Positions 1 to 64,000 of a DNA stretch of 64,000 bases are shown here, one piece after another. The stretch comes from an uncultured Actinomycetes bacterium. GTDB taxonomy: Bacteria; Actinomycetota; Coriobacteriia; Anaerosomatales; CAVRZR01. The position numbers were made by a program, and so were the translations under genes. The stretch lies in NCBI GenBank assembly GCA_963809535.1, contig CAWEJW010000001.1:553354-617353 (forward strand), given 5' to 3'. Each line of letters starts with the position of its first letter. Within the stretch, counting starts at the first letter, position 1. The notes under the pieces are model-generated. The model had not been told where the DNA came from, made no database searches, and was given only the letters and a program-made list of their open reading frames with translations.

Positions 1-55
1 AGTCCCTTGGCTCCGGCTGACGCCTCCGCACGACGAGCCACCTTCGGTGTTCGTC

Positions 56-82
56 TGCTCTGCCCAGCTGAGCTAACGGCCC
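56..82 (-). pseudogene. tRNA-Lys-like 5' half only (acceptor 5' strand plus D arm)
   Basis: Reverse complement reads GGGCCGTTAGCTCAGCTGGGCAGAGCA (acceptor GGGCCGT, D stem GCTC/GAGC). The sequence after it has no anticodon arm, T arm or ACGGCCC 3' strand. Confidence 0.5.
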
Positions 83-605
83 GATTACGGGTCCTATACG
101 GGTCCTTGGGAGACACGGATCCCGCGCCTGGCAGGGGGTTGAGGTGTCACTCCCGTCGATCTATGCGGGACGCCGTTCCCGTCGGGTGGTCATGCGATCA
201 GCAGCGGTCGCCGCTCGGTTCGGTGTCCCCTCGCGCCGTTGAGGGAGCGATGGCCCAGTCAGCGCCGGGCCCCTATCCGCTTTGATCGACAGGGCCGAGG
301 CGGCAGGAGAGGACTGGAAGGTTCTTCGCGCAGGTCTGTTCGGCGGGAGCCTCGATCGTTTCCAGGCCGCAGCCACACCCTATCTCGATATGGTCAAGAA
401 GCTGGGATGGTGGTAGTACCCGGTGGGCCGGTGCGATCGTCACACCGGGCACATGCGTAGACCGAGCTTCGTCCCGTGGGCCTGGTTCGCGAAAGAACAC
501 AGGTCACATACGTGACAACGCTCGTCTGCGGTTGACGCTCTGAGCGGCGGTCTTCCGGAGACACATAGTCCCAAGGTCACCTTTCGGGACCTGCGCCGGC
601 CACCC

Positions 606-986
606 TCAGCAAGTCACCTGGTGTGCGTGAGCCTGAGCTTTCTGGCCCCAATCCCCAAGCTCTCGCAGGACCTCCTTGAGATCCGCGCTCAGCTCGGTGA
701 GTGAGTACTCCACCCGAGGCGGTATCTCGTTGAACTGATGCCTCGAGACGAGCCCGTCGGCCTCGAGCTCCTTGAGGGTCTTCGACAGCATGAGGCTCGA
801 GATGCCGTCCACTCTGCGCTGCAGCTCGTTGAATCGCACCGACTCGGCGTGCGCGAGCTCCCACAAGACCTGGAACTTCCACTTCCCCTGCAAGATGCCT
901 AAGGCGTACTTGACCGGACAGTCGTCCATGAACCGCACCCGCTTTGCTCCAGCTGACCGAGTAAGGATGTACTGCGTACTTGTCAC
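606..986 (-). CDS. HxlR-family winged-helix transcriptional regulator
   Basis: 126 aa. Has CPVKYALGILQGKWKFQVLWEL..RFNELQR...IS...LSKTLKELEADGLV.R......PPRVEYSLT, typical of HxlR/MarR-like HTH proteins. Divergent from the adjacent oxidoreductase. Confidence 0.8.
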   Translation of the reverse strand: MTSTQYILTRSAGAKRVRFMDDCPVKYALGILQGKWKFQVLWELAHAESVRFNELQRRVDGISSLMLSKTLKELEADGLVSRHQFNEIPPRVEYSLTELSADLKEVLRELGDWGQKAQAHAHQVTC

Positions 987-1134
987 GATTGGGCGCTACG
1001 GAATACTTAGTACCTACGCAATCGTAACCGTGGCAGTGCTGGACGACAAGTCGAATATCGGCGTGTTCCAGCTCGAGGAGGCATTCGTGACCGAGACCGA
1101 TCAGAAGAACAAGAGGACCGTCGAGCAAGCTGAC

Positions 1135-2130
1135 ATGAAGGCATTCGTCGTCGAGAGATACAGCAAGGACGGTCTCCGTGCCGCCCGTGTGTCCGTGCCG
1201 ACCATCGGGCCTCGTGATGTCCTGGTCCGAGTGAAGGCCGCCAGCATCAACCCGCTCGACATGCTGATACGCGACGGCGCGTTCAAGCTGGTTCTGAAGT
1301 ACAAGATGCCGTTCGTCCTTGGACACGACGTCGCTGGTGTCGTGACGCAGGTCGGGGCCGACGTGCCGGACTACAAGGTCGGCGACGAGGTCTACGCCCG
1401 ACCTCGTGACCTTCGGATCGGAACCCTCGCGGAGTACATCGCCATCGACGACGCGGACATCGCCCTCAAGCCGAACTCGCTTACGATGGAGGAGGCGGCG
1501 GCGGTCCCGCTCGTGGCACTCGCCGCGTGGCAGATGCTCGTCGATGTGGCGAAGATCGAACCGGGGCAGAAGGTCCTCGTTCACGCAGGCGCCGGCGGAC
1601 TCGGCTCGACCGTCATCCAGCTGGCCAAGCATCTGGGCGCCTACGTCGCCACGACCGCACGTGGCAGCGACGAGGAGAAGGTTCGAGACCTCGGTGCCGA
1701 TGAGGTCATCGACTACACGAAGGCGGACTTCGCCGCGCTCCTGTCCGGATACGATGTCGTGATCGACTCCATCGGTGGCGATACCCTCACGAAGTCTCTC
1801 GCTGTGCTCAAGCGCGGCGGCCTCGCGATCAGCGCAGTCAGTCCGCCCGACGCTGCGTTCGCCGACCAGGTCGGCCACCCGGCACTGAAGCCTGTCATGG
1901 CGCTGATGAGCCGCAAGGTCCAGGCGCAGGCGAGGAAGTCAGGCGTGCGCCGCGTGTTCTTCTTCATGTGGGCCGATGGCGCCGAGCTGAAGACGTTGGC
2001 CGCTCTCTACGATGCAGGCACCTTGCGTCCGGTGCTCGACCGCACCTTCCCGTTCGACGAGACGCCTGATGCGATGGCGTATGTGGACGAGGGGCGTGCG
2101 AAGGGCAAAGTCGTCGTCACCGTGCCTTAG
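1135..2130 (+). CDS. zinc-type alcohol dehydrogenase / NADPH:quinone oxidoreductase family protein
   Basis: Start taken at MKAFVVERY (ATG 1135) inside the longer ORF 772..2130. Has MDR-family blocks VLVRVKAASINPLD, LGHDVAGVV and the Rossmann motif VLVHAGAGGLGS. Confidence 0.8.
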   Translation: MKAFVVERYSKDGLRAARVSVPTIGPRDVLVRVKAASINPLDMLIRDGAFKLVLKYKMPFVLGHDVAGVVTQVGADVPDYKVGDEVYARPRDLRIGTLAEYIAIDDADIALKPNSLTMEEAAAVPLVALAAWQMLVDVAKIEPGQKVLVHAGAGGLGSTVIQLAKHLGAYVATTARGSDEEKVRDLGADEVIDYTKADFAALLSGYDVVIDSIGGDTLTKSLAVLKRGGLAISAVSPPDAAFADQVGHPALKPVMALMSRKVQAQARKSGVRRVFFFMWADGAELKTLAALYDAGTLRPVLDRTFPFDETPDAMAYVDEGRAKGKVVVTVP

Positions 2131-2338
2131 CTGATGAGCGCCCGCAAGACATACGCGACAATGAACTTCGTTTCCACAGCTCAACCTGCTGACTTCTGTG
2201 CTTGCGGGCTTATGCAGACTGCCCATTCATTGTTCGACAGGCGGAGCAGAAGGGTACAGGCAGAGTGAGGGTGCTCAATAGTCCGTTCGACGGACAACAT
2301 GATCGCCGGGGCGTTCGACGTCATTGATTGGAGCCACG

Positions 2339-3004
2339 ATGACCTCACTGCGGAAGACCTCGTTAGTCGCGGGTCTGTTCTACCTGCTTACGTTTGTCTC
2401 GATCCCGACCCTTGGCCTCTACAGTTCAGTGCGCGGTTCTGGCTTCATAGTGGGCCCCGGCCCGGACACTCCGGTCATCGTGGGGGCCATCCTGGAGATG
2501 ATCGTGGCCCTCGCCGGTATCGGCACCGCCGTGGTGCTCTACCGGGTAGTCAAGCGACAGGGACAAGCGCGCGCACTAGGCTTCGTCGCATCGCGGACTC
2601 TGGAGGCCGCCTCGATCACCGTTGGTGCCGCCACCCTCCTGTCGATGGTGACCTTGCGGCAGGCCGGGCTAGGAGACGCTGCGTTGGTCACCGGCCAGGC
2701 GCTTGCTGCTCAGTACACTTGGATGTTCCACTTGAGCCAGAGCTTCATCCCCATCGTGAACGCTATTCTGCTTGGGTCCCTGCTCTACCAGTCGCGCCTG
2801 GTGCCACGGGCTCTTCCTGTGTTGGGGTTCATCGGAGCGGCTCTGCTCCTCGCTGCTTGGTTTGCCGTGCTGTTCGGGCTCATCGACAGAGCAGCCGCGC
2901 CGGCGGCTGTCGCCGGCCTCACGATCGCGGCGTGGGAGTTCTCACTGGGCGTCTACCTGACCTTCTGGGGCTTCAAGCCGTCTCCCATCACTGCTGACAT
3001 GTGA
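2339..3004 (+). CDS. DUF4386-like integral membrane protein
   Basis: Several hydrophobic helices with an N-terminus LRKTSLVAGLFYLLTFVSIP typical of DUF4386. ATG 2339 follows GGAG at about 2328. Confidence 0.6.
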   Translation: MTSLRKTSLVAGLFYLLTFVSIPTLGLYSSVRGSGFIVGPGPDTPVIVGAILEMIVALAGIGTAVVLYRVVKRQGQARALGFVASRTLEAASITVGAATLLSMVTLRQAGLGDAALVTGQALAAQYTWMFHLSQSFIPIVNAILLGSLLYQSRLVPRALPVLGFIGAALLLAAWFAVLFGLIDRAAAPAAVAGLTIAAWEFSLGVYLTFWGFKPSPITADM

Positions 3005-3113
3005 GGTGCTTCGCAGTCGGCGTGCACCAGTACGTGACGGTGAAGTAGGACTTCAGCGGGTGAGACATACGTGACAACAGAGCCCATCCTGTAGGCTTGA
3101 CCTGCGCTTATGC

Positions 3114-3164
3114 TCGGACTCTTAATCCCAAGGTCATAGGTTCGATCCCTATACGGCCCACCAA
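3114..3164 (+). pseudogene. tRNA-Lys(CUU) 3' fragment (anticodon loop, variable region, T arm, acceptor 3' strand, CCA) without a 5' half
   Basis: CTCGGACTCTTAATCCCAAGGTCATAGGTTCGATCCCTATACGGCCCACCA. It has the T arm ATAGG-TTCGATC-CCTAT and a loop CTCTTAA with anticodon CTT. No GGGCCGT acceptor partner or D arm in the 80 nt upstream. Confidence 0.6.
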
Positions 3165-3354
3165 CGAAGACAAGGGTCGGTCCCGCAAAGGTGACCGGCC
3201 TGTATGTGGAAGAGCGTCCCCTCGTGATCCTCGCTGGCTGTGACGTTTCTGGCGCAGGCTGCTAGGCTTGCGTTGCGGGACCTTCGCGGGGGGTAGGTAC
3301 TAGTGAGGGCCCGGGGATTGGCCCGATTTCGAGCATGAGGGGGGCGTGGCGAAG

Positions 3355-3870
3355 ATGAGGCTAAGGGTTCTCTGCGTTCTGTGCGTGGCAGCGCTCGTTC
3401 TGGTGCCGCTGACCGGATGCCAGGTCGCGGCGAAGAAGGCGGCGGAGAAGGCCACGGGCGTCGAGGTCAACCAGGACCAGAGCAAGGTTACGGTCACGGG
3501 CAAGGACGGCGAGAAGGTCGAGATCCAGGGCGGAGACGACGCTTCGCTTCCCGACGGCTTCCCCCAGGACGTCCCAGTGTATAAGGATGCCACCGTCAAG
3601 ATGGGCAATAGCATCACGTCCGAAGGCAAGACCACGTACTCGGCCATACTCCAAACCGGCGATGACGTTAATACCGTAAGCGCGTGGTACAAGGACGCTC
3701 TGCCCAAGGAGGGCTGGACCCTCGAGGGCGATATGTCCAGCAACTCGAACGGCAAGACCACCACGGTCATCGGCGCGAAGAAGGGCACCGCGTCACTCAA
3801 CGTGACAGTCCTCGGGCCGGACGATGACTCGAAGACCACGATCAGCCTTACTGTGGCGCCGACGTCCTGA
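3355..3870 (+). CDS. secreted lipoprotein, function unknown
   Basis: Signal peptide ending in the lipobox LTGC (MRLRVLCVLCVAALVLVPLTGCQ). ATG 3355 sits about 10 nt after a GAGGGGGG stretch. Confidence 0.65.
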   Translation: MRLRVLCVLCVAALVLVPLTGCQVAAKKAAEKATGVEVNQDQSKVTVTGKDGEKVEIQGGDDASLPDGFPQDVPVYKDATVKMGNSITSEGKTTYSAILQTGDDVNTVSAWYKDALPKEGWTLEGDMSSNSNGKTTTVIGAKKGTASLNVTVLGPDDDSKTTISLTVAPTS

Positions 3871-4030
3871 GCGGAGCGGAGACGGAGAACCGACTCCGCC
3901 TTCCAGCTGCTGGGCAACGAAGGAGACGCTTCGGCCGGCCGCTGGAGCGCCGGACGTTCGTCTAAGCGTGGAGTGTTCTGATCCCAGCGGGGGGAGGCGA
4001 ACGGCCTTCGCGCGGACATGTGAGGTTGCG

Positions 4031-5071
4031 GTGAAGATCGGACTCGTCGGCTTCGTCGGCTCAGGCAAGACCACGGTGTTCAACGCGATGACCGGTCTCG
4101 ACGTGCCCGTCGGCTATGGCGGCGGGGTGCGACTCGGAACCGTACGCGTGCCCGACGAGCGCATCGACCAGCTCTCCGGCATCTTCAACCCCAAGAAGAC
4201 GACCTACGCCGAGGTGACCTTCTGTGACGTGCCCGGCGAGCACGGGGCGGAACGCAGGGGCCTGTCGACACGGGCGCTCACGACGATCCGCGAGCAGGAG
4301 GCGCTCGCGCTCGTGCTTCGCGACTTCGAGGACGCGGCGGTCGAGGGCGACGCGGACCCCCTCCGAGACCTGAAAGCCTTCTCGGACGAGTGCATTCTGG
4401 CCGATCTTCAGCTTGTCGAGGGGCTGCTGACGCGGGCGCGAAAGGAGAACCTGCCGCCGGCCGACCGCGATCGCTTCGAGCGGATGCGGAGCGTCTTGGA
4501 GGATGGGAAGCCGTTGCGCACACTGTCGGCCGACGAACTCGATCGCGACTGCCTCAAGGGCTACCAGCTCCTGACGGACCGCCCGCTGCTCGTCGTCGTG
4601 AACCGCAACGAGGGCCGGGCCGCCGACTCGATACCCGACGACCTGGCAGCCCGCATCGATGAACTCGGGGCTGCGGGTCTGGCGCTCTCGGCGAGCGTCG
4701 AGGCGGAAATCGCCGCGCTCGATGCCGACGACCAAGCAGCCTTCCTCCAGGACCTGGGCCTTGCCGAGTCGGCGCTCGCGCGCTTCATCCGGACCGCCTA
4801 CGGACTCCTGGACCTCATCAGCTTCTTCACCGTTGGCGAGGACGAGGTGCGTGCGTGGACGATCACACGCGGGATGACCGCCCGCAAGGCCGCCGGGAAG
4901 ATCCACTCCGATCTCGAGCGCGGCTTCATCCGCGCCGAGGTCATTCCCTACGAGGTGTTCACCGAACATGGCAGCGAGCAGGCCGTCAAAGCGGCGGGAC
5001 TCTCCCAGACGGAGGGAAAGGAGTACGTCGTCGCCGACGGCGACATCATGAATGTTCGCTTCAACGTCTAG
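4031..5071 (+). CDS. ychF: YchF-type ribosome-binding ATPase/GTPase
   Basis: GTG 4031 gives VKIGLVGFVGSGKTTVFNAMTG (P-loop). The C-terminus FFTVGEDEVRAWTI..G..A.KAAGKIHSDLERGFIRAEVI...GKEYVV.DGDIMNVRFNV matches the YchF TGS-like domain. Confidence 0.8.
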   Translation: MKIGLVGFVGSGKTTVFNAMTGLDVPVGYGGGVRLGTVRVPDERIDQLSGIFNPKKTTYAEVTFCDVPGEHGAERRGLSTRALTTIREQEALALVLRDFEDAAVEGDADPLRDLKAFSDECILADLQLVEGLLTRARKENLPPADRDRFERMRSVLEDGKPLRTLSADELDRDCLKGYQLLTDRPLLVVVNRNEGRAADSIPDDLAARIDELGAAGLALSASVEAEIAALDADDQAAFLQDLGLAESALARFIRTAYGLLDLISFFTVGEDEVRAWTITRGMTARKAAGKIHSDLERGFIRAEVIPYEVFTEHGSEQAVKAAGLSQTEGKEYVVADGDIMNVRFNV

Positions 5072-5396
5072 CCGGCCGGAGCTGGGTCGGCTCGTCGTGG
5101 ACATGGAACGACCCGCTCGCGAGTATCCGTTGCGGGTCGCTCCTGGTGCGAATGGGTTCCGGGGTGACGAGTCCCCGAGCCCAGGTGCAGTCTGTATGCG
5201 CTCTAGCGACGTGAAGCCGTGTGAGCCCCCTCAACTGCCATTCTTCTCCGTCGAGTTCGACACGTAATCCCTCTACGGTATGAACCGCGCATATTCTCAC
5301 GCGGTGCGAAGCTCAGGCGAGTTGACCCTCCGCCGCGAACCTCGACGTTTGTTACACTATTGAGCCGCTATTGCATGCGGCAAAGCCGCACTTCTC

Positions 5397-5481
5397 GCGG
5401 GCGTGGCGGAACTGGCAGACGCGCCGGATTTAGGATCCGGTGAGGAAACTCGTGGAGGTTCGAGTCCTCTCGCCCGCACCA
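5397..5481 (+). tRNA. tRNA-Leu (anticodon TAG), long variable arm, encoded CCA
   Basis: GCGGGCG acceptor pairs with CGCCCGC. Anticodon stem CCGGA/TCCGG encloses loop TTTAGGA. Extra arm present, T loop GGTTCGAGTCC, terminal ACCA. Confidence 0.85.
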
Positions 5482-5521
5482 TCACTGCAGCGCAACGCAG
5501 GCCGTTTCCTGAGGAGGAAGC

Positions 5522-7000
5522 TTGTTGAAGACGAGCGTTGAGAAGCTCGAGGGAACGAATGTCAAACTCACGGTCACCGTTCCCGCCGAGGACGTCGACG
5601 AGGCGATCGACGGCGTATACGGCGCCGTTGCCGCGCGGGTGAAGATCCCGGGCTTTCGCAAAGGGAAGGCGCCGCGGCCGGTCATTGACTCGCACGTAGG
5701 GCGCGACTACATGCTGCAAGAGGCGACCGAGGCTGTCGTCAATAGTACGTATTCGCAGGCAGTGGATGCCGAAGGACTTCGGCCGATCGACTCGCCGGAG
5801 ATCGACGAGCTCGAGCCCGTCAAACCCGGCGAGGAGTTCACCTACGCGGCGCAGGTCGAGACGCGCCCCGAACTCTCGCTCGGTCCCTATGACGACATCA
5901 CCCTGGAGCTGCCGCCTTCAAAGGCAAGCGACCGCGAGATCGACGCACAGATCAACTACATGGCCGAGCGATTCGCCACTCTCGAGCCCGTCGCTGACCG
6001 CGGCGTGCAGGTCGACGACTTTGTGCTGGTCTCTTTCGTCGGCAAGGTCGACGGCGAGGAGTACGAAGGCAACACCGTCGACAAGTACCTGTACGAGATG
6101 AGCCGCGGCCTCATGCCCGCCGAGTTCGACACCGGGCTCATCGGCGTCAAGGCCGCCGAAGAGACCCACATCGAGTTCCCGATCCCCGAGACCTCGTCAG
6201 AGCCCGACTACGTCGGACGCACGGCGAGCTTTGACGTGACGGTTCACGAGATCAAGGCCAAGGTGCTGCCTCCCATCGACGACGAGTTCGCGGCGAACGT
6301 TGGCGGGTTCGATTCGATCGAAGAGCTGAGGACCGACCTGCGCGAAAAGATGGATGCCCAGAAGGCGGTCGCCCATGAGCAGCTGATGGAGCGGGAGGCA
6401 CGCGGCGCTCTGGCGGCTCGCGTGGAGGGCGACGTCCCACCGGTCATGGTCGACAGCCGCGCCAATACGATGCTTCGTGACTTCGTATCCGGGCTCGAGT
6501 CGCGCGACACCTCGCTTGAGGACTACGTCCAGGCGACCGGAGTCTCTCCCGAACAGATCAAGACGGACGTGGAGGCGCAGGCGCTTCAATCCGTCCGCGA
6601 AGAACTCGCACTCGAGACCCTGTTCCGTGACCACGGTATGGAGGTCACCGAAGCCGACATCGAAGAAGAGCTCGCTCACGTCGCCAGCGAAGGCGAGGAG
6701 AAGACGACGCCCGAGGACCTTCGAAGGCGCTGGGAGGAAGCGGGCGTCATGTCCGCTGTGCGAGAGCAGATCATGCACAAGAAGGCCATGCTGTGGCTTC
6801 TGGACCATGTGACTGTCACCGAGAAGGTCGATACTGCCGGCGGAGAGACGGCTTCTGGGAAAGCTGCCAAGAAGCCAGCGAAGAAGCCCGCCAAGAAGCG
6901 GGCAACGAAGAAGAAGACGGCGGAGTCTGCCGATGTGGATGCGGCCGTCGTGAGCGACGCCGCCGCAGGCGATTCGGCCAACGAGACACTTGGAGAGTGA
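5522..7000 (+). CDS. tig: trigger factor
   Basis: 492 aa. N-terminus [24 protein letters not shown]...[11 protein letters not shown] is the trigger-factor signature. Acidic/lysine-rich tail. Lies upstream of clpP-clpX. Confidence 0.9.
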
Positions 7001-7004
7001 CCAT

Positions 7005-7661
7005 ATGAGCGATTCCGGTATCACGACACCAAGGGCGCTTGTTCCTATTGTCGTTGAGCAGACGGCGAGAGGGGAGCGCAGCTTCGACATCTACTCGCGG
7101 CTACTCAACGAGCGGATCGTGTTCCTCGGACACGAGATCGATGATGTCATCGCCAACCTCGTGATCGCGCAGATGCTGCACTTGGAGAGCGAGGATCCTG
7201 ACAAGGACATCAGCCTCTACATCAACTCGCCGGGTGGTTCGGTCACGGCGGCGCTCGCCATCTACGACACGATGCAGTTCATCCGTTGCGATGTCGCGAC
7301 GATCTGCATCGGCCAGTGCGCGTCAGGCGCGGCCATCCTGCTCGCTTCGGGAGCCGCGGGTAAGCGTTCGGCACTTCCTAACAGCCGCGTCCTCATTCAC
7401 CAGCCATGGGGCGGGGCGCAAGGCCAGGTCACGGACATCGAGATCCAGGCCAAGGAACTGCTACGCACACGCGCCGCACTCGATACCATTCTCGCCAAGC
7501 ACACCGGCCAGACATGCGAGAAGATCCACGCGGACACCGAACGGGATAACATCATGACCGCGGAGGAAGCTCTGGCGTACGGATTGGTAGACAACGTCAT
7601 GGTCGACCGCGACACGCCGGTTGCGGTTGAGACCCAGAAGAAGAAGGCGGAGAAGAAGTAG
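7005..7661 (+). CDS. clpP: ATP-dependent Clp protease proteolytic subunit
   Basis: [23 protein letters not shown]...[25 protein letters not shown] and the active-site region G.CASGAA. ATG 7005 chosen inside ORF 6990..7661. Confidence 0.9.
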
Positions 7662-8945
7662 ATGCCTCGCAGTGACGGTAACGACCGCGGCGAGAGGACC
7701 GAGCGCGGCGACCAGCTGAAGTGCTCGTTCTGCGGCAAGAGCCAGCGGCAGGTCCGCAAGCTCATCGCCGGGCCGGGTGTCTACATCTGCGATGAATGCA
7801 TCGAGCTCTGCAACGACATCGTCGAAGACGAGCTCGCCGAAGACGCGCACGTTGCGCCGCTGCTGGACGAGCTGCCCACACCCCGCGAGATCTACGACGT
7901 CCTGAACGACTACGTCGTCGGCCAGGACCGCGCCAAGAAGGTCCTCTCGGTGGCCGTCTACAACCACTACAAGCGCATCCACACGGGACCCGTCAGTGCG
8001 GACGAGGTGGAGCTGGCGAAGAGCAACATCCTCATGATCGGTCCGACAGGCTGCGGCAAGACACTGCTCGCTCAGACCCTTGCGCGTGTGCTCAAGGTTC
8101 CATTCGCGATCGCCGACGCTACCGCGCTCACCGAGGCCGGCTATGTTGGCGAGGACGTCGAGAACATCTTGCTCAAACTCATCACCGCAGCTGACTTCGA
8201 CGTCAAGCGGGCTGAAGTCGGCATCATCTACATCGACGAGATCGACAAGATCGCTCGCAAGGCCGAGAACCTGTCGATCACGCGCGACGTCTCGGGCGAG
8301 GGCGTGCAGCAGGCGCTTCTGAAGATCCTTGAGGGCACCGAGGCCGCGGTCCCTCCACAGGGCGGCCGCAAGCATCCGCAGCAAGAGCTCATCCGCATAG
8401 ACACGACGAACGTGCTCTTCATCCTCGGCGGCGCGTTCGTCGACTTGGAGAAGATCGTCGCCGACCGGGTCGGGAAGAAGGGCGTCGGATTCCGCGCCGA
8501 CCTCACCGACGCGCACGGCCACAAGACGGGGGTGCTGTTCGGTCAAGTGCTGCCCGAGGACCTCCACAAGTACGGTCTCATCCCCGAGTTCGTCGGTCGC
8601 CTTCCGGTCATCACGCACGTCGAGGACCTCACCGAGGAGGACCTCGTGCGCATCCTCACCGAGCCGAAGAACGCGCTGGTCAAGCAGTATCAGCGCCTCT
8701 TCCGGCTCGAGGACGTGGAGCTCACGTTCACACCCGAGGCGCTCACCGAGGTTGCCGCCCAGGCGGTCAAGCACGGCACCGGGGCCCGCGGCCTGCGATC
8801 CATCCTCGAAGGACTGCTGTTGGACACGATGTACGACTTGCCGAGTGAGAGCGACATCGAGCAAGTCGTTGTCACCGAGGAGTGCGTGCGCGGCGAGACG
8901 ACGCCCACCGTCGTGCGACGCGGCATGGGCGAGGCAAGCGCGTAG
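7662..8945 (+). CDS. clpX: ATP-dependent Clp protease ATP-binding subunit ClpX
   Basis: N-terminal zinc ribbon [27 protein letters not shown], Walker [12 protein letters not shown] and [10 protein letters not shown]. Confidence 0.95.
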
Positions 8946-9157
8946 CACCCAGGCGGCCGGGCCCAGGGGTCCGGCGCTCAGACAGTCCTCGGCGGGGCCC
9001 TCGGCGCTCGGTCGCGCCACCGGCGCGCCCTCGCGCTTTCCCCGCGTGCGGAACTCGCCGGACGACCCCCGCCCCCCGGCCGCACGCCAGTGTCTACGGA
9101 TCGACTCGTGTTTGGACTGCGGCCGGACGCCGGGAAGACCCCCCACACTTCCAGCAT

Positions 9158-9283
9158 GAACCGCCCAAGCTGATGGACCAGCTTCGGGAGGCGCTCGGTT
9201 CCCACCACTACAGCCGCCGAAGCGAGCAAGCCTACTGCCTCTGGGTACGATGCTTCATCCGCTTCCACAACATGCGGCATCCG
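9158..9283 (+). pseudogene. intI: integron integrase (IntI-type tyrosine recombinase) N-terminal remnant, about 42 codons
   Basis: Translation [42 protein letters not shown] parallels IntI1 [37 protein letters not shown]. Similarity ends at 9283 and the catalytic domain is absent. Confidence 0.7.
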
Positions 9284-9335
9284 CTCGTGGACGTACACGG
9301 ACTGCATAATCTATTGTTAGGCGCATCGGGGGGCT

Positions 9336-9797
9336 GTGAACGTGAGCAACCATGAGTGGACACCGGTCACCTTCGAGCACTGCGAGCACGTCGAGGGACC
9401 CTTCTACCACGGAACGAAGTCCGTGCTGAAGCTGGGCGATGAGCTTATCCCCGGTTTCGGCTCCAACTTCCAGGAACGCAGGGTCTCCAACAACATCTAC
9501 TTTTCCGCGCTGGTGGACACCGCCGCCTGGGGAGCGGAGCTGGCGACGGCGCTGGAGGGGAGCGGGGGACCGGGACACATCTACATCGTCGAACCTCTTG
9601 GTTCCTTCGAGGATGACCCCAACGTCACCAACAAGAGATTCCCCGGCAATCCCACCGAATCCTACCGCACCCGGGAGCCGCTTCGAGTCGTCGGCGAGGT
9701 CGAGGACTGGGAGGGGCACAGCCCCGACGTGATTCGGGGGATGCTGGACCATCTGGCACAGCTCCGGGAGCATGGGCTGGACGTCATCGAGGACTAG
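9336..9797 (+). CDS. arr: rifampin ADP-ribosyltransferase (Arr family)
   Basis: Full-length resemblance to Arr-2/Arr-3: [70 protein letters not shown] and C-terminal GL.VIED. Start is GTG 9336 or ATG 9352, 14-30 nt after GTTAGGC. Confidence 0.85.
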
Positions 9798-9805
9798 GGA
9801 CACCG

Positions 9806-9870
9806 CGTCGGCGACTGCTGCAGGCCCACCGGGTTCGTCCTGACCGCTGCACAAAGTCGACACGTTACGC
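9806..9870 (+). repeat. possible heterologous attC of the arr cassette
   Basis: Imperfect palindrome GTCGGCGACTGCTGCAGG...CCTGACCGCTGCACAAAGTCGAC ending in CACGTTACGC (GTTACGC at 9864-9870). It lacks the AAGCGCATCGAGCGG signature of the other sites. Confidence 0.3.
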
Positions 9871-9880
9871 GCATACCGGT

Positions 9881-9982
9881 GCCTGACCAGCGCATCGAGC
9901 GGACGCCGAGCGGTAGAATCAACCAGTTGTCGGCTGTATCGTGAATCCGAATTACCAGGTGTTGCGCTGGCGCGAGTTGCCT
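9881..9982 (+). repeat. attC-like site with atypical 3' arm
   Basis: GCCTGACCAGCGCATCGAGCGG...GGTAGAATCA...TGCGCTGG...GTTGCCT. The 5' arm and loop match the family; the 3' arm is divergent. Confidence 0.45.
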
Positions 9983-10006
9983 ACGTCATCCAGTCGTCGG
10001 TGAGTC

Positions 10007-10084
10007 GCCTAACAGGCGCTTCCAGCGGGCTGCGCTTGCCGCTGAAGCCGGAGATGCTAGCGCCCTGCTCGGCGGCGGTTCGCG
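10007..10084 (+). repeat. attC-like site
   Basis: GCCTAACAGGCGCTTCCAGCGG pairs with CCGCTGAAGC, leaving one unpaired C. Ends at GTTCGCG (10078-10084). Confidence 0.45.
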
Positions 10085-10471
10085 CTAGTCGGCGTAGTCG
10101 TCTTGTACCTGCCCCGCCGGAACGAACAGGGGCCTGACCTCGACGCCGCCATCGCGGTTGGTCGGGTGGAGCTTGGCAACCTGCACCGCCACGTCGATAT
10201 TGGGTGCCGCCACCACGTAGAACGCGGAGACAACCAGGTCCGACTCCACGAGCGTTCCGCTTCGTACCGTGTCGCCTTGGACGGCCATCGCGGTCGTACT
10301 CGGGTCGAAGGCGAATCCCCGCTGCTTGGGGAAGTAGGTGCCACCTAGTATCTTGCCGCCGAGCGCTTTGGCTTGTGCAGGGTAGTCGTCGAGCAACCCC
10401 ACATGCTCCGCGGTGAATGCCATGGGGTCTGCAGGTGCCGGCGAGTAGACAACCATTCCGTACTGAGGCAT
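10085..10471 (-). CDS. YciI-like (YCII domain) protein
   Basis: 128 aa. Layout YGMVVY....ALGGKILGG....VVSAFYVVAAPNIDVAVQVAKLHP...GGVEVRPLF resembles YCII-domain proteins. It is the single ORF of one attC-bounded unit, on the reverse strand. Confidence 0.55.
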   Translation of the reverse strand: MPQYGMVVYSPAPADPMAFTAEHVGLLDDYPAQAKALGGKILGGTYFPKQRGFAFDPSTTAMAVQGDTVRSGTLVESDLVVSAFYVVAAPNIDVAVQVAKLHPTNRDGGVEVRPLFVPAGQVQDDYAD

Positions 10472-10523
10472 CGGGTGCTCCCTTCAATTGGAGTTGGGCC
10501 GTATGTCTCCACTGTTGCCGCCG

Positions 10524-10604
10524 CGCTAACAAGCGCATCGAGCGGACGCCGCGAGCTACATGTCCCGATGCGTCTGAGCGCCGCTCACGCGCACACCGTA
10601 GCTT
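10524..10604 (+). repeat. attC-like site
   Basis: CGCTAACAAGCGCATCGAGCGGACGCC...GAGCGCCGCTCACGCGCACACCGTAGCT. Confidence 0.7.
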
Positions 10605-10837
10605 GAGTCCCGCACCCCCTTGATTCCGCTACCCGCTTTGATCGTCCTGCAGCGGCCATCTACCCCCAGCCCGAACCGGGCCACCACCTGGTTCGAGAGG
10701 CGCTCGATGCGCCAGCCCTGCTCCAGACGGCGTGGAACGACCCCACCCTGCACAGCCTTTCGGGGCCTCACCGCTGGTTCATGCTCAGGCACGCCTGCGG
10801 TGCGCGCCCAGCGCCAGCACCCCCGCTCAACGCTCTA

Positions 10838-11599
10838 CTAGGAGATCCTGCGGCGGTAGATGACCATGGCGACGATGTACGCGACGATGAGGAGGCCGAC
10901 ACACCAGGCAAGGGCGATCCAGATGTCGGTGCCGACCGGCTGCTGCGTGAGCAGGTCGCGGATCGCGTTGACGATGGACGTCACCGGCTGGTTCTCGGCG
11001 AAGGCGCGCACCGGGCCGGGCATGGTGTCGGTGGGCACGAATGCCGAGCTGATGAACGGCAGGAAGATGAGCGGGTAAGAGAACACGACCGCGCCGTCCG
11101 CGGTCTTGGCGGAGAGACCGGGGATCACGGCGAGCCACGTCAACGCCAGGGTGAACAGGATCAGGATGCCGGCGACCGCGAGCCACGCCAGCACGTCCGC
11201 CCCCGAGCGGAAGCCCATGAGTAGGGCGACGAGCACGACGACCACGAGCGACATCAGAATGGCGACCAGCGAGGTCAGCACATGCGCCCACAGCACGGAC
11301 GACCGTGCGATCGGCATGGAGTGGAATCGGTCGAAGATGCCGCTGTTCATATCCAGGAAGAGCCGGAATGCGGTGTAGGAGACGCCCGAGGCAACCGTGA
11401 TGAGCAGAATGCCGGGCAGCAGGTAGTTCACGTAAGAAGCCGACCCTGAGTTGATCGCGCCGCCGAACACGAAGACGAACAGCAGCATGAAGGCGATGGG
11501 CATGATCGTGGTCGTGATGATGGTGTCCAAGCTGCGCGTGATGTGGCGCAGGGATCGTCCCGTCAGGACGGCGGTGTCGCCGAAGAAATGCGTGGTCAT
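10838..11599 (-). CDS. ABC-2 type transporter permease
   Basis: 253 aa with six predicted hydrophobic segments. N-terminus LTGRSLRHITRSLDTIITTTIMPIAFMLLF is typical of ABC-2/DrrB-like permeases. Immediately downstream of the ATPase gene. Confidence 0.8.
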   Translation of the reverse strand: MTTHFFGDTAVLTGRSLRHITRSLDTIITTTIMPIAFMLLFVFVFGGAINSGSASYVNYLLPGILLITVASGVSYTAFRLFLDMNSGIFDRFHSMPIARSSVLWAHVLTSLVAILMSLVVVVLVALLMGFRSGADVLAWLAVAGILILFTLALTWLAVIPGLSAKTADGAVVFSYPLIFLPFISSAFVPTDTMPGPVRAFAENQPVTSIVNAIRDLLTQQPVGTDIWIALAWCVGLLIVAYIVAMVIYRRRIS

Positions 11600-11608
11600 C
11601 GTTGTTCC

Positions 11609-12412
11609 TTACTCGTCCGTGCCGACACTGCGGTCATTGCCGGCGTCGCCGCCCTTGCCGTCGTCACCGACGATGGCAAGGAAGACGTCCTCGAGGGTCG
11701 GCTGCTTCTCGACGTATTCGACCTTGGCGGGCGGGAGCAGCAGCTTGAGTCCGGCAAGGGTGTCGTTCACGATGATCCGGCCCCCATGGAGGATCGCGAT
11801 CCGGTCGGCGAGTTGTTCGGCCTCGTCGAGATCCTGCGTTGTGAGCAGTACCGTCGTGCCGTGCTCGGCGAGCTCCTTGACGGTCTGCCACACCTCGATG
11901 CGCGCCTGGGGGTCGAGCCCGGTCGTCGGCTCGTCGAGAAAGATGACCTGCGGATTCCCGATGAGGCTCATCGCGATGTCGAGGCGGCGACGCATGCCGC
12001 CCGAATACGTCGACACCTTCCGCACTGCCGCGTCGGTCAGCGAGAAACGATGGAGCAGGTCATCCGCGATGTTGCCCGGGTCCTTGAGGTGCCGCAACCG
12101 GGCGACCAGCACGAGGTTCTCCCGCCCGGAGAGGACTTCGTCGACGGCCGCGAACTGTCCGGTGAGGCTGATGGACTCCCGCACGTCCGCAGCCTGCGTG
12201 GCGACATCGAAGCCGTTGACACTGGCAGTCCCTGCGTCGGCCTTGAGCAGAGTACACAGGATATTCACCACCGTGGTCTTGCCCGCCCCGTTCGCACCGA
12301 GCAGGGCGAAGATGCTGCCCCGCGCGACGTCGAAGTCCACGCCGCGCAGCACCTTCAGTTCCTTGTACGACTTCTCCAGGCCCTGCACGTGGATCGCGGG
12401 TGCGGCAGTCAT
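11609..12412 (-). CDS. ABC transporter ATP-binding protein (DrrA-like)
   Basis: Start at MTAAPAIHVQGLEKSY. Walker A GANGAGKTT, signature YSGGMRRRL and Walker B VIFLDEPTTGLD. ATGA overlap with the upstream DUF1048 stop. Confidence 0.9.
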   Translation of the reverse strand: MTAAPAIHVQGLEKSYKELKVLRGVDFDVARGSIFALLGANGAGKTTVVNILCTLLKADAGTASVNGFDVATQAADVRESISLTGQFAAVDEVLSGRENLVLVARLRHLKDPGNIADDLLHRFSLTDAAVRKVSTYSGGMRRRLDIAMSLIGNPQVIFLDEPTTGLDPQARIEVWQTVKELAEHGTTVLLTTQDLDEAEQLADRIAILHGGRIIVNDTLAGLKLLLPPAKVEYVEKQPTLEDVFLAIVGDDGKGGDAGNDRSVGTDE

Positions 12413-12786
12413 TCCCGCTCCCCTCGCTCTGCGTCCTCGATGGCCTTGGTCAGGCGGGCGCGTTCCTTGTCGATCCAATGCTTGCCGGTGTAGGCCTGGG
12501 CGAAGGTCTCGGCGAACTCGACCGGGTCGTCCCCGACGATCGCGCGCACCGGTGTCCCGTCGGCGGCAGCGCGCTCCCAGAGCTCGGCGAAGTCGTCGAA
12601 CATCTTGAGAGCAGTCTCGCCTTCGGTGGTGACGCCCCCGTAGTACATGAAGTATCGCTGCAGAGCCTTCGCGACAGCGTCATACGGCTCGGGAAGGGCA
12701 TCAATGCGGGCCCTGTACTGCTTGTACTGCCTCTTCTGCTCGAGCGAACCAGTGACGGTCTCGATCCACTTGGCGGCCATGATCAC
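12409..12786 (-). CDS. DUF1048 domain protein (PadR-operon accessory protein)
   Basis: 125 aa. KQYKQYRARIDALPEPY......LQRYFMY is typical of DUF1048 proteins encoded next to PadR regulators. Confidence 0.7.
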   Translation of the reverse strand: MIMAAKWIETVTGSLEQKRQYKQYRARIDALPEPYDAVAKALQRYFMYYGGVTTEGETALKMFDDFAELWERAAADGTPVRAIVGDDPVEFAETFAQAYTGKHWIDKERARLTKAIEDAERGERE

Positions 12787-13100
12787 TTGCCCCCTTCATT
12801 GAGCTGTTCCAGTCGTTGCGCGAGGAAGCTCCACGTCTTCCAGAACTCCTTGAGGTACTCCTGTCCCTGAACGTTGAGCGAATACACTTTGCGCGGCGGG
12901 CCCTTCTCGGACGGGTGCTTCTCCACACCGACGAGGCCTATTTGCTCGATCCTGACGAGCAGCGCGTAGACAGTGCCCTCGGCAATGTCGGAGAAACCCA
13001 TCTCCCGCAACCGCGCCGTGATCTCGTAGCCGTACGCAGGCCGTTCGGACAGGATCGCGAGGACGATGCCCTCGAGGGTGCCCTTGAGCATTTCTGTCAT
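12783..13100 (-). CDS. PadR-family transcriptional regulator
   Basis: MTEMLKGTLEGIVLAILSERPAYGYEITARLREMGFSDIAEGTVYALLVRIEQIGLV...PPRKVYSLN.QG is the canonical PadR wHTH. Start chosen at the internal ATG (13100) of ORF 12783..13157. Confidence 0.85.
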   Translation of the reverse strand: MTEMLKGTLEGIVLAILSERPAYGYEITARLREMGFSDIAEGTVYALLVRIEQIGLVGVEKHPSEKGPPRKVYSLNVQGQEYLKEFWKTWSFLAQRLEQLNEGGK

Positions 13101-13239
13101 CTGCTTGCCCACGGAGCACCACCTCGGTCTACTGAGCACTACTAGGTACTGGTACATAGTAACACAGAGTAGTCGCGATGCAAGTCCGACCCATGGCGGG
13201 AGATTGCGGGGTGACAGGGTCCGGGGATCCGGCAGACCA

Positions 13240-13326
13240 AGCTAACAAGCGCTTCGAGCCGACGTCGCGAGCGCGTGTGCTGTCGCCGGAAGCGATTGAG
13301 CGCCGCTCAAACGCACCACGTTCGAT
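13240..13326 (+). repeat. attC-like site
   Basis: AGCTAACAAGCGCTTCGAGCCGACG...GAGCGCCGCTCAAACGCACCACGTTCGAT. Confidence 0.7.
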
Positions 13327-13371
13327 GCACCGAGCTGAGCGGCCTGGCACTACTTCTCGTGCCGGCCCGCT

Positions 13372-13836
13372 TTAGTATTCGCCCTTGATCACAAAGTATG
13401 AACCGCGAATCGTCCCGGCCAGTTTGGACTTCTGCCTGACGAACTTGAACTTCGCCTCCAGCTCGCTGGGCACTTCCATCCCGTCTGAGAGCTTGAAGCC
13501 AACAGCTCGCTTCTTGGGGTCATCGATCGCATACATGACGTTGACCGAAAGGCCGTTCTCATAGAAGACGTAGGCGATTCTGAGGTTCTCCACCTGAAAG
13601 CGTGACGTCTCCAGAGGTTTGGCAGCAAACTCAATATCGCGTTCTTCCTTGAGGATTCGGTTCACGTAGTCCAGCGTGTCGCGGCTTTCGCTTGCCGCCG
13701 TGACCGTGAACTCATGCTTGTACTTGTTCATGAAGTACCGGGCTTCATTGGCACGCAGACCAGCAAGCGCTCCAGCTACGGGTGAAGTCTCCAGACCAAC
13801 CGTAGAGACGTTCTCGAAATCAACGATCTCGGACAT
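13372..13836 (-). CDS. hypothetical protein (orphan cassette ORF)
   Basis: 154-aa uninterrupted ORF, visibly more AT-rich than its flanks, with K/E/F/Y-rich composition. No family recognised. Sole ORF between two attC-like sites. Confidence 0.55.
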   Translation of the reverse strand: MSEIVDFENVSTVGLETSPVAGALAGLRANEARYFMNKYKHEFTVTAASESRDTLDYVNRILKEERDIEFAAKPLETSRFQVENLRIAYVFYENGLSVNVMYAIDDPKKRAVGFKLSDGMEVPSELEAKFKFVRQKSKLAGTIRGSYFVIKGEY

Positions 13837-13951
13837 CCGTCTCGCTCCCTCTCTCCATTCTTCACGGAATCGAGTAGCTCTTACCCGATGTCAGATGATG
13901 ACGAACCGGCCACATTGAGAGCGAGCAATCTACACGGCCCGACTCGTGGGC

Positions 13952-14034
13952 GTCGAACAAGCGCATCGAGCGGGCAGCGTCAGGCACATTCGTCCCGACG
14001 TGCCGGACCGCCGCTCATGCGCACGACGTTGGGC
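13952..14034 (+). repeat. attC-like site
   Basis: GTCGAACAAGCGCATCGAGCGGGCAGCG...GGACCGCCGCTCATGCGCACGACGTTGGGC. Confidence 0.75.
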
Positions 14035-14099
14035 CTAGCCCGGGAATCCGCTGGTGGGAAGCGAGAGCGCCCCCCTCGGGGTGTTCAGTGCTCCTGCCC

Positions 14100-14813
14100 T
14101 CAGCAGCGCACCGCCCGGCGCTTGAAGCCGATCCTGCCCTTCTCCGCAGCTTTGCGAATCTGTTCGGCAGCACTGCCCAAAGGCTTGACTCTGCCGTTCG
14201 AGACTACCTCCACCGCCCCTATGTCGTCAGCAGTCTTCAGCGCCTCATCATGCAGCGGCTGATACGACACGCCAACGGCGACGATGAAGTTGCTCATGGC
14301 GTGCTTTAGGCGGGGTGATGCCGCGTGGATGGTCGCGGCAGCGAGTTCCAGCAACTCACCGACAGTCTCAGGTTCAAAGTAACTGTCCGGTCGCCACCCC
14401 AGCAGCCATTCGTAACATGCCCAGCCGGCGGATGCCCTGTTCTCTTCGCCACTGCGGATCCACCGGTTAGCCACTCTCTGGGCAAAGTCGGACTCAGCAA
14501 GCGTCACCGCGACTACAAAGTCCGAGAGCATCGCAGAATAGGCGCCATCTATCCAGCGTTCAAAACTTGCCTCAGTCATCACGCGGACATCTGCGATCAT
14601 TCCGGCGAAATACATTGCGTCATAGTTGCCGCTGTCCCACAGCTTCTCTGCGAGCGCTTGGTCCACGCCAATCTGCTTCTTGAGCGGCTTCATCGCACCC
14701 GTCGCTACGCCAAAGAGCGGCTCCCTGACTCCCCTCGACAGGTAGCTCTTCTTGGTACGCGCGGTGCCGAGGGATTCCAACTCGCACATAACCGAATCGA
14801 AGTCCAGGAACAT
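14100..14813 (-). CDS. DNA alkylation repair protein (AlkD-like HEAT-repeat family)
   Basis: 237 aa. LESLGTARTKKSYLSRGVREPLFGVATGAMKPLKKQIG.DQALAEKLWDSGNYDAMYFAGMIAD resembles the pfam DNA_alkylation family. Confidence 0.65.
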   Translation of the reverse strand: MFLDFDSVMCELESLGTARTKKSYLSRGVREPLFGVATGAMKPLKKQIGVDQALAEKLWDSGNYDAMYFAGMIADVRVMTEASFERWIDGAYSAMLSDFVVAVTLAESDFAQRVANRWIRSGEENRASAGWACYEWLLGWRPDSYFEPETVGELLELAAATIHAASPRLKHAMSNFIVAVGVSYQPLHDEALKTADDIGAVEVVSNGRVKPLGSAAEQIRKAAEKGRIGFKRRAVRC

Positions 14814-14897
14814 GGCACCTCATTTCAAACGCAGGCATTGATGTCAGGCTCACATTGTATGGCTAGCTCGTCGGCCCGCTTGGGGACTCGTGGACAG

Positions 14898-14981
14898 GCT
14901 TAACAAGCGCATCGAGCGGAAACCGCACGGTTAGAATCATCCCACGGCGCGTGAGCGCCGCCCGTGCGCACCACGTTAGGC
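14898..14981 (+). repeat. attC-like site (best-preserved copy)
   Basis: GCTTAACAAGCGCATCGAGCGGAAACCGCACGGTTAGAATCATCCCACGGCGCGTGAGCGCCGCCCGTGCGCACCACGTTAGGC. The terminal GCTTAAC / GTTAGGC are near-complementary. Confidence 0.8.
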
Positions 14982-14987
14982 GGATAC

Positions 14988-15563
14988 GTGAGAGACGTTG
15001 TCTACATCGCATCGATCTCGGTCGACGGGTTCCTCGGAGCCGAAGACGCGGACAACGCATGGGTCGTCCCAGACCCGGAGTTGCATCGACACTTCAACAC
15101 TCTCGAAGGTTCGTTCGATACGCATCTGTACGGTCGCCGCATGTATGAGCTGATGGCGCAATACTGGCCCGCCGCAGACGAACTGCCTGACGCCCCTGAC
15201 TACGTGGTTGAATACGCTCGAATCTGGAGAGCGATGCCCAAGGTCGTGTTCTCCAAGTCGCTTCATCAGGTCGAATGGAACTCCCGCTTGTTCGCTGGCG
15301 ACGCCGTCGGGGAGGTGGCGCGGCTCAAGACTGAGCACGGTGCATCCATGAGTGTCGGCGGGGCCGCTCTGGCAACATCGCTGGCGCAGCACGGATTGAT
15401 CGACGAGTTCCGCTTCTATGTGATGCCGACCGTCGTCGGATCGGGGACACCCATCTTCGGCGCGTTGGGTCGGCACATCGATCTCACCACCGCCGAGGTC
15501 CGGCAGTTCAGCTCAGGCGCTGTCCTGCTCAGGTACCGCGCGCAATCGTCCGTTACCGCCTGA
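14988..15563 (+). CDS. dihydrofolate reductase family protein (RibD C-terminal domain type)
   Basis: VVYIASISVDGF......LHRHFN.....DT.LYGRRMYELMAQYWP.A.....APDYVVEYARIW..MPKVVFS..L..VEWNSRL..GDAV.EV.RLK. GTG 14988 lies 7 nt after GTTAGGC; the TGA stop lies inside the next GCCTGAC. Confidence 0.75.
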   Translation: MRDVVYIASISVDGFLGAEDADNAWVVPDPELHRHFNTLEGSFDTHLYGRRMYELMAQYWPAADELPDAPDYVVEYARIWRAMPKVVFSKSLHQVEWNSRLFAGDAVGEVARLKTEHGASMSVGGAALATSLAQHGLIDEFRFYVMPTVVGSGTPIFGALGRHIDLTTAEVRQFSSGAVLLRYRAQSSVTA

Positions 15564-15638
15564 CAATGGCATCGAGCGGGCGGCGCCAGCGCTAGACTCA
15601 TGAGGCATGGGCCGCCGCTCATGCCAAGCACGTTAAGC
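15558..15638 (+). repeat. attC-like site
   Basis: GCCTGACAATGGCATCGAGCGGGCGGCGCCAGCGCTAGACTCATGAGGCATGGGCCGCCGCTCATGCCAAGCACGTTAAGC. Confidence 0.75.
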
Positions 15639-15691
15639 GTCCTTGCAGAACCGTTCGCGGCCCCGCAAGGACCGCCGTCCTTGGGAGAACA

Positions 15692-16258
15692 ATGGCCGAT
15701 CACGAGTCCAGATACTTCACGCTGAGCCTGGAGTCGCTCAGGGCCATTGCAGGCTGGGCTGCGGATTGTGCTGAGAGAGCGCTGTCGGTGTATGAGACGC
15801 ACGCCGATTCAGACTCACGGCCCCGTGCGGCGATCGAGGGCATCCGGGAGTTCGCGGGTGGCGCAAAGCGCATGGCTCGGTTGCGTTCCCTTGCTTGTGA
15901 GGCGAATGCCGCTGCGCGTGAGGTCGGCGATCCTGCTGCAGCGGCCGCTGCTCGCGCGGCGGGCCTTGCGGCGGCCAGTGCCTACACGCATCCCCTAGCG
16001 GATGTCCATCAAACGAAGCACATTGTCGGTCCAGCGGCCTATGCCGCACTGGCTCTTGAGCTCGACCACGATGGCGATCCGAGTGTCGCCGAGGGCGAGG
16101 TCCGCTGGGCAATCAAGCACGCCCCCTCTGAAGCGCGGGAGGTCTTGCTCCAGATGCCCGCTCGTCAAGCCGGCGAGAGTCGGTTGGACACGATCCTCTA
16201 TGAGCTGGATGCGGGCATCCGGGTTCGGAACTTGCCGCAAGACGCCCAAACACGTTAG
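15692..16258 (+). CDS. hypothetical alanine-rich helical protein (possibly immunity-protein-like)
   Basis: 188-aa ORF starting 54 nt after GTTAAGC. All-helical Ala-rich composition; family assignment is not secure. Confidence 0.55.
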   Translation: MADHESRYFTLSLESLRAIAGWAADCAERALSVYETHADSDSRPRAAIEGIREFAGGAKRMARLRSLACEANAAAREVGDPAAAAAARAAGLAAASAYTHPLADVHQTKHIVGPAAYAALALELDHDGDPSVAEGEVRWAIKHAPSEAREVLLQMPARQAGESRLDTILYELDAGIRVRNLPQDAQTR

Positions 16259-16260
16259 CC
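16220..16260 (+). repeat. degenerate attC 3' arm / R' core
   Basis: ...GCCGCAAGACGCCCAAACACGTTAGCC matches only the conserved 3' end (..AACACGTTAGGC) of the family. No clear 5' arm. Overlaps the stop of the preceding ORF. Confidence 0.3.
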
Positions 16261-16416
16261 ACACCCGAGCGCGAGGATGGGCAGGATCTCGTTCTCGTGC
16301 TGAGTGCGCTCATAGGCCTGCGCGCTCTGCAGGACGGCTGACGCACGGCCACGCTGAGTGATGATGAAATGCGGCCGGCATCATTAAGCGCGCGGCGGTA
16401 TCGGATGAGCCGATAG
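16261..16416 (+). pseudogene. Phd/YefM-type antitoxin remnant (N-terminally truncated, internal TGA)
   Basis: Frame reads TPEREDGQDLVLVLSALIGLRALQDG*RTATLSDDEMRPASLSARRYRMSR*, ending 3 nt before parE. It resembles the ..VVLVSAEEYE.L.ETLELLSDPE... C-terminal half of Phd/YefM. No start codon. Confidence 0.4.
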
Positions 16417-16419
16417 CTC

Positions 16420-16722
16420 GTGCGGGTCTGCTTCGTCCCACAGGCGCGCACCCAGTACCTCGCATCGCTGCGCTACGTGCGCACGCAGAGTCCTGCGGCG
16501 GCAGAAGCCATCCAGTTCCGCTCAGAGGCCGCCGTATGTCGGCTCCGCGCGCACTTTCGCTCGGGGCACTCGATCCCGGAGTTCGTTGACCTGCCGCACC
16601 TCGAGGTGCCGGTGGAACCCTACCGATTCTTCTACCGCGTCGCAGAGGAAGCCGCGTGGATCGTCGGCGTCTGGCATGCCCGTCAGTTGCCGGAGAGCCC
16701 GGACTCCCCGCTGCGTGGCTAG
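16420..16722 (+). CDS. parE: ParE/RelE-family type II toxin
   Basis: 100 aa. Has F.P.A...Y......Y....SP.AA..I......A...L...P.....IPEF.....E.PV.PYRFFYRV......IVGVWHARQ, the typical ParE layout. Confidence 0.7.
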   Translation: MRVCFVPQARTQYLASLRYVRTQSPAAAEAIQFRSEAAVCRLRAHFRSGHSIPEFVDLPHLEVPVEPYRFFYRVAEEAAWIVGVWHARQLPESPDSPLRG

Positions 16723-16845
16723 CCGGCGCTTCGACCTGATAACCTCGGCAAGACAGCTGCGCTCCTTTCGACTGAACCTCGCGCTCGGTTTCGCATACGT
16801 GACGACGGCGGACACGATCGTCGCACGGCTGACCACTCAGTCGTC

Positions 16846-16908
16846 GCCTAACAGCGCCATCCCGCCGGACGGCGCATCGCATCGCCGCTGATGCCGCACA
16901 GGCTAGGC
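16846..16908 (+). repeat. short attC-like site
   Basis: GCCTAACAGCGCCATCCCGCCGGACGGCGCATCGCATCGCCGCTGATGCCGCACAGGCTAGGC. Confidence 0.55.
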
Positions 16909-16964
16909 GACGGCAACGGGGGCGTAAGATTGAGTTGTCTCCTCGAAGCGGTTTCGTGTCTCCG

Positions 16965-17684
16965 ATGCGGAGAGCGATGAGACTCGCAGACGACCTGTAC
17001 AGGATCGACGGAATCGCGGGGGCCAACGTCTACCTGTTGGTAGCCGAGGACGGACTGACGCTGATCGATGCTGGCATGCCGGGGAACGCCGAGACGATCC
17101 TCGCCGCGATCAAGGGCATCGGCCTGGAGCCGAACGAACTTCGCCGTATCCTCCTGACGCACTCAGATCCTGACCACTCCGGCAGCGCCGCCCAGCTCAA
17201 GGACCTGACCGGCGCCTTGGTGGCGATCCACGGAGAGGACGCTCCCGCCTTGGCCGGAAAGAGGCGGAAGAGGACCGACGGGACCGGCGCCGCCCCGATG
17301 CGGAGTTCGAACATCGCTCGCGTCGGCCATAACCTAGCCATGCGCCTCGTCTTCAAGCTCTCGGGTCGGTTTCGTGACTTCAGGCCCGTCGACGCAGACA
17401 TCCTCCTCAAAGACGGCGACACGATCTCGGGCCTTCGCGTCATGCACGTTCCGGGACATACCCGGGGCAGCATCGCCCTTTGTCGCGAAGACGGCGTGGT
17501 GTTTTCCGGAGACGCCCTCCTGACCGATAGAGCTGGCCGCGTTCAGCCTCCGGCAGACGCCTTGGCTCTCAATCCTGCCAGAGCGTTTGCATCGGCCGAT
17601 AAGATTGAGTCGCTCGGATTCACGACTCTGTTGCCGGGACACGGGCCACCGGTTCGGCGAAACCGCGAGCAAGAACGCCGCTAG
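16965..17684 (+). CDS. MBL-fold metallo-hydrolase
   Basis: ANVYLLVAEDGLTLIDAGMPG and the metal motif LLTHSDPDHSGSA, followed by VPGHTRGS. Start uncertain: TTG 16935, ATG 16965 or ATG 16977. Confidence 0.8.
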   Translation: MRRAMRLADDLYRIDGIAGANVYLLVAEDGLTLIDAGMPGNAETILAAIKGIGLEPNELRRILLTHSDPDHSGSAAQLKDLTGALVAIHGEDAPALAGKRRKRTDGTGAAPMRSSNIARVGHNLAMRLVFKLSGRFRDFRPVDADILLKDGDTISGLRVMHVPGHTRGSIALCREDGVVFSGDALLTDRAGRVQPPADALALNPARAFASADKIESLGFTTLLPGHGPPVRRNREQERR

Positions 17685-17780
17685 GCACACGGACCAGGAC
17701 AGCCAAGGGAGAGCGCAGTCGTCGTATCGTTCATGCTGGTCGGAGCGCTGCTCAGGTCCGGGCGACACCGCTCCAAAGCC

Positions 17781-17863
17781 GCCGGAGAAACGGATCGAGC
17801 GGACGACGTCAACGCTAGACCGGAGCTCGCGCAGGAGGGCCGCTCATGCGCAACACGTTAGGC
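17781..17863 (+). repeat. attC-like site
   Basis: GCCGGAGAAACGGATCGAGCGGACGACGTCAACGCTAGACCGG...GGGCCGCTCATGCGCAACACGTTAGGC. The R'' end is degenerate; the 3' arm is canonical. Confidence 0.7.
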
Positions 17864-17893
17864 CGATTCGGTCGCTCTTCGGAGCGGAGCATA

Positions 17894-18262
17894 GTGGCAC
17901 CGGTCGTAGTCGTGATCTCATCCACCCTGGGATGGCCAGCGCTTGAACTCGCCGTGTTCTGGCTTCGGTTCCACCACCTCCCCTCGAATGGCGCGGTTGA
18001 GGCTCTTGTCTTCGCTCCCATGGGATTGGTTGCGGGCCTCGTCGCTGCAGTACTGATGAACCGGGCCTCGACCTCGCGCCAGCGGCGTTTCGTGCTCTGG
18101 GGCTATCTTGCCGCGAGCCCGTTTGCCCTGGTCGGTGCACTGCTGGGCGGGCTCGTGCTTCCGGGAGTGTGGGGGCCACTCGTGTCGGGGGCGATGCCGC
18201 TCGCCGTGGGCTGTCTGCTAGGGTTCGCTGTTGGTCGTTCGCGCGACAGCGGAACGGCCTAA
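17894..18262 (+). CDS. small hydrophobic membrane protein, unknown function
   Basis: About 122 aa with 3-4 hydrophobic segments. In-frame GTG 31 nt after GTTAGGC. The TAA stop lies inside the next GCCTAAC. Confidence 0.45.
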   Translation: MAPVVVVISSTLGWPALELAVFWLRFHHLPSNGAVEALVFAPMGLVAGLVAAVLMNRASTSRQRRFVLWGYLAASPFALVGALLGGLVLPGVWGPLVSGAMPLAVGCLLGFAVGRSRDSGTA

Positions 18263-18317
18263 CAACCGCATCGAGCAGACGGCCTTCGGCCGCCGCTGAT
18301 GCGCCCAACGGTAGGTG
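18257..18317 (+). repeat. short attC-like site
   Basis: GCCTAACAACCGCATCGAGCAGACGGCCTTCGGCCGCCGCTGATGCGCCCAACGGTAGGTG. Confidence 0.65.
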
Positions 18318-18342
18318 TGGCATTTCCCGGAAGGGCAGAGCC

Positions 18343-18867
18343 GTGGAGATAGTGCCGCTCGATTCCTCCGATCGCGACTGGGTCGCTTCGCTCATGCGCG
18401 AGCACTTTGGGTCGGAACGCGTGGTTGTACGCGGCCGGATGCTCGATACGTCGACGCTTCCCGGACTCGTTGCTCTCCGCGATGACACTCGCGTCGGATT
18501 CCTCCACTACCTGCTCGGCGGTGCGGAGTGCGAGGTCGTCTCACTCGTCTCGACTGTTCCCCGCACCGGCGTCGGCAGGATCTTGCTCGACGCACTTGGC
18601 GACTTCGCCGCCTCGCGCGGCGCGAACAAGCTCGTTCTCGTGACCACCAACGACAACGTTTCGGCGCAGCGCCTCTACGAGGCTTGCGGGTTCGAACACT
18701 CTGCCACGCGCCCTGGAGCCATCTCGCGCGCCCGTCAGCTCAAGCCTGAGATCCCGCTCAGCGGCCAGGGCGGGACGGCCATCGAGGACGAACTGGAGTA
18801 CCAACGAAGGCTCGTGCACACCGGACAAGCGCATCAACCTGACGCGCACAGGTCGCGCGTAGACTGA
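18343..18867 (+). CDS. GNAT-family N-acetyltransferase
   Basis: GTG 18343 gives VEIVPLDSSDRDW... The acetyl-CoA pocket motif is present: VVSLVSTVPRTGVGRILLDALGDFAASRGA..LVLVTTNDN..AQRLYEACGF. The ORF 3' end runs into the next attC-like site. Confidence 0.8.
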   Translation: MEIVPLDSSDRDWVASLMREHFGSERVVVRGRMLDTSTLPGLVALRDDTRVGFLHYLLGGAECEVVSLVSTVPRTGVGRILLDALGDFAASRGANKLVLVTTNDNVSAQRLYEACGFEHSATRPGAISRARQLKPEIPLSGQGGTAIEDELEYQRRLVHTGQAHQPDAHRSRVD

Positions 18868-18906
18868 GAGGGAAGCGGCGCGCCGGTTGTGCGCACGACG
18901 CTAGGT
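18820..18906 (+). repeat. attC-like site
   Basis: ACCGGACAAGCGCATCAACCTGACGCGCACAGGTCGCGCGTAGACTGAGAGGGAAGCGGCGCGCCGGTTGTGCGCACGACGCTAGGT. Confidence 0.6.
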
Positions 18907-18953
18907 GCGATCGCGACAAAGACGGGGGTGTGCAGTGAACCAGACTCTGTTGT

Positions 18954-19166
18954 ATGCAGCGTCCGCACTCCGGGGTTGCCCCGCAGCCCGATGAGGGAAC
19001 GGCGGCCCATCTCTTCCGGCTGCTCATGATCACGCAGGTGCCGATCGTCACGTTCTTCGCGCTCAAGTGGTTGCCGCGGGCTAGAAGGCAGGCGTTGGAG
19101 GTACTTGCCTTGCAGGCCGCCGCCGCGCTCGCAGCATTGGCACCCGTTTACCTCTTGAAGTGGTGA
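18954..19166 (+). CDS. small hypothetical membrane protein
   Basis: 70-aa ORF with two hydrophobic stretches. Only ORF in a 380-bp attC-bounded unit. Confidence 0.35.
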   Translation: MQRPHSGVAPQPDEGTAAHLFRLLMITQVPIVTFFALKWLPRARRQALEVLALQAAAALAALAPVYLLKW

Positions 19167-19201
19167 ACGAGTTCGAGCGAAGCCGGAATCGACTTCAGCC
19201 G

Positions 19202-19286
19202 GTCTGGCAAGCGCATCGAGCAGAACGCCGGAAGGTAGACTGACTTGAGAGCGCATCGGCGTCTGCTCATGCGCAACACGTTCGAC
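19202..19286 (+). repeat. attC-like site
   Basis: GTCTGGCAAGCGCATCGAGCAGAACGCCGGAAGGTAGACTGAC...GGCGTCTGCTCATGCGCAACACGTTCGAC. Confidence 0.7.
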
Positions 19287-19304
19287 CTGGCCCAAGGGGG
19301 GACG

Positions 19305-19766
19305 ATGAGACACGCCCGGGCGGTCGTGGTGGCGGTCGCGGTGCTCGTCGCCACCTCGTCGGTGGCATGTACTGCGGCCAAGGCCCCTACCCAGATTCAT
19401 GAGACGACCTCGTCGACCGGAGATGGTCCTACTCTCACTGGCGTCGTCGGGGACATCGTGGGCGGGCGGGTTGGTGAGGGTGAGAACGTCACCGTCGTGG
19501 GCTACTGCCGGGGTTGGGACCTTCTGGGGGAGGTGGACGGTCCGCCGCCAGTGACGAGAAGCGACTGGGTGATACGAGACGACGGTGGCGCAGTCTACGT
19601 CCAAGCGAATGGCGTCCAGGTCACCGGGAAGCTCCCGGACGACGCTGGGCGCCTTCCCTCACAACCAACGACGACGACCTATGTGCTCGAAGTGACGGGC
19701 ATGGTACGCACATCTTCGGAAGGCAGGCCCTACATCGAGCCTTCCGCCATAGCGTTCGTGAGATGA
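19305..19766 (+). CDS. secreted lipoprotein, function unknown
   Basis: MRHARAVVVAVAVLVATSSVACTAAK (signal peptide plus Cys). ATG is 19 nt after GTTCGAC and is preceded by GGGGGGA. Confidence 0.6.
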   Translation: MRHARAVVVAVAVLVATSSVACTAAKAPTQIHETTSSTGDGPTLTGVVGDIVGGRVGEGENVTVVGYCRGWDLLGEVDGPPPVTRSDWVIRDDGGAVYVQANGVQVTGKLPDDAGRLPSQPTTTTYVLEVTGMVRTSSEGRPYIEPSAIAFVR

Positions 19767-19788
19767 GGCCCTGGACCTCGAGTGGCGT

Positions 19789-19892
19789 GTCAACCAGCGC
19801 TTCGACCTGGCAGACCTCGGCTAGGGAACTACGCTGGGGCTACAAGCGCTCGCGGCCTCGGTTTGCAGGCCAAGCGCTCAGCGACGTTGGGC
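19789..19892 (+). repeat. long attC-like site
   Basis: TGTCAACCAGCGCTTCGACCTGGCAGACC...GGCCAAGCGCTCAGCGACGTTGGGC. Confidence 0.55.
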
Positions 19893-19952
19893 CAGAATCG
19901 GATCGTGGCAGGTGGGCTAGCAGGGGATACGGCCGAAGGTTATCGTGTGAGC

Positions 19953-20375
19953 ATGGCTTCTCGAGAGGAGGGGCTGGTGAGCAGGGTCGTAGCGCGATAC
20001 GCCGACGGTCGGATAGTCAAGGGCGTGACAGCCGACTTCTTCCCGGGGAAGGACCTATTCCACGTGAGGGAGGCGAGCGCCCCAGTCGAGGCGAAGCCCC
20101 TGGAGGTCCACACGAAGGACTTGAAGGCGTTGTTCTTCGTGAAGGACTTCGCAGGCGACCCGCAGCGCGTCGACCGGAATGAGTTCGACACCTCACGCCC
20201 ACTGCCCGGGCGCCGGATCAGGGTGGTATTCAAGGACGGCGAAATCGTGGTGGGAACCACGACAGGCTATCAGCCCGGACGCCCGGGGTTCTTCATCGAA
20301 CCGGCGGATGCCGAGTCAAACAACGAACGGTGCTATGTAGTCGCAGCGGCGACCCGAGACGTCAGCTTCTTCTGA
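19953..20375 (+). CDS. conserved hypothetical protein with an internal two-fold repeat
   Basis: 141 aa from ATG 19953. YADGRIVKGVTADFFPGKDLFHV is echoed by FKDGEIVVGTTTGYQPGRPGFFIEP. I cannot name a characterised family. Confidence 0.55.
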   Translation: MASREEGLVSRVVARYADGRIVKGVTADFFPGKDLFHVREASAPVEAKPLEVHTKDLKALFFVKDFAGDPQRVDRNEFDTSRPLPGRRIRVVFKDGEIVVGTTTGYQPGRPGFFIEPADAESNNERCYVVAAATRDVSFF

Positions 20376-20405
20376 CACGCATGGCACCACTTGAGGCGAG
20401 CAGCC

Positions 20406-20503
20406 CCCGAACAAAAGGATTGAGCCCACAACGCGCCTCAGAAGTCGGACCAGGGTTCGAGGGGGTAGCCGGCGCCCCGCAGCTCATCCGCCCGTCGTTG
20501 GGC
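20406..20503 (+). repeat. attC-like site
   Basis: CCCGAACAAAAGGATTGAGCCCACAACGCG...CCGCAGCTCATCCGCCCGTCGTTGGGC. Confidence 0.55.
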
Positions 20504-20572
20504 GCGACGCGTAGGCGGGTATGAATCGCTGCAGACAGGACTACGGTGGCTGCAGACCGATGGAGGCGGGTC

Positions 20573-20992
20573 ATGATGACGACGAGCACCAACGGCTCCG
20601 GCACCCGGGAGGATCCCTGGATCCTCAAGACCCCGAGCGGATCGTCGGAGTACCAGATGTATCGCGATGAGACCGCCGATCCGCCGGCACTCGTGTGCGT
20701 CGTCGGGAAGACCGTGCTCGGCTATCAATTGCGCGCCATCGAGGACCTCCACGCGATGCTCAAGGAGAACGGCGACTGGATGCCTCTCGGCAGCGCTGAC
20801 GAGCAGAAGCCTGCCGCAGAGGGTACGGTCGAAGCGTGGGGCCGCTCACCGAACAATCCGGTCGGTGGCTGGTACGGGCTCAAGAAGGGCCTGCGCGGGC
20901 GCTTCGGGATGTACATGCCCCCGCTACTGGAGGCTCTCGGACTCGCTGAGGTCGAACACAACCCGCGGAACAACCGGATGCGAGCGTTGTAG
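20573..20992 (+). CDS. conserved hypothetical protein
   Basis: 139 aa from ATG 20573 (GGAGG 8 nt upstream). Recognisable blocks are DPW.L.TP..SSEY.MYRD, LGSADEQKPAAEGTVEAW, NPVGGWYGLKKG.RGRFG and HNPRNNRMRA. Function unknown. Confidence 0.55.
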   Translation: MMTTSTNGSGTREDPWILKTPSGSSEYQMYRDETADPPALVCVVGKTVLGYQLRAIEDLHAMLKENGDWMPLGSADEQKPAAEGTVEAWGRSPNNPVGGWYGLKKGLRGRFGMYMPPLLEALGLAEVEHNPRNNRMRAL

Positions 20993-21035
20993 TCATGCTG
21001 TGCCGCTGGCATCCGCGCTCGCGGGAGTGGTCGCG

Positions 21036-21124
21036 CCGCCCAAAAGGCGCGTCAAGCTAACGGCCAGAAGCTAGACTGCGGAAGAGCGTCGCTACGCCTC
21101 GGGTCATGCGGCACGACGCTCGCC
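21036..21124 (+). repeat. terminal, degenerate attC-like site
   Basis: GCCGCCCAAAAGGCGCGTCAAGCTAACGGCCAGAAGCTAGACTGCGG...CGGGTCATGCGGCACGACGCTCGCC keeps the loop CTAGAC and a 3' arm like ..TCATGCGCACGACG.. but has a weak R'. Confidence 0.45.
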
Positions 21125-21294
21125 AGGGCAGCCCACGGATGCCCAGTCCCCTCGGCAGATCATCCCGAAACGACACCCAAGTTCGGGCGCGGGACTATTC
21201 GCTCGGACGGAGGAGCGGTCGGCTAACGCGTCGGCGTCCGAACGGGATAATGTGAAGTCGGCGATGCCATCCCCGTGCAAGAGAGCGGTGTTTC

Positions 21295-22143
21295 ATGGAG
21301 TTCCTCTTCGAGATAACACACGCTCAGCGACGGGTGATCCTCGCTGTGTGCGTGGTGAGCGTTCTTGCGCTCGGCTACGGGAACCAGGTCGTCGAGGCGG
21401 CTCTCCAAGTTAGCAGCGGGGTGCTGTTCCTCGCCCCGACAGCGGTCATTGCCTGGATGTATCCTCGCCGATTCTCATTCTTGTTCGCGTTGTATGCCGC
21501 CGTCGTCGCGACCGCCTCCCATGTCGCAGTGAATCGCTTCTCTCCCGCCCAGACGGCGGCCGAATTCGTGATCCAAGCGGGTGCGTTCTTGTCGGCAGCC
21601 GCGATCGTGAACCTCTTGGCGGCCGTGATGCGCACGCAGACTCATCGCGCGCGCGTCGACGCGCTCACCGAGACGGTCAACACAGGACGTTTCCATGAGT
21701 TCGTCCATCGCGAACTCGCGCGCGCGAAACGCTACGATCACCCGGTCACGGTCGCCTTCATCGACCTTGACAACTTCAAGATGGTCAATGATAGCTACGG
21801 GCACCTCGTAGGGGATGAGGCTTTGCGCTCCCTGGCTGCCCTTATGAGCCAGCACGTGCGCGGCACCGATATCGTCGGCCGGCTCGGCGGCGACGAGTTC
21901 GGCATCCTCATGCCCGAGACCGGTGAAGACGCGGCCCGCGTGGTCTTGGACCGCCTCAGGACACGCATCGACGAATACGCGACTGAGAAGCGTTGGCCGA
22001 TCAGCGCCAGCATCGGAGCGGCCACCATGGCCGGTGCGTGCTGTGATGCCACGTCCGAGGAGGTCATCAGGCGTGCGGACGGTGCGATGTATCGCGTCAA
22101 GTCAGCGAACAAGGACGGCGTGCTGATCGAGTCGTTCGACTGA
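21295..22143 (+). CDS. membrane-anchored diguanylate cyclase (GGDEF domain)
   Basis: N-terminal hydrophobic segments, then D.LT...NR..F.........R....V.VAFIDLDNFK.VND.YGH..GD..L and the active site GRLGGDEFGILMP. Confidence 0.85.
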   Translation: MEFLFEITHAQRRVILAVCVVSVLALGYGNQVVEAALQVSSGVLFLAPTAVIAWMYPRRFSFLFALYAAVVATASHVAVNRFSPAQTAAEFVIQAGAFLSAAAIVNLLAAVMRTQTHRARVDALTETVNTGRFHEFVHRELARAKRYDHPVTVAFIDLDNFKMVNDSYGHLVGDEALRSLAALMSQHVRGTDIVGRLGGDEFGILMPETGEDAARVVLDRLRTRIDEYATEKRWPISASIGAATMAGACCDATSEEVIRRADGAMYRVKSANKDGVLIESFD

Positions 22144-22311
22144 TCCGAGTACCCGAGCCCCTCCGGATGCGCCGTCTCCGAAGGGGATCGCCCTCTCGAG
22201 GATCCTCGGACAAGCGGTTCGGAAGAGGCATTCTGCCCGGCCATGCGCCCGAGGCGCGCTTCCCCTACAATCGTGCCCACGCTTCACGCGAGAACGAACA
22301 GGAAGGGCCCG

Positions 22312-25018
22312 ATGAGCGACCTGCCCAAGGCATACGACCCCAAGGCAGTCGAGCAGCGTGTCTTCGACTCCTGGATGGAGGGCAGCTACTTCAGCCAGGA
22401 GGTCGTCGAGGGCGAGCGTCCCTTCACGATCTCGATCCCGCCGCCCAACGTCACCGGCTCGCTACACATGGGCCACGCGCTCAACAATACGATCCAGGAC
22501 GTGCTCATCCGCCGAATGCGCATGGCGGGCCGTCCCACGCGCTGGGTCCTCGGCACCGACCACGCGGGCATCGCGACACAGAACAAGGTGGAGCAGAAGC
22601 TGGCGACAGATGGTCTGACGCGCTACGACGTCGGACGCGAGAAGTTCGTTCAGCTCTGCTGGGAGTGGAGAGCCGAGCACGGCTCGACCATCATCGGCCA
22701 GCTCAAGGCCATGGGCTGCTCGTGTGACTACGCGCATGAGTCGTTCACGATGGACCCCTCATATCAGCGCGCGGTGCGCAGAGTCTTCGTCGACTGGTAC
22801 AACGCAGGGCTCATCTATCGCGGCAAGCGCATCATCAACTGGTGTCCCCGCTGCGCGACCGCGCTGTCTGACATCGAGGTCGAGCACGAGGACGTTGACA
22901 GCCACCTGTGGCACATCCGCTATCCACTGCTTCAGCCTGTCGGCGACATCGATTCTCTGGTCGTGGCGACGACCCGGCCCGAGACGATGCTCGGCGACAC
23001 GTGCGTGGCCGTGCATCCGGACGACGAGCGCTACACCGCCGTCGTCGGCGCTACGGTGGTGCTCCCGCTGTTGGGCCGCGAGATCCCCGTCGTGGCAGAC
23101 ACCTACGTCGACCGCTCGTTCGGCACTGGTGCCGTGAAGGTCACCCCGGCCCATGACCCGAACGACTTCGAGATCTCGGAGCGGCACGGCGTCGAGAAGA
23201 TCAACATCCTGAATGCGGACGCGACGATCACCGAGGCAGGTGGGCCGTACGCAGGGCTCGAACGGGACGAGGCACGCAAGCGGGTGATCGCCGACCTCGA
23301 GAAGCAAGGCCTTCTCGTCGGCATCGACGACCACGTGCACTCTGTCGGCCACTGCTATCGCTGCCACACGATCATCGAGCCGTGGCTCTCGGACCAGTGG
23401 TTCGTGGACATGCAGTCGCTTGCCGAACCGGCGATCAAGGCTGTGCGCAACCGGCGCACGACCTTCCACCCGAAGCGCTGGGAGAACGTCTATTTCCACT
23501 GGATGGAGAACATTCGTGACTGGTGCGTCTCGCGCCAGCTGTGGTGGGGTCACCAGATACCGGTCTTCTACTGCGACGCGTGCGGCCAGATCGTCGCAAG
23601 CGAGGAGGACCTCGCGACGTGTCCGACCTGCGGGGGCCCGGTGCGGCAGGACGAGGACGTGCTCGACACCTGGTTCTCGTCGCAGCTCTGGCCTTTCGCC
23701 ACGCTCGGCTGGCCCGACGACACTCCCGAGCTGCGGTTCTTCTATCCGACGAGCGTGCTCTCGACGGCGCGCGACATCCTGTTCCTGTGGGTCGCACGCA
23801 TGATCATGAGCGGCATGTACTTCGTCGGCGGCGAGGTGCCGTTCGACGATGTGATCATTCACGCGACGGTGCTCAATGCCGAGGGCAAGCGAATGTCCAA
23901 GTCGCTCGGCACGGGGATCGACCCACTCGACTTGATGGAGCACTACGGCGCTGACGGTATGCGCTTCGGGCTGATGCTGCAGGTCACCGGCAACCAGGAC
24001 ATAAAGTTTGCCGAGGACAAGCTCGTCTCGAGCCGCAACTTCGCGAACAAGATATGGAACGCGAGCCGGTTCGTGCTCATGAGCCTGGACGAGTCGTTCG
24101 TGCCCGGTCCGCCGAAGGCGGCGACCGTCGCAGACGCGTGGATACTGTCTCGCGTCGGGGGCCTGGTGGGGGCCGTGAGCGAGGGTCTCGACACCTACGA
24201 GTTCGGCGAGGTTGCGCGCTCGCTCTACGACTTCTTCTGGAGCGAGTTCGCCGACTGGTACATCGAGCTCGCGAAGGACCGGCTCTCGGCGGACCGTGGC
24301 GCTTCTGGCGTGGCGACGGGCGACGCCGTCACACTGCGGGACGCTGCCGCCGACGAGCAGCGCCTGACCGTGCAGCGCAACCTCGTCTTCGTGCTCGACA
24401 CGGCGCTGCGTCTCCTCCATCCGATGATGCCGTTCGTCACCGAGGAGATCTGGCGCCAGCTTCCGTTGGTCGCGAAGACCCCGTCGCTCATGGTTGCTTC
24501 GTGGCCGGACCCCGTTGCGTTCGCGGACTTCCTCGATGAAGGCGCCGAGGCATCTGTTTCCAAACTGATCGAACTCGTGGTTGCCGTCCGCGCCATTCGG
24601 GCCCGCTACAAGATCGAGCCGAAGACCAAGGTTCCCATGTTCATTCGCGTTTCCGGCGAGTCGGACGTGCGCCTTCTGGAGGCCGACTTCGGCTACCTAC
24701 AGAAACTCGCCGGCGTGAGCGAGTTCACTGCCGCCGCTGATCTCGATCAAGCCTCCTCACTCGGCCATTGCGATCGCGGGCGGCATGGAGGTCTACGTGC
24801 CGCTCGAAGGGCTCGTGGACTTCGACGCCGAACGTGCGCGGCTTACCAAGGAGCGGGACAGGGCCGGGGCGGACCTGGAGCGGCTCGAGAGGAAGCTCTC
24901 GAATGAGGGCTTCCTGTCGAAAGCGTCTGCCGAGGTCATCGAGAAGGACCGCGCGAAGGCTGGTGAGCTGGCGGACGCGCTCGCGACGCTCGGCGCGCAG
25001 CTTGCCGAGCTCGCCTGA
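22312..25018 (+). CDS. valS: valine--tRNA ligase, reading frame broken near 24739-24752
   Basis: Start MSDLPKAYDPKAVEQ. HMGH (SLHMGHAL) and KMSKS are present. The conserved C-terminal coiled coil (KPPHSAIAIAGGMEVYVPLEGLVDFDAERARL...) is only readable in the +1 frame (ORF 24785..25018). Confidence 0.85.
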
Positions 25019-25028
25019 TCGCGCGCCG

Positions 25029-26387
25029 ATGCTGACGTACGCCGCGGCACTCGAAGCACTGAAGGCTGCCGAGCGGTTCGGCACCCACCCCTCGCTCGAA
25101 GGAACACGGGCGCTCACGCGAGGTCCTGTCGAACCCGCAGGACGCATACCGCTGTATCCAGGTGACCGGCACGAACGGCAAGTCGTCCACCGTGCGCCTC
25201 ATTTCGCTGCTCTGCTCGCCGCCCATGGGGTCAGGACGGGCGCGTATCTCAGTCCCGAGCTCGAGTCGATGACCGAGCGTATCGAACTCGCGGGTGCACC
25301 GGCGAGCGAGGCGGACTTCGCGAGGGCGATTTCGGCGGCGTGCTCGGCGCGCGAAGGCGCCTGGGAGTCGGGTCTGCTGCCGCCCGAGTTCACGATCACG
25401 CAGTTCGAGCTCCTTACCACGGCGGCACTCTGGCTCTTCCGCGCCAGGAAGGTCCAGGTGGCGTGTCTCGAGGTCGGCATGGGCGGCCGATGGGATGCGA
25501 CGAGCGTGGTCGCTCCCGCGGTCGCCGTAATCACCGGCGTGGCTCTCGACCACACTGAGCAGCTGGGGAAGACGCGCGAAGCGATCGCCGAGGACAAGAG
25601 CACGATTATCAAGCCCGGCTCCGTCGCGGTCATCGGGCCGGGGGCCCCGGGTCTGGACGAGATCTTCCTCCGGCGGGCCCGAGAGGTCCAGGTCGGCGTC
25701 GTGGCCGTGCGAGCCCAGGGCCAGCCGTCACCCGTGGTGCAGCAGCGTACCGTGTGCTACCAGCCGACCTCGCGTCCCAACGCGCCTGACGGTCGCACGG
25801 TCGTGCGTGTGCGGGGCATCTTCACCGAGTACGGCGAGGTCGCGCTGCTCTGCCCCGCGTACCAAGCGGCCAACGTCGCCACTGCGATCGCTGCCGTCGA
25901 GATCTACCTCGGGTGCGCCTTGGATGCGAACGCCCTTCGCACGACGCTCGAGGCGATGGTGTTCCCCGGCCGCTTCGAGCTTCTGCGTGGGCATCCCCCG
26001 CTCGTCATCGACGGCGCGCACAATCCGCAGGCGGCCGTAGCGCTCGCCGAAGCGATCGAGGACGCCTGGCCGGACGAGCACACCCGCCCTGCGCTGCTCT
26101 TGGGAATCCTCGCCGACAAGGACGCACGCGGGATCGTCGAGGTCTTGGCGCCACTGGCCAGCAGCATCGCAGTGACGCGCAGCACCTCGCCTCGCGCCAT
26201 GGGCGTGGGGGAGCTGGCCGCGCTGGTAGAGCAGGTCACTGGCCGCCGGCCGTCAACATTCCCGGACGTGGGCTCGGCGCTGGACGAGCGTGCGATGGCC
26301 AGCGAGGCCGGCCTTGTCGTCACCGGGAGCATCACGATTGCGGGCGAGGCTCGGCGCTGGGCCGGGGGACGGCTCGGGACCGTCTAG
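25029..26387 (+). CDS. folC: folylpolyglutamate synthase/dihydrofolate synthase, with a locally out-of-frame P-loop segment
   Basis: MLTYAAALEALKAAERFG..SLEG N-terminus and a Mur-ligase body. The motif VTGTNGKSST (25162-25191) is in the +1 frame relative to ATG 25029 and to everything after about 25215. Confidence 0.75.
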   Translation: MLTYAAALEALKAAERFGTHPSLEGTRALTRGPVEPAGRIPLYPGDRHERQVVHRAPHFAALLAAHGVRTGAYLSPELESMTERIELAGAPASEADFARAISAACSAREGAWESGLLPPEFTITQFELLTTAALWLFRARKVQVACLEVGMGGRWDATSVVAPAVAVITGVALDHTEQLGKTREAIAEDKSTIIKPGSVAVIGPGAPGLDEIFLRRAREVQVGVVAVRAQGQPSPVVQQRTVCYQPTSRPNAPDGRTVVRVRGIFTEYGEVALLCPAYQAANVATAIAAVEIYLGCALDANALRTTLEAMVFPGRFELLRGHPPLVIDGAHNPQAAVALAEAIEDAWPDEHTRPALLLGILADKDARGIVEVLAPLASSIAVTRSTSPRAMGVGELAALVEQVTGRRPSTFPDVGSALDERAMASEAGLVVTGSITIAGEARRWAGGRLGTV

Positions 26388-26430
26388 CTGCCGCCTGGCT
26401 CTATCCCACCTTCTGCTAGAATCCGGCTAG

Positions 26431-26456
26431 CCCGCGACCGTTCTCGCGGGGTTTTG
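26431..26456 (+). terminator. rho-independent terminator after folC
   Basis: CCCGCGA-ccgttc-TCGCGGG followed by GTTTTGG. Confidence 0.6.
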
Positions 26457-26491
26457 GATCCGCCTTGCGACGCGAGCGATGAGGAGCGCCA

Positions 26492-26926
26492 ATGGGGGAC
26501 CTGCTTGCCCCGATCCTGAACAACCCGGCATTCGCGTTGGCGCGGCAGCTCTGCATCCTGTTCTTCATCGTTCTGACCATCGCTCTGGTCTTCTGGACGT
26601 ACCGGGATGCGCAGCGCCGAGGAGCCATGGGCTGGTTCTGGTCCCTCGTGGTCCTTGTCTTCAACATCTTCGGCTGGTTCATTTACCTCGTCGTGCGTCC
26701 GCCGGAGTTGGCCGCAGACGCCCGGGAGCGGGATCTCGAGATCCGTGCGAAAGAGATCTCACTGCAGCGTGACCTCGAATCGTGTCCGGCCTGCTACAAG
26801 CCGGTGGAGAAGGACTTCCTCATCTGCCCGTACTGCATGAAGAAGCTCAGGAAGTCCTGCATCGAATGCGACCGGCCGCTAAGGCTGAACTGGAACGTCT
26901 GTCCGTACTGCAGGACGAAGCAGTAG
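26492..26926 (+). CDS. membrane protein with PLDc_N-like N-terminus and C-terminal double zinc ribbon
   Basis: Two TM helices (YRDAQRRG..GWFWSLVVLVFNIFGWFIYLVVRP), then CPACYKPV....ICPYC and CIECDRPL....VCPYC. Confidence 0.7.
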   Translation: MGDLLAPILNNPAFALARQLCILFFIVLTIALVFWTYRDAQRRGAMGWFWSLVVLVFNIFGWFIYLVVRPPELAADARERDLEIRAKEISLQRDLESCPACYKPVEKDFLICPYCMKKLRKSCIECDRPLRLNWNVCPYCRTKQ

Positions 26927-26985
26927 AACCGGCGCCTCGCCAAGCTGCGGGGCGTCTGCTCGTGTGACTCAGCGAGGAGACAGCA

Positions 26986-28902
26986 ATGCCCGACATCACC
27001 GTGACCCTGCCCGACGGAAGCGCGCTGTCCGTACCGGAGGGTGCCACGGTTCGCCACGTCGCCGAGTCGATCGGCTCCCGTCTTGCCCAGGCGGCCTTGG
27101 CGGGCAAGGTGAACGGTGCACTCGTGGATGTCGACCGCGTTGTCGTGCCCGGCGATGTGGTCGAGATCGTGACCGGCTCTTCGCCTGACGCGCTTGGGAT
27201 CCTTCGGCACTCCACGGCCCACGTGATGGCCGAGGCTGTGAAGGACCTGTTCCCGCTGGCCAAGTTCGGTATCGGCCCGGCGATCGAGGACGGCTTCTAC
27301 TACGACTTCGACGTCGAGCGTCCCTTCACCCCCGACGACGTTGAGCGCATCGAGGCACGGATGCGGGACATCGTCGCCGAGCGGCTGTCGTTCCGGCGGG
27401 GAGAGCTCGACCGTCTCGAGGCGATCGACGAGTTCGAGGGGCAGCCGTACAAGCAGGAGCTGATCGAAGAGCTGCCCGAGGGCGAGACCATCTCCGTCTA
27501 CGAGCAGGGTTCCTTCGAGGATCTATGCCGCGGCCCGCACGTGCCTGACACGGGCCGGATCGGCGCGTTCAAGCTCACGAAGGTCGCCGGCGCGTACTGG
27601 CGCGGGGACTCCGGGCGGCCGATGCTCCAACGCATCTACGGCACCGCCTGGTTCTCGCAGAAGGACCTGGACGCCTACCTCGAGCGCATCGAGGAAGCGG
27701 AGCGCCGCGATCACCGCAAGCTCGGCAAAGAGCTGGACCTTTTCAGCTTCCACGAGGTAGCCGGCGCCGGTCTGCCCCTCTACCACCCGAAGGGCGCCCG
27801 CATTCTGCGCATGCTCCAAGAGTGGCTGCGCCAAGAGCTCTATCGCCGCGGGTACGTCGAGGTGATCACGCCACACATCTACCGGTCGGAAGTCTGGAAG
27901 ATCAGCGGGCACTACGACTTCTACGGCGAGAACATGTACTTCTTCGAGATCGACGAGGGTGAGGGCCGCGTCAACGAGTACGCGGTCAAGCCGATGAACT
28001 GCCCCGGCCACGTGCTCATCTTCGACAACGACGTTCGCTCGTACCGCGACCTGCCGATGCGCATCTCCGAGTTCGGCACGGTGTATCGCCACGAAATGTC
28101 GGGGGTCGTGCACGGGCTTATGCGTGCGCGCGGCTTCACTCAGGACGACGCGCACATCTTCTGCACCGCGGACCAGGTGCACGACGAGGTCATCGGCATG
28201 CTCGAGCTCGTCGACTACGTCATGGGCGTCTTCGGCTTCGAGTACACGGCCGAAGTCTCGACGCGCCCGGAGAAGTCGATCGGCGACGACGCCGAGTGGG
28301 ACCTTGCGACCAAGGCGCTCATCGAGACGCTCGAGGAACGCGGCATTCCGTTCGAGATCAACGAGGGCGACGGCGCATTCTACGGTCCCAAGATCGACAT
28401 CAAGCTCAAGGATGCGATCGGTCGCACGTGGCAATGCTCGACGATCCAGGTCGATTTCAACTTCCCGGCGCGCTTTGGCCTCACGTATCGCACCGCGGAG
28501 AACACCGAGGCGGTACCGTTCATGCTGCACCGCACCATCCTGGGCAGCATGGAGCGCTTCCTCGGCATCCTCATCGAGCACTATGCGGGTGCCTTCCCGA
28601 CATGGCTCGCGCCGGTGCAGGCGGTCCTCATCCCGATCGCAGACAGGCATCTGGATCAGGCGGCGTCGGTCAAGCAGCGGCTCGAGACGCGAGGTCTGCG
28701 GATCGAGGTCTACGCGGAGCAGGAACCGATGCGGGTAAAGATCGCCAAGGCGCAGCAGCAGAAGGTGCCCTACATGCTCGTCATCGGCGATAAGGAAGTC
28801 GAGACAGACGCAGTGTCCGTACGCGAGCGCACGCAGGGCGATATCGGGCAGATGAGCGTGGCGGACTTCGCCGACCTGGTTTCGGAACAGCTACCGGCCT
28901 GA
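26986..28902 (+). CDS. thrS: threonine--tRNA ligase
   Basis: 638 aa. N-terminal TGS domain (ITVTLPDGS), editing-domain HSTAHVMA, class II core (FRGLTQDDAHIF-type RGFTQDDAHIF) and anticodon-binding C-terminus. Confidence 0.95.
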   Translation: MPDITVTLPDGSALSVPEGATVRHVAESIGSRLAQAALAGKVNGALVDVDRVVVPGDVVEIVTGSSPDALGILRHSTAHVMAEAVKDLFPLAKFGIGPAIEDGFYYDFDVERPFTPDDVERIEARMRDIVAERLSFRRGELDRLEAIDEFEGQPYKQELIEELPEGETISVYEQGSFEDLCRGPHVPDTGRIGAFKLTKVAGAYWRGDSGRPMLQRIYGTAWFSQKDLDAYLERIEEAERRDHRKLGKELDLFSFHEVAGAGLPLYHPKGARILRMLQEWLRQELYRRGYVEVITPHIYRSEVWKISGHYDFYGENMYFFEIDEGEGRVNEYAVKPMNCPGHVLIFDNDVRSYRDLPMRISEFGTVYRHEMSGVVHGLMRARGFTQDDAHIFCTADQVHDEVIGMLELVDYVMGVFGFEYTAEVSTRPEKSIGDDAEWDLATKALIETLEERGIPFEINEGDGAFYGPKIDIKLKDAIGRTWQCSTIQVDFNFPARFGLTYRTAENTEAVPFMLHRTILGSMERFLGILIEHYAGAFPTWLAPVQAVLIPIADRHLDQAASVKQRLETRGLRIEVYAEQEPMRVKIAKAQQQKVPYMLVIGDKEVETDAVSVRERTQGDIGQMSVADFADLVSEQLPA

Positions 28903-28973
28903 GCCGCGGCGCCGCTAGACAGCCACGAACGGCGGCCGCTATACTGCTCCGGCTAACCGAATACCGCTGAAGC

Positions 28974-29007
28974 GGGACCCCACCCTCATGTTCGAAGAAG
29001 GGGTCCC
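28974..29007 (+). terminator. stem-loop downstream of thrS (weak terminator candidate)
   Basis: GGGACCCC ... GGGGTCCC, an 8-bp stem with an 18-nt loop, followed by CACCTTTCGG. Poor U-tract. Confidence 0.3.
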
Positions 29008-29160
29008 CACCTTTCGGCGCCGCGTACGTGGCAGCTGTCTGGTCGAATGTGGCGCGTGCGACGCGCCGTTCCTCCCGTCGGCTGTACGCTGCGGGAGGTT
29101 CTTGTTGGATGGCGATCGCCGACAGCGGTGCGATCGCAGCTAAACGGAGGTGAGCTGCCT

Positions 29161-29760
29161 ATCAGCAGCAGCGAGGAGCCCAGGATAAACGAGCGCATCC
29201 GCGCGGCCCGATGCCGTCTCATCGGTGTCGATGGCTCGCAGCTCGGCATCTTCACACTCGATGATGCCATGCGGATAGCCGACGATCAGGGTTTGGACTT
29301 GGTCGAGATCGCCGCCGCGGCCGACCCGCCCGTCTGCCGGATCATGGACTATGGCAAGTACAAGTACGAGCAGACGCAGAAGGCCAAACTGGCGCGCAAG
29401 CACCAGACAAAGGTGGAGATCAAAGAGATCAAGTTCCGCCCCAAGATCGACACGCACGACTACGAGACGAAGAAGCGCCACGTCGTGCGGTTCCTGGAAG
29501 CCGGAGCGAAGGTCAAGGTCACGATCATGTTCCGCGGTCGCGAGATGGTGCACGCCGAGAGGGGCTTGGCCATTCTCGAGCGCCTCGCCGAGGATGTTTC
29601 GGACCTGGCCACCATCGAGAACCAACCCAAGCTCGAGGGCCGGAACATGCACATGTTGATCCAGCCCATCAAGAAGGTGCCGCCCAAGACAGTCAAAGAA
29701 ACCGAAGGCGAGTCCGAGACTGCTGATGAAGCCGCACCTGCCGCCAATGAGACCGCGTAA
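29161..29760 (+). CDS. infC: translation initiation factor IF-3, probable non-canonical ATC start
   Basis: [31 protein letters not shown]...DLVEI....[20 protein letters not shown] lies at 29146-29150, 10 nt before ATC 29161. The only canonical in-frame start (ATG 29047) would add 38 non-homologous residues. Confidence 0.75.
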
Positions 29761-29769
29761 GGAGCGAGC

Positions 29770-29967
29770 ATGCCCAAGATGAAGACACACAGGGGGACCG
29801 CGAAGCGCTTCAGGCTGACCGGGACTGGCAAGATCAAACGTGCGAACGCGTTCAAGAGCCACATCCTCGAGAAGAAGTCGCCAAAGCGTAAGCGTGCCTT
29901 CCGGGCCGACTCGTTCGTCCACAAGAGCGACGAGAACGTCATCCGAAAGGGACTCGGCATCGGCTAG
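29770..29967 (+). CDS. rpmI: 50S ribosomal protein L35
   Basis: [24 protein letters not shown], 65 aa. Confidence 0.95.
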
Positions 29968-30024
29968 AGCCGTCCCTCGCCCGACCGCCCTTCAGTCCGA
30001 TGTCCGTCAAGGAGTGAGCTAGTC

Positions 30025-30381
30025 ATGCCTCGAGTAAAACGCGCGATCGCCGCGAAGAAGAAGCGCCGCACCGTCTTGACGCGCGCCAAGGGATACTACG
30101 GCGCGAAGAGTCGCAGCTACCGCGCTGCCAAGGAGCAGGTTCAGCACTCGCTGCAGTACGCCTACCGCGATCGCCGCAACAAGAAGCGCGAGATCAGGCG
30201 GCTGTGGATCGTCCGCATCAACGCCGGAGCCCGCGCGAACGGTATGTCGTATTCCGTATTCATGAACGGCCTGAAGAAGGCCGGCATCACTCTCGACCGC
30301 AAAGTCCTTTCGGACCTCGCGATCAACGATCCGGGTGCGTTCACCAAGCTTGTTGAGTTGGCGAAGGCCCAGGTCTCTTAG
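30025..30381 (+). CDS. rplT: 50S ribosomal protein L20
   Basis: [57 protein letters not shown]. Confidence 0.95.
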
Positions 30382-30410
30382 CAGTTCGTCACCGAATCGC
30401 GCCCTTGCAG

Positions 30411-30440
30411 GCCCCGCTCCGGCGGGGCTTGTCTGTCTCT
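30411..30440 (+). terminator. rho-independent terminator after rplT
   Basis: GCCCCGC-tccg-GCGGGGC followed by TTGTCTGTCTCT. Confidence 0.65.
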
Positions 30441-30600
30441 GGCGCGAAGGTGCGAGGGAGCGCGTTCTCTGGCCGGGTGAGGCTCGAGAAAGACCGGGTT
30501 TGGGGGTCTGAGTCACGTTGAATGCGGTCAGTGAGGCGCCTCCAGACCACCACGTCCATGCCGCTCCCCCTCGGCGGGCCCACCCGAGGAGGAGTGTTCG

Positions 30601-31086
30601 ATGCTCAGGAAGATGCTCTATTCGATGCTCGGAGCGCTGGCCGCGATCTCGATAGGCGCGGCTGGCGCGTACTTCACGACGCAGGTTCAAGTGCCGGACA
30701 GCATGATCAAGTCAGGAACCATAGCGATATCGACCGAACCGACGTCGGCCCCGTTGTCGATCGATGCGCTTGCGCCGGGGGCGACAATCATCCGTTCGCT
30801 GTCCGTCCAGAACTCGGGGTCGCTTCCGGTCGACATCGTTGTCACCGCAGCGAAGAAGGCGGGGATCACCGACTTCTACAATGCACTGACATGTCGCGTC
30901 AGCGCCGGAGACACACAGGTCTACGAGGGGCCGCTGTCCACGTTGCAGACCGCTCCGCTCCAGCTCAACGCGGGTGCACGTGGCGATCTGCGGTTCGAGG
31001 TAGGCCTTCCCGCCGAGGTCGGAAACGACCTGGCCGGTGACTACGCCAAAGTGTCGCTGTACGTCGACGCGGAACAATCGCACTGA
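30601..31086 (+). CDS. TasA/camelysin-like secreted protein with SipW-type signal peptide
   Basis: 161 aa. N-terminus MLGALAAISIGAAGAYFTTQ followed by GTIAIST.P......ALAPGA........V.N.GSLP is the layout of SipW-cognate proteins. Co-transcribed with a SipW-like peptidase. Confidence 0.6.
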   Translation: MLRKMLYSMLGALAAISIGAAGAYFTTQVQVPDSMIKSGTIAISTEPTSAPLSIDALAPGATIIRSLSVQNSGSLPVDIVVTAAKKAGITDFYNALTCRVSAGDTQVYEGPLSTLQTAPLQLNAGARGDLRFEVGLPAEVGNDLAGDYAKVSLYVDAEQSH

Positions 31087-31478
31087 TGGCCGCGAGTTGT
31101 GTTGGCCGAACGACAGGCCTTGCATGCATCGCGCTCATCGCGTTCGTGGCGTATGCGCTGGCCTCCGGGAGGCTGGTGGTCGTCCGCGTCTCCGGGGGCT
31201 CCATGGCTCCCGCGCTCTGGCCGGGCGACGTGTGCCTGGTGACGCGCGCAGCATCCCTCGCAGCGAGCGACGTCGTCCTGTACGTGCCGCCGGGGCACAC
31301 AGGCCGCGTCCTGCATAGGGTGCGCTCGCTCGAGAGCTCGCGAGTCGTCACGCAAGGCGACGCCAATCCCATCCGCGATCGCGAGCCCGTCCCGCGAAGC
31401 GCCGTTCTGGGCAAGGTCAGTGTGGTCATGCCGATCGGTCACGCCATAAACGTGTGGCAGCGTGACTCCGGCAGGTGA
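31086..31478 (+). CDS. sipW: signal peptidase I, SipW/archaeal (S26B) type
   Basis: TM anchor, then VSGGSMAPALWPGDV (catalytic Ser), VLHRV (His) and TQGDAN. ATGA overlap with the upstream gene. Confidence 0.7.
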   Translation: MAASCVGRTTGLACIALIAFVAYALASGRLVVVRVSGGSMAPALWPGDVCLVTRAASLAASDVVLYVPPGHTGRVLHRVRSLESSRVVTQGDANPIRDREPVPRSAVLGKVSVVMPIGHAINVWQRDSGR

Positions 31479-31507
31479 TACACTCGCAAGCCAAATCGCA
31501 TACAGCA

Positions 31508-31832
31508 TGGCGATGACGGAGAGGCGCCCGGCACGGCGAGTCCCACCAGGGAAGGATCCCGACGACTGGAAGGGTCCTGGACAGCAGAGCGGGCGGTTCA
31601 CTCCAGCAGCCGCGATCTGAAAGACGTACAGCATCGTGCTCGGCGTCGAGTAGGAGAGCCGGGATCCCCCGTTACCGGGACGACGCGGCGTAAGGCCGCA
31701 CATGGCCGGGAAGCGATTCAGAACGTCCCGGCGCCCGAGAGGACCCCAAGTGGGGTCAACCGAGGTGGTACCGCGGGAGCCGGCTCCCGTCCTTGGATCG
31801 TTGAGGACGGAGCCGGCTCCGCTGTTCTGTGC
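31508..31832 (+). promoter_or_regulatory. T-box leader (Phe specifier candidate) with terminator, upstream of pheS
   Basis: GCGATGACGGAGAGG K-turn/Stem I start at about 31510. Candidate specifier TTC-A at 31597-31600. T-box core GGTGGTACCGCG at 31764-31775. Then hairpin GGAGCCGGCTCCCGTCC...GGACGGAGCCGGCTCC (31776-31820) plus GCTGTTCTGTG. Confidence 0.7.
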
Positions 31833-31885
31833 AACCGGTGCCGAGGCATTGTGCGACACGGGTATGTCACTGGCGAGGGAGTGCT

Positions 31886-32947
31886 ATGAGCATCGTCGAG
31901 GAACTCGAGCAACTGAAGGTCGCGGCCTTGCGCGAGATCGCCGAGGCGGCCGATCCAGCCGGACTGGATGCGGTCCGCGTCCGGTATCTGGGAAAGAAGG
32001 GCCAGCTGACCGCGGTTCTGAGGGGCTTGGGTTCTCTTGCCGCCGATGAGCGACCGATCGTCGGAAGGATCTCCAACGAGGTCCGCACGGTACTCGAGGA
32101 GGCGCTCAGTGGACGCGCGAGCGAACTCGGTGAGGCTGTCCTTCGAGCGAAGGTCGCCGCGGACGCGGTCGACGTGACGCTGCCTGGCCGCGCCCACAGC
32201 CCGGGGCACGCGCATCTCATCAGCCAGATCACTGAGCAGGTCGTCAACGTGTTCATCGGTCTCGGATACAGGGTTGCCGAGGGACCCGAAGTCGAACTGG
32301 ACTACTACAACTTCACGGCACTGAACCACCCGCCAGAGCATCCCGCCCGGGCGGCGACCGATACGTTCTACGTCCGTGACTTGAGCGTTGAGGGTGGTTC
32401 CGACGCGGTCGAGTCGGACGTTCTGTTGCGGACGCACACGAGCCCGGTCCAGGTGCGGGTCCTCGAGCGTCAGCAACCGCCCATCTACATCATCTGCCCC
32501 GGGCAGGTCTACCGGCGCGACATAGCCGATCCGAGCCACCTGCCGCAGTTCACGCAGGTCGAGGGCTTGGTCGTCGACGAGGGAATAACCCTGGGCGACC
32601 TCAAGGGCACGCTCGACCACTTCGTGCGCGAGATATTCGGCCCAGATCGTCGGACCAGATTCCGGCCGCACTTCTTCCCGTTCACGGAACCGTCAGCCGA
32701 GGTGGACGTCTCATGCGGCATCTGCGGTGGCAGCGGTTGCCGGTTCTGCAAGAACACCGGCTGGCTCGAGATCCTGGGGTGCGGCATGGTCGACCCGAGT
32801 GTCTTCGGCTACGTGGGCGTTGACCCAGAGCGCTACACCGGGTTCGCGTTCGGGCTCGGCGTGGAACGCATTGCTGCGCTCAAGTACGACATCCCTGACG
32901 TGAGGATGCTGCTCGAAGGTGACATGCGTTTCGTTCGGCAGTTCTGA
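31886..32947 (+). CDS. pheS: phenylalanine--tRNA ligase alpha subunit
   Basis: MSIVEELEQL... N-terminal coiled coil. Class II motifs HP...........F, RTHTSPVQ, FRPHFFPFTEPSAEVD and GFAFGLGVERIA. Confidence 0.95.
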   Translation: MSIVEELEQLKVAALREIAEAADPAGLDAVRVRYLGKKGQLTAVLRGLGSLAADERPIVGRISNEVRTVLEEALSGRASELGEAVLRAKVAADAVDVTLPGRAHSPGHAHLISQITEQVVNVFIGLGYRVAEGPEVELDYYNFTALNHPPEHPARAATDTFYVRDLSVEGGSDAVESDVLLRTHTSPVQVRVLERQQPPIYIICPGQVYRRDIADPSHLPQFTQVEGLVVDEGITLGDLKGTLDHFVREIFGPDRRTRFRPHFFPFTEPSAEVDVSCGICGGSGCRFCKNTGWLEILGCGMVDPSVFGYVGVDPERYTGFAFGLGVERIAALKYDIPDVRMLLEGDMRFVRQF

Positions 32948-33008
32948 GCGCGGAGTTCCGAGTAGAAACGTCTGATCATCGACGCGACGAGGAGAAGGCA
33001 GTCCATCC

Positions 33009-35429
33009 ATGCGAGTCTCTCTGAAGTGGCTGAACGAGCTCGTTCCGGTTCGACTCGGCGTGGCCGAGCTCGTTGACCGGCTCGACATGACCGGGACCGT
33101 TGTTGAGGCTGTGCAGGTGATCGGCCAGGCGCTCGAGGACGTGGTCGTCGGGCAGATCATCGCCAAAGAGCGCCATCCCGAGGCGGACAAGCTCTGGGTC
33201 ACGAAAGTGGAGGTCGGCGGGAGCGAGCCACTCACCATCGTGTGTGGCGCGCAGAACTTCGAGGCCGGCGACAAGGTGCCCGTGGCGCTGGTGGGCGCAA
33301 CCCTGCCAAACGGGATGACCATCAAAAGAGCCAAGCTCAGAGGGGTCGCGAGCGAGGGGATGAACTGTTCGCCGGCGGAGCTTGGCCTCGGCACCGACCA
33401 CGGCGGGATCATGATCCTGCCTGCCGACGCTCCTGTCGGTACTCCCTTCGCCGAGTACCACGGGCTTGCCGACACGGTACTCGACCTCGAGATCACGCCC
33501 AACCGCCCGGACTGTCTTTCTATGGCGGGCATAGCACGGGAGATCGGGGCGGTGACGGGCGAAATCGCCGCAGTGCCGTCCTCACACCCCGAAGAGGGGG
33601 GTGCGAGGACGGCCGACAGGGTGACCGTCCACATCGACGAGCCCGAGCTCTGCCCGCGATACACCGCGCGCCTCATCCGGAACGTCAAGATAGGACGTTC
33701 CCCGGACTGGCTGGCTGAGAAGATCATCGCTGCTGGTGCTCGGCCGATCAGCAACGTCGTTGACATCACCAACTACGTAATGTTCGAGCTGGGCCAACCG
33801 CTGCACGCCTTCGATGCCGACCTGCTTGCGACGGATGAGAGCGGGAAGCTCGCCATTGGAGTCCGACGGGCGCGAGCAGGCGAGACGCTCGTCACGCTCG
33901 ACCGCCAGAAGCGAGGTCTGACCGCCGACACGCTGCTCATTACCGATCCCTCCGGCCCTGTGGCTCTGGCGGGTGTCATGGGCGGCGAGTCCACGGAAGT
34001 CAACGAGGCAACGGTGAACATCCTGCTCGAGTCGGCGTGCTTCCAGCCAGCCTCGATCAGCCTGACGAGTCGAGCACTCGGGCTTGTGTCCGAGGCCTCG
34101 ATGCGCTTCGAGAGAGGTGTCGACCGGAGCGCGTGCGATGCCGCTGCGGACCGCGCAGCCCAGCTCATGGCGGATCTGGCGGGCGGGGAGATTGCCCCCG
34201 GCATCGTTGACGCGTACCCGCTACCTTTCGAGTCGCACACCATCACATTGCGGCTCGAGCGTCTGTGGGCCGTGCTCGGAGCGACGCCGAGTGCGGCCGA
34301 GGCGGAACGCATCCTGACCTCATTGGGCTGCTCCGTTCGACTTGAGGGCACCACCTCGCTGAGCGTCGAAGCACCTTCCTTCAGGCCCGATCTCGAGCGC
34401 GAGATAGACCTTGTCGAAGAGGTCGTGAGGGTGTGGGGCATTCACCGTGTGCCGGCGACGCTTCCACGTGGACGCGGGCGCATCGGCGCGCTGACGGCGG
34501 AGCAGCGCTGGCGCCAGAGGATCGGCTCCACGCTCCGGGCAGTAGGCCTGAACGAGACGATGACCTACGCCTTTGCCGACCCGTGCGATCTCTCACGCCT
34601 GGGCTGGCGCATGGCTGAGGACGAGCTGCAAGTCGAGCTCATCAACCCGATGTCGAGCGAGCAGTCGTTGCTACGTCGCACATTGCTGCCTGGCCTCCTG
34701 CGCTCGGTCTCCTACAACCAGCGCCGCGGCAGTGCGAACGTGCACTTGTACGAACTTGGCCGCGTGTTCTGGACGGCGCCAGGACGAAAGCAGCCGAAGG
34801 AGCGCCAAGTCCTGGGCGCCGTTCTTGCGGGTGCCTGGCACGATCCGGCGTGGAACGATGCCCCGACCGAGCTCGACTTCTTCGACGGGAAGGGCGCCAT
34901 CGGCGCGGTGCTGGACGAGCTCGGCATCGAGCGTTGGCGCGTGCGAGTGGGGGAGCAGACGTGGCTGCAGCCTGGGCGCCGGGCTGACGTTCTGCTCGGT
35001 GGCGAGGTCGTCGGCTGGCTCGGTGAGGTCCACCCCCGCGTGCTGGCTGCGTTTGACGCAGGCGGCCCAGTGACTGCTTTGGAGCTGGACGTCCGCATGC
35101 TCACGCGCGCGGCGCGCGAGGTGAAGCCGTATCGCGAGATCCCGCGCTTTCCCGCGGTCAGCCTCGATCTCGCGATCGTCGTTTCCGAAGACGTGTCGGC
35201 CGAGCGACTCGAGCAAGCGCTCGTCTCCGCCGGCGGGAAGCTCCTGGAGTCGGTCCGGCTCTTCGACGTATATCGGGGGAAGGGTGTGGCGGAAGGCAAG
35301 AAGTCCGTGGCGTTCACGCTCACGTACCGAGTGCCGGACCGCACGCTGACCGCCGAGGAAGTCCAGCCGATCCATGACCGGCTCGTGCGCAAGGTGCTCG
35401 GTGTAGTCGGGGGCGAGCTTCGGGCATAG
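33009..35429 (+). CDS. pheT: phenylalanine--tRNA ligase beta subunit
   Basis: 806 aa. MRVSLKWLNELV start, tRNA-binding OB domain (HPEADKLWV..V..G), B3/4 and B5 domains and C-terminal FDX-ACB (DVYRGKGV..GKKS.AF.L.YR). Confidence 0.95.
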   Translation: MRVSLKWLNELVPVRLGVAELVDRLDMTGTVVEAVQVIGQALEDVVVGQIIAKERHPEADKLWVTKVEVGGSEPLTIVCGAQNFEAGDKVPVALVGATLPNGMTIKRAKLRGVASEGMNCSPAELGLGTDHGGIMILPADAPVGTPFAEYHGLADTVLDLEITPNRPDCLSMAGIAREIGAVTGEIAAVPSSHPEEGGARTADRVTVHIDEPELCPRYTARLIRNVKIGRSPDWLAEKIIAAGARPISNVVDITNYVMFELGQPLHAFDADLLATDESGKLAIGVRRARAGETLVTLDRQKRGLTADTLLITDPSGPVALAGVMGGESTEVNEATVNILLESACFQPASISLTSRALGLVSEASMRFERGVDRSACDAAADRAAQLMADLAGGEIAPGIVDAYPLPFESHTITLRLERLWAVLGATPSAAEAERILTSLGCSVRLEGTTSLSVEAPSFRPDLEREIDLVEEVVRVWGIHRVPATLPRGRGRIGALTAEQRWRQRIGSTLRAVGLNETMTYAFADPCDLSRLGWRMAEDELQVELINPMSSEQSLLRRTLLPGLLRSVSYNQRRGSANVHLYELGRVFWTAPGRKQPKERQVLGAVLAGAWHDPAWNDAPTELDFFDGKGAIGAVLDELGIERWRVRVGEQTWLQPGRRADVLLGGEVVGWLGEVHPRVLAAFDAGGPVTALELDVRMLTRAAREVKPYREIPRFPAVSLDLAIVVSEDVSAERLEQALVSAGGKLLESVRLFDVYRGKGVAEGKKSVAFTLTYRVPDRTLTAEEVQPIHDRLVRKVLGVVGGELRA

Positions 35430-35469
35430 TCATGAGTGTTGCGGACGACGCAGCTCGGTTCCGCAAAGC

Positions 35470-35575
35470 TGCATACTAGTGAAGATTCATGCGTTCTTGT
35501 CGTATGATGCGTCGATTCTCGAACTTTCTAACGCATGTTTGTTGACTGATATGCGTTCTTGCCGATATCATCTGC
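35470..35575 (+). promoter_or_regulatory. arg operon promoter with ARG-box-like repeats
   Basis: AT-rich island with repeated ATGCGT/ACGCAT half-sites (ATTCATGCGT, TATGATGCGT, TAACGCATGT, ATATGCGTTC). TTGACT (35542-35547), 18 nt, TATCAT (35566-35571). Confidence 0.5.
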
Positions 35576-35612
35576 GAACAATCGCGCGTGTCACGGAGTG
35601 AGAAGGTGCGCA

Positions 35613-36659
35613 ATGAACGTGGCCGTTGTCGGCGCGGCGGGATACGCAGGGATCGAGGCCGTGCGCCTCGTCCTCGGCCATCCGCACATGCAGCTCGTGA
35701 CGGTGACCTCTGCCCAAGAGGCAGGACGCAGGGTCGACGATGTGTATCCGGTCCTCTCGGGACTAACCGACGCGGAGTTCTCCATTCCGGAGCTGGCGAC
35801 CATAGCCGAGTCCGCCGAGCTCGCCGTGCTGGCCGTTCCTCACACTGCGTCCATGGCCATGACGCCGCGCCTCCTGGACATGGGTCTGCGGGTCATCGAT
35901 GCGTCCGCGGACTTTCGCCTCAAGAGCCGCAAGGTCTACGAGGCGTGGTACGACGTGGAGCATACAGCGCCCGACCTGCTCGAGGAGGCAGTCTACGGTC
36001 TGCCGGAGCTCGATCGGACCGCACTGCCAGGCGCCCGGCTCGTTGCGGCTCCAGGTTGCTATCCCACGGCATCAATCCTGGCGGCCCTGCCGGCACTCGC
36101 TGCCGGCATCGTGAGTTCCAGGCGAGTCGTCGTCGACGCGAAGTCGGGCGTTTCTGGCGCTGGGCGTGGCCACTCGGCAGGCACACATTTCTCGTTCGTG
36201 AACGAGTCCGTGGCACCGTACAACGTGGCCTCTCACCGGCATACTCCGGAGATCGCGCAGGCCCTCTCACGAATCGCGGGCTCCAATGTCAGTGTCGTCT
36301 TCACGCCGCATCTGGTTCCCATGACGCGCGGCCTTCTGGCGACGGTCTATCTCGAGTTGGCCGAGGATCAGATCGACCTGACGACGAGCGACGCGGTCGA
36401 CCTCTATCGACGACACTATGCGGGCGAGCCATTCGTGACGGTGCATCCAGCGGGCAGGATGCCGTCCACCCATGAGGTGAGCGGCACGAACAGGGCACAT
36501 ATCGGTCTGGCGGTCGATCGTGCCGCTGGCATGCTGATCGCGGTGTGCGCTATCGACAACCTCGTCAAAGGAACCTCCGGCCAGGTCATCCAGTGTGCGA
36601 ACCTCATGTTCGGGTTCGACGAGACGTCCGGCCTGACCACGCCGGCGCCGGCGGTCTGA
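35613..36659 (+). CDS. argC: N-acetyl-gamma-glutamyl-phosphate reductase
   Basis: MNVAVVGAAGYAGIE..RL...HP and the active-site region APGCYPTA. Confidence 0.9.
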   Translation: MNVAVVGAAGYAGIEAVRLVLGHPHMQLVTVTSAQEAGRRVDDVYPVLSGLTDAEFSIPELATIAESAELAVLAVPHTASMAMTPRLLDMGLRVIDASADFRLKSRKVYEAWYDVEHTAPDLLEEAVYGLPELDRTALPGARLVAAPGCYPTASILAALPALAAGIVSSRRVVVDAKSGVSGAGRGHSAGTHFSFVNESVAPYNVASHRHTPEIAQALSRIAGSNVSVVFTPHLVPMTRGLLATVYLELAEDQIDLTTSDAVDLYRRHYAGEPFVTVHPAGRMPSTHEVSGTNRAHIGLAVDRAAGMLIAVCAIDNLVKGTSGQVIQCANLMFGFDETSGLTTPAPAV

Positions 36660-36726
36660 TGCGCCACGGGCGCAGTCCGTGCGGGACCGACGAGCCGCGA
36701 GGCCGATCGGAATGCGAAGGGAGACG

Positions 36727-37959
36727 ATGAGCGCTCAGACAGGACGGTTCTCCTACGCCGAAGGTGGCGTCGTGGCACCGGAGGGATTCCTTGCGGCGGG
36801 TGTGAGCGCCGGCATCAAGAAGAACGGCAAGCGCGATGTCTCGCTCCTCGTGGCCGACGGCGGGACGGTTCCAACGGCATGCGTCTTCACCCTGAACAGC
36901 ATGGCCGCCGCACCCGTCCTGGTGTCCCGTTCGCACGTCTCGAGCGGACGCATTCGGGCCATCGTGGTGAACTCCGGCAACGCGAACGCGTGCACGGGAG
37001 AGAACGGGCTGGCGGACGCCCACGCGATGGCGCGCGCAGCGGCCGATGCCCTTGGGTGCGAGGCCTCCGACGTGCTGGTCGCCTCGACCGGGGTCATCGG
37101 CGCGGCCATGCCTATGGATGCTGTCCTCGCTGGCATATCCGACGCCGCCGAGGAACTCGACAGCTCGCGGGCGGCCGGCGACGCGGCGGCTGAAGCGATC
37201 ATGACCACTGACACCTTCCTCAAGCAGACCGCGCTCAGCGTGGAGGTGGGGGGCGCGCGCTACACCGTCGGGGGGGTTGCCAAGGGTAGCGGCATGATCA
37301 TGCCGAACATGGCCACCATGTTGGCCTTCCTGACCACCGACGCACCGCTGACGTCCGGGGCGTGCCAGGTCGCCCTGACCTCGGCCGTCGATGCGACCTT
37401 CAACCGCATCACAGTCGACTCCGACACGTCGACGAACGACATGTGCTCGCTCATGGCGTCCGGTGCTGCCGGTGGTGAGCATATCGACCCCGGCAGCGCA
37501 GCGTTTCCCCTCGTCGCCGCCGCTGTGAGAGAGGTGTGCGGTGAGCTCGCTCGGATGATCGTGCGTGACGGCGAAGGCGCCACCAAGTTCATCACCGTGA
37601 CGGTCAAAGGCGCCGCATCCGAGAGTGACGCAGAGGCAGCGGCCATGTGCGTCGCCAACTCCCCGCTGTTCAAGACGGCCATCTTCGGTGGCGACGCGAA
37701 CTGGGGCAGGGTCGTGATGGCGGTTGGCAAGTCGTCGGCGGCTGTCGACCCCGATCGCATCGATGTCGTCTTCGCCGGGATCACGGTGTGCAAGGATGGG
37801 ACAGGATTCGCCTTCGAAGAGAAGGCCGCCTCTGCGGCTCTCAGCGAACCCGAGATCGACGTCATCGTCGATCTGCACGTGGGCGACTTCGAGGCGACCG
37901 TGTGGACGTGCGATCTGTCCTACGAGTACGTGCGCATCAACGGCGAGTACCGCACCTGA
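36727..37959 (+). CDS. argJ: bifunctional ornithine acetyltransferase / N-acetylglutamate synthase
   Basis: GV.AP.GF.AAGV.AGIKK.GK.D. The autoprocessing site is in context MIMPNMATMLAFLTTDA. C-terminus EYVRINGEYRT. Confidence 0.9.
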   Translation: MSAQTGRFSYAEGGVVAPEGFLAAGVSAGIKKNGKRDVSLLVADGGTVPTACVFTLNSMAAAPVLVSRSHVSSGRIRAIVVNSGNANACTGENGLADAHAMARAAADALGCEASDVLVASTGVIGAAMPMDAVLAGISDAAEELDSSRAAGDAAAEAIMTTDTFLKQTALSVEVGGARYTVGGVAKGSGMIMPNMATMLAFLTTDAPLTSGACQVALTSAVDATFNRITVDSDTSTNDMCSLMASGAAGGEHIDPGSAAFPLVAAAVREVCGELARMIVRDGEGATKFITVTVKGAASESDAEAAAMCVANSPLFKTAIFGGDANWGRVVMAVGKSSAAVDPDRIDVVFAGITVCKDGTGFAFEEKAASAALSEPEIDVIVDLHVGDFEATVWTCDLSYEYVRINGEYRT

Positions 37960-37998
37960 CTGCTCGCAGATCCTGAGACGTAGAAGAGGTGTCAACCA

Positions 37999-38901
37999 GT
38001 GAAAGACCTGCTTGCAAAGGCCGCGACGCTCACTGAGGCCCTTCCGTGGATCAAACGGACGTGGGGAATGACGGTCGTCATCAAGTACGGCGGTGCAGCG
38101 ATGACCGACCCCGAGACCCGCGAGCACGTGGCGAGCGACATCGTGCTCATGAAGCTGGTTGGTATCAATCCGGTGATCGTCCATGGCGGCGGGGCCGAGA
38201 TCAACTCATTCATGGAGCGGCTCGGCATGCCCGTCGCGTTCCATGCCGGTCTCCGCGTCACCTCGGACGAGGCGATGGAGATCGTGAAGATGGTGCTCGT
38301 CGGCAAGGTGAACAAAGAGCTCGTTGCGGACATCAACGTGCACGGCCGTCTCGCGGTCGGCATCGCTGGTGATGATGCCAACCTCATTCAGGCTCGGCAG
38401 AAGGACGAGCAGCTCGGGCGCGTCGGGGAGATCACGGCGGTGGACTGCACCGTCGTGCGCGACCTCATGGAGGATGGCTTCATTCCCGTGATCGCAACCG
38501 TGGCGGCTGGAGATGACGGGGGCAGCTACAACATCAACGCGGATTCTGTCGCCGGCTACATTGCAGCGGCGCTCGAGGCGGACAAGGTCATCTTCCTCAC
38601 CGACGTCGACGGCCTGTATGCCGATGTTGGCGACAAGACCTCGCTGATCAGCTCGCTCACCGTGGGTGAAGCGCTGGAGATGATCGCGAACGACGAAGCG
38701 TCGGGTGGCATGATCCCGAAGGTAGCCGCGTGCGTGCATGCGCTGAGGGGCGGCGTGCGCAGGGCGCACATCCTGAACGGGACGATCCCGCATGCGCTGC
38801 TCCTCGAGGTCTACACCGAGGACGGCGTAGGGACGATGATCCGTCACGCCCACGAGCCCTGGCTGACCGAGGATCAGGTCGCCCCCGTAGAGGAGTCCTG
38901 A
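37999..38901 (+). CDS. argB: acetylglutamate kinase
   Basis: VVIKYGGAAM, NPVIVHGGG.EI and INADS.AG.IA.AL.A.K.IFLTDV.G. Confidence 0.9.
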   Translation: MKDLLAKAATLTEALPWIKRTWGMTVVIKYGGAAMTDPETREHVASDIVLMKLVGINPVIVHGGGAEINSFMERLGMPVAFHAGLRVTSDEAMEIVKMVLVGKVNKELVADINVHGRLAVGIAGDDANLIQARQKDEQLGRVGEITAVDCTVVRDLMEDGFIPVIATVAAGDDGGSYNINADSVAGYIAAALEADKVIFLTDVDGLYADVGDKTSLISSLTVGEALEMIANDEASGGMIPKVAACVHALRGGVRRAHILNGTIPHALLLEVYTEDGVGTMIRHAHEPWLTEDQVAPVEES

Positions 38902-40109
38902 TGGGACTCCTCTACGACGAGACAGCGCGACTCGATGCGGCGGCGCACATGCACACGTACGCTCGCAAGCCCGTCATGTTCGTCCGTGGGCAGGGGATGC
39001 GACTCTACGACGATGAAGGGCGAGAGTATCTCGACTTCGTCTCCGGCATCGGAGCCGTCAATCTCGGGCATGCTCATCCGCTCGTCACGGCCGCGGTCGG
39101 CGGTCAGATGGCCAAGCTCGTTCACGTGAGCAATCTGTACTACGTAGAGCACCGCGACGAGCTCGCAGAGCAGCTGGTGCGGCTCTGCGGCGGCCAGGCG
39201 CGCGTATTCCTCTGCAACTCGGGGGCCGAGGCCAACGAAGGTGCCATCAAGCTTGCGCGCAAATGGGCCCTGGAGAACAAACCGGGGGCAACCGGGGTCA
39301 TCACCGCTCTACGCTCCTTCCACGGCCGGACACTCGCTACGCTCGCTGCGACAGGACAGCCGTCGAAGCAGGACTCGTTCAAACCACTACCTGAGGGGTT
39401 CACCCACGTCCCTTTGAACGACATAGACGCCTTGGACGAGGCCCTCGATGAGCAGGTCTGCGCGGTTCTGCTCGAACCCGTGCAGGGGGAGGGGGGAGTG
39501 TGGGCCTGCACCACCGAGTATCTGGCGGCAGCGCGTCGGCTCTGCGACGAGCGCAACGCGCTACTGATGCTCGACGAAGTCCAGACCGGCTGCTATCGCA
39601 CCGGTCCGGTCTTCGCGCATCAGGACTTCGGAGTGAAGTCTGACGTGATGACCCTCGCGAAGTCGCTGGCCAACGGGCTACCGATCGGAGCGGTCGTTGC
39701 GCGCGCCGACGTAGCCGACGCGTTCGTGCCCGGCGACCACGGATCGACGTTCGGCGGCGGTCCGGTCGTATGCGCGGCGGCCCGCGCAACCCTTTGTGCC
39801 CTCGCCGATGAAGAGCTGGGCGAGAACGCCTCCTCGGCTGGCTCCTACCTCGTCCAGCAGTTGGCAGGCATCGCTTCGCGCACGGGAGCGATTACCGATA
39901 TTCGTGGGATCGGCCTCATGGTGGGTGTCTCTCTCGCGCGCCCCGCTGCCTCCTCCGTCGCGGCGCAAGCACTGGATGAGCAGCTGGTCGTGAACAGCAT
40001 CGGCGAGGATATCCTCCGCTTCCTGCCACCCCTCGTATGCACTTCCGAGGAAATTGATACACTTCTAAGCACGTTGGAACGAATCCTTGCAGGAGTGATG
40101 GATACGTGA
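38901..40109 (+). CDS. argD: acetylornithine aminotransferase
   Basis: Class III aminotransferase: LDF.SGI.V.NLGH.HP, NSGAEANEGAIKLARK, DEVQTG..RTG and the PLP lysine in context DVMTLAKSLANGLP. Confidence 0.9.
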   Translation: MGLLYDETARLDAAAHMHTYARKPVMFVRGQGMRLYDDEGREYLDFVSGIGAVNLGHAHPLVTAAVGGQMAKLVHVSNLYYVEHRDELAEQLVRLCGGQARVFLCNSGAEANEGAIKLARKWALENKPGATGVITALRSFHGRTLATLAATGQPSKQDSFKPLPEGFTHVPLNDIDALDEALDEQVCAVLLEPVQGEGGVWACTTEYLAAARRLCDERNALLMLDEVQTGCYRTGPVFAHQDFGVKSDVMTLAKSLANGLPIGAVVARADVADAFVPGDHGSTFGGGPVVCAAARATLCALADEELGENASSAGSYLVQQLAGIASRTGAITDIRGIGLMVGVSLARPAASSVAAQALDEQLVVNSIGEDILRFLPPLVCTSEEIDTLLSTLERILAGVMDT

Positions 40110-41044
40110 GCATGGAGGCTCTCAAGGGACGCGACTTTCTTCGGCCAGCCGATTTCTCGCCGACCGAGCTAGCGCTCGTCCTCGACACCGCGATCGAACA
40201 GAAACGCGCCTGGGCCGAGGGGCGACGCGATGCGCCCCTTGCCGGGAAGGCCGTCGCGTTGATATTCCAAAAGCCTTCGATGCGCACCCGTGTGTCCTTC
40301 GAGGTCGCGTGCGCCCGACTGGGCGCGACCCCCGTCGTGCTTGGCGGGAACGACACCGTGTTCTCGCGAGGTGAGACGGTCTACGACACGATCAAGGTGC
40401 TCGAGCGCTACTGCGATGCCATCGTCATCCGCACGTTTGCGCAGTCGCTCGTCGAGGAGATAGCCGGTCTCGCTCGTGTGCCGGTAGTGAATGCCCTCAC
40501 CGACGAGTACCACCCCTGCCAGGGGCTGGCCGATCTGCTCACCCTTCGCGAGCACAAGGGTGATCTCGCGGGTCTCACGCTTGCGTACGTGGGCGACGGC
40601 AACAACATGGCGAACACCTACCTCGAGGCCGGGGCTCTGGCCGGGATGAACATCAGGATTGCTACCCCAAAGGAGTTCGAGCCCCTACCAGCTGCTGTCA
40701 TAGCTGCCCAGGAGATTGCGGCACAGACTGGGGCCACGATCGACGTCGGCTACGACGCCCAGTCGGCGGTCAAGGGCGCGGACGCCATCGCTGCCGACAC
40801 GTGGGCGTCCATGGGCCAAGAGGACGAGCACACGGAGCGTGTTGGGGTCTTTGCGCCCTACTGTGTCGACGAGTCGCTGATGGCGGGCAGCACAGTTGGC
40901 GCCGTATTCATGCACTGCCTCCCAGCGCACCGAGGCGAAGAGGTGACCGACGCGGTGATCGATTCGGGAGCGTCGATCGTGTTCGACGAGGCCGAGAACC
41001 GGCTTCATGCTCAGAAAGCGCTGCTCTCGCTCTTGCTTGGCTAG
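40106..41044 (+). CDS. argF: ornithine carbamoyltransferase
   Basis: FQKPSMRTRVSFE, HPCQGLADL and DTWASMGQE...HCLPAHRGEEV. Start is GTG 40106 (overlapping the argD stop) or ATG 40112. Confidence 0.9.
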   Translation: MSMEALKGRDFLRPADFSPTELALVLDTAIEQKRAWAEGRRDAPLAGKAVALIFQKPSMRTRVSFEVACARLGATPVVLGGNDTVFSRGETVYDTIKVLERYCDAIVIRTFAQSLVEEIAGLARVPVVNALTDEYHPCQGLADLLTLREHKGDLAGLTLAYVGDGNNMANTYLEAGALAGMNIRIATPKEFEPLPAAVIAAQEIAAQTGATIDVGYDAQSAVKGADAIAADTWASMGQEDEHTERVGVFAPYCVDESLMAGSTVGAVFMHCLPAHRGEEVTDAVIDSGASIVFDEAENRLHAQKALLSLLLG

Positions 41045-41123
41045 ATCACAGACTCCCAGGGGCTGACGCCTCTCGGTGGCAAGGGAAGCCGGACATCGGA
41101 CATAGACAGGAGCCGAGTCGCCC

Positions 41124-41555
41124 ATGAGGAAACGACGTGAACGCCAGGAAGCGATCCGCCGCATCGTGCGCGCCGAGCGGGTCCGCACGCAGCGCGCGCT
41201 CGTGGAGCGTCTGCGCGACCAGGGGTTCGTGTGTACGCAGGCGACGGTCTCCAGGGACATCACGGAGATGGGACTCAAGAAGCTGCCAGAGGGCGTATAC
41301 GTTCTGGCCGAGGACCTGCACTTGCAGCGCATGATCAGCGATCTCGTGCTCGATGTGCAGCGCTCAGGCAACCTCGTGCTCGTCAAGGCGGCGGCTGGCA
41401 CCGCTCCAGGGGTCGCGGCGGCTCTGGATGCTGCGAGCCTCGAGGACATCCTCGGTTCCGTTGCGGGGGACGACACCATTCTCGTGATCACAACGACTGA
41501 GGCGTCGGGCTCGCTTCTCGTCGATACCATCAACAAGTTCCGCGGGGCAAGCTAG
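41124..41555 (+). CDS. argR: arginine repressor
   Basis: RQEAIRRIV....V.TQ..LVE.L...GF..TQATVSRDI.E.GL.K and C-terminal GT.AGDDTILVI. Confidence 0.9.
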   Translation: MRKRRERQEAIRRIVRAERVRTQRALVERLRDQGFVCTQATVSRDITEMGLKKLPEGVYVLAEDLHLQRMISDLVLDVQRSGNLVLVKAAAGTAPGVAAALDAASLEDILGSVAGDDTILVITTTEASGSLLVDTINKFRGAS

Positions 41556-41638
41556 CATCCTGGCTCGTAGCGTCTTGAGGCGTTTGAACTGTCGCCGTAC
41601 GAAGACGGATCGACACCGACACCAGAAAGGCAGACCGC

Positions 41639-42865
41639 ATGACCCGAGAGAAGGTGGTGCTGGCGTACTCCGGCGGCCTGGATACGTCGGTAGCCGTCCG
41701 TTGGCTCATAGACCACAAGGACCTCGACGTCGTGGCACTCGCGATCGACGTGGGACAGGAACGCCAGGACCTGGAGATGGTGCGCACGAAAGCGCTCGAC
41801 ATCGGCGCTGTCGAATCTGTGGTCAGGGACGTTCGCGAGGAGTACGTCGAGGAGTTCCTGGCCAAGGCGCTTCGTGCGAACGCTCTGTACGAGAACAAGT
41901 ACCCGCTCCTTTCGGCGATGAGCCGCCCGATCATCGTGAAGCACCTCGTCGAGGAGGCGCATCACTGTCGTGCCCGCTACATCGCGCATGGCTGCACGGG
42001 TAAGGGCAACGACCAGGTGCGATTCGAGGTCGGTATCGCAGCTCTCGACCCCGATCTCGAGGTGATCGCGCCGGTTCGGGAGTGGGACCTGAAGACCCGA
42101 GAGCAGGAGATGGACTACGCGCGCGAACATGGCATCCCGGTCCCGACTACCAAGGCCAGCCCGTATTCCATTGACGACAATCTCTGGGGCCGAGCCATCG
42201 AGTGCGGCGTGCTGGAGGATCCTTGGGTGGAGCCGCCGGCGGAGATCTACACGCTTACGAACGATGCGCGTGGCGAGTCGTGCGGCGAGGTCGAATACGC
42301 CGAGCTCTCCTTCGAGCAGGGCCTCCCCGTCGCCCTTGATGGAAAGGTCGCGTCCTTCCACGAGATCATCAACGCGATGAACGACGTGGCTGGCCGCCAT
42401 GGGTTCGGCCGGATAGACATGATCGAGAACCGGCTCGTTGGCGTGAAGAGCCGAGAGATCTACGAGGTGCCCGGTGCGCTCACCCTCATCCAAGCCCACA
42501 AGGCACTCGAGGACCTCTGCCTCGAGCGCGAACTTCTGCACTACAAGCTCGGCGTCGAACAGAAGTGGGCCGAGCTCGTCTACAACGGGATGTGGTTCTC
42601 TCCGCTCAAGGAGGCGCTCGACGGCTTCATCGACACCACGCAGAAGCTCGTGACGGGCGACATTCGACTGCGATTCTTCAAGGGGTCGTGCGTGGTGGTC
42701 GGTCGCAGGAGCCCCTATTCGCTCTACGACTACAACCTGGCCACGTACGACGCGGCCGACACCTTCGACCACGCCGCCGCGAAGGGCTTCATCGACCTCT
42801 GGGGACTTCCGACGAGGGTCTGGGCGCGCCAGCGGCGCAAGGTCGGCAAGGAAGGCGAGGTCTAG
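41639..42865 (+). CDS. argG: argininosuccinate synthase
   Basis: KVVLAYSGGLDTSV, AHGCTGKGNDQVRFE and SIDDNLWGR...G.LEDP. Confidence 0.95.
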   Translation: MTREKVVLAYSGGLDTSVAVRWLIDHKDLDVVALAIDVGQERQDLEMVRTKALDIGAVESVVRDVREEYVEEFLAKALRANALYENKYPLLSAMSRPIIVKHLVEEAHHCRARYIAHGCTGKGNDQVRFEVGIAALDPDLEVIAPVREWDLKTREQEMDYAREHGIPVPTTKASPYSIDDNLWGRAIECGVLEDPWVEPPAEIYTLTNDARGESCGEVEYAELSFEQGLPVALDGKVASFHEIINAMNDVAGRHGFGRIDMIENRLVGVKSREIYEVPGALTLIQAHKALEDLCLERELLHYKLGVEQKWAELVYNGMWFSPLKEALDGFIDTTQKLVTGDIRLRFFKGSCVVVGRRSPYSLYDYNLATYDAADTFDHAAAKGFIDLWGLPTRVWARQRRKVGKEGEV

Positions 42866-42910
42866 GCGGCATGCGGGCATACATCGCACAGCCGACGCTT
42901 GAGGTGGCCA

Positions 42911-44323
42911 GTGGCTGACACGAAGAAGCCGTGGGGTGGCCGATTCGAGAAGTCGCCGGGCCGCTTCCTCGACGAGTTCGGCGCCTCCCTCCTCGTAGAC
43001 CAGAGGATGTGGGCCGAAGACATCCGGGGCTCGCTCGCCCACGCACGCATGCTCGCCCAACAAGGCATCATCTCGGTCGCCGACGCTGACACTATCGAGA
43101 GCGGCCTGTCGGAGATCTACCGTGAGATCCGAGAAGGGCGCTTCGTTTTCGACATCGCCGACGAAGACGTGCACATGGCGATCGAGCGCGCTCTCACTGA
43201 GCGCATCGGCCCGGCCGGTGCGCGTCTGCATACCGCGCGGAGCCGCAACGACCAGGTCGCGACGGACACGCGGATGTTCGCGAAGGAGGCGGCGGGTGCG
43301 CTCGCTAGGCGGCTGACCGGTCTACGTGAGACGCTTGTGCGGCGCGCCGAGGAGCTCCTTGGTGTGGTCATGCCCGGGTACACGCACTTGCAGCGGGCCC
43401 AGCCCGTCCTCGTGAGCCATCACCTGCTCGCGTACGCGTGGATGTTCACGCGCGACGTCACGAGACTGCGGCACGCCCGGGAGAGCGCGGACGTGCTGCC
43501 GCTTGGCAGCGCAGCGCTCGCCGGAACCACCTTCGACGTCGACCGGCAGTACGTCGCGGACCGACTGGGATTCGGCGAGGTCAGCGCGAACTCGCTGGAC
43601 GCGGTCTCCGACAGGGACTTCCTTCTCGACCTCGTGTACGCATGCACGGTGTCGATGATCCATCTCTCGCGCCTTGCCGAGGAGCTTATCCTCTGGTCAA
43701 CCGAGGAGTTCGGTTTCGTCTCTCTCGACGACTCGTATGCCACCGGCTCCTCGATCATGCCTCAGAAGAAGAATCCCGACTTTGCGGAACTCATCCGTGG
43801 CAAGACCGGACGCGTCGTGGGCGATCTCGTTGCACTGCTGACCATGCTGAAGGCTCTTCCGCTCGCGTACAACAAGGATATGCAGGAGGACAAGGAGACG
43901 GCTTTCGACGCCGTGGACACGCTGTCCGACTGCGCGCTCGTCATGGACGGCATGGTAGCGACCTTGGGCGTGCACGCAGACCGCATGGGCGAGGCCGCCC
44001 AAGGCGGGTTCATGGCGGCAACCGATCTGGCCGACTACTTGGCAACCAAGGGCGTCCCGTTCAGAAAGGCACACGAGGTCGTGGGCGCGCTCGTCCTGCA
44101 GTGCGAGAAGGACGGAAGGACCCTGCAGGATCTGACCGCGGACGATCTGCGAGCTGCGTCGGAGTACTTCGGTGCCGATGCGCTCGAGGCGGTCGACATC
44201 TCGAAAGTCGTCGAGCGCCGCTCGAGCGAGGGCGGGACCAGTACTGCGGCAGTGCGCTGCCAGATCGACAAGCTGCACGACGTGCTAGCGGCGGACCGCA
44301 CGTGGCTCGAATCGTTAGCGTAG
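42911..44323 (+). CDS. argH: argininosuccinate lyase
   Basis: PWGGRFEKSP, TARSRNDQVATD, GYTHLQRAQP and the fumarate-lyase signature GSSIMPQKKNPD. Start uncertain (GTG 42911 or TTG 42899). Confidence 0.9.
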   Translation: MADTKKPWGGRFEKSPGRFLDEFGASLLVDQRMWAEDIRGSLAHARMLAQQGIISVADADTIESGLSEIYREIREGRFVFDIADEDVHMAIERALTERIGPAGARLHTARSRNDQVATDTRMFAKEAAGALARRLTGLRETLVRRAEELLGVVMPGYTHLQRAQPVLVSHHLLAYAWMFTRDVTRLRHARESADVLPLGSAALAGTTFDVDRQYVADRLGFGEVSANSLDAVSDRDFLLDLVYACTVSMIHLSRLAEELILWSTEEFGFVSLDDSYATGSSIMPQKKNPDFAELIRGKTGRVVGDLVALLTMLKALPLAYNKDMQEDKETAFDAVDTLSDCALVMDGMVATLGVHADRMGEAAQGGFMAATDLADYLATKGVPFRKAHEVVGALVLQCEKDGRTLQDLTADDLRAASEYFGADALEAVDISKVVERRSSEGGTSTAAVRCQIDKLHDVLAADRTWLESLA

Positions 44324-44330
44324 CGCGGGC

Positions 44331-45389
44331 GTGAGCGAGCCCTCAAGAACGCTGGCGGCCAATGCTGACGTGGGATATCGGCTGCAGCAGATCGATGTGC
44401 TCAAAGGTCTCGCCGTTCTGGCTGTCGTAGCGACTCACAGTCTAAGCGCGTCGCAGCTGGTCAATTCGTGGGCAGTGCTGCACATCTGGCAGGCCGTGCC
44501 CCTATTCGTCGTGATGCTCGGTGTGACTGCAGCCATGTCGTTCGAACGACGCCACCGGGCGGGCGCGGCGCACTTCTTCACCCGCGGGTACCTCACGTCC
44601 CGTGCACTGCGCCTACTCCTACCCTTTGCGCTCGTCTGGGTTCTCTCGGTGATCGTGGCCTACGACAAACGCGATTTTCGCTTCGATGCCCTGTCGTTCT
44701 TGCTTCGAATGCCGTATCCCGGCCGTGGCAACTACTTCGTGCCCGTCGTCGTGGTCCTGCTGCTCATCGCGCCGGCGGTCTATGTCGCATATCGCAAGGC
44801 TCCCTGGGTGACGCTTGCCGGTCTTATCGGCTTGAACCTTGTATTCGAGCTCGCCGCTGCGCACGTTGCGTTGTTCGACAGACGTGCGTTCGTCTACAGC
44901 GCGGCCTTTCCGCGCTATCTCGCTGCCTTCGCGCTTGGATTCTTCATTGTCGATGTTCGCGTGAACAAGGGCGTGCGGTGGGCCGTCCTCGGGGTCGGTG
45001 CCGCGCTGTCGGTCTTCTACCTCTACGTCGGCAATTCGGGGCTCTGGGCGCCCCCGTTCCTTCCCGACTGGCGTACGCAGAACGTGCTCGCGGTCTTCTA
45101 CCCTGCGCTGCTCGCCGCAATCGGCATTCGCTACTTGCCTCAACGAAGCGACAACCCGTTGCTCGTCGGGACTGCGTGGATCGGTCGCGCCAGCTATCAC
45201 GTGTTTCTTATGCAGATGCTCTTCTTCACCCTGGTTCCCGGCTCGCGAACGTGGCTCATGCTCATTGTCAACGTTGTCATCTGCGCATTCGCCGGCCTTG
45301 GATTCTACTTCGCTGAATTGTGGGTACGTGACTCTTGGCGGGCGAAGACCGCCGACTCGGCAGACACCCGGGACACTGCCGAGCACTGA
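44331..45389 (+). CDS. acyltransferase family 3 membrane protein
   Basis: QQIDVLKGLAVLAVVATHS at the N-terminus, followed by about 10 hydrophobic segments. Confidence 0.7.
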   Translation: MSEPSRTLAANADVGYRLQQIDVLKGLAVLAVVATHSLSASQLVNSWAVLHIWQAVPLFVVMLGVTAAMSFERRHRAGAAHFFTRGYLTSRALRLLLPFALVWVLSVIVAYDKRDFRFDALSFLLRMPYPGRGNYFVPVVVVLLLIAPAVYVAYRKAPWVTLAGLIGLNLVFELAAAHVALFDRRAFVYSAAFPRYLAAFALGFFIVDVRVNKGVRWAVLGVGAALSVFYLYVGNSGLWAPPFLPDWRTQNVLAVFYPALLAAIGIRYLPQRSDNPLLVGTAWIGRASYHVFLMQMLFFTLVPGSRTWLMLIVNVVICAFAGLGFYFAELWVRDSWRAKTADSADTRDTAEH

Positions 45390-45405
45390 GCTGCAATGGC
45401 GGGTG

Positions 45406-47157
45406 ATGGACGTGCCTGAGTTCGACAACGTAGCCATCGCCCAGCTTCTCGACACGACGGGCGATCTGCTCGAGCTTGCGGGCGTCGACAAGTTCCGGTT
45501 CCTCTCCTATCACAAGGCGGCTGCAGCGGTGAGAGCGTGGCCCGAGCAGCTCTCCGTTCTGGCCGAAGAAGACCGGTTGACGGAGGTTCCCGGCATCGGC
45601 AAGAAGCTCGCGGTCGCGATCGAGCAGATACTCAGCACGGGAACGTTCGCCGAGTACGAGGAAGCCGTGGCGGCCTTCCCGCCCACGCTCGCTGAAGTGA
45701 TGCAGGTGCCTGGCGTTGGACCGGTTCGCGCTCGGACGCTGTATGAGACGCTCTCGATCGCGTCGGTCGCGGACCTCGAGAGGGCCCTGGCCGAAGGTCG
45801 ATTGAGCGAGATCCAGACCTTCCGCGAGAAGACCATCGCCAACATCGCGGCCGGGGTGGAGGTGTACCTGCGCACACACGGTCGCACCATGCTCATGGAC
45901 GCGCTCCCGCTTGCGGAGCACGTGCTGGAGGTGCTGCGAGCGCTCCCTTCAGTCGAGCGGGCCGAACCCGCAGGGTCGTTGCGCAGGATGCAGGAGACGG
46001 TCGGAGACATCGACATCATCGCGTCCTCGGCCGAGCCCGACGCCGCGATGGCCGCCGTTCGGGAGCTCCCGATCGTGGCGCGCGTGATCGGCAGCGGCGC
46101 CAGCAAGACGAGCGTGCTCACGACCGCCGGTCTGCAAGTAGACGTGAGGGTGGTCAGGCCCGAGCAGTTCGGCGCTGCTCTGCAGTACTTCACGGGCGAC
46201 AAGCAGCACAACATCGCGCTTCGCGAGATCGCCAAGAAGCGACACCTGAAGGTGAACGAGTACGGAGTCTTCCGTGTCGATGCGGCGGGCTCCGAGATCG
46301 AGCACTTGGGTGGCGCGACCGAGGACGAGGTGTATGCCCTGCTCGGCATGCAGGCTCCGCCTCCCGAGATCCGGCGGGGGACGGGTGAGATCGAAGCCGC
46401 GCTCGAGCGTCGCCTCCCGCGCCTGCTCGAGCTCGCCGACATTCGCGCGGATATGCACTTGCACACGAACTCGACCGACAGCCGCTCGAGCATGGAGGAT
46501 AACCGCGCGAAGGCGGCTGAGCTGGGCTACGAGTACCTGGCAGTCACCGACCATGCGTACAACCTGCGCATGGTCAAGGGGCTTGACGTGGAGCAGCTCC
46601 GTGCGCAGTGGGCGCGGGTTGACGAACTCAACTCTCTGGCGGGCCCGCGCATCTTGAAGGGGATCGAACTCAACATCGGCGAAGACGGATCGCTGGACTA
46701 TCCCGACGAGGTACTCTCGCAGTTCGACTTCTGCATCGCCTCGCTACACGCGGGCTGGGGCGATCCGCAAGAGGTCGCCACCGCCCGCCTCATCAAGGCG
46801 ATGGAGTGCCCCTTCGTCGACATCATCGGGCATCCGACCGGCCGCATCATCGGCAGGCGCGATCCGATCTCGCTCAACATGGAGGCCGTGCTCGCGAAGG
46901 CAGCAGAGACCGGCACGCTCATGGAGATCAACGCCTATCCCGACCGACTTGACCTGTCCGACGTACACCTTCGCCTGGCCAAGAAGCATGGCGTGCGTTT
47001 CGCGCTGGGAACCGATGCCCATCATTGCGAGCAGATGGGCTATATGCGCTACGGCGTGGGCGACGCGCGGCGCGGCTGGGTCACAGCGGAGGAGGTGTTG
47101 AACGCGCAGCCCGTGGACGTCGCGCTGAGCTGGCTCAAGCGCAACCGCGCCGTTTGA
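45406..47157 (+). CDS. polX: DNA polymerase/3'-5' exonuclease PolX (Pol X core plus PHP domain)
   Basis: N-terminal HhH repeats (FRFLSYHKAA..V), GSLRRMQETVGDIDII, and the PHP domain DMHLHTN.TD......VTDHA...HAGW....GHPTGR...R...GTDAH. Confidence 0.85.
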   Translation: MDVPEFDNVAIAQLLDTTGDLLELAGVDKFRFLSYHKAAAAVRAWPEQLSVLAEEDRLTEVPGIGKKLAVAIEQILSTGTFAEYEEAVAAFPPTLAEVMQVPGVGPVRARTLYETLSIASVADLERALAEGRLSEIQTFREKTIANIAAGVEVYLRTHGRTMLMDALPLAEHVLEVLRALPSVERAEPAGSLRRMQETVGDIDIIASSAEPDAAMAAVRELPIVARVIGSGASKTSVLTTAGLQVDVRVVRPEQFGAALQYFTGDKQHNIALREIAKKRHLKVNEYGVFRVDAAGSEIEHLGGATEDEVYALLGMQAPPPEIRRGTGEIEAALERRLPRLLELADIRADMHLHTNSTDSRSSMEDNRAKAAELGYEYLAVTDHAYNLRMVKGLDVEQLRAQWARVDELNSLAGPRILKGIELNIGEDGSLDYPDEVLSQFDFCIASLHAGWGDPQEVATARLIKAMECPFVDIIGHPTGRIIGRRDPISLNMEAVLAKAAETGTLMEINAYPDRLDLSDVHLRLAKKHGVRFALGTDAHHCEQMGYMRYGVGDARRGWVTAEEVLNAQPVDVALSWLKRNRAV

Positions 47158-47204
47158 CGTGCCGGGGCGGGGGCCGAGGGTTCGTCGCCGGCGGGCGGGA
47201 TGGC

Positions 47205-47660
47205 TCAGGCGCTTGGCAGGACGAACGTCAGGCTGAGGATGTGGTAGCCGATGAGCGCTGCGTAGACCGCTGTCGAAAGCACTGCGAATTCGAGGATCCG
47301 CCGGTACCTGCGACCCCACCACACGGCAAGGCTGATCGCGAGCACGAGAGTGATCTTGAACAGGACGGCCGACAGCGAGTCTATGTTGAAGAAGAACGTC
47401 ATGACCGGATTGACCTCTACCGCCCCACGGTCTAGGGCGAGCAGCGTGAAGCGCAGGTCGAGCATGTTCAGAATGTTGAGCACTCCGAGCATCACCAGGA
47501 GCAGAAGGGATGAGTCGCGGAGGACGGAGATCCCGTACTCACACCGCCGGTCAAATCCAGTGCGCCTCTCAGGCCACCTGGAGCGGGTCCGCTTGACGCG
47601 CCGGTCGGCTGCTCGAAGTCCCATGTGATCCCTTGCAGGTCGTTCGCGAGAATGACCCAA
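47205..47660 (-). CDS. DUF5658-like small membrane protein
   Basis: Arg-rich N-terminus, then NILNMLDLRFTLLALDRGAVEVNPVM...LFKI.LV typical of DUF5658. Start codon uncertain. Confidence 0.55.
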   Translation of the reverse strand: MGHSRERPARDHMGLRAADRRVKRTRSRWPERRTGFDRRCEYGISVLRDSSLLLLVMLGVLNILNMLDLRFTLLALDRGAVEVNPVMTFFFNIDSLSAVLFKITLVLAISLAVWWGRRYRRILEFAVLSTAVYAALIGYHILSLTFVLPSA

Positions 47661-47726
47661 AGTATATGCCCGCGGGTCAAGACCCTGCCACGTCTCCAGT
47701 GGCGGTTCCTACGATAGGATGAGGGC

Positions 47727-48377
47727 ATGAACGGGGCCTCCGACACCCCATCGCTCACAAGGCTCAAGCCCTTCGCTGCCGAGTTCTTCGCTCAGGACCC
47801 GCGTGCGGTCGCGCAGGGGATCCTCGGCTCACTCCTTGTGAGTTCGGCGCGGGATATCGAGACAGGCGGGCGTATCGTAGAGGCCGAGGCCTACCTCGGT
47901 AGCGGCGATCTCGGTTCGCACGCAGCGACGAGAAAGATCACGAAGCGCAACGTGGTCATGTACGGCCCTCCGGGAAGCGTCTATGTCTACTTCGCCTACG
48001 GCAACCATCACATGCTCAACTTCGTGTGTTGCCCCCAAGGCGAGGCCGGTGCCGTTCTCGTGCGTGCCGTGGAGCCGCTCATCGGCGTCGAGGTGATGCG
48101 CACTCGTCGCGGCGGGCGTCCGCTCCATGAGCTTGCGAACGGCCCAGGCAAGGTCTGCGCGGCGCTCGGCGTCGACCTATCGGACAACGCGACGATGCTC
48201 GGTGAGGGCAGAATCGTCGTGTACCATTGGCAGCACCCGCGCGTCACGGACGTTGAGATCTCGGGCAGGATCGGTCTTTCCGCTGGTCACGAACTCGACT
48301 TGCGCTACTACGTGCGAGGAGATCCATACGTGTCGCGCGGCCCTGCTGGGGTGAGTAGCAAGCGCGGTTCGGCATAG
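47727..48377 (+). CDS. mpg: DNA-3-methyladenine glycosylase (Mpg/AAG family)
   Basis: FF..DP..VA..ILG..LV......GGRIVE.EAYLG..D.GSHA......RN.VM.GPPG..YVYF.YG.HHMLN.V. Confidence 0.85.
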   Translation: MNGASDTPSLTRLKPFAAEFFAQDPRAVAQGILGSLLVSSARDIETGGRIVEAEAYLGSGDLGSHAATRKITKRNVVMYGPPGSVYVYFAYGNHHMLNFVCCPQGEAGAVLVRAVEPLIGVEVMRTRRGGRPLHELANGPGKVCAALGVDLSDNATMLGEGRIVVYHWQHPRVTDVEISGRIGLSAGHELDLRYYVRGDPYVSRGPAGVSSKRGSA

Positions 48378-48411
48378 GCTCCATAGACGGACAGAAGGGG
48401 AGGACTGCGCC

Positions 48412-49365
48412 GTGAAGCTGAAGGACATCTACCGAATAGCTGTTGAGACAGGCATCGCCGCCGACGAGCGTGACAGAGCCGAGATCGATCGAGTGCTGGC
48501 CGAAGCGAAGAAGACCCTCGACAAGCTCGACGATGACGAGAAGGCCTTCTTCGATGTCGAGAAGCTAGCGAACCCCTACGCCGATACCCGCGTGTGCGAA
48601 GGCGACCCGGAGATGGACGTCCGCGGATTGCTCGTCGGGATCGACATGGAAACCCCAGAGGTCGTCCTTGCCGACAGGCTCAGAGAACGCGGCGAGCCCA
48701 TCGACCTGGTCCTCGCTCATCATCCGGAGGGTCCGGGATACGCGAATCTTGATGAGGTGATGTACCTGCAGGCCGACCTCTGGGCTGCGCAGGGCGTCAG
48801 CATCGCGGCGGGCGACGCACTCATCGCGCCGCGCGCCGAGGAGATCCGTCGACGCATCAGCCCAGTCAACCACTACAGGGCCATAGACGCTGCGCGTCTC
48901 CTAGGCTTCGCCTCGATGTCGTGCCACACGCCCGCGGACAACTGCGTTCACGCGTTCGTGCAGCGGTTCGTTGAGGAGGCCGCGCCCGAGACACTCGAGC
49001 AACTGGTGAAGGCGCTCCGCACCATCCCGGAATACGCAGAGGGAGCGCGCCGAGGCTACGGACCCGCGATCGTGCAGGGAACCGCCTCGGGTCGCCCGGG
49101 TCGGATGGTCGCGGACATGACCGGCGGTACGGAGGGGCCGATCGATGCTCTGAACCGACTCTCGACGGCCGGCGTGGGCACATTGGTAGGCATGCATTAC
49201 TCGGAGGAGCATCGCAAGCGCGCCGAGGAACTCAAGATGAATCTGGTCGTAGCCGGGCACATCTCATCCGACGCGCTTGGGATGAATCTGATCCTCGACG
49301 CAATCGAGCGCGCTGGAGACGTGAAGATCGTCTGCACGTCGGGAATGGTGCGAGTCAGAAGGTAG
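48412..49365 (+). CDS. Nif3-like dinuclear metal centre protein (long form)
   Basis: 317 aa. DLVLAHHPEG and a C-terminal ..NLVVAGHISSD.LG.N are reminiscent of the NIF3/DUF34 family. Moderate certainty only. Confidence 0.5.
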   Translation: MKLKDIYRIAVETGIAADERDRAEIDRVLAEAKKTLDKLDDDEKAFFDVEKLANPYADTRVCEGDPEMDVRGLLVGIDMETPEVVLADRLRERGEPIDLVLAHHPEGPGYANLDEVMYLQADLWAAQGVSIAAGDALIAPRAEEIRRRISPVNHYRAIDAARLLGFASMSCHTPADNCVHAFVQRFVEEAAPETLEQLVKALRTIPEYAEGARRGYGPAIVQGTASGRPGRMVADMTGGTEGPIDALNRLSTAGVGTLVGMHYSEEHRKRAEELKMNLVVAGHISSDALGMNLILDAIERAGDVKIVCTSGMVRVRR

Positions 49366-51615
49366 TGCGCGAGCCCACTCACCGCGACACCGTCTGCCAC
49401 ATGTGGTGATGCTGTCTACGGAGAGGGCGGGGTCGTCGGCTCCGGCGTTGGCGGCGGAGGCGTTGGTGGCGTTCGGCGGCTTCGCTGTAGGCTTCGGGCC
49501 CTTCGACACGCGGATCGTGACACTCGAACCCGGCGTCACACGGCTGCCGGCACGGGGTGACTGTCCCACGATCGTCCCCTTCGGCACGTTGGCGGAGACA
49601 TAGGCGATCGTGTAGGTGAGACCCTTCTGGGTCAAGGCGGTCTGCGCCGCGCTCAGCGACATGCCCGAGAGATTGGGCACCCTCGCACCCGTCCACTCGG
49701 GCTTGTATGTGTACTCGGGATCGCCGTACCGCTGGAAGTCGAGTTCAGGTTGGCCCGCAAGTGCGGGCTTCATGTAATCGGCCCAAATGGGTGCGGCCAG
49801 CGTCCCGCCGAAGCCCCGGCGACCGTGCACCGAGCGCATGGACTTCTCGGTCTTGTAATAGCCGACCCACACCGACGTCACCAGCTGCGGAGTGAGTCCG
49901 ACGAACCACGCATCGCGATAGTTCTGGCTCGTTCCGGTCTTGCCCGCTGCGGGACGCCCGATGTTGGCTCGCGTTCCCGTGCCGCTGGTGATGACCCCCT
50001 TGAGGACGTCGACAGCAGCGCCGGCGATCTCCTGCGAGATGGCCCGCGTCGCCTTCGGTCGGACGCGCAGTATCGTCTTGCCTTCGACATCGACGATGCG
50101 TGTGATCGCGATGGGCTTGTAGTGCAGACCGCCTTTGGCGAGCGTGCCGTAGGCCGAAGCCATCTCGAGCGGAGTCACGTTGCTGCTGCCGAGCCCGATC
50201 GACGGGTAGGCGGGCAGCGTCGATGTGATGCCCATCCTGCGGGCGACCTTGACGACCTTGGCCGCCCCGATCTCCCAGATGAGGCGCGCGAACACCGTGT
50301 TGATCGACGACCTGGTTCCCGTCTGCATCGTGACCATCCCGTGGCCGGAGCCCTCGCTGTTGGAGACGATCCAGGGTTTCGGCTTGGTGGGGATGTAGGC
50401 CGGCGAGGACGAATCGACGTACCTCGTCGGAGGCATGCCTTCTTGTAGCGCAGTCACGAGGACAAAGGTCTTGAACGAGGAGCCGGGCTGTCGTCTTCCT
50501 TGCGTCGCGAGGTTGAACTTGTTCTTGTTGTAGTCCCGCCCGCCGTACATCGCCTTGATGTATCCATTGCGCGGGTCGATGGAAACGAGCGCGGTGTCCG
50601 GGTCGCCGGGCCTGTTGAGATTCTGCTTGACCGCATTCTCGGCGTACTTCTGAAGCCTGGTATCCAACGTCGTGTACACGCGAAGCCCGCCCTTGAAGAC
50701 GACGGATCTCGGGTAGCGCTGCTGCAGTTCCTTCTTCACGTGCGCTACGAAGTAGGCGGCCTGATACACGCCGCTCTCGGGCTCGGCGGACCGCCGGAGC
50801 TTCAGGGGGACCGCATCGGCCTTCGCGTACTTCTCCTGGGTGATGTAGCCGTTGGCCAACAGGCGCTGGAGGACCAGGTGGCGCCGCTGGAGCGCACCCT
50901 CCGGATTGTCGTACGGGTCGAGCCGACTCGGTTGCTGCACGAGTCCCGCGAGTAGAGCCGCCTCTGCAAGCGTGAGTTTCGACGCGTTCTTCGCAAAGAA
51001 CGTACGGGCTGCTGATTCGGCGCCATATGCCCCTTCGCCGAAGTAGACGGTGTTGAGATAGAGGGTGAGGATGTCCTTCTTCGACTGTCGCTTCTCCAGC
51101 TCGAGGGCCAGATAGGCTTCACGCACCTTGCGCTCCAGCGTGACCGACGTCTTCTCGCTCAAGAGGATCGTGTTGCGGATGTATTGCTGCGTTATGGTCG
51201 ACGCGCCCTCAGGGCGAGTACGTGGCGTGAAGACGTTCGCCACAACGGCACGCACCACCCCCTGCCAGTCAACGCCCTTGTGCAGGTAGAAGCGTTCGTC
51301 CTCAACGGCGACCGTTGCATTGATCAAGTCAGTGGCGATCTTCGAATACGGGACGACGGTACGGTCTTCAAGATAGAGACGGGCCAGAAGCTTGCCATCG
51401 GCCGAGTAGATGCGCGTGGGCTCGGCGACGCGGAAGGCCGTGGGGGACTGGTAGTCCGGGAGGTTTCGGAGCCAACCGCCGACGACGGCGGAAGCGGCTG
51501 CGACACTGCCGAGCAGCAGGACGAGCACGACCGCCATGAGGATCGTGACGAATCCGAACGTCCTGTTGCGACTATGTCGTGCGTTCCGCCGCGTCCTGTC
51601 GCGCCTTCTTGACAT
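49264..51615 (-). CDS. class A penicillin-binding protein (glycosyltransferase plus transpeptidase) with C-terminal PASTA domain
   Basis: GT51 motifs (VAVEDERFY.H.GVD, RPEGASTITQQY). Transpeptidase motifs PGSSFK, SNS and KTGT. PASTA segment VPNLSGMSLSAAQTALTQKGL. The 3' tail overlaps the convergent Nif3-like gene by about 100 nt. Confidence 0.9.
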   Translation of the reverse strand: MSRRRDRTRRNARHSRNRTFGFVTILMAVVLVLLLGSVAAASAVVGGWLRNLPDYQSPTAFRVAEPTRIYSADGKLLARLYLEDRTVVPYSKIATDLINATVAVEDERFYLHKGVDWQGVVRAVVANVFTPRTRPEGASTITQQYIRNTILLSEKTSVTLERKVREAYLALELEKRQSKKDILTLYLNTVYFGEGAYGAESAARTFFAKNASKLTLAEAALLAGLVQQPSRLDPYDNPEGALQRRHLVLQRLLANGYITQEKYAKADAVPLKLRRSAEPESGVYQAAYFVAHVKKELQQRYPRSVVFKGGLRVYTTLDTRLQKYAENAVKQNLNRPGDPDTALVSIDPRNGYIKAMYGGRDYNKNKFNLATQGRRQPGSSFKTFVLVTALQEGMPPTRYVDSSSPAYIPTKPKPWIVSNSEGSGHGMVTMQTGTRSSINTVFARLIWEIGAAKVVKVARRMGITSTLPAYPSIGLGSSNVTPLEMASAYGTLAKGGLHYKPIAITRIVDVEGKTILRVRPKATRAISQEIAGAAVDVLKGVITSGTGTRANIGRPAAGKTGTSQNYRDAWFVGLTPQLVTSVWVGYYKTEKSMRSVHGRRGFGGTLAAPIWADYMKPALAGQPELDFQRYGDPEYTYKPEWTGARVPNLSGMSLSAAQTALTQKGLTYTIAYVSANVPKGTIVGQSPRAGSRVTPGSSVTIRVSKGPKPTAKPPNATNASAANAGADDPALSVDSITTCGRRCRGEWARALPSDSHHSRRADDLHVSSALDCVEDQIHPKRVG

Positions 51616-51709
51616 GCCTGGTGCTCACCTCCAGCGTGTATTGTGCGCTACCTGGGCGAAAGATATGCCAGGACGCAACTGAGCCGTTACGGCGGGAGGA
51701 CACCCGCGA

Positions 51710-54142
51710 GTGGAGCCAGAGACGACATCGGCCGTCCCCGAACTGCTTGCTCCCGCTGGAGGGCCTGACGCCTTCCGCGCAGCAGTGAACAATGGGGCGG
51801 ACGCCGTGTATCTCGGCCTGGGCTCCTTGAACGCCCGCCGCGGTGCAGAGAACTTCAGCACGCGGACGCTGACCGATGCCTGCCGCTATGCCCATCTCCG
51901 CGGTGCGAAGGTCTACCTGACCGCGAACATCCTCGTCTTGCCGGACGAGATGGCGCAGGCGCTCGAACTGGTCGACGAGGCGTGGACAGCTGGCGTCGAT
52001 GCGGTGATCGTGCAGGACATCGGGCTCATGCGCGTGCTACGCCGAGTGATGCCGCACGTTCGGATCCACGCGTCGACTCAGATCAACGCGCACAACACGT
52101 CAACGATCCTGGAACTCGCACGATTGGGTGTGTCGCGTGTCACGCTCGCGCGCGAGGTGTCGATAGTCGAGATCTCACGGCTCGTCGCCGAGTCTCCAGT
52201 CGAGATCGAGTCCTTCGCTCATGGCGCGCTGTGCATGTGCTACTCGGGGCAGTGCCTCCTCTCGTCGCTCATCGGGGCCCGCTCCGCCAATCGTGGGATG
52301 TGCGCGCAGCCGTGCCGACTGGCGTACGACCTCATCGACGCGGAGGGAAGGGCGCTTGCCGCCGAAGGCAACCACCTGCTGTCGCCGAAGGACCTTGCGG
52401 CGATCGCGATGCTGCCTCAGCTCGTCGAGGCAGGAGTGGCTGCGCTCAAGATCGAGGGGCGGATGAAGAGCCCCGAGTACGTGGCGCTTGTCACGGGGGT
52501 ATACCGAGAGGCACTCGACAGGGCCGCCGCTACCGTCGAGTCGTTCGAGGTGCGTGAGGGCGAGCGGCGGGTGCTCGAGGAAGCATTCAGCCGCGGCTTC
52601 ACGGATGCCTATCTGCTGGGACAGCGTGGCAACTCGATGATGAGCTACCGCCGACCGAACAACCGGGGTGTGCCGGTCGGCCGCGTGGTGGGCGCGCGCG
52701 GCGATGTCGCGACCATCGTCTTCGAGACTGAGGTTGAGGCCGACGACACGATCGAGTTCTGGACCGCGAGCGGGCGATTCGCGCAACGCGTGGGCGAACT
52801 CGACTTCGGCGCCGGGCCGCACGTGACGGCACCCGGAGGCACGCGTGCGTCTGTACGGGTGCGCGAGACCGTCAGGACCGGCGACCGAGTGTTCCGCGTC
52901 GCGAACGCCTCGCTGCTGAAGGCGGCGCGGCGGACGTTCACGGCCAGTGCGGCAGGGCCGCCCCTCCCGTTGGTCTTCAAGGTGCGCGCGGTCATCGGCG
53001 GGCCACTCCGTATCGAGGTGCGGGACGGGAACGGGCGCGCTGGCCAGTCCGAAGGATCCATCGTCGAGAAGGCACGTACGAAGGCGCTCACCGCGGAAGA
53101 CGTGATGGAGCACGTCGGGCGCCTTGGCTCGACTCCGTATACGCCGGCCTCATGGGATATTGAGATCTCCCCCGGGGCCGGGCTCGGGTTCTCACAGCTG
53201 CATGCCGCACGACGCGAGGCGCTCGAGTCGTACGAGGGTCGAGTGCTGCGCGGATGGGCCGCGCGCAAGCTGAAACACCCTCGCTCTCCCAGCCGAACTC
53301 CGCGTGCTCCGCGCGCCGGCGCGGCAGCTGGCCGTCCGCGCGCGGCAGTGCTGGCAGCCACGGTCGAGGATGTCGATCGGGCAGGGGTCGCGCTCAAGGC
53401 GGGCGCGGACGAGGCGCACGTGCCCGTCTACTCGCTCTCGACGCCCGAGGCGCTGCCTGCCGGCGTTGTGCCGCTCATGCCGCGCGTCCTTCACGACCGG
53501 GAAGTCGTTCGCGCGTCGCGGTTCCTGCGAAACGCCGCGCGGGTTGTGGCTGGGAACCTCGGCATGCTGAGCGCCGCTCGAGGTGCAGGCGCCATTGCCG
53601 AGGCGCACTGGGGCCTCAATGCTGTCAATCCCTGGACGATCGACGCGCTTGCGCAACTCGGCGCAGGACTCGTGTGGTTGTCTCCGGAGCTGTCAGGGAC
53701 GCAGATCGCCACTCTCGCGGCTGACCCGAGCGTCGCGCTCGGCGTCGCCATCTACGGCCGACAGGAGGTGATGGTCACCGAGCACTGCATCTTGATGGCA
53801 GAGGGGGAGTGCGACGAGCGGTGTGCGACGTGCTCCAGGCGCGCCGGGACTCGATTCCTGAAGGACCGCAAGGGATACCGCTTTCCCGTCCTTACAGACA
53901 TCACGGGGAGGAGTCACTTGTACAACGCAGTGCCCCTCGACCTGGTCGCGGTCGTGCCGCAGCTTGTCGAAGCGGGGGTGCATGCGTTGAGACTCGACTT
54001 CACTACGGAGTCGCCTGATGAAGTGGCGCGGATCACGGAGCGCACGCGTCGCGTGATCCGCGAGGCGCGGCCAGGGGGATCCCTCGCAGAACCGCTCGTG
54101 CAGCCAGCGACCACCGGACACTACTTCCGGGGCGTGCGCTAG
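51710..54142 (+). CDS. U32-family peptidase (long, two-module form)
   Basis: PELLAPAGG.......V.NGADAVYLG........R..A.NF, and the U32 signature region E.F.HGALC..YSG.C.LSS......SANRG.C.Q.CR. Confidence 0.85.
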   Translation: MEPETTSAVPELLAPAGGPDAFRAAVNNGADAVYLGLGSLNARRGAENFSTRTLTDACRYAHLRGAKVYLTANILVLPDEMAQALELVDEAWTAGVDAVIVQDIGLMRVLRRVMPHVRIHASTQINAHNTSTILELARLGVSRVTLAREVSIVEISRLVAESPVEIESFAHGALCMCYSGQCLLSSLIGARSANRGMCAQPCRLAYDLIDAEGRALAAEGNHLLSPKDLAAIAMLPQLVEAGVAALKIEGRMKSPEYVALVTGVYREALDRAAATVESFEVREGERRVLEEAFSRGFTDAYLLGQRGNSMMSYRRPNNRGVPVGRVVGARGDVATIVFETEVEADDTIEFWTASGRFAQRVGELDFGAGPHVTAPGGTRASVRVRETVRTGDRVFRVANASLLKAARRTFTASAAGPPLPLVFKVRAVIGGPLRIEVRDGNGRAGQSEGSIVEKARTKALTAEDVMEHVGRLGSTPYTPASWDIEISPGAGLGFSQLHAARREALESYEGRVLRGWAARKLKHPRSPSRTPRAPRAGAAAGRPRAAVLAATVEDVDRAGVALKAGADEAHVPVYSLSTPEALPAGVVPLMPRVLHDREVVRASRFLRNAARVVAGNLGMLSAARGAGAIAEAHWGLNAVNPWTIDALAQLGAGLVWLSPELSGTQIATLAADPSVALGVAIYGRQEVMVTEHCILMAEGECDERCATCSRRAGTRFLKDRKGYRFPVLTDITGRSHLYNAVPLDLVAVVPQLVEAGVHALRLDFTTESPDEVARITERTRRVIREARPGGSLAEPLVQPATTGHYFRGVR

Positions 54143-54263
54143 GCGCCTTCTGCGGCTGGGGCTCGTGCTAGTATGGCACGCGAAATCCGCACGCCCCGAC
54201 GCGCCCGCTGGGCGCCCTCAAGGCGCGTGTGAAGTCGGCGCGACCGCCCGGAGGAGGACAGCG

Positions 54264-55487
54264 GTGCTGCCCGTTGCGGACCAGCTTCACGTCATCGAAA
54301 GCGGCGTCGCCGACGTCGTGCCCCAGACCGACCTTGCGAAGAAGCTCGCGACTGGTCGATCGCTCACGATCAAGCTTGGAGTCGATCCCACGGCACCGGA
54401 CCTCCACCTCGGTCACGCCGTGCCACTGCGCAAGCTGCGGCAATTCCAGGACCTGGGTCACGAGGTCGTGCTCATCATCGGCGACTTCACCGCGCTCATC
54501 GGCGATCCCTCGGGGCGCAACTCGACCCGCCCGCCGCTTTCGCTTGAGCAGATCGAGCTCAACGCCCGCACCTACATCGATCAGGCCTTCCGCATTCTCG
54601 ATTCCACGCGGACAACGCTTCGGCGCAACTCAGAATGGCTATCGGAACTGGACTTCGAGGCGCTGCTGCGTTTGACCAGCCATTTCACCGTCGCCCGCAT
54701 CCTGGAGCGCGACGACTTCGCCCGGCGCTACACGAACCAGCAGTCGATATCGCTCCACGAGCTTCTGTATCCGATGGCTCAGGCCTACGACTCCGTCGTG
54801 ATCGAGGCCGACGTGGAGCTCGGTGGCACCGACCAGCTCTTCAACCTGCTTGCTGGGCGTGAGCTCATGGAGAAGATGGGAATGGAGCCGCAGGTCGCAT
54901 TGACGCTCCCGCTGCTCGAGGGCACCGATGGGGTCCAGAAGATGAGCAAGTCCTACGGGAACTACGTGGGACTCACGGACCCGCCACCTGACATGTTCGG
55001 CAAGGTCATGTCCATTCCCGACGGCCTCATAGTGAAGTACTTCCGCCTGTGTACGTCGGTTCCCATCGACGAGGTCGACTCGATCGAGGCTGGCCTCGCC
55101 GAGGAAGCGCTCCATCCCAACGAGGTGAAGCGCCGACTGGCCCGAGAGATCGTCGCCCTGTACCACGGCCGTGAGCAAGCGGTCGAGGCCGAGGCTGCCT
55201 TCGACAGGGTCTTCAAACAACACCAGACGCCTGAGGATGTGACGGATGTCTTGGTGGACCTGGGCGATGAGGTCTACCTGCCGGCTTTGCTGAACGAGAT
55301 CGGTCTCGTCACTTCGAACAACGAAGGTCGGCGGGCGATCGATGGCGGTGGGGTGAAGATAGACGGTGCCTCGGTTCCGTCGGGGGCCTATGACCTCCCT
55401 CGAGATAGTGTCGAGGGAAAGGTCGTGCAGGTCGGCAAACGGCGCTACGCCCGGCCGGTCCGTCGCGCTCCGGATGCGGGTTCCTGA
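54264..55487 (+). CDS. tyrS: tyrosine--tRNA ligase
   Basis: GTG 54264 follows GGAGGAGGA. GVDPTAPDLHLGH (HIGH motif), KMSKS and a C-terminal S4-like domain (EGRRAIDGGGVKIDG). Confidence 0.9.
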   Translation: MLPVADQLHVIESGVADVVPQTDLAKKLATGRSLTIKLGVDPTAPDLHLGHAVPLRKLRQFQDLGHEVVLIIGDFTALIGDPSGRNSTRPPLSLEQIELNARTYIDQAFRILDSTRTTLRRNSEWLSELDFEALLRLTSHFTVARILERDDFARRYTNQQSISLHELLYPMAQAYDSVVIEADVELGGTDQLFNLLAGRELMEKMGMEPQVALTLPLLEGTDGVQKMSKSYGNYVGLTDPPPDMFGKVMSIPDGLIVKYFRLCTSVPIDEVDSIEAGLAEEALHPNEVKRRLAREIVALYHGREQAVEAEAAFDRVFKQHQTPEDVTDVLVDLGDEVYLPALLNEIGLVTSNNEGRRAIDGGGVKIDGASVPSGAYDLPRDSVEGKVVQVGKRRYARPVRRAPDAGS

Positions 55488-55617
55488 ATTCGGCGATCAC
55501 TCCCATCGTCTGCTCGCGCGCGTGGGTATATAGAGTGAGCCGCAGGCGGGTCCGAGGGGCCGTTCAGGTGTGCGCGGAGGCCTGCGGGACGCGAGCAAGG
55601 AACTTCCGAAACGGTTG

Positions 55618-55646
55618 TTGACAGGGCGGGGATGAGTGCGTAGAGT
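55618..55646 (+). promoter_or_regulatory. candidate rRNA operon promoter
   Basis: TTGACA (55618-55623), 17 nt, TAGAGT (55641-55646), about 290 nt upstream of the 16S 5' end. Confidence 0.5.
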
Positions 55647-55934
55647 ATCTCCTCGCCGCCGAGCCACGGCTCGGGGGTCCGCGGCGGGCAAAAACGCAGG
55701 AAAACGCATGAAAGTCTGCCGCATCTGAACCTTGAAAACTGGATACTGTGACAAGCCAGTACGGTTCGCGAAAGCGAATCACACAAACCCGTCATGCCGA
55801 GAGGGTCAACAACAGACCAAACCGGCTGACTGATTTCGATCCAAACCGCGTCGGCCTCCTTACCGGCGCAGGTGGATCACTCCGGATACGAACCGGACAA
55901 CCTTCGTAGAACACAGACCTCGGTCTGTGATCAT

Positions 55935-57452
<1,518 letters not shown>

Positions 57453-57676
57453 GGGAGTTCACGGTGCGCGTCTCTTCGGAGACCGCGCGGTGCCCGGTCG
57501 AGCTTCTGCTCCCGGGGACCTAGAACCAAACGTTGATCTGGTTTCTCGGCGTCCATTTCGGACGCGTCACAGTATCCGGTTTCCAGGGTTCAGTCCCTGA
57601 AGCGCGCGCCCTCCAGGGGCGCGTCTGCACCTTGAGAGCTGCATAGCGCAAGATCGAGAGAACGAATAGTACATAG

Positions 57677-60682
<3,006 letters not shown>

Positions 60683-60791
60683 TATTCCGACTCTCTTTCG
60701 AGCGCTATGCAGCACTCAGGGTGCAGATGCACCCGGTGTGGCATTTGACAAGGTGATAAGACACAAGCAACGAGCGAGAGCCGTTGGTTGT

Positions 60792-60908
60792 GTTCAGTGG
60801 TTATGGCGGAGGGGGTACACCCGATCCCATTCCGAACTCGGCAGTTAAGCCCTCCAGCGCCGATGGTACTGCGGCGTCAGGCCGTGGGAGAGTAGGACGC
60901 CGCTGAAC
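60792..60908 (+). rRNA. rrf: 5S ribosomal RNA
   Basis: GTTCAGTGG...CCCGATCCCATTCCGAACTCGGCAGTTAAGCC...GGGAGAGTAGGACGCCGCTGAAC. Flanked by the processing stem GAGCCGTTGGTTGTG / CACAACCAACGGCTC. Confidence 0.9.
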
Positions 60909-61061
60909 ACAACCAACGGCTCTTGTTGCGTTCGGGGCAGGGAATAGCGAGGCTGGCTGACAACCCCTTTGTCAAAGATGACAAATCTGGTAGGATTTCT
61001 GGTACGATTCGTGCAAGTAGGGAAATAGACGGTTTCGCGATCACGTGTGCTACTGAATCAG

Positions 61062-61304
61062 ATGCTCGAGGAAGGAAACCCCGTGAAGGAAGAGGTCCAG
61101 GCGGTTCTCGATCAAATCCGTCCCGCGCTGCAGGCCGACGGAGGCGATGTTGAGCTCGTCGACGTCACCGACGACGGCATCGTGAAGGTCCATCTTGTCG
61201 GTGCCTGTGCGGGATGTCCGATGTCACAGCTCACGCTGAGCAACGGCGTGGAGCGTGTGCTGAAGGAGCAGATCCCGACCGTAACTCGCGTCGAGCCGGT
61301 CTAG
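61062..61304 (+). CDS. NifU C-terminal-domain (Nfu-type) Fe-S cluster protein
   Basis: V..VLD.IRPALQADGGDVELVDV.DDGIVKV.L.GACAGCPMSQLTL..GVER.LKE.IP. Start is ATG 61062 or GTG 61083. Confidence 0.8.
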   Translation: MLEEGNPVKEEVQAVLDQIRPALQADGGDVELVDVTDDGIVKVHLVGACAGCPMSQLTLSNGVERVLKEQIPTVTRVEPV

Positions 61305-61348
61305 CCGGCTCCAATTGCGGGAGAGAATCCCGCTGCTCGGAAGCGTAG

Positions 61349-61386
61349 AGAGCGCCGCCCATGACGGGCGGCGCTCTTCTGTTTGT
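61349..61386 (+). terminator. rho-independent terminator
   Basis: Perfect 12-bp stem AGAGCGCCGCCC-atgac-GGGCGGCGCTCT followed by TCTGTTTGT. Confidence 0.75.
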
Positions 61387-61501
61387 GAACTCGATGCACA
61401 CGGCCTCGCAGGATCCACGCGTACCGGTCTGCTGGGAGGCCGGAGACGCCGACGAGCGGACAATCACGCCGTTCGTCACATCCGCTCGCGTTGCTGTTGA
61501 C

Positions 61502-61548
61502 GCACTAGATATGGACACATAGACTGAACGAGCCGCAATATGTTGTAT
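61502..61548 (+). promoter_or_regulatory. tandem NrdR-box-like operators overlapping the nrdJ promoter
   Basis: GCACTAGATATGGACA (61502-61517) and CCGCAATATGTTGTAT (61533-61548) match the acaCwAtATaTwGtgt consensus at about 10/16 and 12/16. Centres are 31 bp apart. TTGACG (61496-61501), 18 nt, TAGACT. Confidence 0.55.
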
Positions 61549-61611
61549 CCAGAAGCTTCCGGCCTCGACGCAAGGCCGACAGTCCGACCAGTGGGAGAGG
61601 GGACCCCATCG

Positions 61612-63909
61612 ATGCCTGAGACCGCAGGCAAGACCGGCTACTCACGCGCCATTGACGAGATTCTGAGCCCGAATTCGCTCAAGGTGCTGCAGAAGCGCTA
61701 CCTGTGCAAGGACGATGAGGGCAAGGCTGTCGAGAAGCCCTCGGACATGTTCATACGGGTAGCCGAGAACATCGCGTCCGCCGAGGGGGCGTTCGGCGCG
61801 GATGACACCCGTACAGCCGAGGTCGCACGGGACTTCTACGACCTCATGACGTCGCTCGAGTTTCTCCCCAACTCGCCGACGCTCATGAATGCCGGCAGGG
61901 AACTGCAGCAGCTCTCTGCGTGCTTCGTCCTTCCCGTGGAAGACTCGATGGAGTCGATCTTTGGGGCGGTGCGGGACACCGCTCTCATCCACAAGTCGGG
62001 GGGCGGCACGGGGTTCTCGTTCTCGCGACTGCGCCCCGCGGGCGATCAGGTGAGGTCCACGCAGGGCGTCTCGTCCGGGCCCGTCTCATTCATGCGCGTC
62101 TTCAACCAGGCGACCGAGGCCGTGAAGCAGGGTGGCACGCGTCGCGGCGCCAACATGGGCGTCCTTCGTATCGACCACCCGGATATCCTCGACTTCATCA
62201 AGTGCAAGGAATCGGGTGACTTCTCGAACTTCAACATCTCGGTCGCCCTGACCGAGGAGTTCGTTCAAGCCGTGAAGGCCGGCACCTCCTACGACTTGAA
62301 GAACCCGCGTGACCATGCAGTTGTCGGCCAACTCGACGCGAGAGACGTCTATGACCTCATCGTGGAGATGGCATGGGCGACCGGCGACCCGGGCATCATC
62401 TTCATCGACCGCATGAATCGCGACAATCCGACTCCGCGCCTTGGCGAGATCGAGTCGACCAACCCATGCGGGGAGCAGCCCCTGCTCCCGTACGAGGCGT
62501 GCAACCTCGGCTCTGTCAACCTCGCGCGGTTCGTGACGTTGCGTGATGGACGCCCCGAGGTCGACTGGGACTCTCTCGGCGACGTGGTTCACCGTTCTGT
62601 ACGCTTCCTCGACGATGTGATCGAAGTCAACCAGTACCCGCTCGAGAAGATCGCCGAGCTGGCGCGCGGCAACCGCAAGATCGGCCTCGGTGTCATGGGC
62701 TGGGCCGACATGCTCATCAAGATGGACGTCCCATACGACTCCGATGACGCGGTCGCGCTCGCCGAGAAGGTCATGGGCTTCGTCAATGCGGAAGCGCACG
62801 CCGCCTCCCGCAAGCTTGCGGCGGAGCGGGGACCGTTCCCGAACTTCGAGGGGTCCATCTACGACACACCCGAAGCCGGACCGATCCGCAACGCCACCGT
62901 CACGACGATCGCGCCCACCGGGACGCTCTCGATCATCGCGAATTCATCTTCCGGCGTGGAGCCCCTGTTCGCCGTCTCCTACGTCCGCACGGTGATGGAC
63001 AACGACCGCCTCATCGAGGTCAACCCGGCTTTCGAGGACATCGCTGTGAAGCAGGGCTTCTACAGCCGAGAGCTGATGCAACTCATTGCCGACCACGGTT
63101 CGGTGGACGGGATCGAGGAAGTGCCCCTAGAAGTCCAGCGCGTCTTCCGCACCGCGCACGACATAACGCCCCAATGGCACATACGTATGCAGGCCGCTTT
63201 CCAGAAGTCGACCGACAACGCTGTCTCCAAGACCGTCAACTTCCCGAATGACGCGACCGTCGAGGACGTGCGCCGAGTCTACGACCTTGCGTACGAACTC
63301 GGAGTGAAGGGCGTCACCATCTATCGCGACGGCTCCAAGGAAGGCCAGGTCCTGACGACCGGCAAGAGCGGGCAGCCGCAGGCAACGGCCGAGGAGGCCA
63401 CTCGCCACGGCGAGATCGAGCCGCGGCCGCGCCCGCAGGTCACCGTCGGCCGCACGGAGAAGGTGCAGACCGGGTGCGGCAACCTCTACGTCACGGTGAA
63501 CTGGGACGAGACCGGCATGTGCGAGGTCTTCACCTCGATGGGCAAGTCCGGCGGTTGCGCGGCTTCCCAGTCTGAAGCGCTCTCCCGTCTCATCTCTATG
63601 GCACTGCGCGCCGGCGTCGATCCTACGGCAGTCGTGAAGCAGCTGCGCGGCATCCGATGCCCGAGTCCTGCGTGGGCCGAGGGCGGCAAGGTGCTCTCAT
63701 GCGCCGACGCGGTTGGCATCGTGCTCGAGCACGCGGCTGGATACGAGCCGGGTACGACGATGACTCTCGGCGAGGGGTCGCTCGCGGTCACCAAGACCGG
63801 GGACAACCTCGACTACCTGTCCGGTGCATGTCCGGAATGCGGAAGCGCGCTCGAGCACGAGAGCGGCTGCGCAGTCTGCCGCGCGTGCGGCTACAGCAAG
63901 TGCGCGTGA
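61612..63909 (+). CDS. nrdJ: adenosylcobalamin-dependent (class II) ribonucleoside-diphosphate/triphosphate reductase
   Basis: LKVLQKRYL, PNSPTLMNAG, SACFVLPV.DSM, GGGTG.SFS.LRP.GD, NPCGEQPL and a C-terminal Zn ribbon CPECGS....SGC..C..CGYSKC. Confidence 0.9.
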   Translation: MPETAGKTGYSRAIDEILSPNSLKVLQKRYLCKDDEGKAVEKPSDMFIRVAENIASAEGAFGADDTRTAEVARDFYDLMTSLEFLPNSPTLMNAGRELQQLSACFVLPVEDSMESIFGAVRDTALIHKSGGGTGFSFSRLRPAGDQVRSTQGVSSGPVSFMRVFNQATEAVKQGGTRRGANMGVLRIDHPDILDFIKCKESGDFSNFNISVALTEEFVQAVKAGTSYDLKNPRDHAVVGQLDARDVYDLIVEMAWATGDPGIIFIDRMNRDNPTPRLGEIESTNPCGEQPLLPYEACNLGSVNLARFVTLRDGRPEVDWDSLGDVVHRSVRFLDDVIEVNQYPLEKIAELARGNRKIGLGVMGWADMLIKMDVPYDSDDAVALAEKVMGFVNAEAHAASRKLAAERGPFPNFEGSIYDTPEAGPIRNATVTTIAPTGTLSIIANSSSGVEPLFAVSYVRTVMDNDRLIEVNPAFEDIAVKQGFYSRELMQLIADHGSVDGIEEVPLEVQRVFRTAHDITPQWHIRMQAAFQKSTDNAVSKTVNFPNDATVEDVRRVYDLAYELGVKGVTIYRDGSKEGQVLTTGKSGQPQATAEEATRHGEIEPRPRPQVTVGRTEKVQTGCGNLYVTVNWDETGMCEVFTSMGKSGGCAASQSEALSRLISMALRAGVDPTAVVKQLRGIRCPSPAWAEGGKVLSCADAVGIVLEHAAGYEPGTTMTLGEGSLAVTKTGDNLDYLSGACPECGSALEHESGCAVCRACGYSKCA

Positions 63910-63915
63910 TCGAGC

Positions 63916-64000
63916 GTGGTGCTCTCGGACCGCAGCATCTTGCAGCTCGTCGCGGAGGGTCGCATCAGCATCGAGCCGTTCGATCCGGCTGATGTCCAAC
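63916..64000 (+). CDS. dcd: dCTP deaminase, 5' end only (runs off the window)
   Basis: VVLSDRSILQLVAEGRISIEPFDPADVQ matches the Dcd N-terminus (ILSD..I......G.I.I.PF....VQ). Confidence 0.7.
   Translation, partial: MVLSDRSILQLVAEGRISIEPFDPADVQ

Follow-up and report, generated by a model that had tools for sequence, protein, structure and literature searches.

A gene-cassette array with a truncated integron integrase gene between clpX and valS in an actinobacterial-type genome

Results

Between clpX and valS, the window (the whole stretch of DNA analysed, 64 kb) carries an integron gene-cassette array with a truncated integrase gene (Table 1). The integron-derived block runs from 9164 to 21126 on the + strand and consists of an intI remnant, an attI core, and about 14 cassettes; tig, clpP, and clpX form its upstream flank, and a GGDEF diguanylate cyclase gene and valS, with folC and thrS next, follow downstream. 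The named top matches of ClpX are all Coriobacteriia MAGs, at approximately 80% identity, in keeping with the actinobacterial-type genome that had been proposed, and the host is probably a Coriobacteriia-type actinobacterium, its class being assigned from the ClpX best matches alone. GC content is 63.65% in the array and 63.7% in the window.

The original prediction placed an IntI N-terminal remnant directly upstream of the array, and such a remnant is present. It has no catalytic domain, matches the NCBIfam integron-integrase models NF011946 and TIGR02249 at positions 1–38 and 15–54 only, and shares 67.5% identity with the N-terminal end of the IntI encoded on a 641-kb Thermoleophilia contig (L097); its homology to IntI stops after RHP (alignment A3). 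Compared by eye, the putative attI core is similar to the last in a set of three TTACGCAG-type repeats that lie 3' of the stop codon of intI in L097 (GTTACGCAGTCTGCAGAATCCTTGTTAGGC) and in a 503-kb Coriobacteriia contig (L012), as well as repeats in a further locus, L120, and we suggest that this segment may act as attI. A tblastn search of the 64-kb window found no second intI.

A covariance model of the repeats, R1, was built from ten window sites (A and C–K), which score high by construction (47–85 bits); site B, outside the training set, reaches E = 6e-11. The full tally of 11 strong attC sites, three weak ones, and two half-sites, all on the + strand, bears out the count of about 16 palindromes made earlier. 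Strong R1 matches are confined to that strand and to 10005–19289, and these sites read on the reverse strand give at most 10.6 bits. No other strong copy is present in the 52 kb of the window outside the array (the best, within thrS, scores 22.9 bits), and 70 kb from array-less relatives gave no match at E ≤ 0.1. Half-site O was undetected by R1 and showed no R box pairing on folding.

The anatomy of the sites was assessed on 117 sites from 28 sources, namely 11 window sites and 106 from other genomes; these 106, together with site B, provide the independent support for R1. Across this set 91% of cells are paired, compared with at most 34% in a slid-register control, and 251 compensatory cells are observed versus 83 ± 7 in shuffles. 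The consensus is GCCYAAC for R'' and GTTRGRC for R', with site lengths of 61–110 nt. On the bottom strand, position 16 is G in 111 of the 117 sites and position 23 is T in 96, and continuation of the stem needs a bulge at position 23 in 99. The window sites have RYYYAAC/GTTRRRY cores and show compensatory pairing. On their bottom strand a 6-bp stem separates two extrahelical bases, G16 and T23, and all ten training sites agree in the extrahelical C/G column. The attC layout read from the repeats is thereby upheld, as is the bottom-strand folding that had been proposed as a check. The predicted geometry of the window sites matches the published attC definition of G16, T23/24, and 6-bp spacing (PMC5027507). 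The spacer between R and L boxes, as folded here, is 2 nt versus 5 nt, where 5–6 nt per arm is usual for attC. Cassette units (n = 87) have a median length of 692 bp, and the longest ORF is co-oriented with attC in 68 of them.

The first cassette is arr, as recognised at the outset. Its product shares about 62% identity with Arr-3 and Arr-2 from clinical plasmids, and a Coriobacteriia MAG locus (L007) has a homologue, 53% identical, as one of its cassettes. The region upstream of arr yielded no sigma-70-like promoter, and read-through from clpX probably accounts for transcription of the gene. Stop codons do lie inside R'' as described, TGA at 15561–15563 in GCCTGAC and TAA at 18260–18262 in GCCTAAC. 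The expectation of one ORF per unit following GTTRRRY holds for about 9 of 14 units and fails for cassettes 2–5 (10064–14984), whose genes are on the minus strand and may have promoters of their own. Four reverse-oriented cassettes in a row are more than typical. Cassette 3 encodes a PadR regulator, a DUF1048 protein, an ABC ATPase, and an ABC-2 permease. No recognisable attC lies 3' of the cassette 7 gene, where R1 gives only 8.6 bits at 16252–16345, and the ORF list for 16240–16440 contains no intact antitoxin ORF upstream of the parE-type gene.

At least 17 Actinomycetota MAGs, among them Thermoleophilia and Coriobacteriia, contain arrays of the same type according to searches with R1. Intact integron integrases are encoded at three loci, L097, L012, and L025, in each case upstream of attC sites of this type that lie on the same strand; the proteins score 471–480 bits on TIGR02249 (cut-off 265) and 362–378 bits against a class-1 equivalog cut-off of 435. 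In L120, whose tig–clpX region is about 82% identical to that of the window, attI-like repeats and five strong attC sites lie directly 3' of clpX with cassettes that differ entirely from those of the window; L120 lacks intI and has intact GTT cores in four of its five sites. More distant relatives keep valS-folC-thrS 3' of clpX, within 0.8 kb of it (L126) or within 3.7 kb, including an IS element in the interval (L125). As these retain the ancestral clpX–valS adjacency, the array is an insertion into that interval, and the clpX/valS neighbourhood has indeed been split. RuBisCO genes lie directly 3' of clpX in L123, and the close relatives L121 and L122 have no array.

Table 1. Positions of genes and recombination sites in the window.
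Feature	Position	Strand	Remarks
tig	5522-7000		Precedes clpP and clpX
clpP	6990-7661		Precedes clpX
clpX	7662..8945	+	Pfam zf-C4_ClpX and AAA_2
intI remnant	9164..9285	+	First ~40 codons, N-terminal SAM-like domain; Pfam Phage_int_SAM_4 1e-9, profile positions 1-38
attI core (putative)	9286..9321	+	ACGTACACGGACTGCATAATCTATTGTTAGGC; ends in crossover box GTTAGGC, 9315-9321
Cassette 1, arr (rifampin ADP-ribosyltransferase)	9336..9797	+	Pfam Arr-ms 1e-43
Half-site O	9881..9903	+	Good R''-L'' arm GCCTGACCAGCGCATCGAGCGGA, 3' arm unmatched; repeat families D1, D3, D5
attC A	10007..10063	+	R1 47.0 bits; R' mutated to GCTAGCG, core triplet GCT
Cassette 2, YCII-like (weak)	10085..10471	-	Pfam YCII 0.002, under curated cut-off
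attC B	10524..10602	+	R1 47.2 bits; outside training set; R' degenerate, CGTAGCT
Cassette 3, 2.7 kb, four-gene operon	10838..13122	-	Pfam PadR, DUF1048, ABC_tran, ABC2_membrane
attC C	13240..13328	+	R1 73.8 bits
Cassette 4, 154-aa protein	13372..13836	-	No family match; Pfam sub-threshold only
attC D	13952..14036	+	R1 85.5 bits; best preserved; bottom strand folds to hairpin with bulged G
Cassette 5, DNA alkylation repair-like	14100..14813	-	Pfam DNA_alkylation 3e-11
attC E	14898..14984	+	R1 80.3 bits
Cassette 6, RibD_C (dihydrofolate-reductase-like)	14964..15563	+	Pfam RibD_C 5e-21; stop codon within R'' of attC F
attC F	15558..15640	+	R1 78.2 bits
Cassette 7, Imm5-like immunity protein	15692..16258	+	Pfam Imm5_like 2e-23
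ParE-family toxin	16420..16722	+	Pfam ParE_toxin 2e-8
Half-site	16718-16739	+	5' part only; repeat family D5; at ParE-family toxin gene
attC G	16846..16909	+	R1 51.4 bits; R' GCTAGGC, core triplet GCT
Metallo-beta-lactamase-fold hydrolase	16935..17684	+	Pfam Lactamase_B 7e-28
attC H	17781..17865	+	R1 75.6 bits
138-aa hydrophobic protein	17846..18262	+	No family match; stop codon within R'' of attC I
attC I	18257..18317	+	R1 54.3 bits; R' GGTAGGT, core triplet GGT
GNAT acetyltransferase	18343..18867	+	Pfam Acetyltransf_1 8e-10
attC J	18820..18905	+	R1 65.9 bits; R' GCTAGGT, core triplet GCT
70-aa ORF	18954..19166	+	No family match
attC K	19202..19285	+	R1 72.9 bits
153-aa protein	19305..19766	+	Signal-peptide-like N-terminus; no family match
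attC L	19788..19892	+	Weak, divergent; R1 16.5 bits, E 0.024
DUF6982	19953..20375	+	Pfam 1e-27
attC M	20405..20505	+	Weak, divergent; R1 13.4 bits
DUF6855	20546..20992	+	Pfam 4e-72
attC N	21036..21126	+	Weak, divergent, final site; R1 12.7 bits
GGDEF diguanylate cyclase	21295-22143	+	First gene of downstream flank (21295..24906); Pfam
valS	22243-24906	+	Downstream flank; Pfam

Discussion

We suggest that the array is very probably a chromosomal integron that lost its integrase. Its ancestor would have had intI, attI, and the cassettes in one direction downstream of clpX, the 'inverted-integrase' layout. By homology, the IntI of working relatives, a tyrosine recombinase, would bind the folded attC bottom strand marked by the extrahelical G16 and T23, excise cassettes by attC × attC recombination, and insert the excised units into attI, at the G/TT of GTTRRRY. 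A deletion of some 0.9 kb would then have fused codon ~42 of intI to the attI core, which would have frozen the approximately 14 cassettes in place unless an integrase acts in trans. The array looks as though it has been decaying since intI was lost, as judged from the lost GTT cores, the two half-sites, the weakness of the three distal sites, and the lack of an antitoxin ORF for parE. The GTT core is lost in five of the 11 strong window sites versus eight of the 106 sites elsewhere (Fisher p = 0.0024). The integron reading of the original prediction thus stands, as a decaying array and not as an intact platform.

The proviso about an integrase in trans leads to an unlikely but not negligible alternative, that the array is a still-working reservoir whose cassettes are reshuffled by an intact integrase encoded elsewhere in the genome, the local loss of intI being inconsequential. 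Six of the 11 strong sites do keep an intact GTT core, the extrahelical C/G column does not vary among the training sites, L120 has mostly intact cores although it too lacks intI, and about half of CALIN are in replicons that also encode IntI (Cury et al., PMC4889954). Against this, no second intI was found in the window, mutated cores are in excess over other arrays, and both the half-sites and the fused cassettes are signs of relaxed selection.

Recent horizontal acquisition, in which all or part of a mobile integron, non-native to the lineage, arrived by transposon or plasmid, seems to us very improbable. The classic mobile-integron resistance gene in first position, the clpX–valS interval being a hotspot for foreign DNA in relatives (the IS element of L125 and the RuBisCO genes of L123), and the absence of the array from L121 and L122 would all suit it. 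However, the ORFs scanned within the array and near it include no transposase or Tn402-type gene, Arr is distant from the clinical versions, the IntI proteins of relatives fall below the class-1 cut-off, and this attC type is common mainly to other Actinomycetota arrays. A long residence at clpX–valS is instead supported by the differing array at the same site in L120 and by a GC content equal to that of the window. These two observations also favour the native or long-resident array of the original prediction.

That the repeats are REP- or MITE-like intergenic palindromes or terminators resembling attC by chance deserves hardly any credence, for although they are GC-rich imperfect palindromes between genes, they form one 12-kb block in one orientation, score 47–85 bits against 10.6 at most on the other strand, have no copies in the flanking 52 kb or in 70 kb from relatives, show the particular G16/T23 bulges, and adjoin integron integrases in three genomes, and 8900–9400, the sole stretch scanned for terminators, which covers none of the attC sites, contains no terminator-like site. 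The proposed checks that were run, the search for scattered copies included, all favoured an integron.

CALIN, in the terms of IntegronFinder (Cury et al. 2016), are clusters of attC sites without an integron integrase. From its sequence, the array would classify as a CALIN descended from a chromosomal integron. Like other CALIN it holds cassettes mostly of unknown function and few resistance genes; unlike most, it retains an intI fragment and attI core, so that its origin by deletion of the integrase is directly readable, and unlike their usual hosts its host belongs to the Actinomycetota. Loss of intI is one proposed origin of CALIN, and a pseudo-intI was nearby in only 15 of 279 CALIN surveyed (PMC4889954).

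With sedentary chromosomal integrons such as the Vibrio cholerae superintegron (VCR), the array shares a housekeeping-gene locus, homogeneous attC sites, a toxin gene among many cassettes of unknown function, and a related species with another cassette set at the same locus. In 25 of 30 sedentary chromosomal integrons the bottom strand of attC lies on the leading-strand template (PMC5371416), and the same probably holds for this array. It differs from them in its truncated intI, which points toward the array and not away, in its approximately 14 cassettes, below the threshold of >19 sites set by Cury et al., in its absence from some close relatives (L121, L122), and in its actinobacterial rather than proteobacterial host. 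By gene order it is likened to inverted-integrase integrons, in which intI, attI, and cassettes are co-directional with attI at the intI 3' end, a layout recognised in the literature (PMC13323075, Methods) that is intact in L097, L012, and L025 and a remnant here; the host phyla differ (Actinomycetota, Chloroflexota). Class 1 mobile integrons with arr-2 or arr-3 likewise have arr in first position beside attI and the same attC architecture, and the IntI of relatives is about 54% identical to an IntI1 sequence. Unlike these, the window array has an Arr that matches the clinical versions at only ~62% identity, relatives with IntI under the class-1 equivalog cut-off, no Tn402 or 3'-conserved-segment context, and the opposite intI orientation.

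The literature agrees with the premise that integrons are essentially absent from Actinobacteria: surveys of complete genomes reported no complete integron in the group (PMC4889954, PMC9024848) and only 'a few CALIN' in Actinomycetota (PMC9024848), and a 2026 MAG study described integrons as virtually absent from the phylum (PMC13323075). The many arrays of the same type in public Thermoleophilia and Coriobacteriia MAGs, some with intact IntI, make the window array a member of a lineage and not a singleton; the element is of a known kind, and its lineage has been under-recognised.

Results

The element between clpX and valS is an integron in kind, with no new mechanism, and the integron interpretation in the original prediction is supported as a whole by its attC anatomy, by an intI remnant and by intact homologous integrons in relatives. 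On the + strand, imperfect palindromes recur between 9.9 and 21.1 kb of the window, their consensus being GCCTAAC-AA-GCGCAT-C-GAGCGG ... CCGCTC-ATGCGC-NNNRC-GTTRGGC. Ten well-preserved copies were aligned and their pairing was assigned by hand, with seven pairs in the R box and 6 + 6 pairs in the L box, which in this hand-written structure of ten window sites is divided by a single unpaired C. The pairing holds in 85% of alignment cells vs 26–36% in slid registers, and eight of the 19 pairs show compensatory changes. A run of MAFFT and RNAalifold on all 15 sites gave only four pairs because the arms were misaligned, and was superseded by the ten-site alignment with its hand-written structure.

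These ten sites were used to build a covariance model (R1), which was searched unfiltered against both strands of all 64 kb. It scored its own training sites at 47–85 bits (n = 10), the untrained site B at 47 bits and the divergent distal sites L, M and N at 12.7–16.5 bits, while the opposite (minus) strand at the same sites reached at most 10.6 bits, so the sites are strongly directional. With the two copies that consist of a 5' arm only, this makes 11 strong sites, three weak sites and two half-sites, bearing out the predicted palindromic family on the + strand; the stop codons that had been placed within R'' are likewise there (TGA at 15561, TAA at 18260). The repeats gave no Rfam match at gathering score. 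A dispersed repeat of the REP or MITE type would be scattered in both orientations, outside cassette-like contexts. Neither strand of the 64 kb holds a strong copy outside 10005–19289 (best other match, 22.9 bits), R1 copies elsewhere form tandem same-strand arrays, and 70 kb of array-free relatives contain no strong R1 copy.

The same anatomy is seen in 117 R1 matches from 28 sources. In their alignment, which was fitted to the model and favours the structure, 91.1% of cells pair (26–34% in slid registers), compensatory cells number 251 vs 82.8 ± 6.6 in shuffles, and double changes occur in 12 of 19 pairs; the window's ten training sites alone likewise identify a hairpin conserved by structure. 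The outer ends carry the inverse core sites of attC, RYYYAAC (R'', 5') and GTTRRRY (R', 3'). R'' has G/A in 108 of the 117 sites, C/T in 97, C in 109 and T/C in 90, followed by A-A-C in 111, 112 and 115; R' has G in 116, T in 107, T in 113, A/G in 92, G in 111, G/A in 101 and C/T in 104, giving column consensuses of G-C-C-Y-A-A-C and G-T-T-R-G-R-C. By the definition of Nivina et al. (PMC5027507), an attC site is 57–141 bp long and has G16 and a conserved T at 23/24, with a 6-bp stem in between. Here G16 of the bottom strand (an unpaired top-strand C, 8 nt from R'') is found in 111 of 117 sites and T23 (a top-strand A, six pairs beyond G16) in 96, as the proposed search for extrahelical bases on the bottom strand had anticipated, and a 6-bp stem separates the two. 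In 99 of 117 sites the stem continues only if T23 is bulged; of the next four positions an average of 3.25 pair with the bulge vs 0.60 without it. Site length (61–110 nt, median 92, with a variable central region) also falls within the attC range.

Only the central spacer departs from this pattern: it is usually unpaired with 5–6 nt per arm (PMC5027507), but as folded here it has 2 nt (AA) on the R''–L'' arm and 5 nt on the L'–R' arm, with an L-proximal stem of 6 bp. If the L box is taken as the three bulge-adjacent pairs only, the arms become 5 nt and 8 nt. The R''-to-G16 distance is canonical, the other arm being 2–3 nt longer. By homology, an integron integrase is predicted to recombine the sites via the bottom strand.

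A search of 185,579 species-representative genomes for AACAAGCGCATCGAGCRG turned up at least 119 loci (L001–L119), many of them single chance matches. Among the matches listed, R1 identifies tandem same-strand arrays of this type in at least 17 Actinomycetota MAGs: at least ten from Thermoleophilia, at least three from Coriobacteriia (L012, L007, and L081 plus L112) and at least four labelled Actinomycetes or Actinomycetota (L071, L077, L116, L118). Thermoleophilia examples at E ≤ 0.001 include L021 with 15 sites in 8 kb, L107 and L091 with nine each, and L040 plus L067 with 17. Also among the matches listed are at least three MAGs from Chloroflexota, each with a single site, and one MAG each labelled Eubacteriales, Chlorobiaceae and Spirochaetaceae. 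Misbinning is an unlikely explanation, as several of the arrays lie on contigs of 190–700 kb. The Chlorobiaceae-binned contig (L095, 27 kb) carries an attC site as strong as the window's own and a partial IntI match, which points either to a binning error or to transfer of this integron type across phyla. Similarly, with the Eubacteriales-labelled MAG (L114, L066) either the attC subtype reaches beyond Actinomycetota or the bin is mixed.

Searches with tblastn identified full-length integron integrases in L097 (a 641-kb Thermoleophilia contig), L012 (a 503-kb Coriobacteriia contig) and L025, so these three loci have a complete intI; the integrase found in L053 is frameshifted. On TIGR02249 (cut-off 265) the three intact proteins reach 471–480 bits; on the class-1 equivalog model they stay under the cut-off. 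The catalytic region is retained in them, as is the IntI-specific segment ALERKYP...WxWxWVF. In all cases the attC sites follow intI on the same strand, an 'inverted-integrase' layout that is a recognised variant (PMC13323075), and the window's intI remnant has the same orientation.

This remnant matches Pfam Phage_int_SAM_4 and two NCBIfam integron-integrase models, covering only positions 1–38 and 15–54 of integrase profiles. Its integrase homology ends after RHP, and it lacks the C-terminal IntI domain used by IntegronFinder to call intI; what the window has next to its array is thus profile positions 1–38 and not a complete intI. No further integrase-like sequence was found in the 64 kb by tblastn. 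A protein homologue search with the 58-aa remnant gave no match, shared 5-residue words being absent, and a metagenome scan with a 20-mer from the remnant returned 14 chance matches, none with intI or homology to the window.

In L097, three TTACGCAG-type repeats follow the intI stop codon, the last being GTTACGCAGTCTGCAGAATCCTTGTTAGGC, and the first cassette begins at the GTTAGGC of that last repeat; L012 is arranged likewise. Directly 3' of its intI remnant the window reads ACGTACACGGACTGCATAATCTATTGTTAGGC, with the arr start 15 nt downstream, and the 30-nt stretch ending in GTTAGGC resembles, by eye, the last post-intI repeat of L097 and L012 and the repeats of L120, a clpX-region relative. 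We suggest that this stretch acts as attI. The simplest reading of the junction is that the integrase was removed by a deletion which began at intI codon ~42, spanned about 0.9 kb and ended just short of the attI core, and which would have joined the two. L120 keeps three attI-like repeats, CTTACACGGACTGCG, GTTACGCGGAAGTGC and GTTACGCGGACTGCAG, and shows no trace of intI by tblastn. Because L120 has three repeats without intI and the window has the intI N-terminus with one repeat, the two integrase losses appear to have been independent.

Positions and coding content of features in the window and in related loci
Sequence	Feature	Position	Strand	Description
Window	clpP	6990–7661		Single gene between tig and clpX
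Window	intI remnant	9164–9285		Just after the clpX spacer; 40-residue translation
Window	Putative attI	9290–9321		Directly 3' of intI remnant
Window	Half-site	9881–9903		5' arm only
Window	Four successive cassettes	10064–14984		Genes opposite to attC top strand
Window	Site B	10522–10606	+	Untrained attC-like site
Window	After Imm5-like unit	16252–16345		R1 8.6 bits; no recognisable attC
Window	ParE-family toxin gene	16420–16722		Within 16262–16722; only short reading-frame fragments upstream, without intact antitoxin ORF
Window	Half-site	16718–16739		5' arm only
Window	R1 match	28501–28568	-	22.9 bits, E ~4e-4; within thrS coding sequence, without repeat features; judged chance
Window	23S rRNA gene	57676–60681		About 80 nt longer than 2925-position Rfam model
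Window	Unit 1		+	Arr
Window	Unit 2		-	Weak YCII-like protein
Window	Unit 3		-	2.7-kb operon PadR-DUF1048-ABC ATPase-ABC-2 permease
Window	Unit 4		-	154-aa protein, no assignment
Window	Unit 5		-	DNA-alkylation-repair-like protein
Window	Unit 6		+	RibD_C
Window	Unit 7		+	Imm5-like immunity protein, then ParE toxin without antitoxin ORF
Window	Unit 8		+	MBL-fold hydrolase
Window	Unit 9		+	Hydrophobic 138-aa protein
Window	Unit 10		+	GNAT
Window	Unit 11		+	70-aa ORF
Window	Unit 12		+	Secreted-looking 153-aa protein
Window	Unit 13		+	DUF6982
Window	Unit 14		+	DUF6855
L120	attI-like repeats	11510–11640		Three repeats
L121	Genes after clpX	11479–20022		Cold-shock gene and CheB/CheR-GAF signalling block
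L123	RuBisCO genes	7870–9773		Large and small subunit, directly downstream of clpX
L124	RuBisCO genes	2810–4713		Large and small subunit, directly downstream of clpX
L125	IS element	11893–13362		DDE_Tnp_1, plus MerR
L095	attC	5701–5788	-	83 bits
L095	Partial IntI match	6658–6861	-	Upstream of the attC, same strand
L114	attC sites	14–4158		With L066, seven sites in the MAG (six full, 55–74 bits; one cut by contig end, 31 bits); 4-kb contig; GC 0.53–0.57
L066	attC site	175–255		See L114

As predicted, the first cassette unit is arr; its product shares about 62% identity with the clinical Arr-2 and Arr-3, and the Coriobacteriia locus L007 has a 53% identical homologue as a cassette. Units have a median size of 692 bp across the window and its relatives, and the longest ORF is co-oriented with attC in 68 of 87 units, by a longest-ORF rule that is crude in GC-rich DNA. 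The four-gene PadR-DUF1048-ABC transporter operon is unusually large, and self-regulated, for one cassette. It looks as if a deletion merged the Imm5-like and ParE cassettes and removed the antitoxin, and a ParE gene without its antitoxin raises the question of whether the toxin is still active. Neither a sigma-70-like promoter on the + strand nor a terminator was found in 8900–9400, which takes in the spacer between clpX and arr, in a scan confined to that promoter type. Expression of arr is most likely by read-through from clpX.

The array is flanked upstream by tig, a single clpP and clpX and downstream by a GGDEF gene, valS, folC and thrS, and the top named matches of its ClpX are all Coriobacteriia MAGs, at about 80% identity; a database entry identical to this ClpX lies on a 1.44-Mb contig. 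Many Actinobacteria have a clpP1–clpP2 pair between tig and clpX; the single clpP of the window is shared by L120–L126. The 23S rRNA gene was searched for the actinobacterial insertion, and no large insertion was found at model positions 1111–1613, so that the roughly 80 extra nucleotides of the gene lie outside this stretch.

Comparison of the clpX–valS interval, proposed in the original prediction, supports an insertion. In the more distant relative L126, clpX is followed after 0.8 kb by valS-folC-thrS, and in L125 (Coriobacteriia MAG GCA_053578315.1) the same genes follow an IS element and MerR spanning 3.7 kb; neither has the array. This is the ancestral order, and the window's integron and GGDEF gene therefore represent an insertion of about 13 kb. 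Identity between the locus L120 and the window is 82% over tig-clpP-clpX and on into the spacer. Directly after its clpX, L120 has an array with five strong attC sites, two of about 20 bits and one of 16.5 bits. Its cassettes (HigB/HTH, TetR, ADH, RibD_C, aminotransferase, GNAT) are entirely different from those of the window. Other genes follow clpX in L121 and L122 (80–83% identical), L123 and L124, and R1 at E ≤ 0.1 found nothing in these four loci except a 17-bit match 9.5 kb upstream of the L121 clpX. The GC content of the array (63.65%) equals that of the window (63.7%), and no transposase was found among the ORFs scanned. Together, the ancestral order, the L120 array, the equal GC and the lack of a transposase point to an integron whose establishment at clpX predates the split between the window and L120 species, and which then underwent cassette turnover and lost intI at least twice, in different ways. 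As no clpX was found in L001–L119 by tblastn, the insertion site is not common to the Thermoleophilia arrays or L012.

The region downstream of clpX is a hotspot in relatives, occupied by an IS element, a signalling block, RuBisCO genes or an integron. The RuBisCO genes, found on two JGI metagenome contigs that encode a ClpX with 89% identity to that of the window, are unexpected for a Coriobacteriia-like lineage. The + strand of the window has a positive GC skew (0.026) and carries the rRNA operon and housekeeping genes; if this strand is the leading one, the bottom strands of the attC sites would be part of the leading-strand template, the arrangement found in 25 of 30 sedentary chromosomal integrons (PMC5371416).

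Discussion

The window array looks like one that is eroding under relaxed selection. The GTT crossover triplet is mutated (GCT, GGT or G-T) in five of its 11 strong sites vs eight of 106 elsewhere (Fisher p = 0.0024), and several R'' boxes have GAC, GAG or GGC in place of AAC. These altered cores and boxes, the half-sites, the weak distal sites, the Imm5 unit without attC and the ParE gene without antitoxin all argue for erosion. An integrase elsewhere in the genome could act in trans on the six sites with an intact core. Under the reading of erosion after integrase deletion, the locus is a natural example of how CALINs, attC clusters without an integron integrase, originate.

With 11 strong and three weak R1-called sites on one strand and no intI nearby, the window has what defines a CALIN (at least two such sites), but is unusual in keeping a pseudo-intI and putative attI attached. 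By the rule of Cury et al. (2016), a sedentary chromosomal integron occurs in 100% of a species' genomes or has more than 19 attC sites; the window, with about 14–16 sites and with related species (L121, L122) that lack the array, falls outside this class. It nevertheless behaves like one, in that the same locus of the ~82%-identical L120 holds an array with different cassettes.

What is unusual is the host: an integron amid the core genes of a Coriobacteriia-type genome, apparently on a 1.44-Mb contig. In surveys of complete genomes no actinobacterial genome had a complete integron, and 'some unknown mechanism' was proposed to stand in the way of their establishment (PMC4889954, PMC9024848); a 2026 study of permafrost MAGs reported a 'virtual absence' of integrons in Actinomycetota (PMC13323075). 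In a review from 2021, Actinobacteriota is one of the phyla listed with detected integrons. The original prediction had described native integrons as essentially absent from Actinobacteria, which agrees with the published surveys but not with the Actinomycetota arrays found here. A text search with incomplete literature coverage found no paper on native integrons in Thermoleophilia or Coriobacteriia. Thousands of close metagenomic IntI homologues are already annotated 'integron integrase', one of them from an Aeromicrobium MAG; the raw data are public, but the pattern has apparently yet to be pointed out.

On balance, we lean towards the view that uncultured Actinomycetota, especially Thermoleophilia and environmental Coriobacteriia, and some Chloroflexota host a native, partly vertically inherited lineage of chromosomal integrons. 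If so, this lineage has a same-strand integrase and its own attC subtype, with canonical G16/T23 bulges and an asymmetric 2/5-nt central spacer, and the window is one decayed member of it. In that case the reported absence from Actinobacteria would stem from the choice of lineages that have been cultured and completely sequenced rather than from a barrier in the phylum. Whether that absence is real, lineage-specific or an artefact of detection is now testable, as are the parts that the locus provides: the L097/L012 IntI, the attC subtype and the three-repeat attI. Environmental arr, MBL-fold and GNAT cassettes also enlarge the pool that mobile integrons might in principle capture. The finding contradicts a repeated generalisation on Actinobacteria: arrays in so many Actinomycetota MAGs, together with intact integrases, indicate that the integron system can establish itself and persist in this phylum.

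Follow-up and report, generated by a model that had tools for sequence, protein, structure and literature searches.

Clinical class 1 integrons carry a divergent intI1 gene, are mobile on Tn402-like elements and, where the integrase gene is truncated, have usually been truncated by IS elements. The Xanthomonas integrons at the ilvD locus, the subject of work by Gillings et al. in PNAS in 2005, reportedly include lineages whose intI has been inactivated, with intact copies in close relatives. Most lesions in these Xanthomonas genes are said to be frameshifts, stop codons or IS insertions.

Clusters of attC sites lacking an integron integrase were defined as CALIN by Cury et al. 2016, and only 15 of 279 CALIN were found to have a recognisable pseudogene (PMC4889954). 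An "inverted integron-integrase" layout is known from the chromosomal integron of Treponema denticola and from others (PMC4889954, PMC3607928), and the group that shares it is paraphyletic according to Cury et al. (PMC4889954). Complete integrons have been described as absent or virtually absent from Actinobacteria/Actinomycetota (PMC4889954, PMC9024848, PMC13323075), while one review counts Actinobacteriota among the phyla with integrons (PMC8618304). A literature search found no paper linking integrons with OPB41 or Coriobacteriia.

The locus described here belongs to genome G000 (2.33 Mb, 7 contigs, 97.9% complete) and was analysed in a window of 64,000 nt, which is the whole stretch G000:C1:553354-617353; positions without a contig name are positions in this window. 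The window is a high-GC stretch in which tig, clpP, clpX, the stub of an intI gene, a repeat-punctuated region, a GGDEF gene and valS follow one another. A tRNA is found at 5397-5478 and a complete rRNA operon (16S, 23S, 5S) at 55936-60908.

Taken on its own, the stub is an ordinary intI pseudogene beside an orphan cassette array. A complete integron is defined by a functional intI, an adjacent attI and at least one attC site; the locus has the attI core and at least 12 attC sites and has no functional intI. With 12 attC sites found by covariance model it falls under the definition of a CALIN or degenerate integron, which is at least two attC sites with no functional IntI nearby. Like other CALIN, it is an attC array without a functional integrase nearby in a replicon that encodes another IntI, and the origin proposed for it is the loss of intI from a complete integron. 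Unlike the CALIN that have been surveyed, it has kept its attI core, and its loss of intI can be read directly from a congener with an intact orthologue in the same place. The layout of the locus, with intI on the attC top strand and attI 3' of the intI stop, is that of the inverted-integrase architecture. It is therefore like the Treponema denticola integron in having intI on the attC/cassette strand with attI 3' of the intI stop, but it differs in its Actinomycetota host and in a conserved bipartite attI, and the two are likened by layout, not by phylogeny. As in the Xanthomonas ilvD integrons, a sedentary array at a fixed housekeeping locus has outlasted its integrase; here, in contrast, a deletion of about 0.9 kb has left 42 codons, and the genome has a second, intact integron. 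With the truncated intI1 of class 1 integrons it shares a fixed array addressable only by an integrase in trans, but it has no divergent intI, no Tn402-like mobility and no truncation by an IS element.

Our main reading, to which we give a probability of about 0.9, is one of gene decay, in which a deletion of about 0.9 kb and a frameshift at the start codon cost a co-directional integron beside clpX its integrase. As a further intI pseudogene beside a CALIN, the locus is of moderate note, for its comparative documentation and its actinobacterial host. It would be a clean, datable example of a CALIN arising from a complete integron. An N-terminal-only remnant is invisible to the standard screen for the C-terminal domain, and a stub such as this one would be missed by the pseudogene survey of Cury et al. 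2016; this suggests that the published 95% of CALIN without a nearby intI pseudogene may be an overestimate.

Identity of the remnant

The stub and its surroundings, from clpX to the crossover, consist of the following features.

7662-8945, + strand: clpX, the upstream flank of the integron, a 427-aa ORF 89% identical to G002 ClpX
8955-9081: dispersed repeat of about 127 nt, lying between clpX and intI and no part of the integron; four more copies in G000 at 80-86% identity
9068-9157, + strand: conserved intI upstream region, a putative promoter and 5' UTR, holding the ancestral ATG at 9156-9158
9158-9283, + strand: intI stub, 42 codons of the N-terminal SAM-like core-binding domain
9284-9293, + strand: 10-nt junction CTCGTGGACG at the deletion breakpoint, with no convincing counterpart in the intact intI/attI regions of G002 and G000
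9294-9322, + strand: attI core remnant TACACGGACTGCATAATCTATT and crossover box GTTAGGC, matching the proximal attI core of relatives

The dispersed repeat of about 127 nt also occurs in same-genus genomes and is not found in the clpX-intI spacer of G002. In many relatives a GTTRRRY-like motif is conserved about 80-100 nt 5' of the intI N-terminus (CCGGTAAGAAC, GGTTAGGTC, GCGTTCAGACTC). Its counterpart in the window lies at about 9100-9112 (GTGTTTGGACTG), and a promoter, an operator and the left border of the platform are candidates for what it is.

An earlier note on this DNA had taken the peptide encoded at 9158-9283 (+) for the N-terminus of an IntI protein. The translation agrees with the one given there in all 42 letters, and the profile and tblastn comparisons bear out the assignment. 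The peptide matches PF13495 (Phage_int_SAM_4) in Pfam with E 1.2e-9 and 38.9 bits over profile positions 1-38. Its only matches among NCBIfam models are to two models of integron integrases, PRK15417 (E 3.9e-12) and TIGR02249 (E 5.6e-8), so that it does better against IntI than against SAM-like domains in general. It covers positions 1-38 of the 315 in TIGR02249 and scores 29-32 bits against a cut-off of 265. In tblastn searches it matched all 20 IntI genes taken from relatives, at 55-83% identity, and none of the genome's own XerC/XerD-like genes at E<=1e-3. The closest of these relatives is the intact clpX-linked IntI of G002 (83% aa), while identity to the intact IntI of G000 itself is 72.5% at the amino acid level and 81% at the nucleotide level. 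The stub is confirmed as the remnant of an integron integrase gene and is IntI-specific.

Similarity to IntI had been said to end abruptly at 9283, and a DNA comparison with intact intI genes places its end at exactly this position. The similarity of the peptide ends at codon 42, and the stub lacks the catalytic domain (PF00589, with the R-K-H-R-H-Y residues). Also missing is the IntI-specific additional domain, an insertion around ALDRKYPNA...WQWVFPQ that is present in all 12 of the intact relatives aligned. A six-frame search of the whole genome returned no TIGR02249 or PF00589 match in the window except the stub, in agreement with the earlier statement that the catalytic domain is nowhere in the window. 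With about 280 codons gone, no single-base correction after 9283 would restore intI, and a sequencing error at that point does not account for the truncation. Within what is left, alignment with the 12 intact IntI shows that two near-invariant motifs have been altered, RHYS to HHYS and VERF/Y to VRCF.

The deletion and the start codon

Of the four same-genus genomes searched, the comparison at clpX rests on G002, as clpX is unassembled in G001, G003 and G004 (52%, 61% and 90% complete). On G002 contig C90, the 3' part of clpX is directly followed on the same strand by an intact intI of 320 aa, which scores 485.9 bits against TIGR02249. The clpX genes of the window and G002 are 84% identical at the nucleotide and 89% at the amino acid level, and the window aligns to G002 on both sides of a gap. 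On the left, 9068-9282 aligns with the intI upstream region and the start of the gene at 78% nucleotide identity. On the right, the G002 attI crossover lies about 100 nt past intI (...ACACAGACTGTAGATTCATT/GTTAGCG, the slash here and below marking the crossover). Between the Pro-42 codon and the GTT of the crossover, G002 has 938 nt and the window 32 nt, so that about 906 nt are missing; relative to G002 these take in codons 43 to about 320 with the stop, and the distal portion of attI. The note had suggested a deletion that fused an early intI codon to the attI/first-cassette junction, and G002 upholds this, as clpX, an intact intI and attI follow one another there in the corresponding place and direction. 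The 10 nt at 9284-9293 are unexplained, and the right-hand breakpoint is therefore placed only approximately. A search for microhomology at the breakpoint set the CCG of RHP against the CCG of the C-terminal RSP, sequences that are very short.

The stub has a second lesion at its other end. Loss of 1 nt has put the ancestral ATG (9156-9158) out of frame, the window reading ATGAACCGCCC where G002 reads ATGAACCCGCCC; over the intI start region the same deletion is seen as ATGAACCGCCCAAG in the window against ATGAACCCGCCCAAG in G002. With a deletion of about 0.9 kb and a frameshifted start, the locus cannot make an integrase.

Because the stub is nearer to the clpX-linked IntI of G002 than to the resident intact IntI, it is taken as orthologous to the clpX-linked intI. 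The possibility that it is a recent copy of the resident gene was considered and rejected on the same grounds, with identities of 81% (nt) and 72.5% (aa) to that gene and a closer match to the one in G002.

These comparisons suggest the following course. A chromosomal intI directly 3' of clpX would once have pointed into its own attI and cassettes, all on one strand. A deletion of the size given above would have taken the body of the gene from codon 43 onwards, its stop and the distal attI, so that the 42 N-terminal codons came to lie no more than 10 nt from the attI core with its GTT crossover. The start codon would have been frameshifted independently, by the loss of 1 nt. The outcome is a 12-kb orphan array, running from arr to DUF6855 and headed by a recognisable pseudogene, with a second, intact integron 337 kb away holding the only integron integrase left in the genome.

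Between the stub and G002 intI, pN/pS is 0.25 (pS 0.47; with 42 codons the estimate has little power), within the 0.17-0.51 found for pairs of functional IntI. Most of the divergence therefore appears to have built up while selection was acting, and compared with the species split the deletion is probably young, as far as 42 codons of little statistical power can tell. The value may reflect either recent inactivation or too few codons, and it sits uneasily with an old, eroding array.

A ratio of 0.25 could also mean that the remnant has been kept as a functional module. The promoter and 5' region of intI might now drive arr, the first cassette gene, or a 60-aa peptide (from the ATG at 9173 to the stop at 9355) might be retained, for example to bind DNA at attI. 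It would be in keeping with this that 9068-9157 is conserved with G002 about as well as coding sequence and that the deletion puts arr about 180 nt past the former intI start. However, no sigma-70-like promoter was found on the + strand in 8900-10100, and neither inspection nor the promoter search gave a convincing LexA-type operator or sigma-70 promoter upstream of the stub. The change of near-invariant residues and the frameshift of the ancestral start also speak against a retained peptide, no comparable truncated form was seen at the clpX locus in any relative, and the low ratio comes from 42 codons with little statistical power. Retention of function is accordingly an unlikely explanation of the stub, and decay of the gene is preferred.

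The attI remnant

The earlier note had placed a GTTAGGC site at 9316-9322 as the start of the first cassette, and the site is there. The window reads CTCGTGGACG TACACGGACTGCATAATCTATT/GTTAGGC, and the 22 nt at 9294-9315 match the attI core of the lineage. This core was recognised by comparing the 260 nt 3' of the intI stop codon in 20 relatives, in most of which attI is bipartite (loci L008-L026). A distal element directly follows the intI stop (consensus CTTACACGGACTGCATAT), and a proximal core abuts the crossover (consensus ACACAGACTGTAGAATCATT/GTTAG). In the intact integron of G000, the GTT at the proximal core (ATTGATT/GTTCGATGA) is complementary to the R'' box of the first attC (TCATCGAAC), which confirms the crossover point. 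With the attI core at 9294-9315, the junction between attI and the first cassette survives in the window.

The right half of the remnant is of the proximal type (AATC(T)ATTGTT), while its left half has the nucleotides that set the distal element apart (ACACGG, CTGCA). The two elements may thus be fused into a hybrid here, which may in turn mean that a repeat-mediated deletion took place inside attI besides the deletion in intI, i.e., two deletions rather than one. The proximal attI core also contains a -10-like TAGAAT, and one may speculate that it could double as a cassette promoter.

The attI core bears on whether the gene was split rather than deleted, with its body surviving elsewhere. Integron integrases can use secondary sites, and cassettes might have been inserted at a secondary GTT inside intI; alternatively, the two integrons of G000 are in opposite orientation (+ at 562 kb, - at 900 kb) and could in principle have recombined by inversion. 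Nevertheless, the sequence between the stub and the GTT is the attI core of the lineage and not intI coding sequence, no orphan C-terminal part of an IntI occurs anywhere in the 97.9%-complete genome, and the intact intI has an N-terminus of its own that is only 72.5% identical to the stub. A split gene is largely refuted by these observations and is very improbable. A fragment at C3:249604-249711 that matches TIGR02249 positions 275-311 was considered as the missing half and rejected; only the universal box II region is matched, and the fragment (C3:249.4-249.7 kb) is a frameshifted generic tyrosine recombinase unrelated to the stub. At G000:C3:249400-250100 this recombinase fragment adjoins a TIR-domain ORF (WDVFISHAWEDKD...) in a lower-GC island near the contig end.

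That the real chromosome has a full intI after clpX, lost here to collapse or mis-joining of integron repeats, is scarcely credible, for although assemblies often break at integron arrays and many intI genes of relatives lie at contig ends, the only other intI in G000 is 81% identical to the stub at the nucleotide level, too low for assembler collapse to be expected, the junction forms a coherent attI core, the 1.44-Mb contig contains no N, and the independent loss of 1 nt at the ATG is likewise in keeping with a real pseudogene. Split gene, assembly artefact and functional module are all unlikely, and decay through deletion remains the preferred account of the stub.

A second, intact integron

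The genome-wide search for a full intI found one intact copy, 337 kb from the stub and outside the window.

G000:C1:900018-901043, - strand: intact intI, 486 bits against TIGR02249 (cut-off 265)
G000:C1:852807-901160, - strand: intact integron of about 48 kb with about 44 attC sites, outside the window

Alignment of the 12 intact IntI shows that this gene carries the catalytic residues and the IntI-specific insertion; its product is 79.5% identical to the clpX-linked IntI of G002, and the latter is 90% identical to the pnp-linked IntI of G003. The integron occupies the short stretch that separates pnp, the PNPase gene, from the gene after it, and runs from intI through attI to about 44 attC sites from 901 kb to 860 kb, all on the minus strand. 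G000 has three intact tyrosine recombinases, namely Xer-like genes at 720 kb and 924 kb and the intact intI, and none of them lies in the window.

Together the two arrays of G000 hold about 56 attC sites. Since the sites of both are of the same family, the intact IntI could in principle act on the orphan array, and any further excision or reshuffling of its cassettes would depend on this pnp-linked IntI. The note had held that the array could be reshuffled only in trans. The presence of an intact paralogous integron with the same attC family 337 kb away gives this idea a candidate integrase, but no sign of shuffling was seen. Trans-shuffling between the arrays was looked for and no sign of recent exchange was found, which is no evidence either way on activity. 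Three attC-like covariance-model hits of 25-39 bits lie outside both arrays, at G000:C1:470587-471675 (+) and C7:29419-29504 (-), and may be mini-CALIN or single inserted cassettes.

The orphan cassette array

The attC sites were located with a covariance model (R1) built from 22 sites of the intact G000 array and run over the whole genome. The array behind the stub and its downstream flank are made up as follows.

9336-9797, + strand: arr, rifampin ADP-ribosyltransferase family, first cassette (PF12120 Arr-ms, E 1.1e-43, 99/99 profile positions)
10007-21124, + strand: cassette array with 12 attC sites found by covariance model
10007-10062, 10524-10603, 13240-13326, 13952-14034, 14898-14981 and 15558-15638: attC sites 1-6 (covariance model)
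17781-17863, 18257-18316, 18820-18906, 19202-19286, 19788-19892 and 21038-21124: attC sites 7-12 (covariance model)
about 9881-9981, 16846-16907 and 20420-20503: degenerate attC sites seen by eye
21295-22143, + strand: GGDEF gene (Pfam GGDEF), downstream flank
22243-24906, + strand: valS (Pfam tRNA-synt_1 and Anticodon_1), downstream flank

A homologue of arr, 88% identical, occurs at G003:C4:377851-378375 (L027) as an internal cassette 115 kb from the intI of G003, and the copies in the window and in G003 differ in their 5' leaders. The presence of arr as first cassette in an environmental actinobacterium bears on the possible origin of integron-borne arr cassettes. The cassette genes after arr include a weak YCII-like ORF and a gene for a DNA-alkylation-repair-like protein, and further ones encode RibD_C, an Imm5-like protein, a metallo-beta-lactamase-fold protein, GNAT, DUF6982 and DUF6855. 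A 2.7-kb slot at 10603-13246 is occupied by a reverse-strand unit of four genes (PadR, DUF1048, ABC ATPase and ABC-2 permease). The ORFs of cassettes 2 to 5 are all opposite to the attC top strand.

Since the attC model was trained on sites from one of the two arrays, its scores do not tell them apart, and conservation of the recombination triplets was used instead. In the stub array the GTT of R' is kept in 7/12 sites (the variants being GCT, CGT and GGT) and the AAC of R'' likewise in 7/12. Both triplets are kept in 4/12 sites of the stub array and in 33/44 of the intact array (Fisher p=0.014). When the 22 training sites are left out, the intact array has both triplets in 15/22 sites and p rises to 0.075, and the distal end of the intact array is eroded too. 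The erosion of the triplets is a trend consistent with an inactive array, not proof of one. Apart from matches of attC to attC, a single RibD_C cassette (75%) is homologous between the arrays, and no near-identical cassette common to the two G000 arrays was found. With eroded triplets and no shared recent cassette, the array looks to be fossilising, and from this pattern it would seem to be no longer recombined and to be eroding.

Orientation and distribution in the order

The stub points in the same direction as the cassettes, unlike the intI of class 1-3 integrons. The earlier note was right in this and presented it as a feature of the locus, but the orientation is not peculiar to it. The intact integron of G000 and that of G002 are co-directional as well. 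Over 33 loci of relatives searched with the attC model, attC sites lay downstream of intI and on the same strand wherever they were detected, and none lay upstream; the exception to the same-strand rule is one opposite-strand attC site, seen in two loci. A co-directional intI is native to the lineage and not the product of a rearrangement.

The order is probably OPB41/Anaerosomatales-like Coriobacteriia. The closest relatives that carry names are uncultured Coriobacteriia/Actinomycetota MAGs, among them UBA2279, a family that GTDB places in the OPB41/Anaerosomatales order (PMC9686372). In its genome size and GC content G000 is in keeping with that order, to which it probably belongs. Of the 61 genomes of the order, 39 carry an intI that scores above the curated cut-off. 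Set against a literature on integron-poor Actinomycetota, this context outweighs the stub itself. Partial, split or stop-containing intI genes were found in G013, G014, G016, G044, G051, G055, G012:C97, G015 and G008:C99. Broken intI is thus common in the order and integrase decay would be recurrent, with the limit that some of these genes lie at contig edges and may be assembly truncations.

The clpX gene is followed directly by valS in 26 of the 29 other genomes of the order for which the clpX locus was fetched, which marks the 12-kb integron block as a genus-specific insertion. An intI beside pnp is also present in G003, G004 and one further MAG. The platforms of G000 and G002 are reciprocal, G000 having a dead one at clpX and a live one at pnp, and G002 a live one at clpX and none at pnp. 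In G002 the spacer between pnp and the next gene is 14 nt long (pnp ...TAGGC, then GAATCGAGCGGCAG, then the ATG of the next gene), and G002 therefore lacks the entire 48-kb element.

A wider scenario can be put forward tentatively, although as a whole it is somewhat doubtful. Co-directional chromosomal integrons would be the rule in the order, and platforms consisting of intI, attI and array would be gained and lost whole at tight intergenic sites, such as those between clpX and valS and between pnp and the next gene. The ancestor of the genus would have had both; G000 would have killed the one at clpX by internal deletion, while G002 would have kept that one and now be without the 48-kb one at pnp, with no obvious scar. 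If this is true, the published view of Actinomycetota as essentially integron-free would be overturned, and the genus would offer a natural system for how "sedentary" integron platforms relocate and replace each other. The empty pnp spacer of G002 does contain ATCGAGCGG, the signature of attC L'', whether as a scar or by chance.
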